In this document: positions 1 to 64,000 of the stretch, piece after piece
Layout of the letters: each line of letters begins with the position of its first letter
Numbering within the stretch: position 1 is the stretch's first letter
Sequence record: OQ718158.1
Length of the DNA stretch: 64,000 nt
Reading direction: 5' to 3' (one strand)
Made by a program: the position numbers and the translations under genes
The notes under the pieces: generated by a model
Told to the model about the DNA's origin: nothing
Databases searched by the model: none
The model's input: only the letters and a program-made list of their open reading frames with translations

Positions 1-1
1 C

Positions 2-289
2 ATGTCTGATGATTCGAATCTAACAGGTTATTTTTTGCAAGAATCAATGATCAAATTCAGTGAACATTTTCCAGTACTAGATGGTGTGGAGATGTGGCAT
101 GTAAAACCACTCTTCCACACTTTCAGTAAAGAGCACAAAATGTTATTGACTGAGGCTTGTAAATCGAATAAAATATGCCAAATCAAGATTGGTGTAAATG
201 TCTACAAAGGATTAGTCATCTTTTTTGACAACAACAGCAACTACTTTTATATTGTTAAGGAGCATTACGTTGACAAATACAAATACTAA
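2..289 (+). CDS. hypothetical protein (may be 5'-partial)
   Basis: ORF at window edge, phage-like composition. Confidence 0.55.
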   Translation: MSDDSNLTGYFLQESMIKFSEHFPVLDGVEMWHVKPLFHTFSKEHKMLLTEACKSNKICQIKIGVNVYKGLVIFFDNNSNYFYIVKEHYVDKYKY

Positions 290-887
290 TACATACTTTC
301 GTTATCTTCGCCTAGGGCTTTCCCTACGCCCAATCCGTGGTAAGTGTGATTCACTTGCTGATTTGGATTATGCATATGCATTACATTGTGATGGTGTTCA
401 ATATGTATTAGGTGACTATGGCACATTCGAAGAATCCAATGACAGTTCAGAAATTATTGCTGGTGTTGCTAACCTTAACAACATTGCCAATAGTTCTCGT
501 CATGAAATCGTTCTTGAAATTCAGAACTTCATTGAGAAAAATACTGGCAAGCGTACATGGTCATATGTCGGTACTGATGCACAAATGTCAATCGCATTTG
601 GTAACGAAGATGGTTATGTAGCACAACTTATTATGGATTTCGAATCAGAAGAGAAGTTCCTAGAATACAAGGAAAAAATCATCCAATCCTTGTTGCAAAT
701 GGGTATTCCTGAAGATCGTATGCCTGAAATTCAAAGCATTGATGAGTTTGTTCTTATCCCATCTGATGAAAAATATGATGCGATGTTTACAGCACTGAAC
801 ATTCCTGGTGTAGTTGTTGAGTACTTCGATGATGGTGATGCTGACATTTACCTAGATCTCGACGACGATGATGACGATGATGAATAA
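270..887 (+). CDS. hypothetical acidic protein with poly-Asp tail
   Basis: AAGGAG 7 nt before TTG 270 (track start 225 is likely too long); ends DDDDDDDE; terminator follows. Confidence 0.7.
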   Translation: MTNTNTNTYFRYLRLGLSLRPIRGKCDSLADLDYAYALHCDGVQYVLGDYGTFEESNDSSEIIAGVANLNNIANSSRHEIVLEIQNFIEKNTGKRTWSYVGTDAQMSIAFGNEDGYVAQLIMDFESEEKFLEYKEKIIQSLLQMGIPEDRMPEIQSIDEFVLIPSDEKYDAMFTALNIPGVVVEYFDDGDADIYLDLDDDDDDDE

Positions 888-893
888 TACATA

Positions 894-923
894 TAGCCCG
901 ACATAAGTTCGGGCTATTTTTTT
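894..923 (+). terminator. intrinsic terminator
   Basis: TAGCCCGA-cataagt-TCGGGCTA + T-run. Confidence 0.85.
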
Positions 924-933
924 AAGGGGAAAT

Positions 934-1203
934 ATGAATTACAAACATATACAATTCACTTATATGGAATTATTTAAATTACACCATAATCACAGAAGTA
1001 CTAACACAATTAATAAAAATGCGTTTACTCATAAATTATGGTCAAATTACCTAGAAGAATTACGTGAGTATTTTATTGATACTGAAATTTTCATTAATGG
1101 AAAAAAACGAAAGATACTTAGAGTCGATAGTTTTGGTGGTAGATTAGTACTTTCATATAAATTTGATAACGACTTATTCTCTGTTGATTTGGTGAATATA
1201 TGA
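934..1203 (+). CDS. small paralog-array protein (family A)
   Basis: N-terminal IQFTY motif shared with neighbours. Confidence 0.75.
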   Translation: MNYKHIQFTYMELFKLHHNHRSTNTINKNAFTHKLWSNYLEELREYFIDTEIFINGKKRKILRVDSFGGRLVLSYKFDNDLFSVDLVNI

Positions 1204-1460
1204 ATTATAAAGATTTCCAATTAACATTCAAGTGCATTCGTGACCTAGCAAATAAAAATAATAGTATATTTTTAGAAGATACATGTATTGAAATGATTAA
1301 TATTGTGCGTGAGAGGATTAAAGAAAAATTCAGTACTGTAATTATCAACAACGATCATGCAGAATTTTCAGATATAATCATTAAGCTCGATGGTAAAGTA
1401 GAGGTACAGTTCTACACTGATTTTGGATTTACGAGTGTTCCTCTGGAGATATTCCCTTGA
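1200..1460 (+). CDS. small paralog-array protein (family A)
   Basis: FQLTF motif; ATGA overlap with upstream gene. Confidence 0.75.
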   Translation: MNYKDFQLTFKCIRDLANKNNSIFLEDTCIEMINIVRERIKEKFSTVIINNDHAEFSDIIIKLDGKVEVQFYTDFGFTSVPLEIFP

Positions 1461-1768
1461 AATTAAATTTGAATGATGTTCAATTCACGTATAAAAATAT
1501 ATATGGTTTGTATGACATGTATCTTTTTAGTGGGAAGATTGGTGAACATGTCGAATCAAAAGAATCACCATTTATTAATAATTACTATGATTACTTAGAT
1601 TCTATTGCTGAATATATAAAAAAGAATTACAGTACTTACACTGATGGAGATGACATATTTGAATATTCAGGTGTAAAATCTTATCAAGGTATTATCCATG
1701 TAGAATTTCTTGAAAAAACTGATAGGGAATTTATGGAGATTAAAGTTATGAAGTTAACGGACCTATAA
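1457..1768 (+). CDS. small paralog-array protein (family A)
   Basis: VQFTY motif; TTGA overlap. Confidence 0.75.
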   Translation: MKLNLNDVQFTYKNIYGLYDMYLFSGKIGEHVESKESPFINNYYDYLDSIAEYIKKNYSTYTDGDDIFEYSGVKSYQGIIHVEFLEKTDREFMEIKVMKLTDL

Positions 1769-1778
1769 GAGTTGACAT

Positions 1779-2090
1779 ATGAATATTAATGATATACAAT
1801 TCACATACAAATTTTTGTATATCCAATACGCTACGGTTGATGCTGGAGAATATCTCTACGGTGAAATCTATCGTTCGGTATGGATAAAGTTTTTGGATGA
1901 ATTACATGAATATTACCATGATTTGTGTATAGTTCGTGATAATAAAATATACAAATTCCGCGATATTGTTAGTCATAGCGGTAAGCTACGATTGGAATTA
2001 AGTACCGATAGTGATGTTGATTGGATTGGTGTAAATTTACTGGAGTTGGAGAATGAAAAACAACTTAAAGGAAATACAAGTATTTTATAA
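1779..2090 (+). CDS. small paralog-array protein (family A)
   Basis: IQFTYKFLY motif. Confidence 0.75.
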   Translation: MNINDIQFTYKFLYIQYATVDAGEYLYGEIYRSVWIKFLDELHEYYHDLCIVRDNKIYKFRDIVSHSGKLRLELSTDSDVDWIGVNLLELENEKQLKGNTSIL

Positions 2091-2337
2091 ATTCTTATAC
2101 TTGTCATATGTAAAAGATGAGTACTATGAAAGTGTGTATTATTTTTTATGGCAACATTACCGTACTATAGTAAGAGATTTATATATAGGAAAATCTATCA
2201 TATCCAATGGTGAAAAATGTATATGTACTGATGTTGTTAGTTTTAATGGTTCTTTAACACTGTGTTTCAGATGCGATAATAATAGTGGGTCATTTTCATT
2301 AAACGTATATCAGTTAGAAGGAATAAATTTTGAATAA
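2053..2337 (+). CDS. small paralog-array protein (family A)
   Basis: IQVFYKFLY motif; GGAG RBS. Confidence 0.75.
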   Translation: MKNNLKEIQVFYKFLYLSYVKDEYYESVYYFLWQHYRTIVRDLYIGKSIISNGEKCICTDVVSFNGSLTLCFRCDNNSGSFSLNVYQLEGINFE

Positions 2338-2530
2338 ATGTCCATATTGCAACAGTACTCAATTAGCTCGTTTCCGTTTAGATTCAGACTGGGCCACTGG
2401 TGCTGGTGATTTCTTTCCCATCAATGATGATTCGGAATACACTGAAGAACAGCACAAAGATTTTGATAAATCATGGCGACCTGACATTGAGTGCATTTAT
2501 TGCCTTAATTGTGAGCGTATCCATGACTAA
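2330..2530 (+). CDS. small Cys-rich Zn-ribbon-like protein
   Basis: CPYC and CLNC pairs. Confidence 0.65.
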   Translation: MNKCPYCNSTQLARFRLDSDWATGAGDFFPINDDSEYTEEQHKDFDKSWRPDIECIYCLNCERIHD

Positions 2531-2786
2531 AGCTGAACTGATCGTGCAAACACTGCGTTTATTGAGGGATTTAGATATCCCACGCATGGATGTGAAACTT
2601 GAAGATATCTACATTGAATCTCTTAGTGAAGATTACACCGATACCGTAATGATGCTGAATGACGTGCTTTATCGTATAGATAGCATCAGTCGTCTTGGAA
2701 GTACTTTAAAAGTGAATATGGAAAGAGTTGATAAACTTTACGTACATATATATAGTCTACCCATTTCAATATTAAACTATAGATGA
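2523..2786 (+). CDS. small paralog-array protein (family A-like)
   Basis: Start reassigned to ATG 2523 (MTKAELIVQTL). Confidence 0.65.
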   Translation: MTKAELIVQTLRLLRDLDIPRMDVKLEDIYIESLSEDYTDTVMMLNDVLYRIDSISRLGSTLKVNMERVDKLYVHIYSLPISILNYR

Positions 2787-3073
2787 ATATTATATTGATA
2801 CAAAAAACATATGCGTTATTGATGAAAGAATATACTAATACTTATGATGAAAAGTGCAGTGCAAATCATAATATGTATAAATTCATCACTCAAGAGTACA
2901 GGGATTATATATATGCTGCGTTAGTTGGTAGATATTTCAGTACTAAAAAACGTAAAGAACTCAAAGTTGTAGATATTACTTTTTTCTACAACGGGCATAT
3001 AACAATTCATGGTGTGGAACATAATTCACAAATATATCGTAACTACTCATCCAATGAGGTAACATTTTTATGA
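2783..3073 (+). CDS. small paralog-array protein (family A)
   Basis: IQKTY motif and LVGRYF...LKVVDI beta region. Confidence 0.7.
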   Translation: MNIILIQKTYALLMKEYTNTYDEKCSANHNMYKFITQEYRDYIYAALVGRYFSTKKRKELKVVDITFFYNGHITIHGVEHNSQIYRNYSSNEVTFL

Positions 3074-3232
3074 GAGCATTATTTTTTATCTGGAGTCTTT
3101 TTTCACTAGCAGTACTGACAGTAAGTGGGATTTGTTTCCTTTCGACAATGAATGTCTGGTACATTAATTTACTATTCCCATTCGTAGGTGTAGGTTTAGG
3201 ATTTACTTTACATAGTGTTTGTAAGGATTTTA

Positions 3233-3517
3233 ATGGCAAATAAATCGAATGAAGTACTTGTTGCTGAAACAATGAAGATGGTTTATGCCATAACAACTAG
3301 TAATGATTTGTCTTACCCAATTAAGTCCAAGTTGAGGGATATAACTCTTCAGGTTATACAGCAGTACTACAAATCTAAACACAAAAGTATTATTAATGTT
3401 TATCGTGACTATGAAAGGATTCGCATTTTGTTCTGGAACAAGAATCGAGTTCGTTCGGAATGTGATATAGAAAACTTTAAATTTGAGAATCTTTATTGTT
3501 ACAAAGCGGGACAATAG
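3233..3517 (+). CDS. hypothetical protein (family A-like)
   Basis: AAGGA RBS, ATG 3233. Confidence 0.65.
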   Translation: MANKSNEVLVAETMKMVYAITTSNDLSYPIKSKLRDITLQVIQQYYKSKHKSIINVYRDYERIRILFWNKNRVRSECDIENFKFENLYCYKAGQ

Positions 3518-3535
3518 CTCAAGTAGTGATATAAT
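3508..3535 (+). promoter_or_regulatory. RGACA-N13-TGATATAAT promoter
   Basis: GGGACA-16 nt-TATAAT with extended -10 TG. Confidence 0.75.
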
Positions 3536-3566
3536 ATTGGGTATGGAACAATAACTAACACAAGGA

Positions 3567-4499
3567 GTGTGTAAAGTGCCAAGTAAAAAGCCAGATTCTG
3601 AAGTATTCAGACTGGTTGATGAAAAATTGAGTTCAATTGGTTCATCGGTAAAAATGGATAGAACAACATACACAACCATATCAAACAAATCAACTTTTTT
3701 CTGTGATGAATGTGGGTTTAGTAAAAATATCATAGTTAGGAATGTGTACAAAAATGGAATATTTTGTCATTGTCCCACATTTAAAACTTTATATAATAAA
3801 TTGGGTGAAATTAATTCAAAATTAAAATTAGATATTTCCACATTCACAACTACAAAAAACAAATCTAGATTTTATTGTGACGATTGTGCGTTTGAAAGAT
3901 ATATGACGGTGCATGATGTTAAGTCTAGAGGTGCATATTGTAAATGTCATTCATTATATTGTATGCCGTTAGATATCGACGAAGCATATAACACTATTAT
4001 GAATAAAATAAAAGATTACTCAAATACAATACATATGGATAAATCTACATACCGTGGTACACAATATAAGGTTAGATTTTATTGTACAGAGTGTAATTTT
4101 GACAAATATATTAATTATAGTAGAGTTAAATGTGGAACTCTTAACTGCAATTGTATCAGACCAATCCCAGAAGAAAGTAAATTATATATTTTAGGAATAT
4201 ATGAACAAAATATTTTAATAAAATATAAAGTTGGTATTTCTACAAAGATTGATAAATCAAGACTAATTAGTATTAGGTCAAAAACTAATTTTATAGTAGA
4301 GGAATTATATTATTTTACTGGAAATACCGAAGTTATTAAAAGTGTAGAATATAATATTTTAAATCTGCTTAAAAATAGTAGTAAATTGTCAAAGGATTAT
4401 TTTGGCGATGGGTATACTGAAACATTTGATTTACAAGATATAAATCTTGTTATTGATTATGTATGTAAATGTTTACTCGAAAATAAATTAAAAATATGA
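3567..4499 (+). mobile_element. putative free-standing homing endonuclease (3 Cys-rich repeats + GIY-YIG-like T5orf172/MUG113-type domain)
   Basis: Three F(F/Y)CxxC...CxC repeats; C-terminal LYILG...YKVGIS...RL...GYTETF. Confidence 0.7.
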
Positions 4500-4524
4500 A
4501 AATCATAAACACAAGGAATGTGAA

Positions 4525-5253
4525 ATGATAGATAATATAAAATTTGCAACAGAAATGGCGAATCAACTCAATATAGCAAATTTTCAAATGTTAACATCTG
4601 TTATGGCTGAACATGCTGCTGCATATTCATCTAGTGGTATACAATGTGGACAAGCTAACATGTTAGCTGATGTTTATAGTGAAGTTCAAAGCAAACAATA
4701 TAGCGTGAAGACATACAAGGATAAGTTCGTAAGTCTTTATATGAATGAAGATATTTCAGAAGACCGCAAATTCACCGATTTTATTATTGAACGCCGTATT
4801 AGTGGGGTTTCAGACCCAAATGCAGAAAGTGATATTGTATTCGATGAGGTATTAAAAGATATATACGAAAATGAATTGAAAAGTAAGAATCATTACAATG
4901 TACGTGAAACTAACACAGTGCTAGTTGGATATGATGAAGACGAACAATATTTCTATTTTCGTATAACAGAAGTTCCATTTGAATATAAAAAACCAACCAC
5001 TACATCTGTAAAAGAATTCACTGAGAAGAGTAAAAACTTCAAGAAACACGAAGGAAACCGTTGTAGTATTAATGGTTATGATGAAAATGGTGTTCATGTT
5101 TATGAATGGGTTTCACCTAATTGCCAGACATACACCCGTTGCTTGAAGAAACGTTATAATTTAGAAGACAATGAATCCTTCTACTTTAAAGTTAAGAAAC
5201 AAGGTTATACTCGCCCTGAAGATTCAGAATTGATGGGTATGGTATATTTCTAA
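4525..5253 (+). CDS. hypothetical protein
   Basis: 242-aa ORF, AAGGA RBS. Confidence 0.75.
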   Translation: MIDNIKFATEMANQLNIANFQMLTSVMAEHAAAYSSSGIQCGQANMLADVYSEVQSKQYSVKTYKDKFVSLYMNEDISEDRKFTDFIIERRISGVSDPNAESDIVFDEVLKDIYENELKSKNHYNVRETNTVLVGYDEDEQYFYFRITEVPFEYKKPTTTSVKEFTEKSKNFKKHEGNRCSINGYDENGVHVYEWVSPNCQTYTRCLKKRYNLEDNESFYFKVKKQGYTRPEDSELMGMVYF

Positions 5254-5262
5254 GGAACTGTT

Positions 5263-5544
5263 ATGGATTTTTACCTACACACATGGTCATACGAACAATA
5301 CATTACATTATATCTTGAGATTATTAATACTGATCCCAGATATGGTTGTGATTTCGCTGATATTATAAAAGAGTATGCAGATGAGTTTGAGTTTGTATAT
5401 CTTGGTTCTGAACTATTTGTAAAGAGTGTAGGTAAAACCGGACGCATCACTGAAATTGATTATGATACTGTTAGTGTGAATTTCTATGTTGATTTTCCTT
5501 GTGATGGCGTTGATGGTGTATATTGTCTATATGAAATAATTTAA
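5263..5544 (+). CDS. small hypothetical protein (family A-like)
   Basis: RBS; YLGSELFV...GRITEIDY beta region. Confidence 0.7.
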   Translation: MDFYLHTWSYEQYITLYLEIINTDPRYGCDFADIIKEYADEFEFVYLGSELFVKSVGKTGRITEIDYDTVSVNFYVDFPCDGVDGVYCLYEII

Positions 5545-5550
5545 ATTTTA

Positions 5551-5575
5551 AGGCCAGCGTTTGCTGGTCTTTTTT
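5551..5575 (+). terminator. intrinsic terminator
   Basis: AGGCCAGC-gttt-GCTGGTCT + T-run. Confidence 0.8.
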
Positions 5576-5588
5576 CGCAGGTACAAAG

Positions 5589-5891
5589 ATGCTCAGTATA
5601 GATTTAATTAACAGTACTATAAAGTTGTTGGCTGATGTAGTAAAAGAATCCAATGGAACTTTATACCCATCAATGTATAAAATCTTTGAACGATACATCA
5701 AGGATTGTAATATATCCTTATATGGACTGGCAGTTGATATAGACGACCACTATGAAATTAATACTTCATATAAAACTGGAATGTTAATTGGTATTAATAT
5801 AAAGATGGGATATTTTCCTTATTACTGTATAGGATTACCAGATAGTACTATGGTAGATTATCCAGCCAGTATTATTAAACTAAGAGGATAA
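5589..5891 (+). CDS. hypothetical protein
   Basis: ORF in + strand gene run. Confidence 0.65.
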   Translation: MLSIDLINSTIKLLADVVKESNGTLYPSMYKIFERYIKDCNISLYGLAVDIDDHYEINTSYKTGMLIGINIKMGYFPYYCIGLPDSTMVDYPASIIKLRG

Positions 5892-5898
5892 AACTAAA

Positions 5899-6477
5899 AT
5901 GAATGTATTAGAATTATGTACTAAGCTGATTACTATGCGTAATGAGTGGTACGATTGGTTTTATAATGGTACTGATATGGATTTTTCAAAATATCCATTT
6001 ATGGAATCAGGATGTGATGCAAGATACCGCTGGTTGAGCAAAAGTGGTTCTGGTTTATTCATTCGAATTGATGATAGTGGTCAAGGAATTATAAAAGATT
6101 TAATTCGAGTTGAAGAACTCGTCCATGACAATTGGTGTGATAATGATCCATACCTTGGAAATATGATTTATGTAAGTAAAAATGATTGCATATTCGTTAT
6201 CCAGCGTCATGGTGATTCTATGTTTTATGTAGCAGACAACAGTACACCTGACGGTGCAGCAGCCAATGGACTTATGCCTAAGATTGATATATTGAAATTT
6301 GGATTACCTGAGCACTTCCAGATTAGTACTTTATACGATATTCCACCACTTGAGTTCTTTGAAGAATTTAAATTGTACTTCAATGATCTTCAAAAATTGA
6401 GTACTGATCGACGCATGGAAATAACTGTTAAGTACATGGACGGAACGAAATTAACCGATACGGGGATAGAATTTTGA
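5899..6477 (+). CDS. hypothetical protein (family B)
   Basis: GAGG RBS; PEHFQISTLYD motif. Confidence 0.75.
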   Translation: MNVLELCTKLITMRNEWYDWFYNGTDMDFSKYPFMESGCDARYRWLSKSGSGLFIRIDDSGQGIIKDLIRVEELVHDNWCDNDPYLGNMIYVSKNDCIFVIQRHGDSMFYVADNSTPDGAAANGLMPKIDILKFGLPEHFQISTLYDIPPLEFFEEFKLYFNDLQKLSTDRRMEITVKYMDGTKLTDTGIEF

Positions 6478-7163
6478 TTAAAGATTTAGATAGAATTTTA
6501 TATGTACTGAGAGGTGTAATTACATTACAACCACAGGTTAATCGTATGGAGAGAGCCTTTGAATTAAAATCAAGAGAAACTCCATATTCACATATATCAA
6601 ATGTAGTTGGATCATTCAGTACTGAAGACTCGCCTTATGATATTTGTGTATGTGAAGTACAGCCAAGTTCGGATCTTGGATTTGCTATTTTTGATAAAAA
6701 TCAAAATCTCATTAGTATGTTTCAGTGCAATAATCCTTTTTGGAAAACATGCCTGTATCCAGAGTGGGCTATGCTTGATCCAACAAAGAGTTCCATTAAA
6801 GTATATGACTCTAAAAATGATGAAGTCGTTATTGATTTGGATGAGTCAATGTCAGAGGAAGAACACTTTCAGCTAATGATGATGCGTGCTATGCCTGAGT
6901 ACAATGCAATGATTAACACTGTGCAATACATTAAGGATACCATGCCATCGTTGCGTACACATGAGTTTTGTCATCCGGTATTGTATGAACATTTGGATTT
7001 AGATTTCAGTACTATTAAATTTAAAGATAATGTTATTAATTACATTCAAGAGAATGTTAAATTTGATTTTATTAGTACAATGACAAATAATCCAAATACT
7101 AATTTCAGGCATCAGTACAATGAATCTTTGTCTGGTGGTCGTGATACAACTTGGTGGAAATAA
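6474..7163 (+). CDS. hypothetical protein (family B)
   Basis: MSEEEHFQL motif; TTGA overlap. Confidence 0.7.
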   Translation: MIKDLDRILYVLRGVITLQPQVNRMERAFELKSRETPYSHISNVVGSFSTEDSPYDICVCEVQPSSDLGFAIFDKNQNLISMFQCNNPFWKTCLYPEWAMLDPTKSSIKVYDSKNDEVVIDLDESMSEEEHFQLMMMRAMPEYNAMINTVQYIKDTMPSLRTHEFCHPVLYEHLDLDFSTIKFKDNVINYIQENVKFDFISTMTNNPNTNFRHQYNESLSGGRDTTWWK

Positions 7164-7164
7164 T

Positions 7165-7428
7165 ATGAATATCCAAGATAGATTGCAATTGTTGCACACA
7201 CTTGAAGAAGCTGCTTTTGAACTTGTTAATAAAATTGCACAAGAACTCCCAAAAGGAACCAAAGTTCGTGTTCGTGAAATGGATTATTTAACGGGAAAAA
7301 TTGATGAAAAAGTTCTAACAGTGATCAAAGTAACATACTATGAATCAGAGTTATCAATTCAATGTAATTCAGATAATGGTTACGTTTCCTACTATGGTAC
7401 AGATGTAGATATAGAGGTAATAAAATGA
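7165..7428 (+). CDS. small hypothetical protein (helix + SH3/KOW-like)
   Basis: Start reassigned to ATG 7165; PKGTKVRV. Confidence 0.7.
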   Translation: MNIQDRLQLLHTLEEAAFELVNKIAQELPKGTKVRVREMDYLTGKIDEKVLTVIKVTYYESELSIQCNSDNGYVSYYGTDVDIEVIK

Positions 7429-8567
7429 CCCTTTTACAAATATATGAAGATTTAATGCACTTATGTAATACCCGTGATGCTTTCTTTTATGTGGATCATA
7501 AAAGTCCTGCTGGTGGAACATATCGTGTATTCAGTTATCGTCTAGCATCATATACCGATTTCATGCAACCCAATGCATTAGAAACCCGTGGTTCTATGTG
7601 GGAAATTGATGAAGACGGTGATATGATTCGTTGTGCTGCTCGTACTATGAAAAAGTTCTTCAATGCTTACGAAAATCCTGCTACAATGTTCCCTGCTGAT
7701 ACCTCATTCGATGACATTGCAGTAGTGATGCCTAAGTTGGATGGTTCAGTAATCAGTACTTACCGTGATAATGATGGTGTAATTCGTTGTAAATCACATA
7801 CTGCATTGTATTCAGACCATGCGATTAACAGTACTCGTCTTCTCAATGAGAACCAAAATTTGTATCAATACATTGACGAAGCAGACCGTTTGGGCTATAC
7901 TGTTAATCTGGAGTATACAAGTCCAGAGTACCGTATTGTATTACCATATCAGGTTGAACAATTATTTGTACTAAACGTTCGCAATCGTAAGAGTGGTGAA
8001 CTATTATGTGGTTCTGCATTACGTAATAAGTTCCCATGCCTTGCACAGTACAGTACTAACATGACAGGTAAAGATATTCATTACACTTTCCCTGCTCGTG
8101 CTACATTCAAAGAAAGTGTTGAAGAAGTTAAGAAAATGCTTGACATTGAAGGTTTTGTGTGCATCCTAAATAATGGTACAATGTGCAAAATCAAAACCGA
8201 CTGGTATTGTTCTTTGCATTTAACGAAAGACAGTATTATAATCGATTCCCATTTATATGAAGCTGTATTAAATGGTTCGAGTGATGATTTAAAACAGTTG
8301 TTCAGTACTGACGAATATGCTACCCAAAAGATATTAAGAATGGAACAACTAGTCTTTTCGTGCTATAATGCTTTACAAGATGAAGTTGAAAGCTTCGTCA
8401 AGGAACACAAGCACTTGGAGCGAAAGGAATTCGCTAAGAAGGTTCAGGAGTGTTTAACTAATGAACTGAATCGTCAGGGCTTGGCCTTTGCAATGTACAA
8501 CAATAAGAAAGTCGATTACAAAGAGACTCTTATTAAGTACATGAAAATTGTACTAAAGGATTTTTAG
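7425..8567 (+). CDS. rnlA: RNA ligase 1 (T4 Rnl1-like)
   Basis: Motif I KLDGS, ETRG, NLEYTSPEYRIVLPY, EGFV, KIKTDWY. Confidence 0.92.
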   Translation: MTLLQIYEDLMHLCNTRDAFFYVDHKSPAGGTYRVFSYRLASYTDFMQPNALETRGSMWEIDEDGDMIRCAARTMKKFFNAYENPATMFPADTSFDDIAVVMPKLDGSVISTYRDNDGVIRCKSHTALYSDHAINSTRLLNENQNLYQYIDEADRLGYTVNLEYTSPEYRIVLPYQVEQLFVLNVRNRKSGELLCGSALRNKFPCLAQYSTNMTGKDIHYTFPARATFKESVEEVKKMLDIEGFVCILNNGTMCKIKTDWYCSLHLTKDSIIIDSHLYEAVLNGSSDDLKQLFSTDEYATQKILRMEQLVFSCYNALQDEVESFVKEHKHLERKEFAKKVQECLTNELNRQGLAFAMYNNKKVDYKETLIKYMKIVLKDF

Positions 8568-8596
8568 TACTATCTAGCCTAGCACAAGGAGAAGTG

Positions 8597-8851
8597 ATGG
8601 CTAAACCTAAGTATAAAAATGACGGTTCCCTTTCTCCGACAGAATTCAGGAAAATACAAGAAGAAATCGATGAATTACAGCACAAACGCTCTAAGAAAGG
8701 TGTGAAGATTAGTAAGAAACGAATCGAGAATACTTTCGGGTGTAGTAGTACTGAATACAAGAAGAAAAGGAAACCAAAAGGTGTTAAGCCGAGAATACAT
8801 GATGTAACTCGCTATACATCGAAACGTGAAAATAAATTCGACCCACTATAA
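8597..8851 (+). CDS. small basic hypothetical protein
   Basis: AAGGAG RBS; Lys/Arg-rich. Confidence 0.7.
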   Translation: MAKPKYKNDGSLSPTEFRKIQEEIDELQHKRSKKGVKISKKRIENTFGCSSTEYKKKRKPKGVKPRIHDVTRYTSKRENKFDPL

Positions 8852-8860
8852 GGAGTTCAT

Positions 8861-9097
8861 ATGAAAGTTGAAGTTCAGCATAGTATTGTTCAGGATATGT
8901 CAGTAGTTAAATTTCTTTCCTTGAAAGATTATTTCAGATGTATCAAGTTCCTAGAAGAATCTCAATTACAGTGGACCCCATTAAAGTACAGTTCATCCAA
9001 TGATACTGCTAGTATTCGTTGTGATGAATCTGTACTTGTGAAAATCTCCAAGCGATTTGGGATTGGAAAATACAATGATAAACAATGCACAAAGTAA
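8861..9097 (+). CDS. hypothetical protein
   Basis: AAGGAG RBS. Confidence 0.7.
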   Translation: MKVEVQHSIVQDMSVVKFLSLKDYFRCIKFLEESQLQWTPLKYSSSNDTASIRCDESVLVKISKRFGIGKYNDKQCTK

Positions 9098-9386
9098 TTT
9101 GCTATATATAAAGTCAGTTGAAGCTGAAATTAAAAATTCAGTTCAAACTATCGTCGAGGAAATGATTGACAAATACAAGAGCAATCTTATTGGAAAGAAA
9201 GTCAGATGTTGGGATTACACATTCAAACACTGGTACGATTCCGAGATTGTGAAAGTTGATGTGAATACTGATAGTAATGGTCTAATTAATGGTATTGCGT
9301 ATGTTGGTGTTTTAATACGCAAGGGAACGCCACAGGAATGGCTCACCTATCATAATATAGAGCATGTTAAATTTATAGAGGATTAA
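9075..9386 (+). CDS. small hypothetical protein (helix + SH3/KOW-like)
   Basis: LIGKKVRCW; start ATG 9075. Confidence 0.7.
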   Translation: MINNAQSNLLYIKSVEAEIKNSVQTIVEEMIDKYKSNLIGKKVRCWDYTFKHWYDSEIVKVDVNTDSNGLINGIAYVGVLIRKGTPQEWLTYHNIEHVKFIED

Positions 9387-9389
9387 AGG

Positions 9390-10322
9390 ATGCCAACTAT
9401 CACACTAACAGTTGGATTGCCTGGGTGTGGTAAAACTACATGGGCAGTGCAAGAGATTAAAAAAGCCAAATCCAAGACTATCAACATCAACCGTGATGAT
9501 ATTCGTGAATCTATGGCTGGGTCACATGATGCTTACAAATTCAACGATGCTAATGAGCAGTACGTAACTAATTTACAGTTCAGTGCAGCAAATTCAGCCG
9601 CAGAGAATGGTTGGAACATCATCATATCCGATACGAACCTTAAACAACATTTCCGTAATCTATGGAAAGTATGGGCTATAGATAATGGTTATGATTACAA
9701 AGAAAAGAATTTCTATGATGATTTTGTACCTAATGAAGACCGTGGTGCAGATGTTCATGAATTCTTTAAGATTAAAGAGTTCGTAAAACTTTGTAAGAAA
9801 TATAACCTCCAGCGTGAGCGTTCAGTACAAGATAATATCATTGACACTATGGCAGATACGTACTATTATAGTAAGGCATTACACATTGGTTACTATGGTA
9901 ATTCACGAGAAGCTGCTATTATCGTTGATATCGACGGTACTCTTGCTCATAAATGGGGACGTAACCCGTTCGATGAAAGTACTGTACTCCAGGATACACC
10001 AGACGAAGAAGTTATTTTGTCGATTATCGCAGAAGCAGTTTTTCATAAACGCAAGATTATCGTCATGAGTGGGCGTACTGAAGGGTGTCGTGCTGATACC
10101 GAACAGTGGCTTAAGAATTGGGGTGTTCCTTACGATGCGTTGTTTATGCGAGGCATCGATGATAAACGTCCTGATGATGTTGTTAAATTCGACCTGTACA
10201 TGAAAAATGTGGTTGATCATTACGATGTTAAAAAGGTTTATGATGACCGCAATCAAGTTGTTTTTATGTGGCGTAAGCTACTTGGGTTGAAAGTTTTCCA
10301 AGTGGCAGAAGGAAATTTCTAA
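9390..10322 (+). CDS. pseT: polynucleotide 5'-kinase/3'-phosphatase
   Basis: P-loop GLPGCGKT, NRDDIR, HAD motif DIDGT, SGR, DDR. Confidence 0.93.
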   Translation: MPTITLTVGLPGCGKTTWAVQEIKKAKSKTININRDDIRESMAGSHDAYKFNDANEQYVTNLQFSAANSAAENGWNIIISDTNLKQHFRNLWKVWAIDNGYDYKEKNFYDDFVPNEDRGADVHEFFKIKEFVKLCKKYNLQRERSVQDNIIDTMADTYYYSKALHIGYYGNSREAAIIVDIDGTLAHKWGRNPFDESTVLQDTPDEEVILSIIAEAVFHKRKIIVMSGRTEGCRADTEQWLKNWGVPYDALFMRGIDDKRPDDVVKFDLYMKNVVDHYDVKKVYDDRNQVVFMWRKLLGLKVFQVAEGNF

Positions 10323-10325
10323 TAC

Positions 10326-10353
10326 AAAAGGGATCATATATTGGTCCCTTTTT
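10326..10353 (+). terminator. intrinsic terminator
   Basis: AAAAGGGATCA-tatat-TGGTCCCTTTTT. Confidence 0.85.
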
Positions 10354-10371
10354 CTTTTAAGGTACATTATA

Positions 10372-10548
10372 GTGAATGTAACAACACAGATGTTATTACG
10401 AAAAGACTACTTAGAAAATATAGAAAGATACTACAGAATGTCTTTGTATGAAAATAAACATAAAAATTATAATTTTAATAAACTACTAAATTCCAGTACT
10501 GAAGATTATCTATTTTCATCAATGTTTTATGTGAGAGGATTATTGTAA
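10372..10548 (+). CDS. 58-aa hypothetical protein (not in ORF track)
   Basis: GTG start, TAATG overlap with next gene. Confidence 0.5.
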   Translation: MNVTTQMLLRKDYLENIERYYRMSLYENKHKNYNFNKLLNSSTEDYLFSSMFYVRGLL

Positions 10549-10808
10549 TGGATAAATTTCACACAGATATATCACAGATAGGTAATCTTATCAATAGTCT
10601 AATTACTGATTTAGAAGAAAAGTACTTAGGACGAAATGTATACTTAGAAATGTATGAAACATATGGTGTTATTGATATGATTTATTACAGTGCATTGAAG
10701 TATGAAATACGTTTAACTGTATGTTTATATGAAAAAGGTACATTTAAAAGAAGTACTGCAATTCGTCAAGTTGGAGTTGATGACATGGAATTATACGAGG
10801 AACACTGA
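10548..10808 (+). CDS. small hypothetical protein (family A-like)
   Basis: KYLGRNVY; GAGG RBS. Confidence 0.7.
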   Translation: MDKFHTDISQIGNLINSLITDLEEKYLGRNVYLEMYETYGVIDMIYYSALKYEIRLTVCLYEKGTFKRSTAIRQVGVDDMELYEEH

Positions 10809-11059
10809 TGTTTGAGCAGGACTTAGAGCTATTCAAAAGTTATGTCGAGTACTTAGTTACATTAGAAAAAGAGCTAACGACAAAGTACAAAGGTATTCGT
10901 GTTCTGTGCTGGTATGATGATTCGGATTATAAACGTGAACTCACCATTGACCGAATCTATTTCATCGACGGTGTATTGAATGTGCATGGTGTAAATGATT
11001 TTGGACATTCATATACTTATTCGAATAATGCTAAATTCAAGAGGATTGACAATGAATGA
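10808..11059 (+). CDS. small hypothetical protein (family A-like)
   Basis: KYKGIRVLCW; TGATG overlap. Confidence 0.7.
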   Translation: MFEQDLELFKSYVEYLVTLEKELTTKYKGIRVLCWYDDSDYKRELTIDRIYFIDGVLNVHGVNDFGHSYTYSNNAKFKRIDNE

Positions 11060-11354
11060 GTACTATCAAAATTTATTCAATTACATAAAACTAATAGATG
11101 ATCTTGCTTTCGATTTTCTTAGTACTGATAAAGTTGGTGAGCCTTTATATTATGATTGTATTGGAACACTTTGTTCAGATGAAAAGAATATATTAGAAAA
11201 TAAATTACCGTCATCACAGTGCTTAATCAATGGTTCCAAAGCAGTAATAACTGATGTTAATTTTTATAAATCTCTTAATACTATTTGTTATGTATTCAAT
11301 AACACTGTGTTTAAACATGTAACAAGTAATATTAAATCTGTGAGGTTCTTATGA
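11052..11354 (+). CDS. small hypothetical protein
   Basis: GAGG RBS, ATG 11052. Confidence 0.65.
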   Translation: MNEYYQNLFNYIKLIDDLAFDFLSTDKVGEPLYYDCIGTLCSDEKNILENKLPSSQCLINGSKAVITDVNFYKSLNTICYVFNNTVFKHVTSNIKSVRFL

Positions 11355-11647
11355 ATTTAAAACTTTTGTTAGAACAGGTACATTTATTGTATAGCTGTGC
11401 TGATGGTTCTGATAAGGAGTATAGTGAAGTTTATTTAGAACTGTTTAGAACGGAAATACACATAATTAGAAGATACTTAATTGATAATAAAACTGAAGTA
11501 AAAGTTAGATACCATAATGGTACTTTAAAGAATGGTATAATTATTGGATTGATAGTTACACGAATGTCTAGTAATATTAAAGTTGCAGTTAGATTAATGA
11601 CTGATGATGGTGTCTACACCATAGAAGTAAGTGAGATTATATATTAA
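11351..11647 (+). CDS. small hypothetical protein
   Basis: ATGA overlap. Confidence 0.65.
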   Translation: MNLKLLLEQVHLLYSCADGSDKEYSEVYLELFRTEIHIIRRYLIDNKTEVKVRYHNGTLKNGIIIGLIVTRMSSNIKVAVRLMTDDGVYTIEVSEIIY

Positions 11648-11953
11648 ATGGATATACAAACATTCAATAAACTAAAGTACTATGACAATGGTTTTGCTAT
11701 TATCATTGATGAACTAGATGGAATACCATATGAGTATCATAATGATGTAATGAAGATAGTAAAAAGTATTTGTAATGATTTAAAAACTATTTTCGAAAAT
11801 GAATATGTATACGACTTAGGTACAAACAATAAGAAACTATACATAAAGAAATTCTGTGGAACGCATTGTGGTCTGATGGTTGATTTAGGTTTAAGTGCTG
11901 ACAACAATTTCGAAGCATGTAGTTTATATCTGGATGAAATGCGAATCTCATGA
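11648..11953 (+). CDS. small hypothetical protein
   Basis: Abuts upstream gene. Confidence 0.65.
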   Translation: MDIQTFNKLKYYDNGFAIIIDELDGIPYEYHNDVMKIVKSICNDLKTIFENEYVYDLGTNNKKLYIKKFCGTHCGLMVDLGLSADNNFEACSLYLDEMRIS

Positions 11954-11979
11954 GACATATCTTGATTCGGTGATATAAT
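11952..11979 (+). promoter_or_regulatory. RGACA-N13-TGATATAAT promoter
   Basis: GAGACA-16 nt-TATAAT with TG. Confidence 0.75.
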
Positions 11980-12001
11980 TTCATTACAACACTGACATGG
12001 A

Positions 12002-12340
12002 GTGGTTGTTGTGAATAACGATTTTTTAAAAATGTGGGAAAAAACAATAGTAATTCTATCTAGTTCATTAATGCACATTTTCAGTACTGATAATTCTTAT
12101 AGTTCACATACATTTGATTTAATATGTAATAACTATGTAAATGGTATATCAGATGAAATATGTCCATTCATTGCGTATTCACCGGATGGTATTGAAGAAT
12201 TTAATATATGCAACATCAGTTGTGGTTTTGGTGATTGGCTTGTGTTAAATGATCGAGGTGGAATCTGTTTATACATCGAAGATATTGGTAAATTTATATA
12301 CAAAGGAGTAGAATATGTTAACAATCGCAGCAGTTATTAG
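12002..12340 (+). CDS. hypothetical protein
   Basis: GGAG near GTG start, downstream of promoter. Confidence 0.6.
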   Translation: MVVVNNDFLKMWEKTIVILSSSLMHIFSTDNSYSSHTFDLICNNYVNGISDEICPFIAYSPDGIEEFNICNISCGFGDWLVLNDRGGICLYIEDIGKFIYKGVEYVNNRSSY

Positions 12341-12911
12341 TGTACTTGGTGTAGTTATTGCAGGTATGCTTGCATACAATTACAATCGTAGTGTTATCGG
12401 CTATGTACTACTTAGTCTAGTACTAACCCCAGTACTCACCATCGTTACTTTATTAGTGCTAGGTGAACGTAATATCAACTTCATGATTAATGATAAACGT
12501 GATCAGGTTACACCAGAACCTGAAAAAGTTATTCCTGAAGAACAAGAAGAACTTAAAGTTGAAGTTCAAATGCAAGTGAATGTTCACAATGCACTTGATG
12601 AAACTGATCCAAAAGTTAATGTTACTGTTGTTCCTGTCGTCAATGAAGTAAAGCCTAAAGCAGCACCGAAAAGTACTAAAGCACCAAAGAGCACCAAGAC
12701 TACAAAGAAAGCTCGCTATACTAAAGGGAAGAATAAAAACAAAGTCCAAGATGAACCACAACAAGGTACACACGACCATACTTCCCATATTATTACAGCA
12801 GCCACCACCGCAGCAATCGTAACGCCATATATCTCTTCTGCTGATACTGGTTCATATGATAGCTCTAGCTGTGATTCAAGCTCTAGTTCAAGTTCCGGTA
12901 GCTGTGATTAA
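12315..12911 (+). CDS. membrane-anchored protein with Lys-rich linker and Ser/Asp-rich tail
   Basis: Two N-terminal hydrophobic segments; ends DSSSCDSSSSSSSGSCD. Confidence 0.75.
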   Translation: MLTIAAVISVLGVVIAGMLAYNYNRSVIGYVLLSLVLTPVLTIVTLLVLGERNINFMINDKRDQVTPEPEKVIPEEQEELKVEVQMQVNVHNALDETDPKVNVTVVPVVNEVKPKAAPKSTKAPKSTKTTKKARYTKGKNKNKVQDEPQQGTHDHTSHIITAATTAAIVTPYISSADTGSYDSSSCDSSSSSSSGSCD

Positions 12912-12913
12912 CA

Positions 12914-13246
12914 ATGAAACATCTTGCACAATATAATCAGTACTTGATTGCGTTGCATCAAATGAAAGATGATTTCTATAAAAGTGCAGAAACAGAACTC
13001 GTCGGTAAGATAGTAAAATTTACTGACGAGTACATCAACCGATATGCGGAAATGGACGATGATCCAGAGTATGAATCATACTACCAGTACATAAATCCCA
13101 ATACAAGAATGAGAATTATTGAAATTATGAAATACGGTATACGTTTAATTGCACAAGTAGAATACATCAATCACGATGCAATTGATGCCGCTGCCTTTGG
13201 TGATGAAATAAGTTTAGAATATCTTATTCAAGTTGATGAGGAATAA
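12914..13246 (+). CDS. small hypothetical protein (family A-like)
   Basis: LVGKIVKF. Confidence 0.7.
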   Translation: MKHLAQYNQYLIALHQMKDDFYKSAETELVGKIVKFTDEYINRYAEMDDDPEYESYYQYINPNTRMRIIEIMKYGIRLIAQVEYINHDAIDAAAFGDEISLEYLIQVDEE

Positions 13247-13248
13247 TA

Positions 13249-13464
13249 ATGACTACATTTTTTGCAATATATGGATTTGTTGCGTTTTGCTCATTTATAT
13301 GTAACTTTCTAGTACTGAATTGGAAATGTTTCAAAGATGAAATCATAACTGCAATGAGTCTACAATCAGCAGCACTAATGGCTATAATTTGGCCTGTAAC
13401 TATGGTGTATCTTTTTATCTCAATAACAAAAGATATCATATCCCACTTCAAGAGAAAGAAATAA
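13249..13464 (+). CDS. small membrane protein
   Basis: Two hydrophobic segments; GAGG RBS. Confidence 0.65.
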   Translation: MTTFFAIYGFVAFCSFICNFLVLNWKCFKDEIITAMSLQSAALMAIIWPVTMVYLFISITKDIISHFKRKK

Positions 13465-13718
13465 TGTTCAACACCGACTATTCACATTTGCGATATCTTA
13501 TGTCTTTGGCTGATGATTTTATTAATGATTTGAAGCCGAAGTATATTGGACAAGAAGTACGTTTGATAAACTCAAGGGGTTATGGGAAGTACATTATCGC
13601 TGATATGTATATTAGCGGTGGTGAATGGCGTTTCAAAGTTAATACGTATCTTAAAGATGGTTCTTTTGCAGGTACACAAGTTACAAAACACACTAACATT
13701 ATATGGTTGGAACAATAA
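13464..13718 (+). CDS. small hypothetical protein (family A-like)
   Basis: KYIGQEVRL; TAATG overlap. Confidence 0.7.
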   Translation: MFNTDYSHLRYLMSLADDFINDLKPKYIGQEVRLINSRGYGKYIIADMYISGGEWRFKVNTYLKDGSFAGTQVTKHTNIIWLEQ

Positions 13719-14461
13719 TGAAACATTTTTTGGAAGTTACAGTACCGGATGATAAAGATTTATATATCGTTGGTGATTTACACGGCAATGGAAAACTGTG
13801 GGATGCTACCAAGAAAGAATTTGGTATCACCAATAATGACTATGTTTTTTGTGTAGGTGATGTTATTGACCGTGGTGACCAGAATTCCAAACTACTATTT
13901 GAATTCCTTTTCGGTGAAAACCGTTTTATGATTGCTGGGAACCACGAGATCATGTGTGTTGATTCTGAAACTCACCGTGACTGGCATCACTGTTGGGTAC
14001 AAAATGGTGGAGATAAGTTCATTGATGAAGTTGGTGAGACAGGTATACAGTTCTTCCGTCAGTACTTAAAGGATCTCCCTATGATTATCCAAATCAATCA
14101 CCGAGGATTGAAGATTGGACTGGTTCATGCTGGTGTTCCTTTGGAATATACCACATGGGAACGTTTCGTTAGTGGGACAAAATCACTTAGTGCTGATATA
14201 ATTGAGAAGTGCTTGTGGGACCGTGATACATTCGACTACTGCAAGAAAAATAACACATATTACGTCCCTAGACTTGATGGCATCCATTGCGTCTTTAGTG
14301 GTCATACCGCAGTATCCGACCCACTCATCTACGGTAATCGTATCTGGATTGATAGTCAGTTTTTAACTGGTGATTTGACTCTTGCAACTCCCCAAAGTGG
14401 CGGGATGAGATACTTACGTAAAGAAAAAGATGAGTATTCATTTAACCGCTTCAAAAGGTAA
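13718..14461 (+). CDS. Ser/Thr protein phosphatase-type metallophosphoesterase (lambda NinI/PphA-like)
   Basis: GDLHG, GDVIDRG, GNHE, VHAG, GHT motifs. Confidence 0.88.
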   Translation: MKHFLEVTVPDDKDLYIVGDLHGNGKLWDATKKEFGITNNDYVFCVGDVIDRGDQNSKLLFEFLFGENRFMIAGNHEIMCVDSETHRDWHHCWVQNGGDKFIDEVGETGIQFFRQYLKDLPMIIQINHRGLKIGLVHAGVPLEYTTWERFVSGTKSLSADIIEKCLWDRDTFDYCKKNNTYYVPRLDGIHCVFSGHTAVSDPLIYGNRIWIDSQFLTGDLTLATPQSGGMRYLRKEKDEYSFNRFKR

Positions 14462-14465
14462 TAAT

Positions 14466-14735
14466 ATGCATGATGATATTAAAAAATCATTGTATGATTT
14501 ATATATTATGAAAAAAACCATCAATTCTATACTTGCCGACCAGATCAAACAGGTACGTAACTTCCTATCAAAAAAACTTATTGGTGCAGAGGTTAAATTC
14601 TATTACAAAAAAAATGTCGTGGTTGATGGTGTTATTAGAAGAGTAGTTACAATTTCAGACCAAACAATATATGTTGAAGTTGAATATGATGGTAAATTAT
14701 CACAATTAAGTACTGAAGATTTAACATTTTTATAA
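14466..14735 (+). CDS. small hypothetical protein (family A-like)
   Basis: LIGAEVKF; ATG 14466. Confidence 0.7.
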   Translation: MHDDIKKSLYDLYIMKKTINSILADQIKQVRNFLSKKLIGAEVKFYYKKNVVVDGVIRRVVTISDQTIYVEVEYDGKLSQLSTEDLTFL

Positions 14736-14745
14736 GGAAATAGAA

Positions 14746-14973
14746 ATGAAAGTAATTCAAGTTATGGTAGAAAAATACCAAACCGAAGATGGTCGTATTT
14801 TTGATTCAGCAAAACAAGCTGAACACCATGAACGTATTATTTCTGGAGCACGTAAAGTGTGCCCTACATGTAATGGTACACAACAAGTTCCATCTGAAGA
14901 CTATCGCAGTTATTATGCTTGTCCACATTGTGATGGTAAAGGGTTTGTAGAAAAACAAGAGGTATGGAAATGA
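14746..14973 (+). CDS. small DnaJ-type zinc-finger protein
   Basis: CPTCNGT and CPHCDGKG repeats. Confidence 0.75.
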   Translation: MKVIQVMVEKYQTEDGRIFDSAKQAEHHERIISGARKVCPTCNGTQQVPSEDYRSYYACPHCDGKGFVEKQEVWK

Positions 14974-15383
14974 AATTATATTGCTTAACAAACATGTACT
15001 GTCAAGGTGTCCAAGCTGGCATTCAAGCATTTCATGCTGGTGTTAAACTAATTAAAGAATATGAAGGTACTGCTTTCAGTACTATTATTGATGAATGGTA
15101 TTATGACCACGAAACTATTGTAGTACTAAATGCTGGTGGTCATGATAAGTTAAATTCTTATTATGATGACCTTTGTAAGCAGGGGAAAGTTCCATTCGCT
15201 AAATTCAATGAAGCCGGATTAAATGATGCAACTACATGTGTAGCAGTACTATGTACATCTGAAATGGTTGAAGACATGTCTGTTATGCGTATGAATCTTC
15301 CTGCTGGGGATCAACTAATGCAAGTAAAATATGGTGCATTGTTTAACACATTAAAAGCAATTAGCACAATGAGGACTGTTTGA
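14970..15383 (+). CDS. peptidyl-tRNA hydrolase 2 (PTH2)-like protein
   Basis: QAGIQAFHA, W...TIVVLN, FNEAGLNDATTCVAV. Confidence 0.65.
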   Translation: MKLYCLTNMYCQGVQAGIQAFHAGVKLIKEYEGTAFSTIIDEWYYDHETIVVLNAGGHDKLNSYYDDLCKQGKVPFAKFNEAGLNDATTCVAVLCTSEMVEDMSVMRMNLPAGDQLMQVKYGALFNTLKAISTMRTV

Positions 15384-16582
15384 TGGATTTTCCAGAGAAG
15401 TTATTTGTGGCTCGTTCATATGTAAATCATAACCAAGTTACTGGTTACATTATAGATGCCACAAAATCACACACAAAAGCGTTTGAGACTAAAAAAGAAA
15501 AGGCCGAGTACTGGGCTAAGAAAAACAATCTACCGTCACTATGGATTGATAATGTGCCTACAATTGGATTTTCTGTGGTACATAAGCTCACTGTTCATGC
15601 TCGTGAAACATACTTCACCATTCGTCACCCTGAAGGTTTCGAGTTCTTGGTGAGTGCTAAAAACATGAACGACCTTATCATCAACAATGATATTGTTAAG
15701 GGTGTATTTGTTGAACCTATGTTCTTCAATAATAGTTTAGAACTAATTAACGGTAAAACTAAAACCTTTGCTAAATTGGTTGAGAAGGAGAATAAGAAAG
15801 AACAACAAAAAGAAGTTGTTTCTAAATTGAAAGTGGGTGATGGTTTTAGACACAATAAAGAAGATTACTATTATTGTGGTAAAGTAAATGCTATTTGTAT
15901 CAAGAAAACTAAAGAGTTTTCATTTTCTGATAAGAGTTCCAAGTATCACTTAGTATATAATACTACTCGTGGGACATATGCTCTTAATGCTCGTCTTGAA
16001 ACTTATGCGTTAGAACCAAGTGCTGCACTGAATGTAAAAACTACAGTTCAAGATGAAATTGTTAAAGCTAATGCATTTTGGCAAAATATCCAACGAAATC
16101 GCAGTAACCCATTATGTGAAAGCAATATTCCAGTACTGATAAGTGATAAGTCGTTTAAAGCACAAGATTTGAAAGTAAAGTACGAAGAAATCAATCCTGA
16201 TGATATAATGAGTAATGGACGATTCAATGAGAACGTACCGTTCATGTGTAAAGTTGATGAACAGGCATATCGTGTTTTCTTTGGTGTAAAGAACAATACA
16301 ACCAGAAGTTATTATGGTCGTAATGGTGATTATATTCTTCAATACACTGATGTATTTGAACGATACAGTGCGTATCCAGTTGAAATTGATGCTAATGGTA
16401 TTATGACAATGGATGTGGATTTAAACGAACATGTATCATTTGGTACATGGAACGGATACCGTTCTCCTTTCTTCCCACCGACTGAAAATAAAACATCATC
16501 AACTCGTTACTACCAAGAAAAACCTTGTCACGTCCAGCTATCACTAAGTAATAAACTTTATATTGGAAAGTATTATCTATAA
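15380..16582 (+). CDS. conserved phage hypothetical protein
   Basis: 400-aa ORF; DNVPTIGF...HPEGFEFLVS. Confidence 0.8.
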   Translation: MMDFPEKLFVARSYVNHNQVTGYIIDATKSHTKAFETKKEKAEYWAKKNNLPSLWIDNVPTIGFSVVHKLTVHARETYFTIRHPEGFEFLVSAKNMNDLIINNDIVKGVFVEPMFFNNSLELINGKTKTFAKLVEKENKKEQQKEVVSKLKVGDGFRHNKEDYYYCGKVNAICIKKTKEFSFSDKSSKYHLVYNTTRGTYALNARLETYALEPSAALNVKTTVQDEIVKANAFWQNIQRNRSNPLCESNIPVLISDKSFKAQDLKVKYEEINPDDIMSNGRFNENVPFMCKVDEQAYRVFFGVKNNTTRSYYGRNGDYILQYTDVFERYSAYPVEIDANGIMTMDVDLNEHVSFGTWNGYRSPFFPPTENKTSSTRYYQEKPCHVQLSLSNKLYIGKYYL

Positions 16583-16593
16583 GGGAATATACA

Positions 16594-18012
16594 ATGAGCA
16601 TTTTAGCAATTCTTGAAAGCATTAAAAATACTAGCAGTACTCTGGGTAAAAAAGCTATTCTTGAACAAAACAAAGATAATCAAACATTACAAAAAGTACT
16701 GAAATATACACTAGACCCTTCAATTGTAAGTGGGTATAAAAAGCTACCACAAGCTGATGATGTATACCAACATATGACATTAGAAGAAGCAATTGATAAG
16801 CTAGAATGCATTTACAAACGTGGTGTGACCGGAAATGCTGGGCGTGACTTCATTGCTTCAGTACTGGGTTCAGTATCAGAAGATGACCAAGAAGTTCTTC
16901 GTAAAATGCTCACGAAGAACCTTGATTGTGGTATCCAAGAAAAGAACTGCAATGATGTGTTCGGGAAAGGTTTTATCAAAGACGAACCATACATGCGTTG
17001 TTCTTTGATTGACAAAAAGACTGCAAAGAACATTAACTTCAAAGATTATGGTTATGCTATATCAGAAGTGAAAATGGATGGTCAGTACTTGAACCACGTT
17101 GTCATTAATGGTTCATTAACTTCTACATCCCGTAATGGTAAACTATACGACTTCCTGGGTTGTCGTGATGGTGAAATGGCAGGTCTTGCTCACATCATCC
17201 AAAGTAAAGATGAACGTTTTAGTAGTGGTGTAGTCTTTATGGGTGAAGGTGTAGTACTGGACAATGATGGAGAAACCATTCTCCCACGCACTACTGGTAA
17301 CGGTATTATCCAGAAAGCTGGTAAAGATAGCATCAGTCAGAATGAAGCAATGCGTACTGTATTTGTTCTATGGGATGTTGTTCCATATGATGCATTTTGT
17401 GAAGGTGTATGGAATGTAAAACGTAAAGAACGTCGCGAGATCTTAGTAGATGCAATTAACGAACTCGGTAGTGATTTTGTTCGTATGGTTGGATTCCGTA
17501 AAGTTCTAAACATCAAAGAAGCATTTGAGTACAATAGTGAACTAATGAACGAAGGTGAAGAGGGTTCAGTACTGAAATGTGAAGATGGTATCTGGAAATC
17601 TCACACTTCTCCTAAGCAATTGAAAATGAAACTTAAAATGCAATTGGACTTGCGTATTGTTGGTTTCAATGAAGGTGAAGGTAAGCGTAAAGGTAGTCTT
17701 GGTTCTTTACAACTGGAAAGTGCTTGTGGTACATTGAAAGTTAATGTAGGTACTGGAATTAAAGAGAAAGACGCAGAATGGACGTTTAAAACCATTTGGG
17801 AAAGAATGCAAGAACTCATTGGTCAAGTAGTGACAGTAGAGTGCAATGATATTGTGTTCGATAAGCGAACTGGCGAGCCATCACTATTTTTACCAGTGTT
17901 TATTGAATTTAGATTTGACAAAAACACCTGTGACGACTATACTCGTATCTTAGAAATTCGTGATAGTGCTGTTGAGGTGTTCTCTAATAGTATTCTTGAA
18001 TCACTCGGTTAA
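16594..18012 (+). CDS. lig: ATP-dependent DNA ligase (T4 gp30-like)
   Basis: EVKMDG adenylation motif, EGEEGSVLK, OB domain with FLPVF. Confidence 0.95.
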   Translation: MSILAILESIKNTSSTLGKKAILEQNKDNQTLQKVLKYTLDPSIVSGYKKLPQADDVYQHMTLEEAIDKLECIYKRGVTGNAGRDFIASVLGSVSEDDQEVLRKMLTKNLDCGIQEKNCNDVFGKGFIKDEPYMRCSLIDKKTAKNINFKDYGYAISEVKMDGQYLNHVVINGSLTSTSRNGKLYDFLGCRDGEMAGLAHIIQSKDERFSSGVVFMGEGVVLDNDGETILPRTTGNGIIQKAGKDSISQNEAMRTVFVLWDVVPYDAFCEGVWNVKRKERREILVDAINELGSDFVRMVGFRKVLNIKEAFEYNSELMNEGEEGSVLKCEDGIWKSHTSPKQLKMKLKMQLDLRIVGFNEGEGKRKGSLGSLQLESACGTLKVNVGTGIKEKDAEWTFKTIWERMQELIGQVVTVECNDIVFDKRTGEPSLFLPVFIEFRFDKNTCDDYTRILEIRDSAVEVFSNSILESLG

Positions 18013-18031
18013 TCATTTATAGGAGGTAATT

Positions 18032-18823
18032 ATGAAATTTGTTGTAACGTCAGACGTACACGGTGGCACTGATTACCTCCATAGTGGTGATTACAGTGAT
18101 ACAGTTCTGATTATTGCAGGGGACTTTGATGAAGCTAAACGCAGTCGTTATCGTACTGGTATCGAATCCCTGTGCAAGCAGTTCAAGAATGTAGTACTGG
18201 TTCCTGGTAATCATGAGTACTACGGTTCAAACATTCACAAGACTAATAAAGTACTGTCCGATATGCAAGATGAGATTCCAAATTTCATCTTTTTGCAAAA
18301 CAAATTTGTATGGCTGGATGGTGTACTGCTGGTTGGTAGTACACTGTGGACTGACTTTGATAAAGGCAATGCACTGGTTAAGTTTGATGCTCAACAAAAG
18401 ATGAATGATTATAAACACATTCGTCATGGAACAACATCAGAACCGTGGAAACGTAAGCTCAAACCTGATGATGTTGAGTTCATGCATTATCAGGATAAAC
18501 AATTTATCAAAAATTCAGTTAACACAGTTCGTCTAATGAATGATAATGATTTCAAGGTTGTGGTGGTAACACATCATGCACCAAGTTATCAGAGTGTATC
18601 TCCGAGATACAAGAATGACTCACTGAATGGATGTTATTGTTCTGATATGGACCAGTATATCGAAGATTTGGGTGCTGATGTTTGGATTCATGGTCACGTT
18701 CATAGTAGCTTTGACTACATCATTGGGAAAACTCGTATCATTTGTAACCCAAGAGGTTATGAATCTTACAGTGGTGCATGTGAGAACTTCGATTACGATC
18801 CTAAATTTGTATTTGAAATCTAA
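18032..18823 (+). CDS. calcineurin-like metallophosphoesterase
   Basis: SDVH, AGD, PGNHEYY, THHAP, HGHVH. Confidence 0.9.
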   Translation: MKFVVTSDVHGGTDYLHSGDYSDTVLIIAGDFDEAKRSRYRTGIESLCKQFKNVVLVPGNHEYYGSNIHKTNKVLSDMQDEIPNFIFLQNKFVWLDGVLLVGSTLWTDFDKGNALVKFDAQQKMNDYKHIRHGTTSEPWKRKLKPDDVEFMHYQDKQFIKNSVNTVRLMNDNDFKVVVVTHHAPSYQSVSPRYKNDSLNGCYCSDMDQYIEDLGADVWIHGHVHSSFDYIIGKTRIICNPRGYESYSGACENFDYDPKFVFEI

Positions 18824-18832
18824 GGTAATGTT

Positions 18833-19228
18833 ATGATACATACACTTCACATTGATGATAAAATGCTTGTTATATTGGGTAGTTGTTATATGTTTCAACG
18901 ATTGGGTATGCGTATGCTATACTCTTGTGACAAAACCCAATACTACAATCCTGATGGTACTGGTACTGTGATGAAAGATAGGCATCACTTCACCAGTGAT
19001 GTAAAACAAGCAGACGATTTAGATTCATTTGCGGGAAAGGTGTATGTTCTAATTAATGATGATAGACGTGGTGGTGTGTTACCATTCAGTACTTTATCAA
19101 TTAATACGTTCTTTAAATACGAACAATTTTCAAATTCACTAAGAATGATTGAGATTGATTTTGATGACATCCCAGTTGGTATACGATATGAATTTCTTCA
19201 TGCTCTTGCATCAATAGGGGTGTACTGA
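18833..19228 (+). CDS. hypothetical protein
   Basis: AAGG RBS. Confidence 0.65.
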   Translation: MIHTLHIDDKMLVILGSCYMFQRLGMRMLYSCDKTQYYNPDGTGTVMKDRHHFTSDVKQADDLDSFAGKVYVLINDDRRGGVLPFSTLSINTFFKYEQFSNSLRMIEIDFDDIPVGIRYEFLHALASIGVY

Positions 19229-19611
19229 TGGAAAATATCGTTGTGTATGTAATTGAGTACAATGATGAAATAAAGTACGTAATTAATGGTTATAAACATT
19301 ACTCCAGTGCAGCCAGAAAGCTGGAAATATATTCAAAAGAAGCAAGAAACTACTGCTTAGATGATGATTCAGTTGAGGTTTGGATTGATGGAAATGCAGA
19401 GTACTTTGATGCTAACTTCTATGAAGATCTTGACAAATCAAATGAATTATACATTTATGTAGAAAATGAACGTTATTACACAAATTCTTTGTTTGACATT
19501 ACCGACTCTACGGTGTATGATAATGCTATGGTTAAGTTGTTAAAGATTGACCACGATATGTTTAATAAACATACAATTTGCGGTTTACTCGATTTTTTAA
19601 GAAACTTGTAG
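19228..19611 (+). CDS. hypothetical protein
   Basis: TGATG overlap. Confidence 0.65.
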   Translation: MENIVVYVIEYNDEIKYVINGYKHYSSAARKLEIYSKEARNYCLDDDSVEVWIDGNAEYFDANFYEDLDKSNELYIYVENERYYTNSLFDITDSTVYDNAMVKLLKIDHDMFNKHTICGLLDFLRNL

Positions 19612-19636
19612 ACAAATACGAACACTGTGATATAAT
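19609..19636 (+). promoter_or_regulatory. RGACA-N13-TGATATAAT promoter
   Basis: TAGACA-16 nt-TATAAT with TG, upstream of clpP. Confidence 0.75.
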
Positions 19637-19670
19637 ACTCACATCAATGAAACAATAGAGGAAAATAACA

Positions 19671-20366
19671 ATGGTTGAACAATTCAATTTTGGTGGTTAT
19701 GCTGGTGGTGAAGTTCGCAACATTTCTATTCCTTATGTAGTTGAAAAAGTTAATGGTGCAGAACGTACTTATGATCTAGCATCTCGTATGATGCAAGACC
19801 GTATCATTTTCCTTGATACTGACTTCAATGACCAAATGGCACATATCATCAAGCAACAATTGGTGTGGTTGGATTCTCAGGGTTCTGAACCAATTACCTT
19901 CTACATTAGTTCTCCTGGTGGTTCAGTACACGCAGGTTTGGGTATCGCTGACATTGCTAAGTCTTGTGTATCTCCTATCCGTACAGTAGTAATGGGTTAT
20001 GCAGCATCAATGGGTTGCTATACACAATCAGTAGTTGGGACTAAAGGTTTCCGTCTAGGTGGTAAGCGTTCTTACTTCATGTGTCATCAAGTAAGTTCCG
20101 GTACTCAGGGTCTGATTACCGATCAGAAGATTTCTTTGAAACACTCTGACGCATTGAACACACTATTGACGAAAGAAATTGCTGAAGCAGTTGGTGTATC
20201 ACACGAACAACTACTGAAAGATGCTGACCGTGACCTGTGGTTGAACGCTGAAGAAGCACTCGAATACGGTGAACATGGTTTCATTGATGGTATCATCCTT
20301 GGTCCACGCAACGAAGAAGGTAAGTATCTCGTCAAACGTCGCGGTGGCGTGGAAGAGTGGGTCTAA
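19671..20366 (+). CDS. clpP: ClpP-like protease subunit
   Basis: RIIFL, SPGGSV, AASMG (Ser), MCHQ (His), DRDLWL. Confidence 0.92.
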   Translation: MVEQFNFGGYAGGEVRNISIPYVVEKVNGAERTYDLASRMMQDRIIFLDTDFNDQMAHIIKQQLVWLDSQGSEPITFYISSPGGSVHAGLGIADIAKSCVSPIRTVVMGYAASMGCYTQSVVGTKGFRLGGKRSYFMCHQVSSGTQGLITDQKISLKHSDALNTLLTKEIAEAVGVSHEQLLKDADRDLWLNAEEALEYGEHGFIDGIILGPRNEEGKYLVKRRGGVEEWV

Positions 20367-20380
20367 TTTGAATTTCATTT

Positions 20381-20406
20381 GATGCCTCATTTGGGGCATC
20401 TTATTT
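20381..20406 (+). terminator. probable intrinsic terminator
   Basis: GATGCCTC-attt-GGGGCATC + TTATTT. Confidence 0.6.
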
Positions 20407-20417
20407 CTGGAGATTAT

Positions 20418-20708
20418 ATGAAAGTTCTTGTACGTAATAATACTGAAGTCAATGATGTGTTGGATGATTCAGAGTTTATTAATGTCGCATTAGATCAGAT
20501 TAGTGCAGTAGCTCTTGAATTGAAAGGTGTTGACGAGGCAGAACGAGTACTCAATGGTTTTTCTATTGTTCTCGAACTAATGCAAGAAGTTCTTATTAAA
20601 AAGAACATTAATCCAATTAACGCAGTTCAACACGCAGAAGCTATGCGTCAAGAACATGGCACATTCTCAGATAAAAAATTCATCAGTACTGACGAGGGGA
20701 AAGAATAA
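20418..20708 (+). CDS. hypothetical protein
   Basis: GGAG RBS, ATG 20418. Confidence 0.7.
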   Translation: MKVLVRNNTEVNDVLDDSEFINVALDQISAVALELKGVDEAERVLNGFSIVLELMQEVLIKKNINPINAVQHAEAMRQEHGTFSDKKFISTDEGKE

Positions 20709-20709
20709 T

Positions 20710-21156
20710 ATGTCTAATGCACAATACAAAGAAGGTTCTGCCGCGTTTAAAAACAAAGTAGTTTTTAACAATGAACAGCTAAAATCACAGCACCCACTAT
20801 TCCGTCAAGGTTATCGTGCTGCACAAGCTGAAGCTATGAAGAAAAACAACGTAACATTCCCAACAACTCTGTATGATATTCCTAAACGTCCATCAGTGTT
20901 TAAAGCAGAATGGACTGACATTATGGCAGCAACTAAACGTCCTCGTTTTGCTAAACTTCACACTGATGAAGGTCGCTGGATGTTGATGGGTATTATGAAA
21001 GCAGTTGAGAAACAGGCACATACCATCGTTCGTTACAAAGACGTTGTAGCTATGGTTGATAAAGCATTTGATCTTATTCTCCAGTACGGTTATGATGAAG
21101 GTGTACTAACTGTATCTGATTGTGAGCAGTACCAGTACACTCCATTCCAGAAATAA
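20710..21156 (+). CDS. hypothetical protein
   Basis: GAGGGG RBS, ATG 20710. Confidence 0.75.
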   Translation: MSNAQYKEGSAAFKNKVVFNNEQLKSQHPLFRQGYRAAQAEAMKKNNVTFPTTLYDIPKRPSVFKAEWTDIMAATKRPRFAKLHTDEGRWMLMGIMKAVEKQAHTIVRYKDVVAMVDKAFDLILQYGYDEGVLTVSDCEQYQYTPFQK

Positions 21157-21163
21157 TTACTTA

Positions 21164-21191
21164 GGGAATCTTTCATGATTCCCATTTTATT
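21164..21191 (+). terminator. intrinsic terminator
   Basis: GGGAATC-tttcat-GATTCCC + ATTTTATTT. Confidence 0.75.
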
Positions 21192-21275
21192 TGCTGCATA
21201 TCAAAAATTATTGATCAAAAATTGATCCATACGAGGTAAATACCCAAGGTGTAATTGTTAATAGGGTAGGTGGAT

Positions 21276-21794
21276 ATGCAGCAATATAAATTATCTGAAG
21301 ATCAAAGTGATTTATTTTTCAATCACATGTTTTTAATTGATGAATTTGCCGAAAGTTAAAATTCAGAGGCAATAGCTATAGTTAAAAAGTGGTATTCTTG
21401 CTATAACAAGAACAAAAAATGGTATTGGTTGAATAGAAATTTAAAATCATTTCTAGGAACAATAACTAGTACTGATAGTATTGAACTAATATATAGTTCC
21501 ATTGGCTATAGTTACTTAACCAAGCATAATAATACGTCAATAGAGTCTGGCTTTAAAATCAAGCGTCTAATGAAATTGACGGGATTGAGTGCAGAAACTA
21601 TACAAAACGATACAGAAAAGTTATGGAAGATTATAGAATTCATGAATAAAAATATGTCATTTATATATAGAAACTATGATATATTCACTGATGTACGACA
21701 ATTTTATAAGAGTCCATATTCACTTAATGAGAAATATTTCCGACACATGGAATTATGCTCAACTATGGTTGATGAATGGAATTTAGAGGATTAA
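21276..21794 (+). pseudogene. hypothetical gene interrupted by one in-frame TAA (21357-21359)
   Basis: ATG 21276 with AGGTGG RBS is in frame with track ORF 21429-21794; single stop between. Confidence 0.55.
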
Positions 21795-21795
21795 T

Positions 21796-22323
21796 ATGAA
21801 ATACACTGCTCTTAGCCCAACTGATACTAAAGTATGGTTGAGTAATTTGAACAAAACTATTATTTTAACCAAAAAAGTGATATCAACAGCTAATTCATTA
21901 GATGTAAATATCAAGAAGAATGTTCTTAAATATCATCACCGAAGTAAACTTAGTACTTGGTACTCCAATATTTTTTACGGCTTATATGGGATGGATGATA
22001 TTTTAATTGGTACATCATCTGGGTCATGCTTCAGTGCTGGTGGTATGTGCTTTATGGATTTGGGTTTTTCATTATCCGATGAAGAAATCGAGTTTAAACA
22101 ATTCCGTGACAAGTTACTGGGTTCGGGTGATATCAAGTTCTGTACAGAATTAATGGGAGCATGGGACGTTTATGCAGCGAAACCATTTGACATTGAAGAA
22201 TCAGATGTGCTAAACTACCTTCGTGTTCTTAAAATACATTCGAACTGTAAAACCAAATTACAATCCCTAGGAGTATATGATGAAACACTTGACGTGGTTG
22301 AAGATAGCCGAAGTCGTGGCTGA
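21796..22323 (+). CDS. hypothetical protein
   Basis: GAGG RBS. Confidence 0.7.
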   Translation: MKYTALSPTDTKVWLSNLNKTIILTKKVISTANSLDVNIKKNVLKYHHRSKLSTWYSNIFYGLYGMDDILIGTSSGSCFSAGGMCFMDLGFSLSDEEIEFKQFRDKLLGSGDIKFCTELMGAWDVYAAKPFDIEESDVLNYLRVLKIHSNCKTKLQSLGVYDETLDVVEDSRSRG

Positions 22324-22759
22324 AGAGAGTAAATGCATTTCACAGAAAGTTGGTTGTGTTATTGTTAAAAATAACCGAGTATTGAGTACTGGTTATAATG
22401 GCACTCCATCTAAACAACCTAACTGCTGTGACGCTAATGAGCACTTAGTTAATGGTGGACGTTTCCAAGACTGGGTTAGCGATGACGCAAAGCATGAACA
22501 CCATGAATGGAGTAATATCCATGAAATCCATGCTGAAATGAATGCATTGTTATACAGTTCACCTACCGAACGTCAGGGAGCAACACTTTACACAACGCTG
22601 CAACCATGCTATACTTGTTCTAAGTTGATCGCGGGAAGTGGTATTGCTCGCGTGATTTATCACAAAAGTTATCCTCGCACTCCACCAGAAGCTATTAAAG
22701 TACTGGAAGATGCTGGGATTATTGTAAATTGCATTTATGATAAGGGGTTGGGACTTTGA
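22277..22759 (+). CDS. cd: dCMP deaminase
   Basis: KVGCVIV, GYNG, HAEMNA, PCYTC. Confidence 0.9.
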   Translation: MMKHLTWLKIAEVVAEESKCISQKVGCVIVKNNRVLSTGYNGTPSKQPNCCDANEHLVNGGRFQDWVSDDAKHEHHEWSNIHEIHAEMNALLYSSPTERQGATLYTTLQPCYTCSKLIAGSGIARVIYHKSYPRTPPEAIKVLEDAGIIVNCIYDKGLGL

Positions 22760-23016
22760 CTTTCTTGATTTTAGGTATCCCATTTGCAGTTGTGATTCTT
22801 GTACTTTTAGTGATGATGGTATTAAATGATAATACTACTCCACCAGTGATGCGTAATCATGAAGTACGATTTTCAGCACAAAACAACAAGTACTACATTG
22901 TAAATTGTTTAACTTGTAAAGAGTATAAAGTAACTGGTAAATTTGGTTTTACCATTTATTATAAAGACCGTGTTGAAGCTGACATGATTTGTCAGAAACT
23001 TAATACGGTAGAATAA
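22756..23016 (+). CDS. small membrane-anchored protein
   Basis: N-terminal hydrophobic helix. Confidence 0.65.
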   Translation: MTFLILGIPFAVVILVLLVMMVLNDNTTPPVMRNHEVRFSAQNNKYYIVNCLTCKEYKVTGKFGFTIYYKDRVEADMICQKLNTVE

Positions 23017-23046
23017 AAAAAAAAGGAGCCATAAGGCTCCTTTTTC
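23013..23046 (+). terminator. intrinsic terminator (possibly bidirectional)
   Basis: A-run + GGAGCC-ataa-GGCTCC + T-run. Confidence 0.88.
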
Positions 23047-23137
23047 TTTTGTTAGTACACAACTTGTTTGAATTTCAGGAAAACTCTTAGATCCAACAAC
23101 GAGTTCAGTACTACCACGTTATTTGTTGACAAAAGCA

Positions 23138-23165
23138 TAGACATTATACATTAGTGTGATATAAT
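23138..23165 (+). promoter_or_regulatory. RGACA-N13-TGATATAAT promoter
   Basis: TAGACA-16 nt-TATAAT with TG. Confidence 0.75.
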
Positions 23166-23300
23166 CATTCAAAAGAAGGTAAAAAGGTGGGATGATTCTG
23201 CGAGGGAATTTGTGAAGTGATATAAAAAACAATTTGACTTAAGTTAAATCTTCCTATAATATTATTTATGTAATCAACAATCAACTAAGAGGGTTAACCA

Positions 23301-23909
23301 GTGGTACGATTATGTAAAGAAATCATCCAATCTATTATTATTATTTTCTTAATTAACTTTCCTGCAAGTGCAGGTGTTGAAAGAAAAAGTATCATTAGAT
23401 ATGATGAATCTAAACAGACAGTTCAGTTCATTTCAACTTTAACTGAAAATACTGTAAACCGTTTGATGGTTTTTAGAGAAACACACCCATTTGACACTAT
23501 CATCATTACGTCACCTGGTGGTGATTTTGATGCGGGAGTGGCACTAGGAAATTTTGTCAATGATAACAATTTAACAATTATTGTTGAAAGATATTGTAAT
23601 TCTTCTTGCACTATCGCATTCTTTAGTGCTAATATAGAAAACAGATACATGATGAAGGACTCAATTCTAGGTCTACATAATGTGTCAATCGAAAGTAAAG
23701 CACGAAATAGTGATGACACATACATATCAGTTCGCCAAATGACTATTTTTGCTGAACAGCTATCAACTAAGGTTGGTGTTCTATTTGCGTTATATGCAGC
23801 GAATGGTATTCCTCCAGAATTGTTAGTGGAGGTTAGTAAGGTTCGTGGTAATGAAGTTGTGAGACTTACACCAGATCAGTTGCTCGAATTAGGTAGTATC
23901 ATTCATTAG
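23301..23909 (+). CDS. exported ClpP/crotonase-fold protein
   Basis: Signal-like N-terminus; ITSPGGD, CNSSC, LGLH. Confidence 0.7.
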   Translation: MVRLCKEIIQSIIIIFLINFPASAGVERKSIIRYDESKQTVQFISTLTENTVNRLMVFRETHPFDTIIITSPGGDFDAGVALGNFVNDNNLTIIVERYCNSSCTIAFFSANIENRYMMKDSILGLHNVSIESKARNSDDTYISVRQMTIFAEQLSTKVGVLFALYAANGIPPELLVEVSKVRGNEVVRLTPDQLLELGSIIH

Positions 23910-24001
23910 TATTAGATACAAAATAATAATATTATAATAAGAGGATGATAAAGTGGTACATCCTTTGTTATAAGTTCACATACACTAGGAGTGTATAAAC
24001 T

Positions 24002-24262
24002 ATGACAAATTTACAAAACTTAACATCTCTTGTTTTTTATGCAACAACTATTGTATATTGCATTACATTAGTTTTAACATGTTTCATCTATAAAGACTAC
24101 AAACGTGGTTTTATGGATTCCAGTACACACAAATTTGCATCCAAGTTAGAAGCAGGAATTTACTATGTTCTATCAATTTCTTATGGAGCATGTTTACTTA
24201 CACTAGGGTTGCTGATATACTGGTTGTATACGGCACTTTTTGCACAAGGAGTTATTTCATGA
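24002..24262 (+). CDS. small membrane protein
   Basis: Two hydrophobic helices; AGGAG RBS. Confidence 0.7.
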   Translation: MTNLQNLTSLVFYATTIVYCITLVLTCFIYKDYKRGFMDSSTHKFASKLEAGIYYVLSISYGACLLTLGLLIYWLYTALFAQGVIS

Positions 24263-24852
24263 CTTGTATTATCGCTCACACAAATGGCACATCTTCCTTC
24301 ATCGCTGGTGATAAATTAGGAAGCAATGGTTTCACTAAAGCAGTTCAAACTGAGCCTAAAGTGTTTGAGAAAGAGTTCATTAAACTCAATGAGGATGGTC
24401 TTTCTCGCACTAAAGAAGTAATGGCGTTGGGGTATACTACCTCGTTCCGCATGGGACAGTTGTTGAATTACAACCTAACTCTACCAGAACAAGTTGCAGG
24501 GGAAACCTTTTCACAGTATCTAGTACTGAAAGTTATTCCTATCATTCGTCAAATGTTTAAAGATGAATGGGGTGCTCGTGATGCATCACAAGATGTTGGT
24601 GGTGGTCAGTTCATTATTCTTCATAATCATACGATTTATGAAGTTCAAGAAGACTTTTCAGTACTGCAACCTAAAACACAAATTACTGCTGTCGGAAGTG
24701 GGACTTATCATGCAATTGCATCCATGTCAGCGTATATTGAAGTTCAAGAAGAAACCAATGTTCAGTTACATGAACGTGTTGAGTCTATTTTCAAAATTGT
24801 TAGTGATAATGTAACAAGTGTTAGTCCAGAGTTTGATATTTTGAAATACTGA
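24259..24852 (+). CDS. HslV/proteasome-like Ntn peptidase
   Basis: AAGGAG + ATG 24259 gives MTCIIA (N-terminal Thr); AGD, AVGSG. Confidence 0.8.
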   Translation: MTCIIAHTNGTSSFIAGDKLGSNGFTKAVQTEPKVFEKEFIKLNEDGLSRTKEVMALGYTTSFRMGQLLNYNLTLPEQVAGETFSQYLVLKVIPIIRQMFKDEWGARDASQDVGGGQFIILHNHTIYEVQEDFSVLQPKTQITAVGSGTYHAIASMSAYIEVQEETNVQLHERVESIFKIVSDNVTSVSPEFDILKY

Positions 24853-24874
24853 GAATAATAATTATAAAGAGAGA

Positions 24875-25075
24875 GTGTATCTGATGGCATACATAATTTA
24901 CGAGTGGATTTTTTGTTTCATAGTTGTGTTTATTTGTGTGGTGTTATACAATCACACTAAATGTTTATACCGAGAATTCAGGAATGGTAATAAACATGGA
25001 CACAATAAGTGGATGTATGTCTATCATATTGCTATCATTGTATTTTTAGTATTAAACTTGATACTTTTTATATAA
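24875..25075 (+). CDS. small membrane protein
   Basis: Two hydrophobic segments. Confidence 0.55.
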   Translation: MYLMAYIIYEWIFCFIVVFICVVLYNHTKCLYREFRNGNKHGHNKWMYVYHIAIIVFLVLNLILFI

Positions 25076-25084
25076 GGAGTAAAT

Positions 25085-25837
25085 GTGATATCAGATAAAT
25101 TTATACAAAATGCTGGGAACAAAAGATTACTTATAATTTCAGGGGCAGGTCTTTCAGTTGAGAGCGGGATGGAACCATTCCGCTTTGATGATGGGTTGTG
25201 GGACAATTTCAAAATTAATGATGTTTGTAACATTGCACGACTTAGTTCTAAGTATCATGTAGTTCATTCATTTTATAATACATTGCGTGTAAAATTAGGT
25301 GAATGTCATCCTAATGAAATGCATTACTTTATTAAATCATTAGAAGATTTGTATGGTGATTGTTTTTTACACATGACTTCTAATATGGATGATCTATATA
25401 CTAGAATTGGTGGAACCGAACTCAAACTACACGGCAATTTATGTGAAGTAATTGAGAACTTTTCTATTAATACCGATGATTACAATGTCATTAATTGTGG
25501 TTATGAACCATATATTCCTAAAGCTGATGTTTTTGCAAAACCAAATGTAGTGATGATTGGTGAGTATCATCGCTACGTTGATGGGGTACGTCTCCCCATT
25601 TATGAAGAACGAAATGAAGTGTTGAAAAGTCTCACAGAAAATGATACAGTTGTAGTTATTGGAAGTAGTGATACAGTACTGGTATGGTCCAGACTAGCTG
25701 GTGCACTTCCATGCTATAGTGTAAATGTTAACATCCGAAAAAATGATAATGATTTTCTTTTTAATGAGAAGGTCATCAAACCTGCGACGAAAGCAATTCC
25801 ACAGATTGAAACTATAATTAAGGAACGAATGCGATGA
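25085..25837 (+). CDS. Sir2/CobB-family NAD-dependent enzyme
   Basis: SGAGLSVESG, SNMD, LHGNL, KPNVV, IGSS. Confidence 0.88.
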   Translation: MISDKFIQNAGNKRLLIISGAGLSVESGMEPFRFDDGLWDNFKINDVCNIARLSSKYHVVHSFYNTLRVKLGECHPNEMHYFIKSLEDLYGDCFLHMTSNMDDLYTRIGGTELKLHGNLCEVIENFSINTDDYNVINCGYEPYIPKADVFAKPNVVMIGEYHRYVDGVRLPIYEERNEVLKSLTENDTVVVIGSSDTVLVWSRLAGALPCYSVNVNIRKNDNDFLFNEKVIKPATKAIPQIETIIKERMR

Positions 25838-26385
25838 GTAAAGCGGAAGTACCACTGGGGCAAATGGGGAAACGTGCAAATTTTGTATTCTGTTTCTTTT
25901 ATGCAAAAGAATGTACCCCATACGCTGGTTATGAACTAAATGATATCCCAGTGGTTAACTTAGTACTCCTACAAGTGCGTTGGGATGGATTGTTGGGTGC
26001 ATGTGGTGGAACAGTTGAAAGTACTGATAAGTCATTAGAAGATGCGTTACAGCGTGAAGTTCAAGAAGAAATGAACTATATCATTGACAAAAGTCGCCTG
26101 TCTCCATTAAAATCACTTGAATTGTTTCCAGAGGGACACTCACATAGCTATAGTTATGAAATGACTTATGCTGAACTTAAAAAACTTCGTGATAATTATG
26201 CATATGGCAAACATGCTAGTGCAGAGGTGGCTGGTGTAAATTTATGTCACATCTCTCGTTATTCGAAGGGACAAAATCGAGAAGCAGGATATAATAATCT
26301 TATGACACAGAACTTCATCGGAACTGCGAAACAAGAATTAGAGTATCTTGTACAAAAAGAAAACTTACTAATCAGCTATCTATAG
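25834..26385 (+). CDS. Nudix hydrolase, NUDT16/U8-decapping-like
   Basis: LLQVRWDGLLGACGGTVESTDKSLEDALQREVQEEM resembles the NUDT16 Nudix-box region. Confidence 0.8.
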   Translation: MSKAEVPLGQMGKRANFVFCFFYAKECTPYAGYELNDIPVVNLVLLQVRWDGLLGACGGTVESTDKSLEDALQREVQEEMNYIIDKSRLSPLKSLELFPEGHSHSYSYEMTYAELKKLRDNYAYGKHASAEVAGVNLCHISRYSKGQNREAGYNNLMTQNFIGTAKQELEYLVQKENLLISYL

Positions 26386-26394
26386 GAGTTTAAA

Positions 26395-26715
26395 ATGTCG
26401 TACTCAATGTTCTTGGATGATATTCGTGATTATCAAAAATATTATCCTGACCAAGAGATGGTATTGTGTCGTGACTACGAAAGTGCATGTGAATACGTAA
26501 TCAAAAATGGAATTCCAGCATTTGTCTCATTTGACCATGACTTGGGTGACTTGAGTACAGATGAGAAAACGGGATACACTTTTGCCAAATTTCTAATTGA
26601 TTATATGTTTGAGCATAATATTAAAGAACCATTTAAATACTATGTACATAGTAGTAATCCAGTAGGGAAAGTTAATATTGAAACTTACTTAACTAATGGA
26701 TTTAATGCACTATGA
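26395..26715 (+). CDS. cyclic-phosphate-processing receiver-domain protein
   Basis: FLDD, SFDHDLG, TGY, VHSSNPVG. Confidence 0.8.
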   Translation: MSYSMFLDDIRDYQKYYPDQEMVLCRDYESACEYVIKNGIPAFVSFDHDLGDLSTDEKTGYTFAKFLIDYMFEHNIKEPFKYYVHSSNPVGKVNIETYLTNGFNAL

Positions 26716-27014
26716 TTTCAACACATATCAAGAGTCTTATTTGCACAACACTGTTAGGTATAGGTGTTCTATGGTTCAGTTCATATCATGAGAACACTAA
26801 ACGTTACAATATTCATTACAATGCAGCGACTGTAACAGGATTAGGTCAATGTAATGAAAATAAATGCTCATTTACTTATAAAACCAGTACTGGTGAAGTT
26901 CGTAATGGGTTATCAAGAGATCCAGTATCAATTGGTCAACTAGTTTACCAGGAATGCTGGGAGGAAAAGGCTCGTGGTTCAAGATGTTATGTTGAATACG
27001 AACCGAGCATGTAA
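26712..27014 (+). CDS. membrane-anchored hypothetical protein
   Basis: N-terminal TM; four periplasmic-side Cys. Confidence 0.65.
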   Translation: MISTHIKSLICTTLLGIGVLWFSSYHENTKRYNIHYNAATVTGLGQCNENKCSFTYKTSTGEVRNGLSRDPVSIGQLVYQECWEEKARGSRCYVEYEPSM

Positions 27015-27075
27015 TATTCCGAGTCACTAACCATTAGTCGAGTACAAGGATGTACTCATAACTCAAGGATGTTTT

Positions 27076-28515
27076 ATGAAAAAATATACAATTGACACAA
27101 ACGTACTACTATCTGATCCAAATGCTACCATTGCTTTTGATGGAGCAGCTATCATTCTACCGTTCACAGTACTTGAAGAATTGGATTCAATTAAAAGTCG
27201 TAATGTGGATGTTTCCCGTGATGCTCGTGTTGCAATCCGTAACATTGAAGCTATCCTTTCTGATGCATCACATGAAGAAATTAGTAGTACTGGTGTTAAT
27301 ATTGCTGATGTTCATACTAATATGAGTCCTGAAAGCAAATTGTTTGTTATTACAAGCGAAGAAGCTGAAGCACTAATTCGTACTGCTGGTAACGAAGAGA
27401 AAGTTCAAACTCTTCTAAAAAGCACAGTACCAGATGATAAAATCATTTTAGTAGCATTAGCAACTGATTCAGTACTGGTTACCCGTGATATCAATATGCG
27501 TATCAAGGCTCTAAGCTACGGGGTGGAAGTTCAAGATTATCGTCATGATATCGTGATTGGTGATAGTGATTTGATTCACATTGGTCAACATCACCTTGAC
27601 CTACATTTCTGGGATGTGTATAGTAATCTGACTGATGTATCTATTCAGTCTGAACAAGTTGGTCGTCGTTTGTACCACTACATTCCAAAAAGCTTGATTG
27701 AACATATCATGCCACAAAATATTTGCATCGGTGATTACCTATATGATAATGCTGATGTTCTATTTGTGTACGAAGGTCAATCTGCAATTGAAGAAGATGA
27801 TGGTACTTTAACACCAGAAGATATTCTTGTATTCCAAGATATTGGACAATCTGTTGCTCTACGTGCTAAAGTGTGGGATATTAAGGCTAAGAATATTCAA
27901 CAAGCACTAGCAATCAACAGTATCCTAGATCCTGATGTTCATCTAACAGTACTGTTAGGTTCAGCAGGTACTGGTAAAACACTAATCACCATTGCAACTG
28001 CACTAGAGTTAGTTCTAGAGAAGAAAAAATACGACCGTATCATCTTCTCCAAAACACAAGATTCCCAATTCGAAGACATTGGTTTCTTGCCTGGTTCTGA
28101 AGCAGAGAAAGTGATTCCTTTCTGTGGTGCGGCAATCGATGCGTTGGAATTCCTACACAAAGATGATGCTAACCCACAAGGCAGTATCGAAGAAATCATG
28201 AAACGCAATGTTATCCAATTCAAAGCACTAAACTTCGTTCGTGGTCGTTCTTTCACAAATACTATCCTAGTAGTTGATGAATTCCAGAACATCACACCTG
28301 CTCAGGCAAAAACAATCTTGACTCGTGCAGGGATGAACTGTAAAGTGGTTATTATGGGCAACTTGAGCCAGATTGACTCTAAATTCATTAGTCCAGTAAA
28401 CAGCGGCCTAACTTATGTTACCGAGAAGTTCAAGAACTGGGACGGCTGTCGTGTAATCGAACTAGAAGGTGTCGTTCGTTCACCACTAGCAGAATTTGCA
28501 GAAGAAAATATGTAA
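27076..28515 (+). CDS. phoH: PhoH-like ATPase with N-terminal PIN domain
   Basis: IDTNVLL, ELD, DDKII (PIN); GSAGTGKT, FVRGRSF, VDEFQN. Confidence 0.93.
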   Translation: MKKYTIDTNVLLSDPNATIAFDGAAIILPFTVLEELDSIKSRNVDVSRDARVAIRNIEAILSDASHEEISSTGVNIADVHTNMSPESKLFVITSEEAEALIRTAGNEEKVQTLLKSTVPDDKIILVALATDSVLVTRDINMRIKALSYGVEVQDYRHDIVIGDSDLIHIGQHHLDLHFWDVYSNLTDVSIQSEQVGRRLYHYIPKSLIEHIMPQNICIGDYLYDNADVLFVYEGQSAIEEDDGTLTPEDILVFQDIGQSVALRAKVWDIKAKNIQQALAINSILDPDVHLTVLLGSAGTGKTLITIATALELVLEKKKYDRIIFSKTQDSQFEDIGFLPGSEAEKVIPFCGAAIDALEFLHKDDANPQGSIEEIMKRNVIQFKALNFVRGRSFTNTILVVDEFQNITPAQAKTILTRAGMNCKVVIMGNLSQIDSKFISPVNSGLTYVTEKFKNWDGCRVIELEGVVRSPLAEFAEENM

Positions 28516-28523
28516 TAATGTGT

Positions 28524-28551
28524 GGGACATTCGTCCCATACATGATATAAT
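28524..28551 (+). promoter_or_regulatory. RGACA-N13-TGATATAAT promoter overlapping a hairpin
   Basis: GGGACA-16 nt-TATAAT; ATGTGTGGGAC/GTCCCATACAT inverted repeat. Confidence 0.75.
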
Positions 28552-28581
28552 AATATTGTTAACAACAAAGGAGAAATACTC

Positions 28582-28779
28582 ATGGCAAAGCAACCTAAGA
28601 AAAAAGAACCAGTAGCAAAAGTTAAGAAAGTTAAAGTTATTCAATCTAAAGAACAACGTAATTACGAACTACGTAAAGCAGAAACCCTATCAGGTCTTCA
28701 AGCTCTACGTAAACAAGGTGTTCTAACTCGTGCTCAATACCGTGAGATCGTAGCACAAAAAGGTTATTGGTCCATTTGA
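28582..28779 (+). CDS. small basic protein
   Basis: AAGGAG RBS; Lys-rich N-terminus. Confidence 0.75.
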   Translation: MAKQPKKKEPVAKVKKVKVIQSKEQRNYELRKAETLSGLQALRKQGVLTRAQYREIVAQKGYWSI

Positions 28780-28873
28780 GGCAATAAACTGGAGTTCATG
28801 ATAAATACTTTCATAAGAATAATAATACTTTTTATTAATTTAAAAAGAACTCCATGTGTTATTTCAGTTTTTC

Positions 28874-28900
28874 ATCCCTGTCTTTTGGCAGGGATTTTTT
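28874..28900 (+). terminator. intrinsic terminator
   Basis: ATCCCTGTC-tttt-GGCAGGGAT + T-run. Confidence 0.85.
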
Positions 28901-28995
28901 CTTTCTAGATATTGACAAAAGGATTAAACCATGAGAACATGTAGTAAAGGAAGAATGACATTCCATTAGGTTAGTTTAACTTAAAGGAGAAATAT

Positions 28996-29553
28996 ATGTT
29001 TTTTGACCAAACATTTACGTTGTACCATGATTCAGGTAAAGTTGAGATTATTGATAATCTGTTAGAGTACATTGCGGAACATGACGGTATAGACCGTTTC
29101 CACAGTAAGATGAAATTCGATTTAGCTGAATTCAACAAAAAGAATCGTGAAACATTTTGGAAGAACCGTTTCTATTACGAAATGTATCCAGAAAAGTTCG
29201 TAGGTTATTATCTTTGTACTGAAAAAGGATTACTTGTATCTCCTGATTTACTTATGGGTGAATACATGATACTCTATAATGAGTACTGGGAACATAAGCG
29301 TAATGCTCGTGACACTGAATGGCGACACAAGCGTTCGTATATGTACAAACATAACCACTCCAGATACAAACGTCCTAAGACCCAACAAGAGCGTCGTATG
29401 GCTTGTGCAGTACTGAAGGATGAGGGGGAACCTGAAATACGTGGAAGACGTAAGATGCGTTCATTGCCATCGTATTGGGATGATATCAGAACAAGACACA
29501 GTACTGGCTGGAAATACAGTACAAAACGTAAACATCAATACAAAGGGAGCTAA
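28996..29553 (+). CDS. conserved phage hypothetical protein with basic C-terminus
   Basis: AAGGAG RBS; PKTQQERR...LPSYWDD...WK. Confidence 0.8.
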   Translation: MFFDQTFTLYHDSGKVEIIDNLLEYIAEHDGIDRFHSKMKFDLAEFNKKNRETFWKNRFYYEMYPEKFVGYYLCTEKGLLVSPDLLMGEYMILYNEYWEHKRNARDTEWRHKRSYMYKHNHSRYKRPKTQQERRMACAVLKDEGEPEIRGRRKMRSLPSYWDDIRTRHSTGWKYSTKRKHQYKGS

Positions 29554-29571
29554 TGCTCCCTAATTTTATAG

Positions 29572-29910
29572 GTGAACTTTATGAACAAAATTGACGTTAC
29601 TGTAGTGATTGGTTATATTGAAATTGAACCGTGTGGCATTGATACCTTTATTGACACTCTTAATAAGTATCGTGCTGAATATGACGGTCACATTAGTCTT
29701 TCACCAGACAGTGGTTACGGCGGTTTTCATGGATACAATGTAATTTGGACCAGAGAAGAAACTGACGAAGAATACCATGCACGAATTGAAGCTGAATCTA
29801 AAAGACGTGAAGAAATTGAACGTCAAGAAATGAAACACTTGATGAACAAGAAATCATTAAGTACCGAAGAGAAATCTAAACTTTTAAAATACATCAAGGA
29901 TTACATGTAA
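29572..29910 (+). CDS. hypothetical protein
   Basis: REETDEEY motif. Confidence 0.7.
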   Translation: MNFMNKIDVTVVIGYIEIEPCGIDTFIDTLNKYRAEYDGHISLSPDSGYGGFHGYNVIWTREETDEEYHARIEAESKRREEIERQEMKHLMNKKSLSTEEKSKLLKYIKDYM

Positions 29911-30557
29911 TGAAAAATGTATCACAAGAAAAGATTCTGTACCTTGCAAAGTACAATGGTGGATTTAATATTACCAGTTGTGAATATCATGGTAACATGG
30001 CTAAAATGATTGACGAGCTACTAGAAGGTAAAATGCTCCGTTGGGAGACAAATGACCTTTGGTACGAATATGCGGGTCAACAATGGGAAAGTGACTACGA
30101 TAATGCAATTCATACGTATACAATTACTAAAAGTGGTGAAGTACGTTTGGCTATCATGCGTTGTGCTTACACTTACAAAAATTTCAAAGATGAAGAAAAG
30201 CATATTCGCCGAAATGAAGAGTTAGTACACCTAATGGGTGAAGCTGGCATTACAATGCATGACTTGTTCAATGAACCAAGATGGACTGGGAATCTGACCA
30301 AAGCAGAATACAAAGCATTGCGATACATCCAAGTACCAGAAATCAACAAACCAAAAGAATGTATTGATGATGGTGAACTAAGCCTCAAAAATGTATTTGA
30401 AAGTACCAGTACTGAAAGTATTGCTGATCTTTCAGTTCAGATGGCTATCAAAGCTATGGAACTATTCAAAACACAATATGAAGGACACAGTGCTGAAGAA
30501 GTAGAGCGTGAGTTCATTACGCGAGTACAAATTGCATTACATAAATCAAAAAAGTAG
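29910..30557 (+). CDS. hypothetical protein
   Basis: TAATG overlap. Confidence 0.75.
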   Translation: MKNVSQEKILYLAKYNGGFNITSCEYHGNMAKMIDELLEGKMLRWETNDLWYEYAGQQWESDYDNAIHTYTITKSGEVRLAIMRCAYTYKNFKDEEKHIRRNEELVHLMGEAGITMHDLFNEPRWTGNLTKAEYKALRYIQVPEINKPKECIDDGELSLKNVFESTSTESIADLSVQMAIKAMELFKTQYEGHSAEEVEREFITRVQIALHKSKK

Positions 30558-30563
30558 GTTCAT

Positions 30564-30743
30564 ATGAAAATTTTACTTGTACTAATCGCCGTTCTTATGG
30601 TATTATCTTGTTCAGTTAGTAATGGTTCATACATTTACGTATCAGTATTTGAAGAAGCACCAACGAACTGTGTATTAACTCACACTGGTATTGTGTTAGT
30701 TAATGGTAAACCATCAATCGAGTACTTATGTATAGGTGATTAA
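30564..30743 (+). CDS. small putative lipoprotein (59 aa, not in track)
   Basis: MKILLVLIAVLMVLSC signal with lipobox-like Cys. Confidence 0.6.
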   Translation: MKILLVLIAVLMVLSCSVSNGSYIYVSVFEEAPTNCVLTHTGIVLVNGKPSIEYLCIGD

Positions 30744-30746
30744 ATT

Positions 30747-30980
30747 ATGAAATTTATTTCTATTGCAATTGTTTCAGCACTCATGATGTTAGTAACAGGC
30801 TGTGCATCTAAAGTTCAGGAGGCTGATGCAGAGTTCATTCGCCAGAATTTGACTAAACTTAACTACGATGGCACATTGTATGCTTGCCATGAGATGCGTC
30901 ATGGGCAAGATCTTAATCTCATGTGCAGGAAGATTGTGAATCGCAAACGTCTTAATACTGTTCCGAAGGATGCACAATGA
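30747..30980 (+). CDS. small lipoprotein
   Basis: MKFISIAIVSALMMLVTGC lipobox. Confidence 0.75.
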   Translation: MKFISIAIVSALMMLVTGCASKVQEADAEFIRQNLTKLNYDGTLYACHEMRHGQDLNLMCRKIVNRKRLNTVPKDAQ

Positions 30981-31147
30981 AAGAAGTAATTGGTTACAAA
31001 TGTAAAAATTGTGGCAAAGATAAGGGTAAGCATTCAGTACAAGGGATGGCTTGTCCGAATCCAGGACGTGGTAATTTCAGAGGGTTCAGTACTGAAAAGT
31101 CTTACGAACTGGATCATACCAAACCTGTAATGGGTTATAAATTATGA
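30977..31147 (+). CDS. 56-aa Cys/His-containing protein (not in track)
   Basis: CKNCG...H...C; ATGA overlaps at both ends. Confidence 0.6.
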   Translation: MKEVIGYKCKNCGKDKGKHSVQGMACPNPGRGNFRGFSTEKSYELDHTKPVMGYKL

Positions 31148-31503
31148 GTGATTATGTGGCATTTCTTCATCGCTTTGGTGAAGCTCAAGAAAAACACATT
31201 ATCCGTATGCCAGCTTATGGTGAAGAAGACTGGTACAAAAGTACTATCAGTGTAGGTGCATTTCGTGACCGTGAAGCTGAATTCTTTCTGGGTAAGCAAC
31301 ATGAACGAGAGGTACTTTGCTCACTTTGGCGTTTAGATGAATGGGATAGTGAAAATTCAAGAACGGCTAAATCAATGATGACTATTGTTGGTATTGCGAA
31401 CTATCAGCACCCATATGATCTATTACCTACATTTGAACATGCTTCTTTGTTTGACTTTTACAAAGCAGTAGGGTATGATTATAAAAAGAAACGTTACATT
31501 TAA
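31144..31503 (+). CDS. hypothetical protein
   Basis: ATGA overlap. Confidence 0.7.
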   Translation: MSDYVAFLHRFGEAQEKHIIRMPAYGEEDWYKSTISVGAFRDREAEFFLGKQHEREVLCSLWRLDEWDSENSRTAKSMMTIVGIANYQHPYDLLPTFEHASLFDFYKAVGYDYKKKRYI

Positions 31504-31548
31504 TATCAGTACTGTTATAGTGGCAGTACTTTTTAATTGGAGATTACT

Positions 31549-32163
31549 ATGACTACATCTGAAAAGTACTGGTGGATTATGGGCCATCCTAAATTCATCA
31601 ACGGAGATATGGTTCCCCCAAGGATTGATATCGAACCACATGATGTGTGTCCAATCACAAACCGCATTGAATCATTTAAAGCTCTGAATACAAAGACACA
31701 ATTTTGGGTAGAATTCATCTCACCTATGTACGTTGAGCAAGATGATGAATGGGTACAAGCACATGATTATGAGTTAGATTGCGGTGGTGATACTTATGAT
31801 GAGGCAATTGATGAACTATACAAAAATGTGCTAAACACTTATGGTGATTACACCCAACAAGAAGCAGACGATACGTTTAATAAGATCCATGCAGTCATTC
31901 CTACATCATCAATTTACAATTCAGCAAAAACAGTTTGGGAAGAACGTCACGGGTGGAGTTCATCTGTAATTGATGCAGAAGCCAAAGAAACAATTCTCGA
32001 AGACATAAAAAATATAAAAAGTACAATAGAAGCCTTGCGTGAATTTATAAAGTCTTGTACAATAGAACAACAGAAAGAGGCAAAGATGCATTTGGAGAGT
32101 GAAGAATGTAAACTTTGGGTTCTAGAGAAATCATTTGAAAAGGGTATAGACTTAGACTTATGA
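31549..32163 (+). CDS. hypothetical protein
   Basis: GGAG RBS, ATG 31549. Confidence 0.75.
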   Translation: MTTSEKYWWIMGHPKFINGDMVPPRIDIEPHDVCPITNRIESFKALNTKTQFWVEFISPMYVEQDDEWVQAHDYELDCGGDTYDEAIDELYKNVLNTYGDYTQQEADDTFNKIHAVIPTSSIYNSAKTVWEERHGWSSSVIDAEAKETILEDIKNIKSTIEALREFIKSCTIEQQKEAKMHLESEECKLWVLEKSFEKGIDLDL

Positions 32164-32528
32164 ATCGTAAACTTGAGAAACTAATTGAAGAACTACGCCG
32201 GATGCCACCCATCGAGCAAGTGGGGAGCTACAAACGTTATCGTGTGATTGCTCGTGCACTAGATAAGAAAGGTCGTGTATTGGCAACACGTACTAATTCT
32301 TACACACATACTCACCCAGTACAGAAAGGTTTTGCAATCCGTGCTGGGCGTCCACAAGGTGAATTTCTTCATGCTGAAATCTCATGTTTGCTGGCTTCTC
32401 GTGCTGAAGTTCATACTTTGTTGATTGCACGGGTAAGTAAAGATGGTATTCCAGTCCCTGCCAAGCCTTGTGAGATTTGTACGTTGGCAATTCTGGAATA
32501 TGGGGTAAAAGAAATTATTCACACATGA
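32160..32528 (+). CDS. zinc-dependent cytidine/dCMP deaminase-fold protein
   Basis: LHAEISCL and KPCEIC. Confidence 0.8.
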   Translation: MNRKLEKLIEELRRMPPIEQVGSYKRYRVIARALDKKGRVLATRTNSYTHTHPVQKGFAIRAGRPQGEFLHAEISCLLASRAEVHTLLIARVSKDGIPVPAKPCEICTLAILEYGVKEIIHT

Positions 32529-32746
32529 AGAAAATTGAACGCTACCAAAACCATACAGTTGTGACTGAAGATGATATATTTTATTATTATATTTTCAGAC
32601 CCACACACTGTTTACAAATAACGACATATGAGAATGGTAAATTCAAAGATGTCAACTTCCATATAACAGATTTAGCAAAATATTCCAGTACTGAATACTT
32701 TAGTAATTTAGTATTTGTGTACTGTATACCACATCATAACATTTAA
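32525..32746 (+). CDS. hypothetical protein
   Basis: ATGA overlap, ATG 32525. Confidence 0.55.
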   Translation: MKKIERYQNHTVVTEDDIFYYYIFRPTHCLQITTYENGKFKDVNFHITDLAKYSSTEYFSNLVFVYCIPHHNI

Positions 32747-32756
32747 GGAGTCAACT

Positions 32757-33116
32757 ATGGCTAAAACTATTTCTTTAAAAAATGAAAATGTAGGACAACG
32801 CAAAGATGGGTTCTTTGGATTCTCATGGACAACATTGTTCTTTGGTCCGTTCCCTGCATTGTTTCGTGGTGACTTTATTACGTTCATCGGTGCATTTGTA
32901 ATTTACTTCATCCTCAACGCAGTGTCTTTTTGGATTGTGGGTACAGTTGCAATGGTCGTGTGGGCATTTCTTTATAATAAGTACTACACTGTGAATCTCA
33001 TCAAGAATGGGTATAAATTCAATGGTACACATGAAGAAAATGCTGAAGCTGCAATGGCGTTACAAATTGATCTAAACAAAAACAATACTGTAGATAAAAA
33101 CAAAGAACCAGAATAA
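32757..33116 (+). CDS. small membrane protein (HrgC/DUF2628-like)
   Basis: AAGGAG RBS; GFSWTTLFFGPFPALFRGDF and TM helices. Confidence 0.7.
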   Translation: MAKTISLKNENVGQRKDGFFGFSWTTLFFGPFPALFRGDFITFIGAFVIYFILNAVSFWIVGTVAMVVWAFLYNKYYTVNLIKNGYKFNGTHEENAEAAMALQIDLNKNNTVDKNKEPE

Positions 33117-33335
33117 ATGGATCAATATGAGATAACTTACGATTATTATGGTAAGGCTTATATGAAGTGTGGTCGTTTTATTGAACTATCGAATAGAGAA
33201 GCAATCGACCCACAAACCATTATATCCATCCATAACTCGTACTATAAAAAAATTACCATAGCTAATTTTGCAACATACGTAGATAATCCTATATTTCCGT
33301 ATATTATTCAGTTCTATTGTAGAGCTATAAAATAA
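33117..33335 (+). CDS. hypothetical protein
   Basis: Abuts upstream gene. Confidence 0.55.
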   Translation: MDQYEITYDYYGKAYMKCGRFIELSNREAIDPQTIISIHNSYYKKITIANFATYVDNPIFPYIIQFYCRAIK

Positions 33336-33346
33336 GGTAAAACGAA

Positions 33347-33757
33347 ATGTTAGCCGATGATTTTATGTCTCTAAGTATCAAGATATTTGATATATTAGGT
33401 GATGAAATAGATTTCCATCTAAATGATAAAACTATACCACACGAAGATGGTGGGTATTTTTTCGCATTTGGTAATAAGTTCAATGTTGATTTTTCAATTC
33501 CGGTTCCTGATGGAAGTGATTATGCAGCATCAACATATTTTGAATTTCAGTTCAGTGGTCATACCGAGCGTTTACTAACATATAGACGTAAAGGAAATTT
33601 CAGTAGGCCAGAGATTATATTAATGGATTTTGAAAAACGCATAGAACTTGCCAAGAATAATCCATTCATCAGTACTTATGCGTTAAACCAATTCATTGAT
33701 CTATTTGATGGATATCCAGACAGAATACGAGGGTCGTTACGTATAAATGCAGAATGA
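33347..33757 (+). CDS. hypothetical protein
   Basis: AAGG RBS. Confidence 0.65.
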   Translation: MLADDFMSLSIKIFDILGDEIDFHLNDKTIPHEDGGYFFAFGNKFNVDFSIPVPDGSDYAASTYFEFQFSGHTERLLTYRRKGNFSRPEIILMDFEKRIELAKNNPFISTYALNQFIDLFDGYPDRIRGSLRINAE

Positions 33758-33932
33758 AATCTTTAAAAAAGAATACGATGGTGAAAGTCTCTATGATATT
33801 CAGCGAGACGTACATGAAGCATTCGATTCAAGATTTAACCCATTAGCTGGACAAATCCCACAAGATGAGTTTGGTTTCCAAGAAGGCACATTTACAGTGA
33901 CTATTACATGGAGTCCAGATGAGACTAGCTAA
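33747..33932 (+). CDS. small conserved phage protein
   Basis: Acidic 61-aa ORF. Confidence 0.65.
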   Translation: MQNEIFKKEYDGESLYDIQRDVHEAFDSRFNPLAGQIPQDEFGFQEGTFTVTITWSPDETS

Positions 33933-34035
33933 ACTTGTAATCGGATGCAGTGCAATTGCTGCATATATGTTTTTTGCCGCTCCAACCAATGTAGTACTGC
34001 TAATTTGGGCAGTTTTTATATTAGCAGTACTTTAA
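33919..34035 (+). CDS. 38-aa membrane peptide (not in track)
   Basis: GGAG RBS; hydrophobic; followed by terminator. Confidence 0.5.
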   Translation: MRLAKLVIGCSAIAAYMFFAAPTNVVLLIWAVFILAVL

Positions 34036-34057
34036 AGCACCCTAGTGGTGCTTTTTC
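34034..34057 (+). terminator. intrinsic terminator
   Basis: AAAGCACC-ctagt-GGTGCTTT + TT. Confidence 0.8.
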
Positions 34058-34194
34058 TATTTGTACAAATATAAAGCAATGTGACCTTTCCTTGATATAG
34101 GTCAAGAGAAATACCCTGTTCTGACGCTATAATGGTGTCTGGTGATGTTAAATAACTTCACCCCCAGATGATTTCAAAATACAAGGAAAGTAAA

Positions 34195-36000
34195 ATGCAA
34201 TTAGATAAATTATATACTGACGTAACAAATTTCCTAAATCAGAGCAATACTGATCTTACAAATGAAAATGCAAACAAAGATGCGAAATGCGTCAATACAC
34301 ACAGGGATTTACTTGCTGGTATCCTATCTAAGCATTATTCACAAGATGTTATTCCAAAGGAGCTAATGCAGTGGCATAATGATGGTTATGGTCACATTCA
34401 TGATTTAGACTACTATATCAGCCCATTAACTAACTGCTGCTTGGTTAACTACCCAGATATGCTAAAAAATGGATTTACCATTGGTTGTGCAAAAATTGAA
34501 GAACCAAAGAGTTTTAGTGTAGCATGTACAGTACTGACACAAATTGTACAAGCTGTTGCTAGTTCCCAGTACGGTGGTCAATCGTTGGCTCATATCGACG
34601 TGGGTCTTGAACCTTACGTCCAAAAGTCGTGGGATAAGCTATTAGCGAAGCAAAAGGCATATAATCTCAGTACTGAATACATTGAGGAAGAATTACGAAA
34701 AGAAGTCTATGATGGGTGTCAAACCTTACTTTACCAGACAAATTCAATGATTAGTACAAATGGTCAAGCAGCATTCATTTCTCTTAGTTTGGGACTGAAT
34801 ACTTCAAAATTTGGTAAATTAATCACTGAACAGTACTTAAAAGTACATGAGAATGGTTTAGGTAAAGATAAGATTACTCCTGTGTTTCCTAAAGTAATTT
34901 TCTTTTTACAGGACGGAATCAACATGAATAGCGATGATTGCAACTATGACATGAAACAGTTGGCAATGCGTTGTGCATCGAAGAGAATCTACCCAGACTT
35001 CGTTTCTGTGCCGTTAAATCACAAAGTTACAGGAAGTGGCAGTACAGCAGTAACTCCGATGGGTTGTCGTTCATTTTTAGGAAAATGGGAAGATTCCAAT
35101 GGAAATGAGCAATATAACGGTCGTTTCAACTTAGGCGTAGTTTCTATCAATTTACCTCTAATTGCTCTTGAAAGTGCCTCAGATGGAGAGTTTTTTGATA
35201 AAATAGACGAGCATATGAATATTGCATATCGTGCTCAGATGAACCGTGTAGAGCGTTTAAAAGGCACAAAAGCGAAGCAGAATCCGATTTTGTTCATGGA
35301 AGGTGCACTTTCACGTTTAGGGGCAGAAGAAACGATTGACAAGCTATTTTATAACGGATATGCTAGTATTAGTATTGGTTACGTTGGTTTAGTTGAATGT
35401 TCAGAAATTCTGACTGGTTCTATCAGTAAGGAGTTCTGCATGTCAGTACTGAATTATATGAAAGTAAAATGCGATGAGTTCAAAAAAGAGAGTAATATAG
35501 CTTTTAGTCTATATGGAACCCCAGCAGAGTCACTTTGCTACAAATTTGCACGTTGCATCGAATCTAAATACCCTTCAGTACTAAAACGTGATTACATCAC
35601 AAATTCCTTCCACCAACCAGTATGGGTAGCAAGTTCACCATTTGATAAGTGGAGTTACGAAGAGGGTTTTGCTTACCTCAGTAATGGTGGAAACATCAGT
35701 TATGTTGAATCACCCAACCTAAGTAACAATATTCAAGCACTTGAGACTTTAGTCAATTACGCTTACACAAAGATCCCATATTTTGGTATCAACCAGCCAA
35801 TTGACCAGTGTTACGAGTGTGGGTATAAAGGTGAGTTCAGTGTAGATAAACACGGTTTTCATTGTCCAGTATGTGATAATCGCAATGAGAAGACAATCTC
35901 AGTGATTCGTCGTGTTTCTGGATATTTGGGGAACCCATCGTCTCGTGGATTCAACAAAGGCAAACAACAAGAATGTTGTGAGCGTATACAACACAAATAA
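34195..36000 (+). CDS. nrdD: anaerobic (class III) ribonucleotide reductase, T4-like
   Basis: NENANKD, HIHDLDY, TNCC, PMGCRS, TPAESLC, CYEC/CPVC, RRVSGYL glycyl-radical motif; start ATG 34195. Confidence 0.96.
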   Translation: MQLDKLYTDVTNFLNQSNTDLTNENANKDAKCVNTHRDLLAGILSKHYSQDVIPKELMQWHNDGYGHIHDLDYYISPLTNCCLVNYPDMLKNGFTIGCAKIEEPKSFSVACTVLTQIVQAVASSQYGGQSLAHIDVGLEPYVQKSWDKLLAKQKAYNLSTEYIEEELRKEVYDGCQTLLYQTNSMISTNGQAAFISLSLGLNTSKFGKLITEQYLKVHENGLGKDKITPVFPKVIFFLQDGINMNSDDCNYDMKQLAMRCASKRIYPDFVSVPLNHKVTGSGSTAVTPMGCRSFLGKWEDSNGNEQYNGRFNLGVVSINLPLIALESASDGEFFDKIDEHMNIAYRAQMNRVERLKGTKAKQNPILFMEGALSRLGAEETIDKLFYNGYASISIGYVGLVECSEILTGSISKEFCMSVLNYMKVKCDEFKKESNIAFSLYGTPAESLCYKFARCIESKYPSVLKRDYITNSFHQPVWVASSPFDKWSYEEGFAYLSNGGNISYVESPNLSNNIQALETLVNYAYTKIPYFGINQPIDQCYECGYKGEFSVDKHGFHCPVCDNRNEKTISVIRRVSGYLGNPSSRGFNKGKQQECCERIQHK

Positions 36001-36008
36001 GGTACATT

Positions 36009-36335
36009 ATGGATTTAAAGCCAATTGTGGTTAACAAATATAAAGAACCGTATGATGTGTATATCGGGCGTGGGTCTAAATGGGGAAACCCATTTACCCA
36101 TATCAGTGATAAACAGACCAAAGCCGAGTTCATTGTTGCTACAAGGGAAGAATCAATCGAAAAGTTCAGAGAATACATTATTGAGCGTATTTCTAATGGA
36201 GAAGTTAAGATTGATGATTTACTTGAGTTAGCAGGGAAACGTCTTGGCTGTTTCTGTAAACCGAAATCATGTCATGGTGATGTTCTCGTTGAGATAGTGA
36301 GTGCAATATTAGATGAATTACCAGACGATAATTAA
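36009..36335 (+). CDS. DUF4326-family protein
   Basis: YDVYIGRGSKWGNPF...LGCFCKPKSCHGDVL. Confidence 0.8.
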   Translation: MDLKPIVVNKYKEPYDVYIGRGSKWGNPFTHISDKQTKAEFIVATREESIEKFREYIIERISNGEVKIDDLLELAGKRLGCFCKPKSCHGDVLVEIVSAILDELPDDN

Positions 36336-36783
36336 AGACGACCTTATTAATGGGGAGGGAGTAAGATGCTCCCTTTTTGTTAGTGGGTGCAGTCATGGAT
36401 GTGACGGATGCTTCAACGAAGAGGCATGGGATTATAGAAGTGGGCAAGAGTTCAGTACTGATACAATTGATACAATTTTAGCTGAACTCAGCAAACCGTA
36501 CATTAGTGGGTTATCACTCCTTGGTGGAGATCCTCTAATGAAAAAGAACATCGAAACAATTTTAGAGCTATGTAAAATTGTAAAAGAGACTTATCCCAAT
36601 AAAACTATTTGGTGCTGGAGTGGATATACTTTAGAAGAGATTATGGATAATCATGCTAAAGACATTCTTCAGTACTTAGATGTATTAGTTGATGGTAAAT
36701 TTGTTTCAGAAGAAAAGAATTTAACATTACCATTTCGTGGTTCAAATAACCAACGTATACTTTATAAAAATAAAAATTTTTAA
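36313..36783 (+). CDS. nrdG: NrdD activase (radical SAM)
   Basis: NGEGVRCSLFVSGCSHGCDGCFN, GGDPL, FRGSNNQR. Confidence 0.95.
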   Translation: MNYQTIIKDDLINGEGVRCSLFVSGCSHGCDGCFNEEAWDYRSGQEFSTDTIDTILAELSKPYISGLSLLGGDPLMKKNIETILELCKIVKETYPNKTIWCWSGYTLEEIMDNHAKDILQYLDVLVDGKFVSEEKNLTLPFRGSNNQRILYKNKNF

Positions 36784-36811
36784 CAAAAAAGCACCCAAAT
36801 GGGTGCTTTGT
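36783..36811. terminator. bidirectional terminator between convergent genes
   Basis: AAAGCACCC-aaat-GGGTGCTTT. Confidence 0.8.
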
Positions 36812-37984
36812 CTATTTTGGTGTTTGTAACGTTACAAACGAACCAGTTAATGTATCAGAAGTTGGGTTTATACCAGTATACATAACACCATTACTTATTA
36901 CTATTGCAGTAAGGTTGTAAGACATTGAAATGAAATCATCAGAATCAGTTAGTGAATTTGGAATTAAACTAAATGTAAGTGTTGGATTTGGATTGGAACC
37001 CAAACGAGTTGTATAGTTTCCACCAGTTCCATATAAACCATCTGATTTTTTTATACCTATACCAAAATATCCTTCTGAATATACTGGATACAATTTATAA
37101 TCAGTTCCCATATCAAATGCAATCAAAGTTGGGTTTACAACGTTTCCTGATGCAGAAACACCATTACCCAAGTTACCAGCTATTCGGTTACCACATACCC
37201 ACATTTCATCAACCGATGTTGTAGTATTACGTAATACCATATATGTACCATAGTAAGAAACCATAATATCCGAAACGGTGTATGATGCTTTTGTATATTC
37301 TGTGAACGTTGTTAAGGCAGTTGTGTTACCCGTTCCAAGCTGCCCATTATTATTGATACCACATCGAAAAAGTGTATTATTATTTTTTAATATCCAAGTT
37401 CCATTATCAGCAGCTATACATATTTTTTTAACATCAGTACTAATTAATGTGAATTTAGTTACTGCTGATGTGTTTCCAGTTCCTAATGTACCATTAGCAT
37501 TTCTACCCATTCCGTAAGCTGAACCATCATTGAAATGTATAATTATATTATCCACCCAAACATGTATATCTTTTATATTATTGAGTTGTTCTTCTGTAAA
37601 TACACTAGAAAAGTAACTAGTTCTATCTACATAAACATTCGAGAATGATGACACACCCCCAAATGCATAAGTCGTGGTTGAGCATGATAAAAATTCATCA
37701 GTTTTCGTTTGTAATAATATAAATCGTCCAAAGGAACACCAAGCGTTTTTAACATTACTTCGGATAAGGGTCCAGGTAGTACGGTTAGTGCTTACATCAC
37801 CATCACCAAAAATATAATTTGAACCAGCACCACTACCACCACCACCACCAATTCCCCATAACTCACCATTATCATATAATATTATGATAGCAGAATAGTT
37901 GCTCGTTGTTGGTGTTAGTATTTTAGATATATTTGGTGTTGGAGCACGATTTCCGTACTTCACCATTCTTGCAAATGGAAGCAT
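36812..37984 (-). CDS. RCC1/BLIP-II-like beta-propeller repeat protein
   Basis: Start MLPFARMVKYGN (ATG 37984); repeated G-x-N-x-x-G-x-L-G-x-G units; only credible minus-strand gene. Confidence 0.75.
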   Translation of the reverse strand: MLPFARMVKYGNRAPTPNISKILTPTTSNYSAIIILYDNGELWGIGGGGGSGAGSNYIFGDGDVSTNRTTWTLIRSNVKNAWCSFGRFILLQTKTDEFLSCSTTTYAFGGVSSFSNVYVDRTSYFSSVFTEEQLNNIKDIHVWVDNIIIHFNDGSAYGMGRNANGTLGTGNTSAVTKFTLISTDVKKICIAADNGTWILKNNNTLFRCGINNNGQLGTGNTTALTTFTEYTKASYTVSDIMVSYYGTYMVLRNTTTSVDEMWVCGNRIAGNLGNGVSASGNVVNPTLIAFDMGTDYKLYPVYSEGYFGIGIKKSDGLYGTGGNYTTRLGSNPNPTLTFSLIPNSLTDSDDFISMSYNLTAIVISNGVMYTGINPTSDTLTGSFVTLQTPK

Positions 37985-38057
37985 TTTAAGTCTCCTTATC
38001 ATTATTATATAGTATATTTATGCAACTTTCCTTTAGTTCGCTTTTAGTAACCTCTAA

Positions 38058-38063
38058 TAAATA
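38058..38063 (+). promoter_or_regulatory. candidate T4-type late promoter (TAAATA)
   Basis: Upstream of a putative structural gene block. Confidence 0.4.
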
Positions 38064-38096
38064 CAGTAACTAATATCTAAATTACAAGGGATATGT

Positions 38097-40793
38097 ATGT
38101 CAAAGAAAATATATGGTGGCTTAGACGTCACTCATAATGTGACAGTTAAAGGGAAAAGAACAGTACAGGGCATCAATGAACAAGTATTTGATGCTAATGG
38201 TAATATGGAAATTGATACATATTCCAAAGAAGAATTACTTGATGTAATTAGTTTACTTCCAATCTCGCATTATGGTACACATAACTATCTACCTGCTGGG
38301 GTATCTGGTGATTTTAATGGTGCATCAGAAAACCAATCCCAACGTAGAAACAAAATACTTTTAGAAAACGATGGCACATTAGTACTATTACGTAGTGGTA
38401 CAAACGGTAGTGTTGAAGGTTTATTTTATTCTTACCTAGCGAACGCATTATCCGTTACCGATATGAGCCGTACTGTTAATACAAGCCGTCAGTATAAGCC
38501 TGGCTATTTTGGGGCAAACCGTGTTGCTATTGGTTTATACAATACCGATTCAAAAATACTGTTAGGTCGTTACAATGACACATCTACCAATACTAATGGG
38601 TTGTTTATATCAGTAACGAATGGTACATTGGATGATACTCAACATAGTGGTCTTTTTGTGAACCAAGCTGATATTTCACCTGAAGGTGGGATTGAGTATG
38701 CTATGATGGCAGAAGACGGTTCAGTTTATGTATTCAACGTCCTTAATGAAAATAACAAACTACAGATTGTTGTTGTTCGTGTTGTATTGAATATTGCAAA
38801 CGGTACTTATACTGCTACCCGAATCACGGGGTGGACAACAAAAACTTTTTACAATACTACATATACTGCTCAGAATAATATGATCATTACTGACCATGTT
38901 AACTCAACTAATATTGCTGATAAGCCCTATGTCTATGTACCACAAAATTTGGCTGGTATGGGGATTTATATGACATCTATCGATTTATATGTTGCTCAGG
39001 AGCCAGGAACGCAGAACTTCCGATTCAGAATGAATGGTGACGCATGGTTCACTATGGCAAACTACAATACCCGACCACAGCATAGTTATAGTTTCAATTT
39101 TAACATGAGTACTAAACAATGTAACTTGGATAATGGGAACGATATTGGTACATTTGCTGCACCATTTGTTGTTACAAACACAGGTTCGGCATTGGTTGCT
39201 ACTGGTAATGTTCTCAACAACGATCCGTTATATGACCATAGCGGTGCAAGAAACATTTACAGTTCATATTATTATTTGAATACAGGTGAAGTATTCTGTA
39301 CTGCATGTCCAAACTTAGCAGAACCATTACTTATGCAGAAAGCTAAATTTACTGCACAATCAATATATAGCATGATTAATGTACGTGCGAACATTTCAAC
39401 TGATTTCAGAAATGGCATAGTTCGTCCTTCATTTGGTTCAGCAGTTGGTTCTTTTATTAACGGCGTAGAATTGCTTCCAGGGAACAGTACTAAACAGTAT
39501 TCTCGTTCAACTGGTTCTGGTGCATTCCGTCCATCTTATGCAGTTCATAAAAGTACTCCTAACTTTACGTTTAATTCTTTATCACGTGGAACCATACAAG
39601 GTTATGAGCCAACAACAGAACGTGCTAATGTGACAGATAACACGAACAACAGAGTTTTTATTAGTTCCATTAGTGGTAATAATGTTACTACAAATGGTGG
39701 GATATTCATGGTAGGTCAGAGATATTCCCAATCACTATCATATGATAAAAATATGAACGGAACTGGTATCATTAGTGTTACTCAATCTGTACTTGATAAT
39801 TTCAGAAATGCTGAATACGCCAAAGTACTAAGCGACTGGAACTTATCTTCTGCTGCTTATAAAGATATGACATTGTTTGTTCCACAACAAACTGATATAC
39901 CTGCATTCGTAATGCTAAGTACAGTTACAAATACATATCAGAACTATATTAGAATTGCTGAAGTGAATGTGAATACACGTTCAGGTAATATCACTACAAT
40001 TACCTTCAAGCGTTTAGTACTAGAAAACGTTTACGGAAGTAACTTTACACCAAATGGTAATGGTAGTTTTGCATTGTCTTCTGTTGGTTTAACAATATAT
40101 GATGGTGGTTCTTTCTACTTCATAGGTGGTTCTGACCCATTATCTCACCCAACTATTGGTAATACAAACACACACCAATTCAGAGCATATGTAACAAAAG
40201 CAACTGCACAATTTGATAGTTTTATTATCAGTGGTTCACATGCAAGTTATGAGCAAGGTATTCAACCAGCAGCTTTACCTGGTATTGGTTTTGGTTATTT
40301 CCAAGCAATAGACTATGTAAACAAAATGACTTTCCAAAAATGTGGTACTACAATTGCTGATTATAATAACTGGACTGCTCAAGGTGCACCGATTAACGTA
40401 GTTTCACAAGACGTTGCTCAAGGTTTTATTGTGTACTTCACAGAAGAAACTCCAGTAATTCTTTCTGGTAAAGCATTTACATTACCGATTACTAGTATAA
40501 ACTTAACTACAGTTAAGGCTAATCCAGCAAACACATTATTTCATGTATATGTTAAAATGGAACAAGGTAATGCAAAATATGTAATAACAACTGATGTTAT
40601 TTCAGAGACTGGTACTACAGCATATAATATTTTCTGGATAGGTACTATACAAACAAACTCACTACAAATATCAAATGTTAACATACAAAAACGTTCAAGA
40701 TTGGATATTTTCGGTGCGTCACTTGAAGCTGCTGGTTCTTCATTCCCAGTTAGTTATGGTCTACCGTCACAAACAGGAACAATCAATTGGTAA
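38097..40793 (+). CDS. large putative virion/tail-fibre-associated protein
   Basis: 898 aa, Thr/Asn/Gly-rich; shares N- and C-terminal modules with next two genes. Confidence 0.6.
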   Translation: MSKKIYGGLDVTHNVTVKGKRTVQGINEQVFDANGNMEIDTYSKEELLDVISLLPISHYGTHNYLPAGVSGDFNGASENQSQRRNKILLENDGTLVLLRSGTNGSVEGLFYSYLANALSVTDMSRTVNTSRQYKPGYFGANRVAIGLYNTDSKILLGRYNDTSTNTNGLFISVTNGTLDDTQHSGLFVNQADISPEGGIEYAMMAEDGSVYVFNVLNENNKLQIVVVRVVLNIANGTYTATRITGWTTKTFYNTTYTAQNNMIITDHVNSTNIADKPYVYVPQNLAGMGIYMTSIDLYVAQEPGTQNFRFRMNGDAWFTMANYNTRPQHSYSFNFNMSTKQCNLDNGNDIGTFAAPFVVTNTGSALVATGNVLNNDPLYDHSGARNIYSSYYYLNTGEVFCTACPNLAEPLLMQKAKFTAQSIYSMINVRANISTDFRNGIVRPSFGSAVGSFINGVELLPGNSTKQYSRSTGSGAFRPSYAVHKSTPNFTFNSLSRGTIQGYEPTTERANVTDNTNNRVFISSISGNNVTTNGGIFMVGQRYSQSLSYDKNMNGTGIISVTQSVLDNFRNAEYAKVLSDWNLSSAAYKDMTLFVPQQTDIPAFVMLSTVTNTYQNYIRIAEVNVNTRSGNITTITFKRLVLENVYGSNFTPNGNGSFALSSVGLTIYDGGSFYFIGGSDPLSHPTIGNTNTHQFRAYVTKATAQFDSFIISGSHASYEQGIQPAALPGIGFGYFQAIDYVNKMTFQKCGTTIADYNNWTAQGAPINVVSQDVAQGFIVYFTEETPVILSGKAFTLPITSINLTTVKANPANTLFHVYVKMEQGNAKYVITTDVISETGTTAYNIFWIGTIQTNSLQISNVNIQKRSRLDIFGASLEAAGSSFPVSYGLPSQTGTINW

Positions 40794-40805
40794 AGGATTA
40801 ATCTT

Positions 40806-41393
40806 ATGGCATATATTATAAGATCCGATATCGAAGCTATGTCACAAATCGTAGTCCAGAATAAAAACACTGGACTATCTATTAGTGATATTAATGACGT
40901 ATCGTATCGAACAGACGCAAATGGGGAATGTACATTCCCCCTCTTAACAAAAGATGAAGTTGATTCTATTGTTAACGGTTTACCATTATCACAATATGGT
41001 GAACTTTATGATGTATCTAGTTTGTCAATTACATCAAGCGGTTATTCATTACGTTTTAACCGAGAGATACCTGCATTCATCGGTGGCTATCTTTATAATT
41101 ACCCTGTTGTTGCAGTGACAGCACCAACAGTGGCATCAGGAACACAAACACAATATGTATACGCTACTTTAGTACTGGGTGAGCCAATTTATAGAATCTC
41201 AACTTCACAATTACAAGAATCACAGATTATAATGTTCATCGGGACTATTACCGTTGGAACTTCTGGTATTACTGCTATCAACATTGAACGCGTATCACGA
41301 TTCAATACATACAGACCAAGTACAACACAAAAAGGTTCATCTTTCCCAGTCAGTACTGGAAATCCAACACAAACTGGTACATTAGGCTGGTAA
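40806..41393 (+). CDS. short paralog of flanking putative virion proteins
   Basis: LPLSQYG and SSFPVSTGNPTQTGTLGW modules. Confidence 0.6.
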   Translation: MAYIIRSDIEAMSQIVVQNKNTGLSISDINDVSYRTDANGECTFPLLTKDEVDSIVNGLPLSQYGELYDVSSLSITSSGYSLRFNREIPAFIGGYLYNYPVVAVTAPTVASGTQTQYVYATLVLGEPIYRISTSQLQESQIIMFIGTITVGTSGITAINIERVSRFNTYRPSTTQKGSSFPVSTGNPTQTGTLGW

Positions 41394-41409
41394 TTAAAGG
41401 AAAAAGAAT

Positions 41410-44139
41410 ATGTCATCCAAACGCATCATTGGTAGTGCTGCTATACTTGGAAATTTAGCAATTGGTGGAAAGTACGCTATGCGTACTTTTAATGGTACAG
41501 CACCAGACGCAAATACAGGTATTGTTGACTATCCAATTTATAAAAGATCAGAAGTTCAAAAAATACTTGATATGTTACCAATCTCCCGTATAGGGGAAAT
41601 GGATTATCTACCATTAAACGTTAATGGTTCATACGAAGGGGCAACGTCGCTTTCAGATGTATACCGTATGCAACCAACAATAGTCGAAGATGATGGTACT
41701 GGTGTGGTATTACGTGCTGGTACAAATGGTAGTACTGAAGGATATTACTATGCATTCATTCGTGATTTGCGTAATATTGATGCACTAACACAAAGTAGTG
41801 TTATCAGTACTACATCAAAATATCATCCTAGAATTCTTCCAAGTACTGAAAATGTTAAACAGTTTATCGGAACGAATGGTTATGAATTACTAGTTAGCCT
41901 ATCTAGTGCAAGTAATTATATTTTCACTTTAACAAATGGTACATTTAACGAAGTTGCACATATTCACGCTTCTATCGCTGCTACATCATTTGGTACAGAT
42001 AAACCATTGTATGCACATATCGTTAATGATAAAGTATTTGTGTGGTGCAAAGACACTACTATAGCAAACTATGGTTTGGCTTTAACATTATATACTGTTA
42101 ATACAAGTAGTATTAAAGATGGTACTATGAGTACTTTTGCTAAGGTTACTGGTTTTTCTGGTCAAACCTTAAGAAGTGTTAACTACACAAGTGCTAATAA
42201 TTTGAAAATTTATGAAAGATTATATTCAGTTGGAACTAGTAGTGATTCATTATTTGAATGCACTTCACCAGTTACACGAGTTGAATATTCAGATTATACA
42301 GATTATAATATACAAGCAAACGTAAGTCCAGATTTATCAAAGATTAGAATTACATTATTTCCAACTAACCGTTTAGTATCAAATCTATATATTAGTACTG
42401 TTTATGCTAGTGGTTTTAGTTTTGTTTATACTATCAACTCTAAATCATTATCAATTGATGGAAGTAGTAGAGCACCAATAGCAGCGGAATATAATGATGT
42501 TGATGGATTCACATTAACAAACCCATTTGCCATTGAGATGAACAACTTCATGGGTACACAGTTAGGTGTTCCGCAATTAGGTAACGTTGGTTCTATATGC
42601 CAAACCTATGACGGTTTAGTATTCAGTACTCGTGCTCGTTGGAGTTCTTCTGAAACCTATGGTATTCAGGTTTATAACGTAACAGGAACACCATATGATA
42701 GTTGGGTTGCCAGTACTCGCAAAGCGAACAATTCTAAATTTGTAAACGTTGCCCCAACATATGGTAGTGCAGTAGGTGAAAACCTTTTAGGAACACGTTT
42801 TATTGATAAACGTAAAGTACTGTTAGCATGTTCTGGAACATATGAAGATGAGTCATATGGTTATAACAATACAGTATTTTCTGAAATTGGCACTGATCCA
42901 ACCTTCCAGTTCAATTCAGTACAAAACAATACAACACTTAATGGTTTTGCACCACAAGCCAACCGAACTCGCCTCGGCGACAACTACAAATATACAGGTA
43001 TGATTTCATTAATTGATACTGACGGTTCAGTTAAATGTTATGGGACATCATTCATTGAAGGTGTATACAAAACAAGTGGTGGTTTGTTTAACCCAGATAC
43101 TTTAGAATTTGATGGTTCTTATACAATTGGTGATAATGTTCTGGAAACATTAAAACAAGAAATACTTGCTAATATTGGAATAGTAGGAGCATTTACTGGT
43201 AAAATTGCTTTATATTATGTACCAGATAGTTCTTTCTCAAAATCTATTGCGGTGGTTTCTGCATATAACTTAGGAAATAACCAAGGTTATGCAATATATT
43301 CTGAAGTTGATGTCACTGTTTCAGGAACCAATATTAGTTCTGCGTCTATGGTGAGTTCTAGATACGAAACACTTAATTCTGTAACAGGTATTGTAACCGA
43401 AGCCTATATGAAACGCTGTACTGGTCTAACTGTTGCTAAGTATTCTGGTTTTGGTTATATTGGTGTTGATGCAGTTCATCAGTTTTCACAACCTGGTAAT
43501 GCTCAATTCAAATTGATGATTGCTAAAACAGTGAATGGTTTGATTACATCTAACCGATTTATGTCATCCAGCTACATAGATAATGGCAATGCATTCCAGC
43601 ACGGAGTTATACCAGGTGTTGGATTTGGATACTATCATCTTCAAGATTCAGATTATCAAACTAAAGCAGTGTTTAGTCTCTTTGGGACAACATCAGCACA
43701 GATGGATGGGTTGATTGATGGTTCAGGAACTGTACAAGATAAAATCGTAGTAGTTTCACAAGATGTTGCTGAAGGTTTCACTGTGTACTTCACCCGTGAA
43801 GTTCCGGTATTCCTTGGTGGTATGTTTGATAGATTAGCGATTCAAACCATAGAATTAAGTACTATTAAAACTAACCCAGCTAACAGTACTTTTTATCTTT
43901 ACATTCAAATGAACCGTAACACAAGAAAAGCGGCATACGTTATCAGTACAACTCTTCTTGATGAGACATTGACAAACGTATATGTTGGTGATATTGTTAC
44001 TGGAAGTACGAGTATTACGTCAATTGATACTGAAAAGGTAACCCGATTCTTGACATACAGACCTAGTACGACCAAGCGTGGTTCTGCTATCCCAGCAAGT
44101 ACTGGTGTTCCTTCAAGCTCTGGTACACGTTGGCATTAA
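41410..44139 (+). CDS. large putative virion/tail-fibre-associated protein
   Basis: 909 aa; LPISRIG, EDDGTGVVLRAGTNGS, SAIPASTGVPSSSGTRW. Confidence 0.6.
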   Translation: MSSKRIIGSAAILGNLAIGGKYAMRTFNGTAPDANTGIVDYPIYKRSEVQKILDMLPISRIGEMDYLPLNVNGSYEGATSLSDVYRMQPTIVEDDGTGVVLRAGTNGSTEGYYYAFIRDLRNIDALTQSSVISTTSKYHPRILPSTENVKQFIGTNGYELLVSLSSASNYIFTLTNGTFNEVAHIHASIAATSFGTDKPLYAHIVNDKVFVWCKDTTIANYGLALTLYTVNTSSIKDGTMSTFAKVTGFSGQTLRSVNYTSANNLKIYERLYSVGTSSDSLFECTSPVTRVEYSDYTDYNIQANVSPDLSKIRITLFPTNRLVSNLYISTVYASGFSFVYTINSKSLSIDGSSRAPIAAEYNDVDGFTLTNPFAIEMNNFMGTQLGVPQLGNVGSICQTYDGLVFSTRARWSSSETYGIQVYNVTGTPYDSWVASTRKANNSKFVNVAPTYGSAVGENLLGTRFIDKRKVLLACSGTYEDESYGYNNTVFSEIGTDPTFQFNSVQNNTTLNGFAPQANRTRLGDNYKYTGMISLIDTDGSVKCYGTSFIEGVYKTSGGLFNPDTLEFDGSYTIGDNVLETLKQEILANIGIVGAFTGKIALYYVPDSSFSKSIAVVSAYNLGNNQGYAIYSEVDVTVSGTNISSASMVSSRYETLNSVTGIVTEAYMKRCTGLTVAKYSGFGYIGVDAVHQFSQPGNAQFKLMIAKTVNGLITSNRFMSSSYIDNGNAFQHGVIPGVGFGYYHLQDSDYQTKAVFSLFGTTSAQMDGLIDGSGTVQDKIVVVSQDVAEGFTVYFTREVPVFLGGMFDRLAIQTIELSTIKTNPANSTFYLYIQMNRNTRKAAYVISTTLLDETLTNVYVGDIVTGSTSITSIDTEKVTRFLTYRPSTTKRGSAIPASTGVPSSSGTRWH

Positions 44140-44146
44140 AAATTTT

Positions 44147-44175
44147 AAGCTCGTCTATTGACGGGCTTTTCTTTT
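44147..44175 (+). terminator. intrinsic terminator
   Basis: AAGCTCGTC-tatt-GACGGGCTT + TTCTTTT. Confidence 0.8.
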
Positions 44176-44186
44176 ATGTGTATAAT
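44158..44186 (+). promoter_or_regulatory. sigma70-type promoter
   Basis: TTGACG-17 nt-TATAAT with TG at -15/-14; overlaps terminator. Confidence 0.75.
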
Positions 44187-44209
44187 GCTAGAAAATACAG
44201 GAGGAAATT

Positions 44210-44776
44210 ATGGTCAAATCTTTACTACCACCACCAAAGCGTCACAAAATCCAAGAAATGAAAGACCAACGTACATTAAAGATGTACAACAATTTAGTTA
44301 AGTTACTGTGTAAAAGTCCATCGCTCAAAGCAGAGTTTAAAACTGATGATGACCGCAAAGCACTAATTGAGATGAAGTATATGCTCAGTAAAATGTCCTT
44401 TTACAAATTTGTAAAAGAATACGCATCTGACCCATTTAGTCCTCGTTGGAGAACCAAACCAAGAGAGTTTTTTTTCGGTGGTTCATATACTGATATCATT
44501 CAAGATACTGTGATAGGCGTAGAGTTCGAGATTGATTATGAGCCGAATGGTGTGGAAAACTTGCTGATTGAGAAACGTTTACCAAGTGAAGAAGAAATTT
44601 ATGTTTATGCAAGAAAACTTTCAACTTACAGTTCAAGAATTACTCTAGGCAAGTTAGATTCATTTATTATTTTCTATATACGTGTTGGCGTAGACAAAAT
44701 GGTAACTAAACTCAATGAACTTTCATTACAACAAAAACAGATTAATGCATACAAAGACATTACTGATTTATACTAA
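44210..44776 (+). CDS. hypothetical protein (triplet family C)
   Basis: DDDRKALIEMKYMLSK. Confidence 0.75.
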   Translation: MVKSLLPPPKRHKIQEMKDQRTLKMYNNLVKLLCKSPSLKAEFKTDDDRKALIEMKYMLSKMSFYKFVKEYASDPFSPRWRTKPREFFFGGSYTDIIQDTVIGVEFEIDYEPNGVENLLIEKRLPSEEEIYVYARKLSTYSSRITLGKLDSFIIFYIRVGVDKMVTKLNELSLQQKQINAYKDITDLY

Positions 44777-44782
44777 TGAGGA

Positions 44783-45304
44783 ATGAATATGTTTTTTGGC
44801 CCAGTTGGAAAACAAAACAGTACTTTAATTTGGCATGAAATTATCTTTAAAATTATATCAAAAAGTTTCACACTTAAAGATATCATCAATACAGATCAAG
44901 ATCGTCGTGTTCTGTTAGAAGCAAAATATAAATTGAGCAAACACCCTTTGCTACCATTAATCATTGATTACGTTAATGATTATGAATCCAGTCGTTGGAA
45001 GTTTGAAGAAGGCGGTTTATTTCGTGGAAAAACATTCTACGGTGCGGAACGATATGTATTCAGTGATGCAACAAATGGCGTTAAGTTTGCTATTAGAAAC
45101 TTTAACTCCAAAGAAAATGATTATCTTGAAAGTGGAGTGAAAGTATATATCGATAACAATAGCAATGTTCTAACATATGACGAATCACTAATTATGTTAC
45201 AAATAATGCGTGGCGTTGAAGGTGTAAGACACAATCTTACTAATTTGAAAATTCAGCAAAATGATATACATAATAGACAGAAAATTAAGGGTTTATATAA
45301 ATGA
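44783..45304 (+). CDS. hypothetical protein (triplet family C)
   Basis: DQDRRVLLEAKYKLSK. Confidence 0.75.
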   Translation: MNMFFGPVGKQNSTLIWHEIIFKIISKSFTLKDIINTDQDRRVLLEAKYKLSKHPLLPLIIDYVNDYESSRWKFEEGGLFRGKTFYGAERYVFSDATNGVKFAIRNFNSKENDYLESGVKVYIDNNSNVLTYDESLIMLQIMRGVEGVRHNLTNLKIQQNDIHNRQKIKGLYK

Positions 45305-45810
45305 TTTCATTTTTCAAAAAGAAAGAAAAAGTTGATGAAACTGGATTAGAATCGTTTCTATGGACTCTTATCATCAAAAAAAGTCCATTGATAAAAGAAT
45401 ATGCCATCAATGATACTAATAGAAAAACTATCATTGAATACAAATACGAATTAGCAAAATGTGATCCGATTGTTTACCACTTCGTAAAGTACTGTTCTGA
45501 AAATTTATCGGATATCACTATTGAACACGAGTCAGTACCAATGAGTTTTCCTTATGGAGATTGGGTATATACTTATGATATTTTTGATGGGTCTAACGGA
45601 TTCAGTTTTTATTTCACATCAAATAAAGCATATGTTCGAATCAAAACAGATATAGGTTGGGTATTGCATAGCACAAATAAAGAAGATTATAATTTATTAG
45701 CTGATGTATACAGAAGTGTTAAGAACTCAAAGGATATTGATGAAAGAATTAAAAAGCAAAATCGTATTTCTTTATCAATAGAAACATACAAGTCAAAGTA
45801 TGGTGGTTAA
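45301..45810 (+). CDS. hypothetical protein (triplet family C)
   Basis: DTNRKTIIEYKYELAK. Confidence 0.75.
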   Translation: MISFFKKKEKVDETGLESFLWTLIIKKSPLIKEYAINDTNRKTIIEYKYELAKCDPIVYHFVKYCSENLSDITIEHESVPMSFPYGDWVYTYDIFDGSNGFSFYFTSNKAYVRIKTDIGWVLHSTNKEDYNLLADVYRSVKNSKDIDERIKKQNRISLSIETYKSKYGG

Positions 45811-45812
45811 CT

Positions 45813-46214
45813 ATGACTACAGTTGATGATATCTACAGTACTATACGAAATATGAGTACAGATAGAAAAGTGTTTGGTGACAAAGAAAAGTCAAAATGTT
45901 ATGGCATCGATTCTTTTGATATTATTTCATACGAATATAATAACAACGGGACCAGTTCACTAAACATTGTGTGTCCACGAGATCCAGAAAATAATTTCAT
46001 GTACGTTGAAATTAACAATGATGGTATGTTCTTTACTAAAGTATATAAAGGTGGGAAAGAATACGAACCCATCGAAGTAATGAATGAAGAGAAATTCTTC
46101 CAAGAAGATACCATCATCAATCTTGGATTTAGTTACAATGACTATCAAGTACTGGATCATGATTTTAAACGATACTATAATGGTTTTCTAAAGGAGTTAA
46201 CGATTTACTTATGA
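45813..46214 (+). CDS. hypothetical protein (family B)
   Basis: MNEEKFFQ motif. Confidence 0.7.
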   Translation: MTTVDDIYSTIRNMSTDRKVFGDKEKSKCYGIDSFDIISYEYNNNGTSSLNIVCPRDPENNFMYVEINNDGMFFTKVYKGGKEYEPIEVMNEEKFFQEDTIINLGFSYNDYQVLDHDFKRYYNGFLKELTIYL

Positions 46215-47449
46215 AAAACAATTTTCTAGAACAAACTATTGTGAAACACTTAGCTGGTTCACAGGCGTATGGCACAAGCACACCAGAAAGTGATACCGAT
46301 TATCGTGGTATCTTCCTTGCAAACAAAGAATTTATCCTAACTCCTTTTTTTAATGTTAAGGAAGTTTCAGATCCTTCTGAAGAAGATACTAAATTTTATG
46401 AAGTCAATCAGTACTTAAGTCTGTATACTGAAGCTAACCCAAACATTCTTGAATCACTATGGGTTAAACCTGAACACATCGTAGAAAGTACTGAAATCTA
46501 TGACTATCTACGCTCATTCAATCAGCAATTATTGAGTTCAAAGATTGCACACTCATACAGTGGATATGCATACAATCAGGTTAAGCGTATGTCTAATCAC
46601 CACGGCTGGCTCGATAAGGAACGAATTGCTGAACGTAAACTAAATGAAATTTTAGAAGAACATCCAGTTGACGAAGTACTTTCATGGATGTATGATACAT
46701 TCCCGCAGTATTTGGTAGACCGTTTGAATAAATCCAATCTTCACCCATTCAATGCTACAAAAATTGATTTTGAAAAATACATGCGTGATACTTCATTACA
46801 ATTAGTTTCAACACAAGCATTGAAACAATATCATTTTGTACGTTTAGTACATAATTATAGTACTGATAAAGTATTAGATCGTGATTTCAATTTATTGAAT
46901 TACAATTCAGGGTATGAACTAATCCATTACGGTGAAAACATCTTTGGGGTAATTATCAACCCGAATGAAAGTACAGTGAATGCTGATGGTTCACTACGTT
47001 ACTTCAACAAAGAACGTACTACAGAAGAATTGAAAGTTCGTCCTGAACTCATTGTAAAATTCAATGAAAAGGAATACAAAGAAAATAGTGAGAACCGTAA
47101 GAGTTATCACAAATGGAAGCAGAATCGTAATGCCAAACGTGCTATTCTTGAATCACACCACGGTTATGACTGCAAACATGCTATGCATACAATCAGGCTG
47201 CTGAATACAGCACAGGAAGCACTTGAAACTGGTATCATCCAAGTTCACCGACCGGATGCTGCTATGTTGATGGACATTCGTAACGGGAAGTGGTTGTATC
47301 AAGAAGTTATGGATTATTTCAACGAAAAGGTTGACTACATCCGAAATGTGGCGTATCATAAGACCCATCTACCGAAGCGACCAAACATAAAGTTGGCTAC
47401 GAAGGTACTATTAGATATCCGTGAAATGCAATGGTACAGTAAAAAATAA
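46211..47449 (+). CDS. Pol-beta-family nucleotidyltransferase (RlaP-like)
   Basis: GSQAYGTSTPESDTDYRG, NPNILE, GYD.KHAMH..RLL. Confidence 0.85.
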   Translation: MKNNFLEQTIVKHLAGSQAYGTSTPESDTDYRGIFLANKEFILTPFFNVKEVSDPSEEDTKFYEVNQYLSLYTEANPNILESLWVKPEHIVESTEIYDYLRSFNQQLLSSKIAHSYSGYAYNQVKRMSNHHGWLDKERIAERKLNEILEEHPVDEVLSWMYDTFPQYLVDRLNKSNLHPFNATKIDFEKYMRDTSLQLVSTQALKQYHFVRLVHNYSTDKVLDRDFNLLNYNSGYELIHYGENIFGVIINPNESTVNADGSLRYFNKERTTEELKVRPELIVKFNEKEYKENSENRKSYHKWKQNRNAKRAILESHHGYDCKHAMHTIRLLNTAQEALETGIIQVHRPDAAMLMDIRNGKWLYQEVMDYFNEKVDYIRNVAYHKTHLPKRPNIKLATKVLLDIREMQWYSKK

Positions 47450-47459
47450 GAGGATTGTT

Positions 47460-47876
47460 ATGCTAAACGAACAAATCAAAGACGCACTACGTGTACTGAA
47501 TCGCGAAGTTAACCGCATCCAGAAAAGTACTGATCGTTATAAACTAATGCATGAACTTAGACTTTCGTTGGAAGCTATCAATAATGGCGAATGGTATCTT
47601 GAACCAGAATATCGCACACGTGAACTAACTGACGTTGAAAAAGCAATTGTCAAATTCATTACAAGTCGCGACAAAAATGCATCCGAAAAAGATGTATCAA
47701 TGAACTTCCATCTTACTAAATGTGAAGTCGTGGAAAAATTTAAATTCGATTGGCTTGACTGGATTGAAATGATCATGGAACTTGAAGAAGAATTCAAAGT
47801 TGAAGTTGATTTGGAATACGAGAATGAAAACACTAAACTGTATAAACTCGTAGATCATATTCAAAAAATGTTGTAA
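47460..47876 (+). CDS. acyl-carrier-protein-like protein lacking the phosphopantetheine Ser
   Basis: FDWLDWIEMIMELEEEFKVEV aligns with ACP [25 protein letters not shown] RBS, ATG 47460. Confidence 0.75.
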   Translation: MLNEQIKDALRVLNREVNRIQKSTDRYKLMHELRLSLEAINNGEWYLEPEYRTRELTDVEKAIVKFITSRDKNASEKDVSMNFHLTKCEVVEKFKFDWLDWIEMIMELEEEFKVEVDLEYENENTKLYKLVDHIQKML

Positions 47877-47895
47877 ACATATAATATAGTACACT

Positions 47896-47902
47896 CTAAA
47901 TA
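47896..47902 (+). promoter_or_regulatory. candidate late promoter CTAAATA
   Basis: Directly upstream of spanin genes. Confidence 0.5.
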
Positions 47903-47929
47903 ATATTACCAACTATAGGAGATGTTATT

Positions 47930-48304
47930 ATGAGTGTACTAGAAATTATTGTTTCAAAAGTTTTAATACCATATTGGAAACCAATTTTGGTAGTAGGAGT
48001 AATGGCAGGTTGTGTTTACGGTGGATGGTCAGCAAATACTTATTATACTGGTTATAAAGAAAGTATTGACCAAAAAATAGAAAAGAAAGTTGATTCTGCA
48101 CTCGCTAAGATGCAGCAAGAAAATGCAAAAAACTATATAGAAACCAAAAAGATAATGCAAGATAATGCTAAAGTTATCGAGACACAAGTGCCTATTATAG
48201 TAGAAAGAGAAGTTTACAAAAATGTATGTCTAGATGAAGATGGCGTTAAACTTCTGAATGAACTTAAACAGAATTCCCTTGCAGCGAGGAATAAATTCAA
48301 ATGA
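47930..48304 (+). CDS. i-spanin (Rz-like)
   Basis: N-terminal TM, coiled coil, VEREVYKNVCLD tail. Confidence 0.8.
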   Translation: MSVLEIIVSKVLIPYWKPILVVGVMAGCVYGGWSANTYYTGYKESIDQKIEKKVDSALAKMQQENAKNYIETKKIMQDNAKVIETQVPIIVEREVYKNVCLDEDGVKLLNELKQNSLAARNKFK

Positions 48305-48615
48305 AATACGCTTTAGTATTTGCAATTTCTTTTCTATTAATTAGTGGTTGTGCTGAAGAAATTAAGTATCAACCTAAACCAATTGTAGAACAAGAAATCT
48401 TACTTGAACGTTGTGACGAAAATACACCACTACCAAGTAAAATCATGGTCGATAAAAACGGGTTCAGAGGATATGATGGTGCTGAAATTCTTGCAGTACT
48501 CGTAAAATGGGATGCAATGTACAATGACTGTGCACTAAAACATGATGCATTAATTAAAACTATTCGTGATTTACAAAATCAAGATGTTAAGGTTAAAATT
48601 AAATCCGAGGATTAA
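48301..48615 (+). CDS. o-spanin (Rz1-like lipoprotein)
   Basis: Lipobox LISGC; LLERC...LP, YNDCALKHDAL. Confidence 0.8.
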   Translation: MKYALVFAISFLLISGCAEEIKYQPKPIVEQEILLERCDENTPLPSKIMVDKNGFRGYDGAEILAVLVKWDAMYNDCALKHDALIKTIRDLQNQDVKVKIKSED

Positions 48616-48617
48616 AA

Positions 48618-49229
48618 ATGTCAAAATATCAGGTCTACTATGTTGCCAAACTATCACTTCTTGATGAGTTAAATCAAAGAAGTACACAGATGAAACGCTA
48701 TACATATAACGGTGTTACTTTCCGATACTTCCCACAAAAAGTACTTACATTCGTTAAGAATTGTAAATGCGTTGCGTGTGGTATTGAAGCTACTGAAGTT
48801 CGCATTGAGCGTTCACATAGCACTGATCCGGTATATGGTAAACCTCACTTAAATGTCTATGCAGTTTGTGGTCTATATGAAGTACTGATGACAGTAGATC
48901 ATAACCAACTAGCATCTAAGGGTGGACCTGATTTAGAGTCAAATTACAACACAATGTGTTCACGTTGTAACAGTCTTCGTTCTAATAAAACTGAATCAGT
49001 AGGTGAATTCCTGGAAAAAGTTAAGGGTAGAAATCTACTGGAAGAGCATATGAATGATTTTTTCAATAAAGATAAGAAGAAATCTAAAACTCCTACTCCA
49101 GAAGAATTGGAAGAACGCCGTTTACGTACAGAACTATGGGAAACCGACCATATATGGCATGTTCGTGATTTTGGACGACATATGAAAGCTCTAAAAAAAG
49201 AACAAAAGAAATTGAATAATCACAATTAA
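48618..49229 (+). CDS. HNH endonuclease
   Basis: CVACG; TVDH...SKGG.D...N...MCSRCN..R.N. Confidence 0.82.
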   Translation: MSKYQVYYVAKLSLLDELNQRSTQMKRYTYNGVTFRYFPQKVLTFVKNCKCVACGIEATEVRIERSHSTDPVYGKPHLNVYAVCGLYEVLMTVDHNQLASKGGPDLESNYNTMCSRCNSLRSNKTESVGEFLEKVKGRNLLEEHMNDFFNKDKKKSKTPTPEELEERRLRTELWETDHIWHVRDFGRHMKALKKEQKKLNNHN

Positions 49230-49239
49230 TATGTTATGA

Positions 49240-49272
49240 TAGGGACTTGAGAAATCGAGTCCCTATTTTTTT
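49240..49272 (+). terminator. intrinsic terminator
   Basis: TAGGGACTTGA-gaaa-TCGAGTCCCTA + T-run. Confidence 0.88.
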
Positions 49273-49283
49273 GGAGAAAATAA

Positions 49284-49640
49284 ATGAAATCTAAAATCTT
49301 TTTACCGCAGTTAATGTGGCATCTGGCAGAGTTAGATGAAGATGATGAATATACTGACTATGGTACATGGGATGACAGTACTGAATCATTCAATCCAGAT
49401 GTTAAGTACAAAATCATTAGTAATGAAAGTAAAGGGTATAGACGATGGACAGAAGAATTTGATCTAGTTTTTCTTGACATGAACACGAACAAATATTATC
49501 ATTGTACGTATGAACGAGGTTTAACAGAAGATAGACCAGCAGAACCATTCAGAAATGAAACTGATGGTGTTAAGTGCTATGAAGTTTCTGTTACCAGAGA
49601 AGAAATTATCACTTATCGAACTTTGTGGAAATATTTGTAA
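49284..49640 (+). CDS. hypothetical protein
   Basis: GGAG RBS. Confidence 0.75.
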   Translation: MKSKIFLPQLMWHLAELDEDDEYTDYGTWDDSTESFNPDVKYKIISNESKGYRRWTEEFDLVFLDMNTNKYYHCTYERGLTEDRPAEPFRNETDGVKCYEVSVTREEIITYRTLWKYL

Positions 49641-50038
49641 TGCTAAAAGAATTAGATTTTTCAAACTTAGAAATCATCAGTGCTGTTAAAAATATCTCTG
49701 ACTTTGGAGATGAGAAGTCAGTACTGGTAACTGTTACATTCGTCAAAGAACAGGATAGCTATAGCCATTTAGATGGTATTGAAGAACTAATTCACAAGAC
49801 TAATCTACAAAACGATGGTAAACTCATTAAGCTTCAGGCTTCCTATACGCAAAAATCGTCATTTTTTGTAGACCTAAATAATGTAGTCAAGGTGGTATAC
49901 AATCACCCTGAACACAAATACAGGAACACGACAAGAAACGAGAATGATGCTATAGACTCCAATATCAAAGAGGATGTCGAATTCATCAACACAATTTTTG
50001 ACCGTTGTTCCAAGGATTTGAAAAAGGTATACATGTAA
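49640..50038 (+). CDS. hypothetical protein
   Basis: TAATG overlap, ATG 49640. Confidence 0.7.
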   Translation: MLKELDFSNLEIISAVKNISDFGDEKSVLVTVTFVKEQDSYSHLDGIEELIHKTNLQNDGKLIKLQASYTQKSSFFVDLNNVVKVVYNHPEHKYRNTTRNENDAIDSNIKEDVEFINTIFDRCSKDLKKVYM

Positions 50039-50039
50039 C

Positions 50040-50067
50040 GGGACATAATACATCCTAGTGATATAAT
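50040..50067 (+). promoter_or_regulatory. RGACA-N13-TGATATAAT promoter of candidate ncRNA
   Basis: GGGACA-16 nt-TATAAT with TG. Confidence 0.75.
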
Positions 50068-50356
50068 GTATATTGTAAAATGACAACGGACATTGAAAAA
50101 TGGATAATGAGAACCTACTTCTCTTGAAAATGTAAAGGATAGATGAGCTTTACCGTTGTAGCGAACAGCAAAAGAAACCTGTTAGAGTACTGGCAATCAA
50201 ACAAACACGAGATAAGACCACGAATCACGGCGACACGGCTGTATAAAGAACTCCAATAAGCACACAGAGAGTTCCTAGATAGATGTATAAGGTTCGCACC
50301 TTACGAATTTGCTAAGGGAGTTCAAGGATTGTGGACGCGATTTTACAAGAAAGTTG

Positions 50357-50526
50357 CGTCCAAAATTTGAGAACAGGTACTACTTTGATCGAATAGAGTT
50401 TAGTACTGAGTGCTGTTGATGAAAAGACCAGCGACCGTTGCATATGACTGCGATAGAGAGAAACCGAGCAACCCGCTTTCGCTCTCTAAATTTTGGTACA
50501 GGAAAGATCCGTCCAAAATTTGAGAA
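50357..50526 (+). repeat. 17-nt direct repeat CGTCCAAAATTTGAGAA x2
   Basis: Copies at 50357-50373 and 50510-50526, each the 3' arm of a hairpin. Confidence 0.9.
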
Positions 50527-50562
50527 ATTCGCAATTCGATAATATCCGATGCCATCATCGTC

Positions 50563-50588
50563 AAGAGAGACTTAATTGTCTCTTTTTT
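50563..50588 (+). terminator. intrinsic terminator
   Basis: AAGAGAGAC-ttaatt-GTCTCTTTTTT. Confidence 0.85.
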
Positions 50589-50728
50589 ATTACCTTCATT
50601 CCCCTGCGGGGGGATGAAATAGTCCTCAACAAATCCCGTCAAGCTTTTAAAGTACATTATCATTTTCAGAAGGAACTAGTTTACGAAGTAAACGTAGTGA
50701 CTTCTTGAGTTACGAGAGAACGAAGTGA

Positions 50729-51157
50729 ATGAGTAACACAACGAAAATATCCAATACATCTGAATTAACACAAATGTTATTCAAAGAATATTTTGAGTAT
50801 CAAATCAAAAGCGATCATGATTTGGTTCAGACATATTTGAAGAGAATCAAAGATCCATTAAGTTTAAACAAAGGAACTGAATTTTATAACAGTATTTTAG
50901 ACTTTATTAATTTAGTTCATACAAACAGACCTATTGTAGTTTTCTTCTTTGATAAATCAATTCCTGTAGAAGTTCCTGATAATGTATTTTTTGTTACAGA
51001 AACTGATTTAAGTAATCAAAGTACTGTAAGTAGATTAAGGAATTGCTTACTTATAATTTGTGATTCTTCATTATATAACAATAGAGTACTATGGAATAGA
51101 AGTAAGAGAAATGCAGTTTCAGAAATGAATCCTGAAGTTACCTTTATTATTAACTAA
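50729..51157 (+). CDS. hypothetical protein
   Basis: 142-aa ORF. Confidence 0.65.
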   Translation: MSNTTKISNTSELTQMLFKEYFEYQIKSDHDLVQTYLKRIKDPLSLNKGTEFYNSILDFINLVHTNRPIVVFFFDKSIPVEVPDNVFFVTETDLSNQSTVSRLRNCLLIICDSSLYNNRVLWNRSKRNAVSEMNPEVTFIIN

Positions 51158-51160
51158 ATA
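51154..51160 (+). promoter_or_regulatory. candidate late promoter CTAAATA
   Basis: Upstream of Dps-like gene. Confidence 0.45.
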
Positions 51161-51187
51161 CCATAGAATAACTCTAAGGAGAGATTT

Positions 51188-51628
51188 ATGGAAAATATTA
51201 ATGATTTACGACATGTAATGGACTTTATCGGAGATACTGAAGAAGATAGTTCTTATGATGAAGTACTACTTACATTTATTGAGAATAGTTTATTTTTAAG
51301 TGCTGCTGCTCACAACTGGCATTTACAGAGCCATTTCTACACTAAGCACCTACAATTGGATGAACTATACAAAGAGTTACCTGAGTACGTTGATGCATTT
51401 GTAGAGGGTATTATGAACACTCGCGGGGCATTGCAGGTAGGTACTGGTAACAGTTATCGTTTTACCCCTATCGAGGATTGTGTACCAATTCTTGAAGAAT
51501 ATGTTAGTCAATGTAAAGCCATTCATGCTATGCTAGAAGAGGCTGAAGACTATGGTAGTACTAACACGCTAGAAGACATTATGAGTTTTTGTGAAGGAAT
51601 GCTTTACAAACTTAAAGTTTTACAATAA
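51188..51628 (+). CDS. Dps/ferritin-like protein
   Basis: AHNWHLQS...KHLQLDELY..L..YVDAFVE. Confidence 0.8.
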   Translation: MENINDLRHVMDFIGDTEEDSSYDEVLLTFIENSLFLSAAAHNWHLQSHFYTKHLQLDELYKELPEYVDAFVEGIMNTRGALQVGTGNSYRFTPIEDCVPILEEYVSQCKAIHAMLEEAEDYGSTNTLEDIMSFCEGMLYKLKVLQ

Positions 51629-51635
51629 AATATAT

Positions 51636-51665
51636 GGAGAGTCATTGTGACTCTCCTTTTCTTTT
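51636..51665 (+). terminator. intrinsic terminator
   Basis: GGAGAGTCA-ttg-TGACTCTCC + T-run. Confidence 0.88.
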
Positions 51666-51674
51666 GGAGAATAT

Positions 51675-52028
51675 ATGAGTGATTACCGCGTAACATCTGG
51701 ACTAATGGCACGTCTTATTGAAGCAGTTCCTGAAGATGATTATGAAGCTATTTCAGATCGTCTTTTTGACGCAGATTCTAAACTCCATATTACATATGAT
51801 GGTGCATTGATTTACAGTACTGATATTGATATGTCTAGTTATGAATTTGATATTTCTTTTGGTAACAAACTAACTACTGAAGAATTCGCTCGAAAATGTG
51901 AGCGTGAAGGGTTGTGTATTGATATTAGTTCAGTTCAGCCATATACATCACTGTGGTATGATGGTGCTGATAGTCCAATGTCTACTACATCTTTACAGGA
52001 TTTTCTAAATGCAAATCAAAAAGATTAA
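51675..52028 (+). CDS. hypothetical protein
   Basis: GGAG RBS. Confidence 0.75.
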   Translation: MSDYRVTSGLMARLIEAVPEDDYEAISDRLFDADSKLHITYDGALIYSTDIDMSSYEFDISFGNKLTTEEFARKCEREGLCIDISSVQPYTSLWYDGADSPMSTTSLQDFLNANQKD

Positions 52029-52401
52029 ATTCCACCAGCATTGTTCTATACATGAATGTGATGATTGTGGTATGAACATGAGTGACATTTATACAGTTTC
52101 CTGTAAAGGATTCAAATTCACTCACGGTGAACCTGCATATTGTTATGGCACAGAAGAAGGTGATATCGAAGTAGTTCTGAAAGAATTGTTCCAGTACTTG
52201 CAAAGTGCTGGTCATGATGTTACAATGCCCACATATTACGAAGATGATTATGACTCACATGTAGAAGAAAATACATATTATAATCAATTCGTTCATGGTA
52301 ATGGCTTTATCACATACCTTCATGAGAATGGTATTGAGGTAAAAACTAAGTACACTAGTGATGATTACGAAAGTGATGACTCTATGGAGATTGAAGATTG
52401 A
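52009..52401 (+). CDS. acidic hypothetical protein
   Basis: CDDCG near N-terminus. Confidence 0.7.
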   Translation: MQIKKIKFHQHCSIHECDDCGMNMSDIYTVSCKGFKFTHGEPAYCYGTEEGDIEVVLKELFQYLQSAGHDVTMPTYYEDDYDSHVEENTYYNQFVHGNGFITYLHENGIEVKTKYTSDDYESDDSMEIED

Positions 52402-52985
52402 AAGCAAAAGACCTAGCAGCACTGTTGATGCAGAACCCTGAAATGGAAGTGTATCATGAGCACATGCATATTGATGATATGTGTGAATCGTACTATTCAC
52501 CAGAAAATGTGTCTGGGATTGAAATCACACCAAGTGGTGTATTCATCAGTACTGAACGTATTGATTACAATTCCCAGCAAGAAATCAAAACTCCACATAA
52601 TAAACCTCGCATTGGTGCTATTGAACTTGTATTTCAACAGGATCGTCTGGTTGAGTACAACGAAGACGATGGTACTACCAGAACTGATGTTGAGAATGTT
52701 GTTTTTCCTTTTTATAACGCCTATGATGACCCAACAACAGGTGAAGACTTCTTCCGTGAGTTATCAGAGGATGGTTATGTTTATGGTGAAAATGGAACTA
52801 TTTTTGTACTGGACCCTAATTATGAGCCAGATCACAACACTTGGCAATTCTATACACCTCAAGATGTAATGGAAGTTAAAGTACTTACAGATCTTGACGA
52901 TAATTGGAACCCAGTATATACTTCAATGACATTTGAAGAAGCAAAAAACCATTTCGTTTCTAAACTAAACATTACAAAAGAATAA
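52398..52985 (+). CDS. acidic hypothetical protein
   Basis: TTGA overlap; MKAKDLAALL. Confidence 0.7.
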   Translation: MKAKDLAALLMQNPEMEVYHEHMHIDDMCESYYSPENVSGIEITPSGVFISTERIDYNSQQEIKTPHNKPRIGAIELVFQQDRLVEYNEDDGTTRTDVENVVFPFYNAYDDPTTGEDFFRELSEDGYVYGENGTIFVLDPNYEPDHNTWQFYTPQDVMEVKVLTDLDDNWNPVYTSMTFEEAKNHFVSKLNITKE

Positions 52986-52989
52986 GGAT

Positions 52990-53280
52990 TTGAAATTTAT
53001 GAAAATTGTCGCAAGTGCATGGATGAAACTTACTGATGGTACTACTGCTTTTGAAGAGTATGGCTTTGTTGAAAGTGTAGAAGAATTAAAGCGTTTCAAA
53101 AGTGAAAATGATGATGATGTATTTGACATTGTATTCACCTATCACCATATTCCAAATGATACAGATTATGAACATTATTATTACAATCAAGATCTGTTGG
53201 AAAATCTAGTGTGCGACAATCAACATGAAATTGATGAAAACACTGCTCTACTAATGCTGAGTACCGTATCTCCGGTATAA
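52990..53280 (+). CDS. hypothetical protein
   Basis: AAGGA RBS. Confidence 0.65.
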   Translation: MKFMKIVASAWMKLTDGTTAFEEYGFVESVEELKRFKSENDDDVFDIVFTYHHIPNDTDYEHYYYNQDLLENLVCDNQHEIDENTALLMLSTVSPV

Positions 53281-53288
53281 GGAGTTAT

Positions 53289-53768
53289 ATGTATAACCTT
53301 ACAATTATCCGCGAACCAAATGAATATGACGGTAATACAACCTATGGTGAAGTTTTGGTATTTCAAAGTACTGAACAAAGTGGTATTGAACATAAATTAA
53401 AAGATTATTTACGTGATCATTTATATCTGCACCGTACTGATGCAAATTGTAATTATGGTGATATAATGTTTATTGTAACGCACAATGGTGCGGTAATTGA
53501 ACATATGAACATGACAAATGTAATGGATTTTTATAATTACACTGATACTTCTTTTCCATTGGATAACTATTTCAGTACTGTTTTTGATGCGTTACGTAAG
53601 AACGTTGCTAAAAATGATAGATTCTGTACTAATTTTAGATTATTAGAAACAAATACAAGAAAGAATCTTTCTAAGAAGTATGATGAAGAACATAAGAAAA
53701 ATCAGGAAATTCAACGTTTACATGAGTTAATGAAGAAATATCCCAACGAGGTCAAATATGGCTCTTAG
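53289..53768 (+). CDS. hypothetical protein
   Basis: AAGGAG RBS. Confidence 0.75.
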   Translation: MYNLTIIREPNEYDGNTTYGEVLVFQSTEQSGIEHKLKDYLRDHLYLHRTDANCNYGDIMFIVTHNGAVIEHMNMTNVMDFYNYTDTSFPLDNYFSTVFDALRKNVAKNDRFCTNFRLLETNTRKNLSKKYDEEHKKNQEIQRLHELMKKYPNEVKYGS

Positions 53769-54096
53769 AGGACAAACTCAATATAAGTGTATTGAAGAAA
53801 TCAGAAAGAAAGATGGAACACTTTTTGACAGGAAATTAAAACAAGAATATAAAGACCTAAGAGATGTTATCCGAAATGAAAGTTTCGGTGGGAAGCGTAG
53901 GCAGAAGATTTATGAATTTCTGAAGAATGGTGTAGAAATTCAAGTCAATGGTCTTCATTGTGTACAAACCAAAAACGATCCAGATATTTTACGTCTTTTA
54001 AAAGAGGGTAAAATAGAAATGTTCAATATCCCAATTTCATCCTATGGTAATAGATTAAAATGTAAGCACACGTACTTAAGGATTAAAAATGGGTAA
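53758..54096 (+). CDS. basic hypothetical protein
   Basis: GAGG RBS. Confidence 0.7.
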   Translation: MALRGQTQYKCIEEIRKKDGTLFDRKLKQEYKDLRDVIRNESFGGKRRQKIYEFLKNGVEIQVNGLHCVQTKNDPDILRLLKEGKIEMFNIPISSYGNRLKCKHTYLRIKNG

Positions 54097-54673
54097 ATTA
54101 GTATATTACTATGGTAGTATGTCTAGTGGTAAAAGTACTCATCTTTTACAAAAAGCATATAACCATAAGAAAAATGGAATGAAGGTAATTTACTTAACCA
54201 GTGCACTTGATGATCGTTATGGAACAGGAAAGATTACTTCAAGAATTGGCATCGAAGCTGAGGCTGAAGTAATTCCAAAAAATGACATTAGTGTTCTTCT
54301 TAAAGTTAAAGAAACACTCAAAAATGACGTTGACATTAACAGTATCTATGTTGATGAATGTCAATTTTTAAACAGAGAACAAATTGACCATTTAGCTGAT
54401 ATAGCAGATAATTATGGTGTTGATGTTTCCTGTTATGGAATCCGAACAGATTTTGAATCCAATCTTTTTGAAGGTTCACAAAGACTGTTCGAAATAGCTG
54501 ATGACATACATGAACTTAAGAACGTGTGTGAGAATCAGAAGTGTGGCAAAGAAGCCACTATGAATGCCCGTATAGTTGAAAGTACTGATAAAGTCTTTAT
54601 TGGTGGTGATGAATCATACAAGAGTCTATGCAGAACTTGCTATATGGATTATATGAGGAATAAAAATGGTTGA
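54089..54673 (+). CDS. tk: thymidine kinase
   Basis: GSMSSGKST, VDECQF, YGIRTDF, FEGS, C..CG...IGG..SY.SLCRTC. Confidence 0.95.
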   Translation: MGKLVYYYGSMSSGKSTHLLQKAYNHKKNGMKVIYLTSALDDRYGTGKITSRIGIEAEAEVIPKNDISVLLKVKETLKNDVDINSIYVDECQFLNREQIDHLADIADNYGVDVSCYGIRTDFESNLFEGSQRLFEIADDIHELKNVCENQKCGKEATMNARIVESTDKVFIGGDESYKSLCRTCYMDYMRNKNG

Positions 54674-54890
54674 TTCATTTATGAAACGCGTTTTGAATGA
54701 TGTACTATCTGGATTTAAAAAAGCGACTAGTCTTATTTTTAGTTCAGTAGTGATGGTTATTACCGTAATGGCATTTGCACTTGTACTGCATTTTGTACCA
54801 TTCTGGTTAGTATTCATTGTACTCATTGTTCTTCTAGGTACGCATGTTTATTATGTTTACCGTGAAGCTTTGGATGATGATAACGTTTAA
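54666..54890 (+). CDS. small membrane protein
   Basis: Two hydrophobic helices. Confidence 0.7.
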   Translation: MVDSFMKRVLNDVLSGFKKATSLIFSSVVMVITVMAFALVLHFVPFWLVFIVLIVLLGTHVYYVYREALDDDNV

Positions 54891-54898
54891 AAGTATTT

Positions 54899-54922
54899 GA
54901 CCTCACTATGTGGGGTCTTTTT
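54899..54922 (+). terminator. intrinsic terminator
   Basis: GACCTCAC-tat-GTGGGGTC + T-run. Confidence 0.8.
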
Positions 54923-54933
54923 AAGGTATCTAT

Positions 54934-55377
54934 ATGCATAACGAAACTGAAGTCTTCAAACGTTTCATTGATATTTGTTTACACACGAATTTGGTATATT
55001 TGGGTCCAGGAGCAAACTTCAGAACTTTATCTTCAATTTTAGGATACACTGAACCATCATGCTTATATTGCGATGGGAACATGATCCATCTCACTGATGG
55101 TGATTTTAATGTTCAGTACATTTATCAATGTGATATGTATGTATTCAATACACCAGAATATAATATTATTATTGAAGAACGTACTAAAGATAATTACCCA
55201 ACCCAATATGTAAGTTGGGATAGAACAGATTGCGTATATGCCACTGGTCCAGTACAGAAACCTATGAACTATCCTACTATTCATTTGAATGTTATCCATG
55301 ATGAATTGAAAGATTACTGTAACAGTATTTCAGATTCGGAAACAAAATACTTTCCTATTATATTTTTTAAGGTTTGA
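54934..55377 (+). CDS. hypothetical protein
   Basis: AAGG RBS. Confidence 0.65.
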   Translation: MHNETEVFKRFIDICLHTNLVYLGPGANFRTLSSILGYTEPSCLYCDGNMIHLTDGDFNVQYIYQCDMYVFNTPEYNIIIEERTKDNYPTQYVSWDRTDCVYATGPVQKPMNYPTIHLNVIHDELKDYCNSISDSETKYFPIIFFKV

Positions 55378-55769
55378 TTATGAGATGGCGTAAACGACAT
55401 GTAACAAGATTTGATAAAATAATCAAAAAATATTTCTCACATAAGTTAGATCCAATCATACTTCAACTAAGAAGTAGTATGTTTGATAGACGTTTCCCAC
55501 AGTGTTTAGAATCGTACAGTCGTAAACGTTACAAGAATGAATACCTGGTATATCGTTATGATTTATCAGAATTCTTTTTGAATACTCGTGTATCTGTACC
55601 CATCAGACTGTACTCAAGGGTAAAACGCAGTAGGGTTCAAGATATCACTTATGGTTATCTTATGCTTGAGATTAATGAACTCAATGAAAAAACAGGTAGA
55701 AATTTCAGTACTTTATGTCTGGAAAACAATGATACCATAAAAAGAATTATAGAAGATTTGGGCAAGTAG
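55374..55769 (+). CDS. basic hypothetical protein
   Basis: TTGA overlap. Confidence 0.6.
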   Translation: MIMRWRKRHVTRFDKIIKKYFSHKLDPIILQLRSSMFDRRFPQCLESYSRKRYKNEYLVYRYDLSEFFLNTRVSVPIRLYSRVKRSRVQDITYGYLMLEINELNEKTGRNFSTLCLENNDTIKRIIEDLGK

Positions 55770-55786
55770 GATTTTTTATGCTATAA

Positions 55787-56143
55787 TTGGAGATGAGTAT
55801 GAAATACATCGACAAAGGTACAGTTGAAACACAGTACTGGAATATTCATATTGCTGGTGATATCCAAACAGCAAGAGAGTACACAAGAAAGTTTGCATTC
55901 AAGCTTGGATTTTGTGTACAATTGATTCCGTGTGAATACATCTACACGGGTGGTCTTGAAAGTGGAATGTGTGCTCGTATTATTCAGTACCCACGCTTTC
56001 CAAAAGAAGAAGTATATCTCAACCGAGATGTATTAAACTATGCTAAGGGTTTAGCTGAAGAGTTGTGTCAAAAGAGTTTTACTATTGAGCGAAACAATGA
56101 TACAATCTATTATGAAAGTGCCGACCCTTTACACAAGAAATGA
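55787..56143 (+). CDS. conserved phage hypothetical protein
   Basis: GDI...CV...YIYTGG.E.G...I.YPRFP. Confidence 0.75.
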   Translation: MEMSMKYIDKGTVETQYWNIHIAGDIQTAREYTRKFAFKLGFCVQLIPCEYIYTGGLESGMCARIIQYPRFPKEEVYLNRDVLNYAKGLAEELCQKSFTIERNNDTIYYESADPLHKK

Positions 56144-56154
56144 AAGGAAAATAT

Positions 56155-56286
56155 ATGAATGGACTAAAAAAGTTTGGTAAAGATTTTCTAAAGTGCATCC
56201 GTTATACATACGATGCTAACCCTGAAATGACCGCCATTGTGGGTGTGTTTATTACACTCGTTGTATTAAGCTTTATTGTGGTGTAA
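56155..56286 (+). CDS. 43-aa membrane peptide (not in track)
   Basis: AAGGA RBS; C-terminal TM. Confidence 0.5.
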   Translation: MNGLKKFGKDFLKCIRYTYDANPEMTAIVGVFITLVVLSFIVV

Positions 56287-56289
56287 AAT

Positions 56290-56493
56290 ATGATTGAAAT
56301 TAATGCTGATGTTTATTGTAGTGCATCACCAAACTACTTCATTTATGCACTAAGTACATTTGGTGAAACTGAAGGTGAAACTTTTGTTTTAGTAGATAAT
56401 ACTACATGGTACAAAACAAGTAATAAAATTCCGAAAGATGTTTTAGAAACTTATGTTCGTATTGAAAATAAAAACATATATGTAAATTTATAG
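56290..56493 (+). CDS. hypothetical protein
   Basis: ORF in + run. Confidence 0.6.
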   Translation: MIEINADVYCSASPNYFIYALSTFGETEGETFVLVDNTTWYKTSNKIPKDVLETYVRIENKNIYVNL

Positions 56494-56500
56494 GTAAAAT

Positions 56501-56911
56501 ATGATTGAAATGGAAGGAACTCTGGTGTATGATCCAGATCGTGGCACTATGAAAAAGAAGAAGGACTTCTGGTTAGTACTGCAACTTCCATTACAGTTGG
56601 TTCGATACTACCAGTACTTCATCAGAACTGACTTACATATTGATATTAAAGACCCACAATGGGGAGCACATGTCAGTATCGTTCGTGGTGAAGTGCCACC
56701 AAATCCAGAGTACTGGAAAAAGTACGATGGTATGAAAGTTAAGATTAAGTTCGAACCTTTCATCGAAGAAGTAAAAGACAATAAGAAACCTGGGTCATTC
56801 TTTATCATAGAGTTTGAAGATGATTTCATTGCACAAATTCGTGATGAACTTGGTTTAGCATCTAAATATTTCAAATATCACATCACCATTGGTAGAACAT
56901 ACTACGATTAA
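56501..56911 (+). CDS. 2H phosphoesterase-like protein
   Basis: Two H-x-(S/T)-hydrophobic motifs: GAHVSIV and KYHITIG. Confidence 0.72.
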   Translation: MIEMEGTLVYDPDRGTMKKKKDFWLVLQLPLQLVRYYQYFIRTDLHIDIKDPQWGAHVSIVRGEVPPNPEYWKKYDGMKVKIKFEPFIEEVKDNKKPGSFFIIEFEDDFIAQIRDELGLASKYFKYHITIGRTYYD

Positions 56912-56934
56912 TGTGGTTATTTGGTAAATAGGTC

Positions 56935-56962
56935 TTGATATAACTAAAAAGTATGCTATACT
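56935..56962 (+). promoter_or_regulatory. sigma70-type promoter
   Basis: TTGATA-16 nt-TATACT with TG extension. Confidence 0.65.
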
Positions 56963-57078
56963 ACTTAAATGTTCCAAAGAACAACTGAGTACTGTAGAAA
57001 GTCCAATGAGGCTTTTGCAAATGGCCTCTTTGCCCTCTTTGTGATTGCTCATTGTTAACAACCAACAAAGGAGGCGTT

Positions 57079-58005
57079 TTGAAAAAAGCGAAAAAAGCAC
57101 TGAAAACTAAAATTGCCGTAGGCGTATTAGTTTCATCAGCCCTATTCGCTGCGATTGGATTTTATGGTTTTTCTCAAAGTGATCGTGCATCATCATTAGA
57201 CGAAAGTCAGGTGCATAATTTAAAACCACAAGTTACGCAAATTCAAAAGCAGGAACTACCACAGGTATCAGTACCAAAAGCAGTTCCAAGCAGCGAGAAA
57301 CATTATACGGTTCAACCTGGAGATAGTTATTATTCTATTGCACAGAAATTTAAACCTAAAAATGTACAGATTGAAGATTATGTCATTTTGTTGAAGAACA
57401 TCAACTTAAATGCAACTCTTCATACTTCTCAGGGTATCTTTATCCCAACAAAAGAGGATTTGAAGAACGTATTGTTACCAGATGTGACTGTACTGTTTGA
57501 TTATAAAGATCCAGAAATTGTCAATCACATCAAAGAAGCTGAAGGTTCTATTGAATTTCAGTCCAAGAACAAACGACGTTTACTTGGTGGGAAAGTTGGA
57601 GTTCCTTTCCACAATTCTAAATTTCATCCCTATAAGGACATGAAAGGTAATTATACAATTGGTTATGGGCATTATTTGGGTAAGAAAGATTCTGATGCAA
57701 TGAAGTACAGAAACGGGATTACCAAAGCACAGGCCAACAAACTTTTAATGCAAGATATGAAAAGGACTTACGAGGACTTTACACTATTGATGCAGAAGAA
57801 AGATGCAGTTAATCTGACAAAAGAACAGCAGCGTATCCTGTTTGAAATGTCATACACAATGGGCGTTGATAAGTTGGCAACATTTAACAAACTATGGAAA
57901 AGTGTTAAAATGGATAACCCTAAGAAATTCAAGAAAGAAATCATGAATTCCTTGTGGTATCGCCAAGTTACAAACAGAGCGGATTTGTTGTTAAGCTCAC
58001 TCTAA
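57079..58005 (+). CDS. membrane-anchored LysM + T4-lysozyme-like muramidase
   Basis: AAGGAGG + TTG 57079; N-terminal TM; HYTVQPGDSYYSIA (LysM); EAEG, YKD...YTIGYGH, SLWYRQV.NRA. Confidence 0.85.
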   Translation: MKKAKKALKTKIAVGVLVSSALFAAIGFYGFSQSDRASSLDESQVHNLKPQVTQIQKQELPQVSVPKAVPSSEKHYTVQPGDSYYSIAQKFKPKNVQIEDYVILLKNINLNATLHTSQGIFIPTKEDLKNVLLPDVTVLFDYKDPEIVNHIKEAEGSIEFQSKNKRRLLGGKVGVPFHNSKFHPYKDMKGNYTIGYGHYLGKKDSDAMKYRNGITKAQANKLLMQDMKRTYEDFTLLMQKKDAVNLTKEQQRILFEMSYTMGVDKLATFNKLWKSVKMDNPKKFKKEIMNSLWYRQVTNRADLLLSSL

Positions 58006-58020
58006 AAAGGTAGGTAAATT

Positions 58021-58353
58021 ATGCTAAATCTAGTTATCCAAGGTAATGTTGATATTACTCCAGCAATCAATGACGCAATTCATGCTGAAGCAAATGCACT
58101 AACGAAGTTTAGTGATTCTTCAGTACTGCATATTGGTGTTCATGTGAAGAAAGAGCATAAGAATCAATATTTCGTAACTTTAACATCAGGCGGTAAGAGT
58201 GTTACAGCCGATGATGCAGATTTATACAAAGCAATTGGTGATTCATTTGAAAAAATGGAAACTGTCTTAGGTAAAGACAAAAGCATCAAATTGCATCGCC
58301 GTAACCACCCCGAACATCCAGTTCAAGAAGACTTGACTGAAGACGAAGAGTAA
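58021..58353 (+). CDS. ribosome hibernation promoting factor (HPF/RaiA, S30AE family)
   Basis: IQGNVDITPAI...ADDADLYKAI..SFEKME. Confidence 0.75.
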   Translation: MLNLVIQGNVDITPAINDAIHAEANALTKFSDSSVLHIGVHVKKEHKNQYFVTLTSGGKSVTADDADLYKAIGDSFEKMETVLGKDKSIKLHRRNHPEHPVQEDLTEDEE

Positions 58354-58361
58354 GATATAAT

Positions 58362-58390
58362 AAAGGGACAGAGATTATTCTGTCCCTTTT
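58362..58390 (+). terminator. intrinsic terminator
   Basis: AAAGGGACAGA...TCTGTCCCTTTT. Confidence 0.85.
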
Positions 58391-58407
58391 CTTATGGGGT
58401 TTTAATT

Positions 58408-58824
58408 ATGAATTATGTTTGGGTAGATGTAGTAAAATCTCTCGTATCAACACATGATGTTGATTTACCAGATAGTCTGGTATTTAACAGATGGTACTAT
58501 CCAAATCCAGAGGACTGTAACGTTGGAATTGGATTTTTTATTAATGATAAATCTAATTTGTTTGGATTAATTGAAGATGAGACAAAATCCAACCTTATAT
58601 TCTCGATTGAGTTGAATGCTGATCACATAAAATACTACACCAATAAAATGGACGAAGACGATGGAGATGTTATAATCCCAGCAGAAATAGACGAAGCTTC
58701 ATTTTTTCAGTTATCATTGATTTATGATCTATCTAACATTAATTATGATAATGTGAAAGACCTTTTTATATTGTACAATAAAATGTATAATTACTTTTTA
58801 AGACCTTTTTATATTGTACAATAA
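58408..58824 (+). CDS. hypothetical protein (family B), C-terminus altered by duplication
   Basis: IDEASFFQLSLIYDL. Confidence 0.7.
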   Translation: MNYVWVDVVKSLVSTHDVDLPDSLVFNRWYYPNPEDCNVGIGFFINDKSNLFGLIEDETKSNLIFSIELNADHIKYYTNKMDEDDGDVIIPAEIDEASFFQLSLIYDLSNINYDNVKDLFILYNKMYNYFLRPFYIVQ

Positions 58825-58842
58825 AATGTATAATTACTTTTT
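58757..58842. repeat. perfect 43-bp tandem duplication
   Basis: AAGACCTTTTTATATTGTACAATAAAATGTATAATTACTTTTT at 58757-58799 and 58800-58842. Confidence 0.95.
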
Positions 58843-58860
58843 TATAACAGAGGAATTGTA

Positions 58861-59046
58861 ATGGAATATACCATATGTGTAATTGTATGTATCATAGCCT
58901 TACTCGCAGGAGTTGGTGTGATGATTTACTGTGATGCGGAACCCAGTACTGAAGTAGGTACAACCATCACACTTAAACCTGGTGTTAAAATTAATGATAC
59001 CTATTGCTACAATCCAAACACAAACCGTTATGAGATTTGTTTATGA
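58861..59046 (+). CDS. small membrane-anchored protein
   Basis: GAGG RBS; N-terminal TM. Confidence 0.65.
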   Translation: MEYTICVIVCIIALLAGVGVMIYCDAEPSTEVGTTITLKPGVKINDTYCYNPNTNRYEICL

Positions 59047-59450
59047 AAACATTCAACATTGTTCATATAATTGAACCGATTGCAGAACATATTAAAAACA
59101 TAAGTAAGAACGAGTCAGGTTTTTTCTTCAATTTAGACAAACTTCATCGCTATACCAATGTATCTAGTTTTAATCGTGCTAAGAGACTTTACATCCGTAT
59201 ACACAACCTATGGTACAGTGACGATACGTTGATGATAGATATCACGGTTGGTGAAGAAATAACATTAAGATATATTGACGATTTTAAATCAGATGATATT
59301 CGTGCTGGATCATTACCAATTGATGCTTCATATGAAGAATATCTGCAATACCAGTTCATTGATGACACATTTGGATTTGACTTTGAACTATATAATAGTA
59401 TAATGAACGTATACCATATATACGAAAGGAATTTGAATGGACATTCGTAA
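59043..59450 (+). CDS. hypothetical protein (family B)
   Basis: EEYLQYQFIDDTF. Confidence 0.7.
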   Translation: MKTFNIVHIIEPIAEHIKNISKNESGFFFNLDKLHRYTNVSSFNRAKRLYIRIHNLWYSDDTLMIDITVGEEITLRYIDDFKSDDIRAGSLPIDASYEEYLQYQFIDDTFGFDFELYNSIMNVYHIYERNLNGHS

Positions 59451-59859
59451 AATACCAAATTTCCACAGTACATTAAGGTACTTTTCTGAACAAGAAATCA
59501 GTACTGAAATACGAGGCATGATTTCGTATAATCAATATAGAGTACTAACCACTAATAAATTTCAGGGTACAGTACGTGTAAAAATACGAAACGCGTTAGT
59601 AGAGAATGATGAATTATTAATTACACTTAGAAAAAGTAAGATAGAATTAGCATACGCAATTTTCGATACTACATGTGATTTGATGTGGAACACACTGTTA
59701 AAAAAAGAAGGTTCATTGCCAGTTTATGATAATGGTCCTGAAACACTTGATCAGTACATGTTCATTGATGATACATTTAGTATTGACTATCCATCATTTC
59801 AGTGTATACTAGATATACATGCAAAATATTACGACCGTCTACGTGATAGATTAATTTAA
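59437..59859 (+). CDS. hypothetical protein (family B), tandem paralog of previous gene
   Basis: ETLDQYMFIDDTF. Confidence 0.7.
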   Translation: MDIRKIPNFHSTLRYFSEQEISTEIRGMISYNQYRVLTTNKFQGTVRVKIRNALVENDELLITLRKSKIELAYAIFDTTCDLMWNTLLKKEGSLPVYDNGPETLDQYMFIDDTFSIDYPSFQCILDIHAKYYDRLRDRLI

Positions 59860-59870
59860 TTGGAGGCATT

Positions 59871-59993
59871 GTGATTACAGTATTAGAAGAAGATTGGGGT
59901 GTTTCCGAGCAAGGAACAGATGAATATGAATATCCAGAATATCAGCCAAAAGGCTTCTGGGAACGTCTACGTGATTGGTTGATGGGGGAATGA
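59871..59993 (+). CDS. 40-aa acidic peptide (not in track)
   Basis: GGAGG RBS + GTG; ends KGFWERLRDWLMGE. Confidence 0.55.
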   Translation: MITVLEEDWGVSEQGTDEYEYPEYQPKGFWERLRDWLMGE

Positions 59994-59994
59994 T

Positions 59995-61110
59995 ATGAAA
60001 AAGTATTTGGTTGGTGGCTACGTTCGTGACCGTTTAATGGGCATCCGTGCAAAAGACAAAGATTATGTTATTGTTGGTGCTACCGAATCCGATATTAAAT
60101 ACTTGCAAAGTATTGGATACAAGCAAGTAGGTAAGGATTTCCCTGTATATCTAAGTCCAGAAGGTAATGAACACGCATTAGCCCGTACTGAGCGTAAAAC
60201 TGGTACTGGATATGGTGGCTTCGAAGTGAATACAAAAGGTGTGACACTAGAACAAGATCTATATCGTCGTGATCTCACAATCAATAGTATTGCATATGAT
60301 CCAGTACTCCAGATTCACATCGACCCTTATGGCGGGAAAGCTGATATCAAGAACAAAGTACTTCGTCATGTATCAGAACACTTTAAAGAAGATCCATTGC
60401 GTGTTCTACGTTTGGCCCGTTTCGCAACGCGTTACTCCGACTTTACAATCCATGATGATACTATGACAATGTGTAAAGATATGGTTAGTACTGGTGAACT
60501 AGACCATCTAGTCCCAGATCGTGTTTTTGTTGAATTCGAAAAAGCACTTTCTGAAGAAAACCCTTCCAAGTTTATCAAAACTCTGGTACAATTTGGTTAT
60601 TACGAAAAGGCATTTACTACAGTTCCAGTTACCAAGAAACGTCTGGAATTAATTGATGCTATCGCTACAAATTGTACAGAAGAATATAAACCATATTTCT
60701 TATGGACAGTACTTCTTGAAAATGAAGAAGTAAATAATGATTCAGTACTTAACGGTTCCATTAAGGTTCCAGTTAAGTACGTGAAGTTTAGTAATTACAT
60801 CAAGCGTTTCCGTGAAGATATTAAAACCTTCCGTAAGAAGACCCCAGTTGAAATGGGGCAAATCTTACTGGATATGAATATCAAAAACAATGGTGGTGAA
60901 GATTTCCTTTACAAAGTACTGGAAAACTTCATTTTGAACAAAGAAATTGATTCTGAACTTGAAGATTTGATTATTAAAGTTTATGATCGTTATACTGATG
61001 TTGAATTACCTGATATTCAGCAGTTAGTGAAAGATGGTGAACTCCAAACATCGGAGATTCGTGATTTTGTTGCTGAATTGCGTATTGAAGCAATCAAGCA
61101 AATGTTCTAA
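59995..61110 (+). CDS. cca: CCA-adding tRNA nucleotidyltransferase
   Basis: VGGYVRD, DKD, VGKDFPV, ARTERK, DLYRRDLTINSI, EDPLRVLRLARF. Confidence 0.95.
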   Translation: MKKYLVGGYVRDRLMGIRAKDKDYVIVGATESDIKYLQSIGYKQVGKDFPVYLSPEGNEHALARTERKTGTGYGGFEVNTKGVTLEQDLYRRDLTINSIAYDPVLQIHIDPYGGKADIKNKVLRHVSEHFKEDPLRVLRLARFATRYSDFTIHDDTMTMCKDMVSTGELDHLVPDRVFVEFEKALSEENPSKFIKTLVQFGYYEKAFTTVPVTKKRLELIDAIATNCTEEYKPYFLWTVLLENEEVNNDSVLNGSIKVPVKYVKFSNYIKRFREDIKTFRKKTPVEMGQILLDMNIKNNGGEDFLYKVLENFILNKEIDSELEDLIIKVYDRYTDVELPDIQQLVKDGELQTSEIRDFVAELRIEAIKQMF

Positions 61111-61115
61111 AAGCT

Positions 61116-61143
61116 GGGACAAGTTAACATCTTCTGATATAAT
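61116..61143 (+). promoter_or_regulatory. RGACA-N13-TGATATAAT promoter
   Basis: GGGACA-16 nt-TATAAT with TG. Confidence 0.75.
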
Positions 61144-61185
61144 TACTAGTATCTGAACATCACTTGATGATAAAGAGATAAGATT

Positions 61186-61630
61186 ATGCGTTATAGCTGT
61201 GGTATAATATTTTATCGTGATGGTCAGATACTTATCGGGCATACAACACGGACAGAATCACTGGGACTTACCTAAAGGTAAAACTGAAGGTACAGAAACA
61301 TTTAAAGAGGCTGCTGTACGTGAATGCTACGAAGAGACAGGATATGAAATCGATGAAGATGATCTTCTGTTTCTTGGTGATGTATCGTATAGAAAGGGGA
61401 AACGTTTAGTTTTATTTTTCTATACAGCCAAAGATAAGCCTATACCAGAAGAGTTGGAGTGTAAAAGTACTTACACAAACAGATATGGTAGAAGTCACCC
61501 AGAATTGGATAAGTTCATGTACATTGATGTACTAGATTGTCAAAAGTATTTGACTGAACGAATGTGTAACAGTATAATAAAGGCTGTTACAATGTTTCAA
61601 CGAAATAAAGGGAAAAGAAATGAAAGTTAA
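61186..61630 (+). pseudogene. nudE: T4 NudE-like Nudix hydrolase split by a one-base frameshift near 61249
   Basis: ATG 61186 frame gives MRYSCGIIFYRDGQILIGHTT; next frame continues GQNHWDLPKG...RECYEETG; span 445 nt = 3n+1. Confidence 0.7.
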
Positions 61631-61868
61631 AATTTATGGTCGCACTACTGGTTGTAAATTCTGCGACACTGCTAAAGCAGTATGTGAAAATAACAAATTT
61701 GATATGGAGTTTATCGATATTGTTACCGCTGGTATTGATGGTGCTAAACTATCTGAACTATGTGGTGAGCCAGTACGACAGGTTCCACAAATTTTCGTAA
61801 ACGATGTTTACGTTCCAGGTGGCTGTACTGGTTTCGTTGAAGGTCTTAAAGAAGGTCGCTGGAATTAA
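61620..61868 (+). CDS. glutaredoxin
   Basis: CKFC active site; RQVPQIFV...GG. Confidence 0.9.
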   Translation: MKVKIYGRTTGCKFCDTAKAVCENNKFDMEFIDIVTAGIDGAKLSELCGEPVRQVPQIFVNDVYVPGGCTGFVEGLKEGRWN

Positions 61869-62110
61869 TGAATATTGATAAAGTATCATCTCGTGCAAAA
61901 CATTTAGCTGACACATTGGGTGTTGAATTTAAAATGCCTGATATGGAAGCTGCAAAAGTTAAAGCACAACGTAAAATTCACAAAATGAAAGAATACACTA
62001 CTAAGAAAGAACAGTACGATAAAGCGGTTGCTTATATTATTGAAGCTTTCAGTAAAGATGATATTTTGGCATTCATCGCTTCAGTAGAGGTTTCGAGCAA
62101 CCCTAAATAA
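61868..62110 (+). CDS. hypothetical protein
   Basis: TAATG overlap. Confidence 0.7.
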   Translation: MNIDKVSSRAKHLADTLGVEFKMPDMEAAKVKAQRKIHKMKEYTTKKEQYDKAVAYIIEAFSKDDILAFIASVEVSSNPK

Positions 62111-62155
62111 TAATGAAGAACACAAGTTCTTCGTAACAATTTGGGAGATACTATT

Positions 62156-62398
62156 ATGCTCAGTTTTCGTGAACAATTAGCAAAAGGCCAATTCGCTGCT
62201 AAAGCTCAAACATCCATTCCTAAAAAGTCTGCTTTCTTAGGGACGATTACAGAAGATGGTTATTGTGATTATAATGCACCAGAAGATTCATGGTACATTA
62301 CGAAAGACACAAAACGTGGTAATAGACTTCACAAAAGTACCATTGCTCGCAAACAACGAAAAGAATTGAAAAAAATTCGATTCGGTGAAGAAGAATAA
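62156..62398 (+). CDS. small basic hypothetical protein
   Basis: GGGAG RBS, ATG 62156. Confidence 0.7.
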   Translation: MLSFREQLAKGQFAAKAQTSIPKKSAFLGTITEDGYCDYNAPEDSWYITKDTKRGNRLHKSTIARKQRKELKKIRFGEEE

Positions 62399-62408
62399 AA
62401 TATAAATT

Positions 62409-62438
62409 AAGGACTCTGATTACAGAGTCCTTTCTTTT
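62409..62438 (+). terminator. intrinsic terminator
   Basis: AAGGACTCTG-atta-CAGAGTCCTT + TCTTTT. Confidence 0.85.
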
Positions 62439-62449
62439 CGGAGAATATA

Positions 62450-62926
62450 ATGATACATGAACACCTAGGTAATTTGTTTGAATTGTTCAACACTGTTACT
62501 GATGATCAAACCGCGTTGCATATAATCGCTCATGGTTGTAATGCACAGGGTAAGATGGGTTCGGGTTTTGCAAAAGAACTAAGAAATCGTTACCCGATGG
62601 CATATGATGATTATAAAGCATATGAAAAGGAAATGGGATTTCTAAGAACTGGACAAATTTCATATTCTTCTATAAGTGATGATTTGCTTATCGCAAACTG
62701 CATTACCCAACAGTACTATGGTAATGACGGTTCTAAGTATGTAAGTTATGATGCAATCGATGATGTTTTCAAACAACTCAAATACTTATGTAACGTTGAA
62801 CGCACTGTTCATGTACACTTCCCGAAAATTGGAGCCGATTTAGGCGGTGGTAACTGGAACGTTATCAAAGAAATCATTGACCACAGACTGGTTAATGCAG
62901 AAAAACACTTATACATTCTAAAATAA
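62450..62926 (+). CDS. macrodomain (Appr-1-p processing) protein
   Basis: GNLF, AHGCNAQGKMGSGFA, PKIGADLGGGNW. Confidence 0.9.
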   Translation: MIHEHLGNLFELFNTVTDDQTALHIIAHGCNAQGKMGSGFAKELRNRYPMAYDDYKAYEKEMGFLRTGQISYSSISDDLLIANCITQQYYGNDGSKYVSYDAIDDVFKQLKYLCNVERTVHVHFPKIGADLGGGNWNVIKEIIDHRLVNAEKHLYILK

Positions 62927-62936
62927 ACAAAAGGAC

Positions 62937-63254
62937 TTGACAAAAATGACTATGACCGTTAAACTACTAAACATCAACAGCGTTGGCCCAGTACTAGCAA
63001 TTCTACAAAATGATGCACCAGAAGCAGTAGTAGTTAACTACCCAGCACAGCTAGGTACTGACGAACAAGGTGAAATCATTCTACGTGATTACCTAGAATT
63101 CATTAGTTCTGAAAAAGGCGTTATTTTTTATAAATCCAACATCATTAGCATCAGCGATGCAAACCCTGCACTAGTTGAAGCTTATGTTGAAGCAATCAAG
63201 GCTATCGAAGAAAAACCAGCACTGATTGTTCCTGATAACAAAATCATTCTATAA
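62937..63254 (+). CDS. conserved hypothetical protein (possibly Sm-like fold)
   Basis: AAGGA RBS; ends ALIVPDNKIIL; fold guess is weak. Confidence 0.65.
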   Translation: MTKMTMTVKLLNINSVGPVLAILQNDAPEAVVVNYPAQLGTDEQGEIILRDYLEFISSEKGVIFYKSNIISISDANPALVEAYVEAIKAIEEKPALIVPDNKIIL

Positions 63255-63266
63255 TAGAGGTATCTA

Positions 63267-63644
63267 ATGGCTGCTCAAAACGTTAAAGTTAAAACTATCC
63301 AAGCTATCGTAGTACTGAAAGATTCCACTCCATCACCAAAAGAACTGGTTATGGCTGGTATGACAATGCTACATCAGTACAATCCAGAATCACCTAACTA
63401 TGTACTGGAATACGAAGCGAAGCAGTTTAAAGAACATTGGCAGTCATGGATTAAAGATAATGAAATGGAACAGGTTGTTTATGCTGCTGATGACATTTTC
63501 GAATTAGAACAAATCGAATATCTAGCAGGACAACAATCTGTACCATTGAGTATCTTCGGTAATGGAGAAGAAGTTTTAGTACTGGGACCATTTACCGCTG
63601 ATGCCATCATGCATTTACTAAGTAATTGTAAAAAAGTTGGCTAA
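63267..63644 (+). CDS. degenerate PTH2-fold protein
   Basis: QAIVVLKD...W..W...QVV...EL...VLVLGP...I..L..CKKV; catalytic motifs not evident. Confidence 0.55.
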   Translation: MAAQNVKVKTIQAIVVLKDSTPSPKELVMAGMTMLHQYNPESPNYVLEYEAKQFKEHWQSWIKDNEMEQVVYAADDIFELEQIEYLAGQQSVPLSIFGNGEEVLVLGPFTADAIMHLLSNCKKVG

Positions 63645-63855
63645 AAAACAAATATTATCAGGTTACCGTAATAACACGTTGCACTACAATGACTTAAAGT
63701 ACTGGGTTGACCCACACAACAATAAGTCATTGTTGCTGTACAGAGATAAATTTCGAGATTTGTACGGTATATATGACACCCAGTTAATATACTTAGTTGA
63801 TACCGAACATTTTGCTCCTATGGTATACTTGTATTGCTTGTATAATTCCAAATAA
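63637..63855 (+). CDS. hypothetical protein
   Basis: TTG start overlapping upstream gene. Confidence 0.5.
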   Translation: MAKKQILSGYRNNTLHYNDLKYWVDPHNNKSLLLYRDKFRDLYGIYDTQLIYLVDTEHFAPMVYLYCLYNSK

Positions 63856-63860
63856 CTATT

Positions 63861-63905
63861 AGCACCTCTAAATAATGTATATAAACATTAATGAGGTGCT
63901 TTTTT
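63861..63905 (+). promoter_or_regulatory. hairpin containing late promoter CTAAATA and sequestering the downstream RBS
   Basis: AGCACCTC (63861-68) / GAGGTGCT (63893-900) + T-run; CTAAATA at 63868-74. Confidence 0.65.
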
Positions 63906-64000
63906 ATGTCTTACGATTATATGGGTGGAAACCCAGATGCTCCAAACTTTGATCATCGTGAAAAACTGAAAGATGTTATCACTCAAATGTTAGGTGCTGG
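63906..64000 (+). CDS. neck protein (T4 gp13-like), 3'-partial
   Basis: REKLKDVITQMLGA resembles T4 gp13 KELKDVILRRLGA; late-promoter motif upstream. Confidence 0.6.
   Translation, partial: MSYDYMGGNPDAPNFDHREKLKDVITQMLGA

Follow-up and report, generated by a model that had tools for sequence, protein, structure and literature searches.

Enrichment of AGTACT throughout the phage genome

The six-letter palindrome AGTACT occurs about eight times more often than chance throughout the genome of Escherichia phage vB_Ec-M-J, a 378-kb Asteriusvirus, and of its close relatives, and it is kept there by selection, which points, tentatively, to an undiscovered protein that reads it as a mark of the phage's own DNA. 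The stretch analyzed in detail (the window) comprises 64,000 nucleotides, bases 62001–126000 of the genome. It contains 167 AGTACT sites dispersed over positions 73–63703, with a mean spacing of about 380 bp, against 18–21 expected, while the whole genome contains 983 against about 115 (111–121), an 8–9-fold excess. The original prediction of an over-represented palindrome in this DNA was confirmed. It had estimated about 165 sites, with 26 in the first 10 kb and 30 in the second; the actual numbers are 26 and 31, and the six positions that it gave (73, 820, 997, 1146, 1332 and 1631) are all right. The GC content is 34.7%, rather than the 33% assumed there.

The expectation was estimated in several ways, some of which had been proposed in advance as tests that the excess should survive. 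Dinucleotide-preserving shuffles of the window gave 18.4 ± 4.3 sites, with a maximum of 30, and base composition gave 21.5. The Markov-3 model, one of the controls so named, gave 59, so that the ratio is still 2.8, whereas the Markov-4 ratio of 1.18 is uninformative because 65% of all AGTAC 5-mers in the window lie inside the motif. Concerning the frequency of GTAC, also named beforehand as a possible trivial cause, this tetramer is itself 2.1–2.3-fold enriched, but 167 of its 456 occurrences (37%) are flanked by A and T, against about 11% expected. Codon usage was controlled by shuffling synonymous codons within genes, which gave 40.3 ± 5.7 sites against 154 observed in the coding sequences of the window, and 234.5 ± 12.6 against 827 observed genome-wide (z 47). 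Finally, it had been anticipated that a similar enrichment of many unrelated hexamers would undermine the claim; AGTACT is the top hexamer by z and the only outlier, and the next two (CAGTAC and GTACTG) are its own sub-words. In contrast, 23 of 64 other 6-bp palindromes are absent from the genome.

The sites occur in all three reading frames and between genes. In the window, 154 sites lie inside genes, and the counts by frame are AGT|ACT 73, A|GTA|CTN 54 and NAG|TAC|TNN 25. Genome-wide the three frames account for 414, 263 and 150 sites, plus 156 intergenic or boundary sites, and the two out-of-frame readings are enriched 5.6- and 8-fold. Of all Ser-Thr dipeptides, 53% are written AGT-ACT, and Ser-Thr and Val-Leu dipeptides are themselves in excess. 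The motif extends as a partial palindrome, C-AGTACT-G, with C at −1 in 79 and G at +6 in 81 of the 167 sites of the window; TTCAGTACTG occurs 12 times. The preferred extended form is (T)(T)C-AGTACT-G(A)(A), with G at −1 and C at +6 disfavoured. The flanks are reverse-complement symmetric even inside plus-strand genes (C at −1 42%, G at +6 47%).

The spacing of the sites is near-exponential and slightly more regular than random (cv 0.92, mean gap 387 bp genome-wide), and fewer genes lack a site than predicted by a Poisson distribution (133 against 164). The longest AGTACT-free stretch of the window (3369–5612, 2.2 kb), which the original prediction had linked to a putative homing endonuclease, does exist. 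It covers EcMJ_170, annotated as 'endonuclease' (3576–4499, GC 26%), EcMJ_171 and EcMJ_172, and contains no AGTAC or GTACT at all. Its length is however not significant, since about 2.5 gaps this long are expected genome-wide, and mobile endonuclease genes as a class are not significantly depleted of sites (13 against 18.3, P 0.13). The gap is compatible with recently acquired DNA that has not yet gained sites, but this is not proven. Elsewhere in the genome, a 5.3-kb stretch (genome positions 21389–26696) lacks the site altogether; it is a tandem array of 24 paralogues, which may explain this. At the other extreme, three sites are clustered at 31508–31570 (31508, 31525 and 31565), two of them in the short intergenic spacer between EcMJ_223 and EcMJ_224 and the third just inside EcMJ_224. 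This is one of the few intergenic clusters in the window, and no consensus sigma-70 promoter was found there.

A by-product of the analysis was a conserved 8.5-kb island with no ACT on the sense strand, where AGTACA replaces AGTACT. This nearest permitted variant appears at 5.8 per kb in all frames, so the DNA-level demand persists even where the exact palindrome is forbidden. Outside the island, non-palindromic AGTAC shows no polarity (350 against 354).

Conservation of the sites and distribution of the enrichment

Conservation at synonymous positions in relatives had been suggested beforehand as a test of selection, and it was found. In the comparison with PBECO4, 42 of 65 sites (65%) are conserved, against 36–38% for control words (37% for all hexamers), and third codon positions inside the motif are 83% conserved against 66% for the background (p 6e-5). 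Between genera, the sites are about twice as conserved as control hexamers (36% against 18% and 50% against 31%), yet most of them turn over while the density is kept.

The enrichment is 7–11-fold in four genera, being shared by RaK2, GAP32 and Yersinia fHe-Yen9-04, and the same flank rule holds in these three phages and in PBECO4. Agrobacterium Atu_ph07 is not enriched, and in Pseudomonas PA5oct the site is depleted (1 against 11.3 expected). A sample of E. coli K-12 DNA has 0.06 sites per kb against 2.75 in the phage, which makes phage DNA about 45 times denser in sites than host DNA. No published report of the enrichment was found.

Association with early promoters in the terminal repeat

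The strongest functional clue lies outside the window, where the original prediction could not see it. In the 21.5-kb terminal repeat, 28 of 31 consensus sigma-70-type early promoters carry AGTACT in fixed register, at −5 (18–19 times) and/or +15 (11–16 times) relative to the −35 element, and the same registers occur in phage 121Q. The intergenic DNA of the terminal repeat has 12 sites per kb. The early promoters are clearly related to each other, so part of the fixed register could reflect the copying of a promoter cassette, although against that two different registers occur in two promoter subfamilies. In the window, only 1 of 10 promoter-like matches has the site in this arrangement (AGTAC|TTGCAA-N17-TACAAT, 52193–52232, plus strand; genome position 114198). 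It lies inside gene EcMJ_251, so it may be fortuitous.

Interpretation of the iterated palindrome

The explanation that we favour, although only tentatively, is that AGTACT, read as (not G)AGTACT(not C), is the recognition site of a twofold-symmetric, sequence-specific, double-stranded-DNA-binding factor, common to the enterobacterial Rak2-like jumbo phages and most likely phage-encoded. In this view, the sites of the terminal repeat would act as operators, placed immediately upstream of the −35 element and immediately upstream of the −10 element of host-type early promoters, 20 bp apart, an arrangement that would suit shut-off, or other control, of early transcription. The roughly 850 further copies, about one per 390 bp and slightly more evenly spread than random, would be kept by selection on site density, and the factor could load along the whole phage chromosome and mark, organize or protect it. 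The data themselves demonstrate the enrichment, its symmetric, DNA-level nature, the selection at synonymous positions, the sharing across the clade, the promoter registers and the contrast with host DNA, while it is by inference that a protein is taken to read the site, that this protein is taken to be phage-encoded, and that any outcome is attributed to its binding. There are no experimental data at all, and binding, for instance to a CAGTACTG duplex, was not assayed. No candidate reader was found among about 450 small proteins of the genome and 21 larger proteins of the window, which show no HTH, RHH or other sequence-specific DNA-binding domain at Pfam sensitivity (one of these surveys covered only 25 of 39 families). 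It is also worth considering that a site-specific binder with about 1,100 sites per genome copy would need to be very abundant.

The interpretation given in the original prediction was partly supported. It is right that the sequence belongs to a jumbo phage, that the enrichment is genome-wide and acts at the DNA level in all frames, that it resembles HIP1 in being an iterated palindrome maintained by selection, and that no cognate factor is identifiable in the window. Its list of mechanisms was broad (a methylase or modifier, a DNA-organizing protein, a packaging or recombination signal, or biased repair), and the evidence favours the DNA-organizing or DNA-binding protein, while biased repair left no signature, neither methyltransferase of the genome could be tied to AGTACT, a Chi-like signal is unlikely, and the gap over the endonuclease is not statistically meaningful.

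Among the alternatives, a methylation target, the closest analogue of HIP1, is the least unlikely, though doubtful, and it overlaps with the favoured explanation because a methylase is also a reader. An orphan phage methyltransferase could modify AGTACT, which offers one C and two A per strand, and the methylated sites could serve a methyl-directed process such as strand discrimination, the timing of replication or packaging, or self-marking against a phage nuclease. Two orphan methyltransferases are present: EcMJ_155 (PF05869 Dam, E 1e-32), encoded about 800 bp upstream of the window, which would be a candidate if its specificity has changed, and EcMJ_443 (PF00145 C5, E 9e-35). However, RaK2 DNA behaves as Dam- and CpG-methylated, and bisulfite found m5C at CpG (PMC3622015), which accounts for both enzyme types without AGTACT; EcMJ_443 is the orthologue of RaK2 gp194 (62% identity). 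A third adenine methylase, in fHe-Yen9-04, is present in the non-enriched Atu_ph07 and absent from this phage. The DNA of fEgEco12 is cut as predicted by ten enzymes, but ScaI, which recognizes AGTACT, is not among the enzymes listed and has not been tried on these phages. In the absence of a methylome or a ScaI digest, these observations do not decide whether a cognate methyltransferase exists, and methylation alone gives no reason to accumulate sites. Less likely is a site for a DNA-processing enzyme, either the phage type II topoisomerase, cutting A^GTAC^T with a 4-base stagger, or a nicking or cleaving endonuclease that seeds recombination-dependent replication along a very long genome. 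The palindrome with its 4-bp core and even spread would suit it, and the phage encodes topoisomerase II subunits, the gp46/47-like nuclease, UvsX/UvsY, many HNH enzymes and a TnsA-like restriction-fold protein, but type II topoisomerases are not known to need a strict hexamer, the promoter registers are not explained, and no enzyme could be linked to the site.

Neutral molecular drive, in which a motif-restoring very-short-patch-type mismatch repair or biased gene conversion continually regenerates AGTACT without any function for the sites, is also unlikely. Such repair raises CCWGG in E. coli, it would mimic conservation at synonymous positions, and the phage recombines heavily, having UvsX, UvsY and gp46/47 homologues. 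Nevertheless, none of the 18 one-mismatch neighbours is depleted (range 0.5–2.4 times expectation), no transition neighbour is below 1 and the deamination products AGTATT and AATACT are at 1.49 and 1.16; no Vsr-like domain was seen in the Pfam surveys, the effect is far larger than known very-short-patch effects, and the promoter registers, the even spread and the de novo appearance of AGTACA in the island are not explained. An RNA-level signal, with AGUACU as a processing or decay site of a sequence-specific ribonuclease, is very unlikely. The island with no ACU in its sense transcripts suggests that an ACU-directed RNase matters in this system, and the window is rich in RNA-repair genes, but the flank preferences are reverse-complement symmetric, which an RNA signal does not need, the promoter-associated copies lie upstream of the transcription start at fixed positions, and an RNA cleavage site would not be expected to be selected for in nearly every gene, late structural genes included. 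Similarly improbable is the recruitment or titration of a host protein, although the enrichment is confined to phages of Enterobacterales. The obvious candidate was the nucleoid-occlusion factor SlmA, whose consensus site GTGAGTACTCAC has AGTACT at its centre (PMC3020112), but the phage sites are not SlmA sites: only 6 have at least 4 of 6 matches to the GTG...CAC flanks, against 23.8 expected, and G at −1 (0.098 against 0.189 background) and C at +6 (0.072 against 0.167) are at about half their background frequency. No other host factor with this site is known to us. Finally, a by-product of base composition, GTAC frequency, codon or dicodon usage, or avoidance of other palindromes is refuted by the controls described above and by the intergenic copies, even though AGT and ACT are frequent codons and the phage carries tRNA-Ser(GCT) and tRNA-Thr(TGT).

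A more speculative reading, unlikely but not excluded, is that the enterobacterial Rak2-like jumbo phages carry a genome-wide self-identity code, in which an unknown, clade-specific protein family reads (not G)AGTACT(not C) about every 400 bp and couples the shut-off of early promoters with coating, organization or protection of the phage chromosome, which lacks a phage nucleus and heavy base modification. A second, RNA-level code would exist alongside it, the 8.5-kb operon with no ACU, which would show that the same phages fight, or wield, a three-base-specific ribonuclease. Both would be new kinds of sequence-level adaptation in viruses.

Comparison with known systems

The closest known system is HIP1 (GCGATCGC), the highly iterated palindrome of cyanobacteria. 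It is likewise a short palindrome, hyper-abundant genome-wide, present in all reading frames and between genes, and conserved between related genomes beyond background; its function is still unresolved, and a role in chromosome organization has been proposed (PMC5861425). AGTACT differs in that it occurs in a virus and not in a cell, in being an AT-rich 6-mer with a soft 8-mer extension, and in its magnitude (8–11-fold, against 15–300-fold for HIP1). HIP1 is recognized by two orphan methylases (PMC4390886 and PMC13756078), while none could be tied to AGTACT, and the fixed positions on promoters are not reported for HIP1. Long-range (10–90 kb) periodicity was not analyzed, the genome, at 357 kb, being too short for it.

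Chi (GCTGGTGG) and other self-identifying oligomers (the uptake sequences USS/DUS, and KOPS) are also short words over-represented along a whole replicon, which let a dedicated machine tell self DNA from foreign DNA or read its orientation, and the density contrast between phage and host is of that kind. Those words are however asymmetric and orientation-dependent, Chi being recognized by RecBCD/AddAB, while AGTACT is a palindrome with symmetric flanks. Moreover, authentic Chi is separately enriched 8–13-fold in this phage (23 and 11 copies against 1.7 and 1.3 expected), so that the Chi role is already filled.

The SlmA-binding sequence of E. coli is also palindromic and is read by a dimeric HTH protein of the host, but the phage sites prefer C/G exactly where that sequence has G/C. 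With the operators of phage repressors or early-gene shut-off factors, the sites of the terminal repeat share the character of short palindromes overlapping the −35 and −10 regions of host-type promoters, paired about two helical turns apart. Operators are normally confined to a few control regions, while here more than 85% of the copies lie inside genes, spread over 357 kb. As for the ScaI restriction-modification site, it is the same hexamer, but restriction targets are avoided by phages. Avoidance does hold in this phage for 27 other palindromic hexamers (ratio 0.2 or less) and for GCGC (0 against 216), whereas AGTACT shows the opposite sign; it is the Pseudomonas relative PA5oct that does avoid it.

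Genome analyzed and statistical support of the AGTACT enrichment

The window is 100% identical to bases 62001-126000 of Escherichia phage vB_Ec-M-J (OQ718158.1), a linear genome of 378,573 bp with direct terminal repeats of 21,525 bp, which belongs to the genus Asteriusvirus. Close relatives at 98-99% identity are fEgEco12, Ecwhy_1, Turkey3, WPEC3 and CMSTMSU, while PBECO4, 121Q and their group are about 76-82% identical. The whole unique genome (357,048 bp) was considered, so that the enrichment could be judged genome-wide.

AGTACT occurs 167 times in the window, while dinucleotide-preserving shuffles gave 18.4 ± 4.3 and never more than 30. It is the most deviant hexamer under base-composition, dinucleotide and Markov-3 expectations, and the next two are its own sub-words CAGTAC and GTACTG. 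Of the 456 copies of GTAC, 37% are flanked by A...T, against about 11% expected. The Markov-4 ratio of 1.18 is uninformative, because two thirds of all the AGTAC 5-mers belong to the motif. Shuffling synonymous codons within each gene, which keeps every protein and the codon usage of each gene, gave 40 ± 6 sites against 154 observed in the window genes, and 234.5 ± 12.6 against 827 observed genome-wide (z 47). All three reading frames are enriched: 414 of 785 Ser-Thr dipeptides are written AGT-ACT (121 expected), A|GTA|CTN occurs 263 times against 47 expected, and NAG|TAC|TNN occurs 144 times against 18 expected. The proteins are bent too, with 785 Ser-Thr dipeptides against 526 expected and 756 Val-Leu dipeptides against 587 expected. 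The phage encodes five tRNAs (OQ718158.1 291423-294842), which include tRNA-Ser(GCT), which reads AGT/AGC, and tRNA-Thr(TGT), i.e., those for the two amino acids of the in-frame reading AGT-ACT, which encodes 53% of all Ser-Thr dipeptides. RaK2 also carries Ser and Thr tRNAs, and the motif may be shaping tRNA demand.

The observation that AGTACT is strongly over-represented is thus confirmed. The two outcomes that had been named in advance as able to overturn it, an observed/expected ratio near 1 once GTAC frequency and dicodon usage are controlled, or a similar enrichment of many unrelated hexamers, were looked for and did not occur, and an artefact of composition, GTAC frequency, codon or dicodon usage is rejected by four null models. 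One detail of the original prediction does not hold up: the 2.2-kb gap at 3369-5612, which covers a putative homing endonuclease, is no longer than chance allows, and mobile endonuclease genes are not significantly poor in sites, so that the gap gives no significant evidence of amelioration.

Genome-wide distribution of AGTACT and avoidance of other palindromes

The genome has 983 sites against about 111-121 expected. Of the 64 palindromic hexamers, 23 have no copy in 357 kb (for example CCATGG, 0 against 51 expected; GCATGC, 0 against 45; TGGCCA, 0 against 46) and 27 are at or below 0.2 of expectation. In the window, for example, GGTACC and CGTACG are both absent. GCGC is absent from the genome too (0 against 216). 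GAP32 shares this extreme avoidance, with 21 of 56 absent in 50 kb. AGTACT, at 8.8-fold, stands alone, as the next highest palindrome is GATATC at 1.6. Outside the terminal repeat, the gaps between sites are close to exponential, with a mean of 387 bp and a cv of 0.92, the sites are uniform along genes, and fewer genes lack a site than Poisson predicts (133 against 164). A 50-kb sample of Escherichia coli K-12 has 3 sites, or 0.06 per kb, against 2.75 per kb in the phage. An ORF-free stretch of 0.84 kb without AGTACT lies between the endonuclease VII gene and the baseplate hub genes (OQ718158.1 196201-197037), with the same position in GAP32 at 177397-178200. In fHe-Yen9-04, an adenine methyltransferase gene occupies this position, and the stretch could be a decayed gene, a non-coding RNA or an origin.

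A double-stranded-DNA signal under selection

The flanks of the sites are reverse-complement symmetric even for sites inside + strand genes: C precedes the site in 42% and G follows it in 47%, while G before and C after are the rarest bases. Against PBECO4 (26 kb aligned, 82.5% identity), 42 of 65 window sites are conserved, compared with 37.7% of all hexamers and 36% of hexamers of the same composition (p 6e-6). PBECO4 has 64 aligned sites, 42 of them shared, so that about a third of the sites has turned over while their number stayed equal. Third codon positions inside the motif are 82.8% conserved against 65.9% elsewhere (p 6e-5), while first and second positions show no difference. Between genera, sites are about twice as conserved as control words (36% against 18.5%, and 50% against 31%). 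This is the pattern expected for selection on site density with moderate purifying selection on existing sites.

Phylogenetic spread

In 40-50-kb samples, AGTACT is the top hexamer in Klebsiella phage RaK2 (125 against 11 expected), Cronobacter phage GAP32 (105 against 15), Yersinia phage fHe-Yen9-04 (82 against 11) and 121Q (105 against 9), all of which show the same C/G flank rule. The AGTACT-rich genera are Asteriusvirus, Alcyoneusvirus, Mimasvirus and Eneladusvirus. It is not enriched in Agrobacterium phage Atu_ph07 (3 against 5), whose capsid protein is 58% identical, and it is depleted in Pseudomonas phage PA5oct (1 against 11.3 in the segment 100001-140000), such that the same word is avoided there and accumulated in the enterobacterial genera. 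The trait therefore belongs to the enterobacterial Rak2-like genera and has outlasted extensive sequence divergence, and in the genomes sampled here the motif is a sequence signature of this clade. Literature searches on AGTACT in phages, on promoters and ScaI in RaK2, CBB, fEgEco12 and Sharanji, and on over-represented palindromes in phages found no mention of the enrichment.

AGTACT at the promoters of the terminal repeat

The terminal repeat, which lies outside the window, holds 142 sites (6.6 per kb), of which 81 are in the 31% of it that is intergenic (12 per kb). Of 31 consensus sigma-70-type promoters found there (TTGNNN-N16-18-TATAAT), 28 carry AGTACT at one or both of two fixed registers: AGTAC|TTGCAA, where the site ends on the first base of the -35 element, and AGTACTG|TATAAT, where the site abuts the -10 element. 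The two registers are 20 bp apart, a third copy often lies about 23 bp further upstream, and 121Q shows the same registers. This is how operators look, although binding itself was not tested. In the window itself only 1 of 10 promoter-like matches has the site, and 154 of the 167 copies are intragenic. The left-terminal 1.7 kb (OQ718158.1 1-1760) is non-coding and holds about 16 AGTACT copies within repeated units such as ...gcAGTACTgaatgatAGTACTgaataatagttcccct, which may have a link to DNA ends, packaging or ejection.

Regions devoid of AGTACT and an ACT-free island

Two stretches next to the terminal repeat have no AGTACT. The first one (genome 21389-26696) belongs to a tandem array of 24 paralogous genes of about 70 codons with overlapping starts and stops, located directly after the terminal repeat (OQ718158.1 21594-28260), most of which has no AGTACT. 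Common descent can explain this lack of sites, so no conclusion is drawn from it.

The second stretch (OQ718158.1 28769-37225; 8,457 bp, with about 20 + strand genes of unknown function) contains not one ACT trinucleotide on the sense strand, where about 130-210 are expected and about 25 per kb is normal. The complement AGT is normal there, CTC, CTA and TCT are low, and no other stretch of the genome is like it. The borders are sharp, and the island is conserved across the genus, being present in 121Q (7.5 kb, positions 12359-19870 of L009, the 121Q locus examined) and CMSTMSU (8.5 kb, positions 9069-17530 of L010, the CMSTMSU locus), which rules out a sequencing artefact. Inside the island, AGTACA occurs 49 times against 4 expected, in all three frames (16, 16 and 14 copies, with 3 outside gene models) and in unique contexts, with 2.2 times the density of AGTACT elsewhere. 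Paralogues inside the island have 0 ACT, 0 AGTACT and 2-7 AGTACA, while their paralogues outside have 5-13 ACT and 1-5 AGTACT, and at some aligned columns AGTACA faces AGTACT. The occurrence of AGTACA-only DNA in this region suggested a polar signal, such as replication direction or a primase site, but this was rejected because there is no polarity elsewhere and the asymmetry is explained by the total absence of ACT on that strand. Concerning homologues of the island in other genera, the gene tested is restricted to Asteriusvirus, and no ACT-free stretch longer than 0.5 kb exists in the 40-50-kb samples of RaK2, GAP32 and fHe-Yen9-04, whose whole genomes were not scanned.

These results can be read as two superimposed constraints, a DNA-level demand for the palindrome that persists everywhere, and a separate sense-strand ban on ACT that forces the nearest permitted variant. 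A sense-strand, all-frame ban on three bases is what evasion of a sequence-specific endoribonuclease would produce. MazF (ACA), ChpBK (ACY) and Kid (UUACU) are precedents, and ACA-less transcripts escape MazF (PMC5408214). The island thus suggests a new case of site-free transcripts evading an endoribonuclease, in this case ACU-specific, but this is an inference and no nuclease was identified. In the window there is a concentration of RNA-repair functions (7425-8567, 9390-10322, 46211-47449 and 59995-61110), namely RNA ligase, polynucleotide kinase, an RlaP-type 'RNA repair pathway' nucleotidyltransferase (PF10127, E 4e-16) and tRNA nucleotidyltransferase, and a cyclic-phosphate-processing receiver domain protein lies somewhere in 62-239 kb. 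This fits a phage under attack by RNA-cleaving defences.

Search for a protein that reads the site

The genome encodes a Dam-family adenine methylase, EcMJ_155, which ends about 800 bp before the window, and a short C5-cytosine methylase, EcMJ_443. The latter is the orthologue of RaK2 gp194, and RaK2 DNA was reported to carry m5C at CpG and to resist Dam-, Dcm- and CpG-sensitive enzymes (PMC3622015), whereas AGTACT has no CpG. The DNA of fEgEco12 is cut as predicted by ten enzymes, among which ScaI was not used, so there is no global hypermodification (PMC13070987). ScaI should cut these genomes into more than a thousand fragments unless the site is modified. The co-occurrence of methylases with the enrichment was not helpful, as the Dam family is too widespread to inform, and a further adenine methylase, that of fHe-Yen9-04, has the wrong distribution.

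Pfam scans of about 450 small proteins (through three pseudo-alignments), 21 window proteins and 20 island proteins found no recognizable sequence-specific DNA-binding domain. A ParE-like domain seen in the first 62 kb is not in the island, and the TnsA-like protein was not located. The claim of the original prediction that the cognate factor is not identifiable in the window therefore remains true for the whole genome at this sensitivity. An unannotated ORF of 396 aa (window 36812-38002, - strand) fills a 1.3-kb gap in the GenBank annotation, between the anaerobic ribonucleotide reductase genes and EcMJ_234. It has RCC1 repeats (PF00415, E 4e-10), like the 14 tandem 'regulator of chromosome condensation' paralogues at 333-351 kb, and PBECO4 has no DNA at this position.

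ALTERNATIVES tested

A biased repair of the very-short-patch type should drain the convertible neighbours of the motif, but none of the 18 one-mismatch neighbours is depleted below 0.5, and the deamination products are above 1. The host nucleoid-occlusion protein SlmA binds GTGAGTACTCAC (PMC3020112), but the phage sites avoid those flanks, as only 6 sites have at least 4 of 6 matches, against 24 expected. LexA boxes were considered because CAGTACTG contains both LexA half-site words, but they were dropped, since no excess of the required 18-bp spacing was seen and the promoter copies lack the second half-site on inspection by eye. A Chi-like role is unlikely, as the motif is symmetric and authentic Chi (GCTGGTGG), the host recombination hotspot, is itself enriched 8-13 fold, with 23 copies on the + strand against 1.7 expected and 11 on the - strand against 1.3 expected. 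In the window, Chi is at 7509, 15132, 19701 and 22036 (+ strand) and at 52032 (- strand), while nine + strand copies lie in the terminal repeat against two on the other strand, which suggests protection of one DNA end against RecBCD. Finally, an RNA-level role of AGTACT conflicts with the flank symmetry and with the untranscribed promoter copies.

Discussion

The enrichment is real, strong and apparently unreported. While the analysis establishes it directly, its explanation is a matter of inference, and the best-supported one is a site for an unidentified, twofold-symmetric DNA-binding factor of this phage clade, which would act as an operator at early promoters and as a dense genome-wide tag of phage DNA. 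Methylation-based and enzyme-site variants are not excluded. The interpretation given in the original prediction, which left open a phage methylase or modifier, a DNA-organizing protein, a packaging or recombination signal or biased repair, is partly supported.

Phages are textbook avoiders of short palindromes, and this one removes 23 of them completely. A palindrome that the same genome accumulates about eight-fold, and that selection has kept across at least four genera, is taken to imply a dedicated reader that nobody has described. The identity of such a reader would explain how a 378-kb phage genome, without a phage nucleus or hypermodified bases, is recognized, regulated or organized inside the cell. 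It would also give the long-standing HIP1 problem a small, fast and genetically tractable model.

In comparison with known systems, AGTACT works like HIP1 in cyanobacteria and shares three of its descriptive features. The link to a methylase was not tested, and the magnitude of the enrichment is lower than that of HIP1. It seems thus reasonable to consider the motif as a HIP1-like iterated palindrome, and not as a member of the HIP1 family.

Follow-up and report, generated by a model that had tools for sequence, protein, structure and literature searches.

A window of 64,000 nt from sequence record OQ718158.1 was analysed. It derives from an Asteriusvirus jumbo coliphage and is 100% identical to vB_Ec-M-J. 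The block under study comprises consecutive genes on the plus strand, beginning with a Sir2 protein (sirtuin) of 250 aa from a phage-specific, zinc-less clade (25085..25837; PF02146, 1.3e-19; phrog_2162, 1e-73) and a NUDT16/X29-family Nudix hydrolase of 183 aa (25834..26385; PF22327 Nudt16-like, 67.7 bits against a cut-off of 27). These are followed by cREC, a 'cyclic-phosphate processing' receiver-like domain protein of 106 aa (26395..26715; PF20274, 83.4 bits, cut-off 27), a small membrane protein of 100 aa (26712..27014; phrog_14661, 2.6e-38) and a PIN-PhoH protein of the PhoH2 type, a predicted RNA helicase joined to a PIN endoribonuclease (27076..28515; PF13638 PIN_4, 4.5e-20; PF02562 PhoH, 8.5e-45). 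The first three genes had been singled out as a cluster in a sequence-only reading; their reading frames, coordinates and domains were recovered by the profile searches, and the cluster was extended by the membrane-protein and PIN-PhoH genes, which that reading had lacked and which both belong to the conserved block. A T4 Rnl1-type RNA ligase (7425..8567, plus strand; PF09511, PF20819) and a T4 Pnkp-type polynucleotide kinase/3'-phosphatase (9390..10322, plus strand; PF13671; PF25109 HAD_PNKP, 1.8e-43) are annotated further upstream. No tRNA genes were found in the 64-kb window. Near the block are genes for dCMP deaminases and for an anaerobic ribonucleotide reductase.

The sirtuin stop and the Nudix start overlap in ATGA at 25834-25837, and the Nudix TAG ends at 26385, with a 9-nt spacer (26386-26394) before the cREC ATG; both features, reported earlier, are visible in the sequence. 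The cREC stop and the membrane-protein start overlap in a further ATGA (26712-26715), and the PIN-PhoH gene begins 61 nt after the membrane-protein gene. A Shine-Dalgarno-like AAGGAG (25074..25079, plus strand) lies 5 nt 5' of the sirtuin GTG. Junctions were counted by hand from the GenBank annotation: about 29 of 46 neighbouring junctions were overlapping or no longer than 10 nt, and 9 of the 46 were 4-nt overlaps. Because such close packing is usual in this genome, coupling alone is little evidence for linkage, and the linkage of the block rests on conservation and gene fusion. Consensus scans placed a terminator-like hairpin (23020..23045, plus strand) and a promoter-like site (23138-23165) 5' of the block, which may together mark the start of its transcription unit; a further terminator-like hairpin (28874..28895, plus strand), 3' of the PIN-PhoH gene and a 65-aa ORF and found by the same kind of scan, is a possible end of the unit. 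Hairpins within the 61-nt gap before the PhoH gene were not significant (z = -1.98).

The GTG start at 25085, proposed from the sequence alone, was supported by the upstream AAGGAG and by homologues of 250-256 aa, which aligned from residue 1; the GenBank start corresponds to window position 25169 and would remove the GAGLS NAD-binding motif. By alignment, the sirtuin keeps GAGLS (G20, G22, S27), N100, D102 and the catalytic H116. All four zinc-ribbon cysteines are missing across the phage sirtuin clade, with no CxxC pairs, and the small-domain region reads EVIENFS...GYEPYIP throughout the clade; the cysteines are present in CobB and in the metagenomic protein P0040. The acyl-recognition YxxR motif of CobB is YNTLR in the phage protein. 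E. coli CobB was the best solved relative (2e-21), the score of 85-89 bits was roughly one fourth of what the CobB equivalog cut-offs (318-320, NCBIfam) require, and identity to the sirtuin of Serratia phage BF was 44%. Set against the class III sirtuins E. coli CobB and SIRT5, its best relatives by sequence, the phage protein has the same Rossmann core and catalytic residues but lacks the zinc-ribbon cysteines, carries an altered YxxR, falls below the ortholog cut-offs and stands in a different gene context.

These comparisons bear on the proposal that the sirtuin acts, like CobB, as a protein lysine deacylase and reprogrammes host or phage proteins, with the Nudix hydrolase and cREC merely clearing O-acyl-ADP-ribose. 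Its closest solved and named relatives are indeed of the CobB type, it retains GAGxS and the catalytic His, Asn and Asp, and O-acetyl-ADP-ribose is a substrate of Nudix enzymes, yeast Ysa1 and NUDT5 among them. The loss across the clade of cysteines kept in CobB and P0040, the change of YxxR to YNTLR, the low equivalog scores and recurring neighbours that are RNA-repair rather than protein-modifying enzymes all argue against deacylation, which we regard as improbable. The sirtuin also matched none of the PADLOC defence models (ThsA, DSR1/2, Sir2-HerA, pAgo-Sir2 class) at E 0.01 or better, and PADLOC returned nothing meaningful for the Nudix protein or cREC. A specific tie to Thoeris, DSR or DarTG, raised in the sequence-only reading, was not borne out: nothing links the module specifically to these systems.

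The Nudix protein matched human NUDT16 at 9e-12 with phmmer (about 26% identity), in agreement with the NUDT16-type assignment made earlier. In the structure search with its AF2 model (pLDDT 95.8), Foldseek ranks 1-38 were all NUDT16, X29, TIRR or syndesmos (E 1e-14 to 3e-11), with the next Nudix family, NUDT9, at 1.5e-7, seven orders of magnitude behind the NUDT16 group. The fold agreed with NUDT16/X29/TIRR at TM 0.80-0.82 and an rmsd of 2.8 A. The catalytic and phosphate-binding residues R49, D51, E75, E78, E79 and E131, the equivalents of NUDT16 R50, D52, E76, E79, E80 and E136, were invariant or nearly so in 50 homologues. Positions contacting hypoxanthine or the base were changed by alignment (Tyr23 for His24, Glu168 for Gln170), and among the microbial and phage members of the family the Glu at the Gln170 position hardly varies. 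Human NUDT16 and Xenopus X29, whose activities comprise RNA decapping, deNADding, (d)IDP hydrolysis and protein de-ADP-ribosylation to phosphoribose, have the fold, the Nudix box and the phosphate and metal ligands in common with the phage enzyme, which differs in the Tyr at the His24 stacking position, in the Glu for Gln170, in being phage-encoded and in being coupled or fused to cREC. NUDT16 has a crystal structure with ADP-ribose (PDB 5w6x). The residue roles are those described for human NUDT16, an IDPase (PMC4485890), and the NUDT16/X29 family cleaves m7G, NAD, FAD and dpCoA RNA caps as well as free NAD (PMC7337524). Enzymes of this type are rare among phages (75 of 50,697 records, nearly all of them Rak2-like jumbo phages), as the earlier reading had supposed. 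In relatives, NUDT16-like domains are fused to Ham1/ITPase (in a metagenomic protein), HD and NMNAT-like domains.

The cREC model (AF2 pLDDT 96) is a four-stranded, truncated REC fold. VIA-align was required to reveal this fold, and its top 50 matches were without exception receiver domains of response regulators (Z 8.0-9.7, rmsd 2.2-3.2 over 77-96 residues). With Foldseek the only matches were weak ones to receiver domains, and no match was obtained among PDB sequences, profile search included. In an alignment of 30 homologues, D8, D9, R11, D47, H48, D49, H85, S86, N88 and P89 form an invariant pocket. The domain was defined in PMC7824862 and is present in up to 18% of jumbo phages (PMC9503650); its cyclic-phosphate phosphodiesterase activity is a prediction (PMC7824862, PMC9503650).

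The membrane protein has one N-terminal hydrophobic helix and, by alignment, four invariant Cys. It occupies the same position in RaK2, BF, GAP32, XbC2 and Munch and is absent at the loci of the more distant L012 and L020. In the PIN-PhoH protein, PIN_4 covers residues 4-156 and PhoH residues 269-473; the best NCBIfam model, 'RNA 5'-3' helicase PhoH2', scored 155.6, below its equivalog cut-off of 680. This protein was the most constant neighbour of Nudix-cREC and lay 3' of cREC in every relative inspected.

The block is kept in at least four genera of Rak2-like phages while the flanks vary, and was seen in RaK2, BF, GAP32, XbC2, Munch and metagenomic L020. Protein identity between Serratia phage BF and the present phage is 44-58%. 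Linkage of the three genes first noted extends to relatives, and in some of these the Nudix and cREC genes form a single ORF (Serratia phage BF, GAP32, XbC2 and metagenomic P0163). The distant phage L012 has Nudix-cREC-PIN/PhoH with no Sir2 within 5 kb upstream, and because it keeps the other three genes without the sirtuin, the sirtuin link is weaker than the link among Nudix, cREC and PIN/PhoH. A 248-aa protein 5' of the L012 Nudix gene fits a Sir2 in length but has no Sir2 similarity and no Pfam match, and was rejected as one. Outside the Rak2-like group, Rnl1, cREC and Sir2 are contiguous in the rV5-like phage Gotham and adjoin a PNK/3'-phosphatase; in a T5-like phage, a HAD 'Swiss-army-knife' phosphatase of RNA repair lies close to Sir2; and in freshwater phage contigs without Sir2 or Nudix, cREC immediately precedes an Rnl2-type ligase, and Rnl1 and a kinase are found close by. 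Conservation with changing flanks, the Nudix-cREC fusion and the RNA ligase and end-healing contexts in unrelated phages constitute the real evidence of linkage.

The same observations weigh on the view that there is no functional module, the genes being neighbours by shared ancestry in a dense, collinear genome and the Nudix enzyme a (d)IDP/ITP diphosphatase with a house-cleaning role that goes with the nucleotide-metabolism genes around it. The hand count of tight junctions, the nearby deaminase and reductase genes, the metagenomic fusion to Ham1/ITPase and the IDPase activity of human NUDT16 (PMC4485890) speak for this view. It accounts poorly for a Nudix-cREC fusion in several genera, for a block that stays constant while flanks differ between genera, for the renewed pairing of Sir2 and cREC in unrelated rV5-like phages and for a near-invariant Glu in place of the base-contacting Gln170, and we judge it highly improbable.

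In most relatives the block lies just 3' of a nicotinamide phosphoribosyltransferase (NAMPT) gene, a NadM-like enzyme and an Acb1 homologue. It is directly 3' of NAMPT in BF, GAP32, RaK2, Munch and L020, the last of which also has a NadM-like NMNAT-Nudix protein. The neighbour in BF described as '2H' is a homologue of the anti-CBASS protein Acb1 (56 bits, cut-off 27), and an Acb1 homologue is also present in L020. Neither 2H (PF13563) nor NAPRTase/NAMPT (PF04095) could be found in the vB_Ec-M-J genome, nor could homologues of the BF NAMPT and BF Acb1-like proteins, with positive controls in BF, GAP32 and RaK2; the NAMPT and Acb1 genes have been lost from this Asteriusvirus or were never present in it. 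The sole 2H-like ORF of the window (56501-56911) is 30 kb off and below the Pfam cut-off.

This context raises the alternative that the block is a counter-defence or NAD-economy module acting on small molecules. Nudix-cREC would then destroy ADP-ribose-derived signals or toxins (gcADPR isomers, ADPr-1''P, ADPr>P) that the host makes through its TIR, Sir2 or RES systems, ADP-ribose could be recycled to AMP and ribose phosphate for NAD+ re-synthesis, and the sirtuin would serve to adjust NAD+/nicotinamide or to modify a factor of the host. NAMPT and NadM-like NMNAT make up the NAD+ reconstitution route known from phages, and the position of the block 3' of NAMPT, with Acb1 homologues beside it in BF and L020, fits such a role, as does the crystal structure of NUDT16 with ADP-ribose (5w6x). 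The hydrolysis of free NAD by NUDT16 (PMC7337524) points the same way, and phage Nudix and Macro domains have been argued to act mainly against soluble ADPr derivatives (PMC9503650). Yet this Asteriusvirus keeps the block without NAMPT or an Acb1 gene, cREC adjoins RNA ligases in phages lacking both Sir2 and Nudix, a NAD-consuming sirtuin would be odd in a NAD-saving module, and PIN-PhoH2 is an RNA enzyme. We consider this alternative rather unlikely.

The pathway of KptA/Tpt1, a 2H cyclic phosphodiesterase and Macro proteins removes RNA 2'-phosphates in a NAD+-dependent reaction and then breaks down the resulting ADP-ribose 1'',2''-cyclic phosphate. The logic proposed for the block is the same, namely a NAD+-consuming transferase followed by opening of a cyclic phosphate and degradation of ADP-ribose products; the proteins are not homologous, with a sirtuin in the place of ART-fold Tpt1, REC-fold cREC in that of 2H and Nudix in that of Macro, and the activity is wholly a matter of inference. 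The T4-type Pnkp and Rnl1, which heal and seal RNA in tRNA repair, are both encoded here as well, 15-17 kb upstream; their kinase and HAD phosphatase chemistry is NAD-independent and leaves no 2'-phosphate, and that system has no sirtuin, Nudix or cREC. The neighbourhood itself is already known: it was described computationally in 2022 as the type 1 predicted NAD+-utilising, sirtuin-centred RNA-repair neighbourhood of jumbo phages, with Serratia phage BF as exemplar (Iyer, Burroughs, Anantharaman and Aravind, 2022, Viruses 14:1977, PMC9503650, section 3.7.3). The sirtuin clade, Nudix, cREC and PIN protein are the same here and in the same order, whereas the present locus differs in the unfused Nudix and cREC genes with their 9-nt spacer, in the inserted membrane protein and in the missing linked 2H phosphoesterase, which in BF is of the Acb1 family. 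The Cys-rich membrane protein and the PhoH ATPase half are not mentioned there (PhoH, 0 occurrences in the main text), nor is the NUDT16 affiliation of the Nudix enzyme (0 occurrences). New here are the NUDT16/X29 type of the Nudix enzyme, the loss of zinc-binding cysteines in the phage sirtuin clade and the recognition of the neighbouring '2H' as an Acb1 homologue, and the core and accessory make-up of the block is added. As a discovery the locus is ordinary; as a biochemical target it is attractive.

We favour, at a probability of roughly 45%, the reading of the block as a NAD+-dependent RNA-end processing and repair module that backs up the T4-type Pnkp/Rnl1 pair. Host nucleases cutting tRNA or mRNA would be the trigger. 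cREC would open 2',3'-cyclic phosphate ends, ADP-ribose 1'',2''-cyclic phosphate or both, and the zinc-less sirtuin would remove the RNA 2'-phosphate at the expense of NAD+ in the manner of KptA/Tpt1. The NUDT16-type Nudix enzyme, of a kind that binds RNA and cleaves caps, would convert the ADP-ribose-containing by-product or adduct to AMP or, alternatively, trim NDP-X 5' ends to a ligatable 5'-monophosphate, while PIN-PhoH2 would unwind and trim the RNA. Rnl1 (7425..8567) is the candidate sealing partner, and Pnkp is the canonical end-healing enzyme of the same phage. To judge from alignments, all enzymes of the block retain their catalytic residues. The ligase contexts, the RNA-decapping family of the Nudix enzyme, the constancy of PIN-PhoH2, the absence of KptA/Tpt1 (PF01885) from four Rak2-like genomes and the presence of Rnl1 and Pnkp in the window all suggest RNA repair. 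No Rnl2-type ligase (PF09414) was found in vB_Ec-M-J.

Several points count against RNA repair. We know of no precedent for a sirtuin acting as an RNA 2'-phosphotransferase, and because the T4-type Pnkp/Rnl1 route leaves no 2'-phosphate, it is itself a hypothesis that a Tpt1-like step is needed. The NAMPT/NadM/Acb1 context in relatives fits NAD economy and counter-defence equally well, L012 lacks Sir2 near Nudix-cREC-PIN/PhoH, and the NUDT16 family also acts on small molecules (IDP) and is found in Ham1/ITPase, HD and NMNAT-like fusions. A search for experimental literature on phage sirtuins of this clade, cREC or a phage NUDT16-like enzyme found none; a NARP3 paper considered as relevant proved unrelated. 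In general terms, the earlier suggestion of a module for NAD/ADP-ribose adducts or RNA-ligation by-products agrees with the published prediction (PMC9503650) and with the RNA-ligase contexts found here.

A more specific form of RNA repair, which we hold to be unlikely, would make Nudix-cREC an analogue of Pnkp and thereby a second type of RNA end-healing enzyme. Nudix would produce 5'-monophosphates from capped, NDP-X or adenylylated 5' ends, cREC would produce 3'-OH/2'-phosphate ends from 2',3'-cyclic phosphates, and the zinc-less sirtuin would be the first RNA 2'-phosphotransferase known among sirtuins. With Rnl1 added, the phage would have a full tRNA-ligation pathway of the yeast/plant type, assembled from unrelated folds. 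The role of the sirtuin goes back to the 2022 proposal, and the 5'-end healing by Nudix is our own suggestion. Should the published prediction be true, it would entail a new class of sirtuin reaction (RNA 2'-phosphate removal), a function for the widespread cREC domain and a NAD-dependent means for phages to counter host defences that cut RNA. With its E. coli host and its small proteins of good fold quality (pLDDT about 96 for two of them), the phage offers a practical test system.

None of the reads of a single raw-read RNA-seq run fell within the stretch. Three RNA libraries yielded contigs that cover the region in part and at low depth, which indicates presence and is not proof of transcription; one of 978 nt spans cREC into PhoH and gives a weak hint of transcription across these genes.

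The window forms part of an Asteriusvirus jumbo coliphage. Over positions 24800-27100 its identity was 100% to Escherichia phage vB_Ec-M-J (OQ718158.1), 99% to several sister phages and 79% to phages of the PBECO4/121Q type. The cluster described in the sequence-only reading was confirmed in its ORFs, domains and junctions. Sir2 (25085-25837; PF02146, 1.3e-19; phrog_2162, 1e-73), Nudix (25834-26385; PF22327 "Nudt16-like", 67.7 bits, cut-off 27) and the receiver-like cREC (26395-26715; PF20274, 83.4 bits, cut-off 27), all on the + strand, matched the proposed ORF positions exactly. The Sir2/Nudix ATGA overlap (25834-25837) and the 9-nt spacer between Nudix and cREC (26386-26394) were read directly in the sequence. 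Two further members of the block had been overlooked: a 100-aa membrane protein (26712-27014, +; phrog_14661), whose start overlaps the cREC stop (ATGA), and a PIN-PhoH protein (27076-28515, +), which begins 61 nt past the membrane-protein gene. The GTG at 25085, with AAGGAG 5 nt upstream, is the real Sir2 start, as homologues of 250-256 aa that align from residue 1 confirmed; the GenBank start (OQ718158.1, EcMJ_211) falls at window position 25169, and the GAGLS NAD-binding motif is thereby cut off. The membrane protein has one N-terminal hydrophobic helix and invariant C47, C52, C82 and C92 in a conserved C-terminal domain, and is missing from more distant versions of the block.

Two protease-like genes precede Sir2 (23301-24852), one ClpP-like (phrog_26024) and the other for an HslV-like peptidase (phrog_1040). 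Consensus matching alone placed a strong promoter-like site at 23138-23165 and terminator-like hairpins at 23020-23045 and 28874-28895 (both +), which suggests that the block and the two protease-like genes form one putative transcription unit. RNA-library contigs from three studies covered parts of 23000-29000 at low depth, and one 978-nt contig spanned cREC, the membrane gene and the PhoH start. Such contigs do not prove transcription, and the single raw-read run contained no reads on this stretch. Between the HslV-like gene and Sir2, an unannotated 66-aa ORF (24875-25075) encodes two hydrophobic segments; its slot holds other small genes in relatives, including a phage zinc-binding domain protein in Serratia phage BF.

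Tight gene coupling is not by itself evidence above chance in the vB_Ec-M-J block: in 26 kb of surrounding annotation, about 29 of 46 junctions were ≤10 nt or overlapping, and 9 of the 46 were 4-nt overlaps (hand count). The case for a predicted functional unit rests instead on what other phages carry. The order Sir2-Nudix-cREC-membrane protein-PIN/PhoH was kept in Klebsiella RaK2, Serratia BF, Cronobacter GAP32, Xanthomonas XbC2 and Salmonella Munch (four named genera, 44-64% protein identity), with flanking genes that differ between them, and the three genes first flagged are linked in relatives. Nudix and cREC are a single polypeptide with a short linker in BF, GAP32, XbC2 and metagenomic P0163. 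Set beside this conservation, mere synteny with a house-cleaning Nudix is very improbable. Two distant metagenomic phages carried Sir2-X-Nudix-cREC-PIN/PhoH (L020, Nudix 48% identical) and Nudix-cREC-PIN/PhoH (L012, 40% identical); the 248-aa protein upstream of the L012 Nudix is not a sirtuin. Nudix-cREC-PIN/PhoH is therefore the firm core, with the sirtuin as a frequent partner and the membrane protein as an addition specific to the enterobacterial clade.

Sequence and model comparisons solidly support a NUDT16/X29-type Nudix, as first proposed. Its phmmer matches were to human NUDT16 (9e-12) and Xenopus X29 (1.5e-10), and no other Nudix family scored better than 0.02. Structure search with its AlphaFold model (pLDDT 95.8) returned NUDT16, X29 and TIRR (E 1e-14, TM 0.80-0.82, rmsd 2.8 Å), followed by NUDT9 (1.5e-7). 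Residues of human NUDT16 that bind metal and phosphate (Arg50, Asp52, Glu76, Glu79, Glu80, Glu136; PMC4485890) correspond to R49, D51, E75, E78, E79 and E131, which vary little or not at all across 50 homologues, and the active site is intact. NUDT16 reads the hypoxanthine base with the side chains of His24 and Gln170 (PMC4485890); these positions align with Tyr23 and a near-invariant Glu168, so the base preference of NUDT16 is not to be assumed. Phages indeed seldom encode this type: it was seen in 75 of 50,697 records, with only a few outside the Rak2-like group, and only 223 proteins among 1.84 billion library representatives matched at E ≤0.001. Metagenomic NUDT16-like proteins (P0236, P0260, P0214, P0305) were fused to Ham1/ITPase, HD_4 or cytidylyltransferase-like (NMNAT-type) domains, which indicates that this small microbial family is not functionally uniform.

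No PDB sequence relative of cREC was found, profile search included. Its model (pLDDT 96) shows a four-stranded receiver-like fold, and the best 50 VIA-align matches were all response-regulator receiver domains (Z 8.0-9.7). The pocket invariant in 30 homologues (D8, D9, R11, D47, H48, D49, H85, S86, N88, P89) comprises the receiver acidic pocket and two histidines.

E. coli CobB was the nearest solved relative of the phage sirtuin (2e-21), and both have GAGxS, N100, D102 and the catalytic H116 (phage numbering). Against the CobB ortholog cut-offs, however, the phage protein reached just about one quarter of the required score, and the CobB YxxR acyl pocket is replaced by YNTLR. In alignments, all four zinc-ribbon cysteines, present in CobB and one metagenomic relative, are missing from the phage sirtuin and the whole Rak2-like clade, and likewise from rV5-, T5- and KVP40-type phage sirtuins. 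CobB-like protein deacylation with disposal of O-acyl-ADP-ribose, weighed on these likenesses and differences, is improbable. No match to defence-sirtuin profiles was found. In RaK2-type sirtuins (L002:3258-3992; P0023, P0025), GAG is replaced by GNG and the NAD-loop Phe-Arg is gone, while the catalytic His remains; these may be inactive or altered enzymes.

The block is read, tentatively and with a probability of about 0.45, as a module for NAD+-dependent RNA-end processing and repair. Its anatomy, conservation, gene fusion, intact active sites and recurrent RNA-ligase contexts were demonstrated, whereas every substrate is inferred. The Nudix belongs to the RNA-binding decapping kind, which favours RNA repair; among mammalian enzymes, NUDT16 shows the broadest activity on m7G, NAD, FAD and dpCoA caps (PMC7337524). 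Rnl1 (7425-8567, +) and Pnkp (9390-10322, +), both encoded in the window, were counted likewise. RNA-ligase contexts recur elsewhere. The rV5-like phage Gotham has an uninterrupted same-strand run of Rnl1-type ligase, cREC and sirtuin genes, with a PNK/3'-phosphatase next to it, and a T5-like phage has a HAD "Swiss-army-knife" RNA-repair phosphatase one gene past the sirtuin. Freshwater phage contigs (L027:4000-5544, L028:2053-3597) have cREC immediately 5' of an Rnl2-type ligase gene; Rnl1 and a kinase are encoded at a distance of 3 kb, and Sir2 and Nudix are both missing. KptA was absent from 4/4 Rak2-like genomes searched.

Small-molecule ADPr/NAD counter-defence is possible but unlikely. 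BF, GAP32, RaK2, Munch and L020 carry NAMPT immediately before the block, joined in L020 by a NadM-like NMNAT-Nudix. Both act in the NAD+ reconstitution pathway known from phages and are missing from the present Asteriusvirus genome. The gene beside the sirtuin in BF (L003:2504-2947; annotated 'RNA ligase', "2H" in PMC9503650) and L020 (3366-3815) belongs to the Acb1 (anti-CBASS) family (56 bits, cut-off 27). With these neighbours, the region could equally well be an island devoted to counter-defence and NAD economy. The Acb1-like gene is, however, absent from vB_Ec-M-J and RaK2, and vB_Ec-M-J, which also lacks NAMPT, nonetheless keeps the block, which is thus independent of both. RNA repair is itself counter-defence against host anticodon nucleases, and the two readings overlap biologically. 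Some other role takes the remaining probability.

The neighbourhood was already in the literature, with the sirtuin proposed to remove RNA 2'-phosphates like KptA and the other enzymes to act on cyclic phosphates by opening them or to break down ADPr>P (Iyer et al., 2022; PMC9503650). cREC had received its name and its predicted cyclic-phosphate-opening role earlier (Iyer et al., 2021; PMC7824862) and was termed experimentally uncharacterised in PMC9503650, which mentions neither NUDT16 nor PhoH; a literature search found no later experimental work. Nothing in the block is categorically new, and the initial interpretation, a module processing NAD/ADPR-derived caps or adducts or RNA-ligation by-products, was reasonable but had been published before as a prediction. 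This analysis adds that the Nudix is firmly of NUDT16/X29 type, that sirtuins of the phage clade are zinc-less, that the adjacent "2H" gene is an Acb1 homologue, and which genes are core and which accessory; the predicted module is easy to test in E. coli.

The sole 2H-like ORF of the vB_Ec-M-J window (56501-56911, 136 aa) lies 30 kb from the block and has no relationship to the Acb1-like gene of BF. It contains two H-x-S/T motifs, weakly matches the 2H 'Swiss-army-knife' RNA-repair phosphoesterase with a sub-threshold score (23.8 bits, cut-off 27) and may be the cyclic phosphodiesterase partner of Rnl1/Pnkp.

Follow-up and report, generated by a model that had tools for sequence, protein, structure and literature searches.

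A serine-less acyl carrier protein fold in a jumbo phage

Few proteins of a bacterial cell are as highly connected as the acyl carrier protein (ACP), and a phage gene that encodes an ACP-like domain with tryptophan at the position of the phosphopantetheine serine raises the question of whether its product can carry anything and, if not, how it might work. The gene lies in a window of 64,000 nucleotides (sequence record OQ718158.1) from the Escherichia jumbo phage vB_Ec-M-J, an Asteriusvirus, just downstream of a gene for a nucleotidyltransferase (NTase). The features of the two genes are as follows.

46211..47449, + strand: RlaP-family (Pol-beta superfamily) nucleotidyltransferase, 412 aa (PF10127, phrog_388)
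47450..47459, + strand: spacer of 10 nt 5' of the ACP-like gene, with the Shine-Dalgarno motif GAGG at 47450-47453 (read from the sequence)
47460..47876, + strand: serine-less ACP-like protein EcMJ_242, phrog_18343 (ORF of 138 aa)
47460..47624, + strand: N-terminal helical hairpin, residues 1-55, with turn motif [ST]-x-[DE]-R-Y (S23-Y27) (AlphaFold2 helices)
47631..47873, + strand: ACP-fold domain, residues 58-138, net charge about -8 (profile and structure matches)
47751..47753, + strand: codon 98, TGG (Trp), at the phosphopantetheine serine position (alignment)
47760..47762, + strand: codon 101, TGG (Trp) (column counts)
47817..47831, + strand: Y120, E121 and N124, corresponding to E. coli ACP residues 58, 59 and 62 (ungapped HMMER alignment, column counts)

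The ATG of the ACP-like gene begins 11 nt beyond the NTase stop codon, which ends at 47449, and the GAGG motif is found 6 nt upstream of it. The protein is matched over residues 2-138 of 138 by the phrog_18343 profile (E = 3.2e-43), which groups the ACP-like proteins of Rak2-like jumbo phages, and homology to ACPs spans residues 58-136. An 11-member family profile compared with PDB sequences retrieves the Bacillus subtilis ACP (E = 5e-7) followed by about 60 other ACPs, in an alignment that runs without gaps across the DSLD motif and helix II and places W98 on Ser36. In addition, the window protein matches the PHROG family annotated 'acyl carrier protein' (phrog_5934, E = 3.6e-8); unlike bacterial AcpP, it falls below the Pfam gathering threshold for PP-binding (PF00550), the single sequence scoring 13.2 bits against a cut-off of 20.8.

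The AlphaFold2 model (pLDDT 86) consists of two helices (residues 2-19 and 25-41) followed by a four-helix domain, which superposes on solved ACPs over 73-79 residues, that is, a whole ACP, with rmsd values of 2.1-2.6 Å and Z scores of 8-10 (VIA-align, Z up to 10.0); Foldseek gives TM scores by target of 0.70-0.78. The domain is thus homologous to, and shares the four-helix fold of, bacterial AcpP (PF00550), from which the protein differs in its extra 55-residue N-terminal hairpin. Together, the profile matches and the superposition bear out the ACP-like C-terminal domain proposed in the earlier note, which had also read correctly the helical extension of about 55 residues, the tryptophan codon in place of the DSL serine and the distance from the NTase. 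Its further proposal, that phosphopantetheine cannot be attached to the protein at the usual position, is supported by the replacement of this serine within an ACP fold.

The hairpin, of which residues R26 and Y27 are near-invariant (20 sequences), has no Pfam match in the window protein or in the family members scanned, and the ACP-like protein has no signal sequence. The ACP core is acidic throughout, its net charge ranging from -7 to -16 (25 of 25 members). Identity to the host AcpP (ca. 26-31%) is not above that to the Bacillus ACP, and hence gives no signal of host-specific mimicry. A protein-atlas feature search with the ACP-like protein returned no score of 0.9 or above and thus no new lead, and a scan of IMG/VR for further relatives found nothing.

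Variation at the phosphopantetheine position

Among 18 distinct relatives from Asteriusvirus, Alcyoneusvirus (RaK2) and metagenomes, position 98 is occupied by Ser in five, by Trp, Thr and Asp in three each, and by Asn, Arg, Glu and Lys in one each, which makes it the third most variable of 138 positions in this Ser-variable clade. Around it, the acidic helix II of bacterial AcpP (D-x-[IVL]-E-x-[IV]-M-x-L-E-E-x-F) is kept, with the equivalents of AcpP residues D35, D38, E41, E47 and F50 present as D97 (18/18), D100 (17/18), E103 (Glu or Asp in all), E109 (16/18) and F112 (17/18).

The question of whether tryptophan is conserved in phage homologues accordingly has a divided answer. Trp98 is found in many Asteriusvirus genomes, in both the clade of the window phage and the 121Q/SD-2 clade; elsewhere the residue is S, T, D, N, R, E or K, with Ser in A4, UE-S1, P0008-P0011 and P0017. 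A private mutation or a sequencing error is excluded by this wide occurrence within Asteriusvirus together with the purifying selection on the gene described below. Trp98 is also ruled out as a functional novelty, since a site this variable requires no particular side chain. The same holds for the suggestion that the indole itself imitates a loaded acyl group or pantetheine. The residue is indeed common to the two Asteriusvirus clades, but close relatives carry Thr (P0007, 80% identical), Ser (A4, UE-S1) or any of the other residues listed above, and we consider a specific mimicry by Trp98 extremely unlikely.

The gene is nevertheless constrained. The dN/dS ratio is 0.16-0.28 within Asteriusvirus and 0.18 between the window phage and 121Q, both of which bear Trp and are separated by a dS of 0.9, so that constraint persisted after the serine was lost, and the reading frame is intact in 45 of 45 phage records and in all contigs. 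Identity to the RaK2 orthologue is 30% for the ACP-like protein, compared with 71% for the NTase and 59% and 50% for the two downstream spanins (i-spanin and o-spanin, respectively); such faster evolution than that of the neighbours is expected of an interface protein.

Coupled substitutions and loss of carrier features

The loss of constraint on serine is accompanied by changes at other positions. Trp101, which occupies the position of AcpP residue 39, is present in 18/18 members of the Ser-variable clade, in 0/7 Ser-bearing phage relatives and in 1/14 bacterial ACPs. In the Ser-variable clade, position 120 is aromatic (Tyr or Phe), position 121 is Glu in 15/18 and position 124 is Asp, Glu or Asn in 15/18, whereas positions 121 and 124 are hydrophobic in 7/7 members of the sister clade and mostly so in the 14 bacterial ACPs. 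The equivalents of these two positions in E. coli ACP (A59 and I62) are residues that we take, from acyl-ACP structures, to line the acyl pocket. Compared with AcpP, the phage protein therefore lacks the phosphopantetheine serine, has Trp at the residue 39 position and is charged or polar at the positions of residues 59 and 62. With the pocket residues assigned in this way, neither of the marks of a functional carrier, a conserved serine and a hydrophobic pocket, is found in the Ser-variable clade.

The sister clade offers an unusually clean evolutionary contrast and shows which residues to swap. Its members (from GAP32, Serratia BF, and Yersinia and Xanthomonas jumbo phages; among them GAP32_159, BF_0158, fHe-Yen9-04 g153 and XbC2_157, of Mimasvirus and Eneladusvirus) share the length of the window protein, the hairpin with its [ST]x[DE]RY turn and the genomic slot (RlaP NTase, ACP, i-spanin, o-spanin, DUF7325). 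They differ in having DSLD in 7/7, no Trp at +3 and hydrophobic residues at both pocket positions. The Ser-variable and Ser-bearing clades are separated in the tree with support of 100/99. Because the bacterial outgroup has DSLD in 14/14 and is mostly hydrophobic at 121 and 124, the Ser-less state is derived. The GAP32-type proteins are probably real carriers, PP-binding E values reaching 1e-9 in the scan of family members.

The presence of serine in some members of the Ser-variable clade would also fit a true carrier wherever the serine remains and a decaying, dispensable gene elsewhere, the variable site then reflecting neutral loss of function. Serine occurs more often at the site than any other residue (5/18), A4, UE-S1 and P0017 have retained it, and the sister clade plausibly consists of genuine ACPs. 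However, the dN/dS of about 0.2 between Ser-less genomes at a dS of 0.9 and the uniformly intact frame are not those of a decaying gene, and W101, Y/F120 and E121 are kept in Ser-bearing and Ser-less members alike, which indicates that the functional shift predates, and is independent of, the identity of residue 98. Furthermore, phage enzymes that might load or use a carrier were not detected: up to six Rak2-like genomes yielded no pantetheinyl transferase (PF01648), adenylating enzyme (PF00501), ketosynthase (PF00109) or second PP-binding domain (PF00550). Host enzymes for pantetheinylation and acyl transfer exist and cannot use Trp. Decay of a former carrier is thus improbable.

Our preferred reading, to which we give about an even chance on the strength of these sequence comparisons, is that the protein is a derived, non-carrier ACP-fold module that binds other proteins through the ACP docking face and is possibly an ACP mimic. 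The serine and, apparently, the fatty-acid pocket have been lost, and for a protein altered in this way the binding of other proteins is probably the only mode of action. Its ancestor would have been a jumbo-phage ACP with an N-terminal hairpin, the DSLD form of which persists in Mimasvirus and Eneladusvirus. Four joint changes may then have occurred in the ancestor of Asteriusvirus and Alcyoneusvirus, namely loss of the serine requirement, fixation of W101, fixation of an aromatic residue at 120 and the acquisition of charge at 121 and 124. Judged from the alignment, these changes would close or re-pack the acyl pocket and leave a fold that is stable without a prosthetic group, the product being a cytoplasmic, acidic ACP-fold protein that carries nothing.

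What would still be under selection is the acidic helix II and the hairpin. Helix II is the surface by which every ACP docks on its client enzymes, and its retention alongside that of the hairpin makes pure protein binding via the docking face the most likely function. Binding through helix II would presumably be directed at a host target; in the version that we prefer, the look-alike would fill the ACP site of a host protein and deliver no acyl group. A mimic or decoy of host ACP clients, as the earlier note had envisaged, is compatible with the conservation pattern. Some points count against this reading, besides the missing signal of host-specific mimicry: conservation of helix II and of D97 and D100 could be purely structural (helix capping, fold core), and the members with serine (A4, UE-S1, P0008-P0011, P0017) might still be substrates of the host AcpS.

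Genomic context

The upstream gene encodes an NTase of the RlaP type, as had been thought: PF10127 matches with 59.8 bits (cut-off 23; E = 4e-16) and phrog_388 with E = 5e-75, the catalytic motif G16-S17...D28-x-D30 is invariant in 24 homologues, and identity is 71% to RaK2 ORF005 and 57% to GAP32_154. That the ACP-like protein might be its substrate or partner, also suggested in the earlier note, is not supported. In the window, 10 nt separate the two genes, in one metagenomic relative they adjoin directly, and every Rak2-like phage examined has both within a single conserved block. In most genera, however, other genes intervene (two tail-fibre genes in 121Q, A4 and Turkey5; three to four small ORFs in RaK2, GAP32 and BF), and the NTase family, with at least 565 proteins, extends far beyond the ACP-like family in its distribution. 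In the metagenomic relative L011, an NTase without its catalytic N-terminus lies beside an intact ACP-like gene, and no modifiable residue is conserved at position 98. Complex prediction for the two proteins gave a score of 0.02, a value that is not evidential either way. We therefore regard a functional link to the NTase as very unlikely, and a conserved NTase-plus-partner gene pair was rejected since adjacency and co-occurrence are not kept across relatives. Another candidate for an obligate partner, the 188-aa phrog_21561 gene, which in RaK2, GAP32 and BF extends over the start of the ACP-like gene, was set aside because a search of three Asteriusvirus genomes (vB_Ec-M-J, 121Q and Turkey5) did not find it.

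On the other side of the ACP-like gene, and at the edges of the putative transcription unit, the following features are found.

44147-44168: second terminator-like hairpin, preceding the unit (consensus scan; the number of such sites is not above shuffled expectation)
47930..48304, + strand: i-spanin (Rz-like), downstream neighbour (phrog_1152, E = 1e-27)
48301..48615, + strand: o-spanin (lipoprotein, Rz1-like; phrog_2425, weak Pfam LysC match; annotated so in Muenster and XbC2)
48618..49229, + strand: HNH endonuclease (PF01844; phrog_23285)
49238..49267, + strand: terminator-like hairpin, a possible end of the transcription unit (consensus scan; the number of such sites is not above shuffled expectation)

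The HNH endonuclease is present in some relatives only; GAP32, BF and XbC2 lack it at this locus. In 14/14 contexts examined, the i-spanin gene lies directly downstream of the ACP-like gene, so that the spanin pair is its constant neighbour, and genes for tail fibres and DUF7325 structural proteins are close by. The protein could alternatively be an accessory or structural subunit of some assembly encoded by the phage, without any mimicry of host ACP; judged from the position of the gene, this assembly could be a late one, active at about the time of lysis or of virion completion. ACP serves as such a subunit in cells, in complex I, NFS1-ISD11, MukBEF and MmpL5. These assemblies (complex I/LYR, NFS1-ISD11-ACP, MukBEF-AcpP and MmpL5-AcpM) likewise use the ACP fold as a binding module outside the biosynthetic cycle, and solved ACP-containing complexes are among the fold matches of the window protein; the conserved hairpin could be the attachment element. 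Their ACPs are, however, holo or acylated, with the acyl-pantetheine forming part of the LYR interface, whereas no prosthetic group is possible on the phage protein.

Proteomic data bear on this alternative in both directions. LC-MS/MS of virion preparations identified the Ser-bearing Eneladusvirus orthologue in three phages (PMC7760394), with spectral counts that are low (3-5) and could reflect contamination. The ACP-like protein is missing from the virion proteome of the Asteriusvirus phAPEC6 (62 proteins), in which the adjacent fibre protein gp314c is present; this absence says nothing about intracellular expression. Public RNA data consist of low-depth metatranscriptome contigs and one raw-read run with 0 reads on the stretch, and are uninformative as to timing and operon structure. 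Moreover, spanins act in the periplasm and the ACP-like protein lacks a signal sequence, and all contexts come from one phage lineage in which gene order is globally conserved, so that the synteny is not independent evidence. A role as an assembly subunit is thus possible, if rather doubtful.

Serine-less ACP domains in other phages

A comparable domain is found at the N-terminus of RIIB from the Aeromonas phage CC2, where the motif reads LDDLD and PP-binding matches with 21.6-25 bits. As in the family described here, the serine is replaced and the acidic helix II is kept, and there is a weak match to phrog_18343 (E = 1e-3); the CC2 domain differs in being fused to RIIB rather than free-standing, in lacking Trp at +3 and in its pocket substitutions, the last two of which point to an independent loss of serine. 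The fusion is real, but a Rosetta-stone link to RIIB was rejected because RIIA and RIIB are undetected in the Rak2-like phages searched: phrog_609, phrog_612, phrog_3803 and the CC2 RIIB C-terminus found none in vB_Ec-M-J, 121Q, GAP32 or BF, and RaK2 gave one weak match containing stop codons.

The two families together suggest a recurrent, so far undescribed phage strategy; the literature search found no paper on serine-less ACP modules in this role. A phage protein with the ACP docking face and no means of carrying a cofactor would lend itself naturally to probing ACP-dependent processes and might inhibit them. In a bolder form of the idea, which we think unlikely, large phages have repeatedly turned the host ACP into a cofactor-free decoy (this family and the RIIB-fused domains of Aeromonas T4-like phages); the Rak2-like version would block the site at which ACP docks on a hub or defence protein of the host (such as SpoT, MukB or an enzyme of lipid A or fatty-acid metabolism), and the hypervariable former serine site between invariant flanks would be the trace of an arms race along the rim of the interface. 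The present analysis also corrects the database annotation of the family, whose members have been entered under the names 'acyl carrier protein', 'acpP' or 'D-alanyl carrier protein' even though the majority are unable to act as carriers.

Identity of the ACP-like protein

The 1666-base stretch that carries the two genes under discussion is 100% identical to Escherichia phage vB_Ec-M-J (OQ718158.1, 378.6 kb, Asteriusvirus) and 97-99% identical to eight further jumbo coliphages. It contains:

46211-47449, + strand: EcMJ_241, RlaP-family nucleotidyltransferase (NTase), deposited as 'nucleotidyltransferase'
47460-47876, + strand: EcMJ_242, acyl carrier protein (ACP)-like protein of 138 residues, deposited as 'acyl carrier protein'

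The earlier note had described the second product as an ACP-like C-terminal domain with Trp in place of Ser, and this is borne out in every detail by sequence, profile and AlphaFold2 superposition, as is the RlaP-type assignment of the upstream NTase, in which the catalytic G-S...D-x-D motif is intact. The ACP-like ATG lies 11 nt past the NTase stop, with a Shine-Dalgarno GAGG 6 nt 5' of the ORF, and residue 98 is Trp (codon TGG, 47751-47753). An 11-member family profile matches solved ACPs (E down to 5e-7) and aligns with them without gaps from the DSLD motif across helices II-IV, which places W98 on the pantetheine-bearing Ser36. In PHROGs the protein falls in its own family, phrog_18343 (3e-43), and also matches phrog_5934, 'acyl carrier protein' (3.6e-8); the Pfam PP-binding score, 13.2 bits, is under the cut-off. 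The AlphaFold2 model (pLDDT 86, pTM 0.65) comprises two long N-terminal helices (residues 2-19 and 25-41) followed by a four-helix domain that superposes on solved ACPs with Z of 8-10 and rmsd of 2.1-2.6 Å, covering a near-complete ACP.

The BFVD entry A0A2Z5HFQ2, a 432-residue viral protein, is 98% identical to the 138-residue protein over 137 aligned columns and probably stems from an ORF that was mis-called or fused when a close relative was annotated.

Variability at the former serine site

The gene is present in 45 phage records (tblastn) from Asteriusvirus of E. coli and Salmonella and Alcyoneusvirus of Klebsiella, and protein searches add further metagenomic relatives. Trp is not conserved among them: the 18 distinct sequences of this clade carry eight residue types at the site (S5 W3 T3 D3 N R E K), making it the third most variable of the 138 positions, while the flanking residues are fixed (D97 18/18, D100 17/18, W101 18/18).

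Residue at the former serine site
W: vB_Ec-M-J, 121Q, SD-2_S15
S (TCA): A4, UE-S1
T: RaK2, Muenster
N: Turkey5
T, R, E, D, K: metagenomic members

Even close pairs differ, with W in vB_Ec-M-J and T in the 80% identical P0007, and N in Turkey5 and R in P0013. This variability may mean that constraint was simply lifted, or it may be the mark of an arms race; that Trp98 itself acts as an acyl mimic, as had been proposed, is highly improbable.

In GenBank the orthologues go under the names 'acyl carrier protein', 'acpP', 'D-alanyl carrier protein 1', 'carrier domain-containing protein' and 'hypothetical protein'; where the site is Trp, Thr or Asn, a name that implies a carrier is probably mistaken. 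A literature search brought up nothing published on phage ACPs that lack the serine. A 2026 interaction-prediction paper mentions a phage ACP, not specified further, with predicted binding to host FabZ (PMC13291599).

Sister clades and the probable loss of carrier features

The same architecture, an N-terminal hairpin with a [ST]-x-[DE]-R-Y turn and a C-terminal ACP domain, occurs in proteins of 134-141 residues from Cronobacter phage GAP32, Xanthomonas phage XbC2 (Mimasvirus), Serratia phage BF, Yersinia phage fHe-Yen9-04 and Erwinia Eneladusvirus phages. In a maximum-likelihood tree the family divides into two clades (support 100/99). All 7 sequences of the Mimasvirus/Eneladusvirus clade keep D-S-L-D; none has Trp at +3, and their positions 121 and 124 are hydrophobic. 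The Asteriusvirus/Alcyoneusvirus clade combines its variable Ser site and invariant W101 with a mostly aromatic position 120 (Y8 F8 L2), Glu at 121 in 15/18 and Asp, Glu or Asn at 124 in 15/18. Because all 14 bacterial ACPs used as the outgroup have DSLD, and mostly hydrophobic residues at 121/124, the Ser-less state is derived. Positions 101, 121 and 124 correspond, in the ungapped family-profile alignment, to E. coli ACP residues 39, 59 and 62, which line or border the acyl-chain pocket in acyl-ACP crystal structures. A coherent reading of these alignments is that a single lineage may have lost cofactor and cargo pocket together. The Trp observation stands, and what was noticed at a single residue of a single phage generalises to carrier features lost in concert across a clade; the mechanistic details attached to it are mostly unsupported.

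The gene is not decaying. Within Asteriusvirus dN/dS is 0.16-0.28 (Nei-Gojobori), and the value of 0.18 between vB_Ec-M-J and 121Q, both Trp-bearing, at a dS of about 0.9 indicates that selection persisted in the Ser-less state; it also speaks against neutral decay, which is improbable. Overall the protein changes faster than the products of neighbouring genes (vB_Ec-M-J versus RaK2: ACP-like 30% identity; NTase 71%, i-spanin 59%, o-spanin 50%, HNH 49%). The ACP core is strongly acidic, with a net charge of -7 to -16 in 25/25 members, and the helix-II positions by which ACPs dock their clients (D35, D38, E41 and E47 equivalents) are retained. No pantetheinyl transferase, adenylating enzyme, ketosynthase or second carrier protein was found in the Rak2-like genomes searched.

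The reading with the best support, at about an even chance, is that this is a derived, non-carrier ACP-fold protein whose role is to bind other proteins by way of its acidic docking helix and conserved N-terminal hairpin. Of its specific versions the most attractive has the protein mimicking host AcpP at a client protein. The main rival, an accessory subunit of an assembly made by the phage, appears rather unlikely. The Eneladusvirus genome paper picked up the Ser-bearing ACP by LC-MS/MS, with low spectral counts, in the virion preparations of three phages and also comments on its spanin neighbourhood (PMC7760394); the virion proteome of phAPEC6 (Asteriusvirus) includes the adjacent fibre gp314c and does not list the ACP-like gp313c (PMC7247149).

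Gene neighbourhood

All the Rak2-like genomes and contigs that were examined share one gene order: the RlaP NTase comes first, followed by 0-4 small ORFs or by two tail-fibre genes, and then the ACP-like gene, i-spanin, o-spanin, at times an HNH endonuclease, and DUF7325. Direct adjacency to the NTase is therefore a peculiarity of the vB_Ec-M-J subgroup and one metagenomic relative, and the suggestion that the protein is a substrate or partner of the NTase is very improbable. At least 565 proteins in the database searched belong to the NTase family, and the ACP-like family has about 13 clusters there plus about 15 further full-length representatives; the predicted NTase/ACP-like complex scores 0.02, a value uninformative on binding either way. 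In a 78-kb metagenomic Rak2-like contig (L011) an intact ACP-like gene lies beside an NTase without its catalytic N-terminal 126 residues: the NTase ORF (4763-6004) begins at the equivalent of residue 127, and the roughly 380 bases before it hold no long ORF. A pseudogene or a fault in the assembly could account for this.

The constant neighbour is the spanin pair; since these phages are all related, with broadly collinear genomes, such synteny is weak evidence of a functional link. Terminator-like hairpins at 44147-44168 and 49238-49267 might mark the two ends of one transcription unit; they come from consensus scans whose site counts do not exceed those of shuffled sequence.

The block at 44210-45810 holds three small paralogues in tandem (188, 173 and 169 aa; phrog_18641 twice, phrog_7868) and then a 133-aa gene (phrog_22376), counterparts of RaK2 ORF001-003. 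A second paralogous set (phrog_10375, 2-3 copies, and phrog_21561) lies between the NTase and ACP-like genes in RaK2, GAP32 and BF and is missing in the window. A large tail-fibre gene (41410-44139) stands 5' of the paralogue block in vB_Ec-M-J, whereas 121Q, A4, Turkey5 and SD-2 have a fibre pair between the NTase and ACP-like genes (L001 1613-4925), so that the position of the fibre cassette varies within a single genus. The HNH gene (48618-49229), directly 3' of the o-spanin gene, is found there in Asteriusvirus and Alcyoneusvirus and not in GAP32, BF or XbC2, as expected of a mobile insertion.

Comparison with RIIB of Aeromonas phage CC2

The N-terminus of RIIB from Aeromonas phage CC2 matches PP-binding at 21.6-25 bits with the motif L-D-D-L-D, and weakly matches phrog_18343. 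As in the ACP-like protein the Ser is replaced. The domain is fused to RIIB, and because its substitutions differ from those of the Asteriusvirus/Alcyoneusvirus clade, the loss was independent. RIIA and RIIB are not detectable in vB_Ec-M-J, 121Q, GAP32 or BF, and the fusion is therefore an analogy rather than a pointer to a partner. Between the serine-less domain and the RIIB core, residues 106-142 of CC2 RIIB (L025, the rIIB locus, 2731-3924) match a helix-turn-helix (HTH_23, 25 bits).
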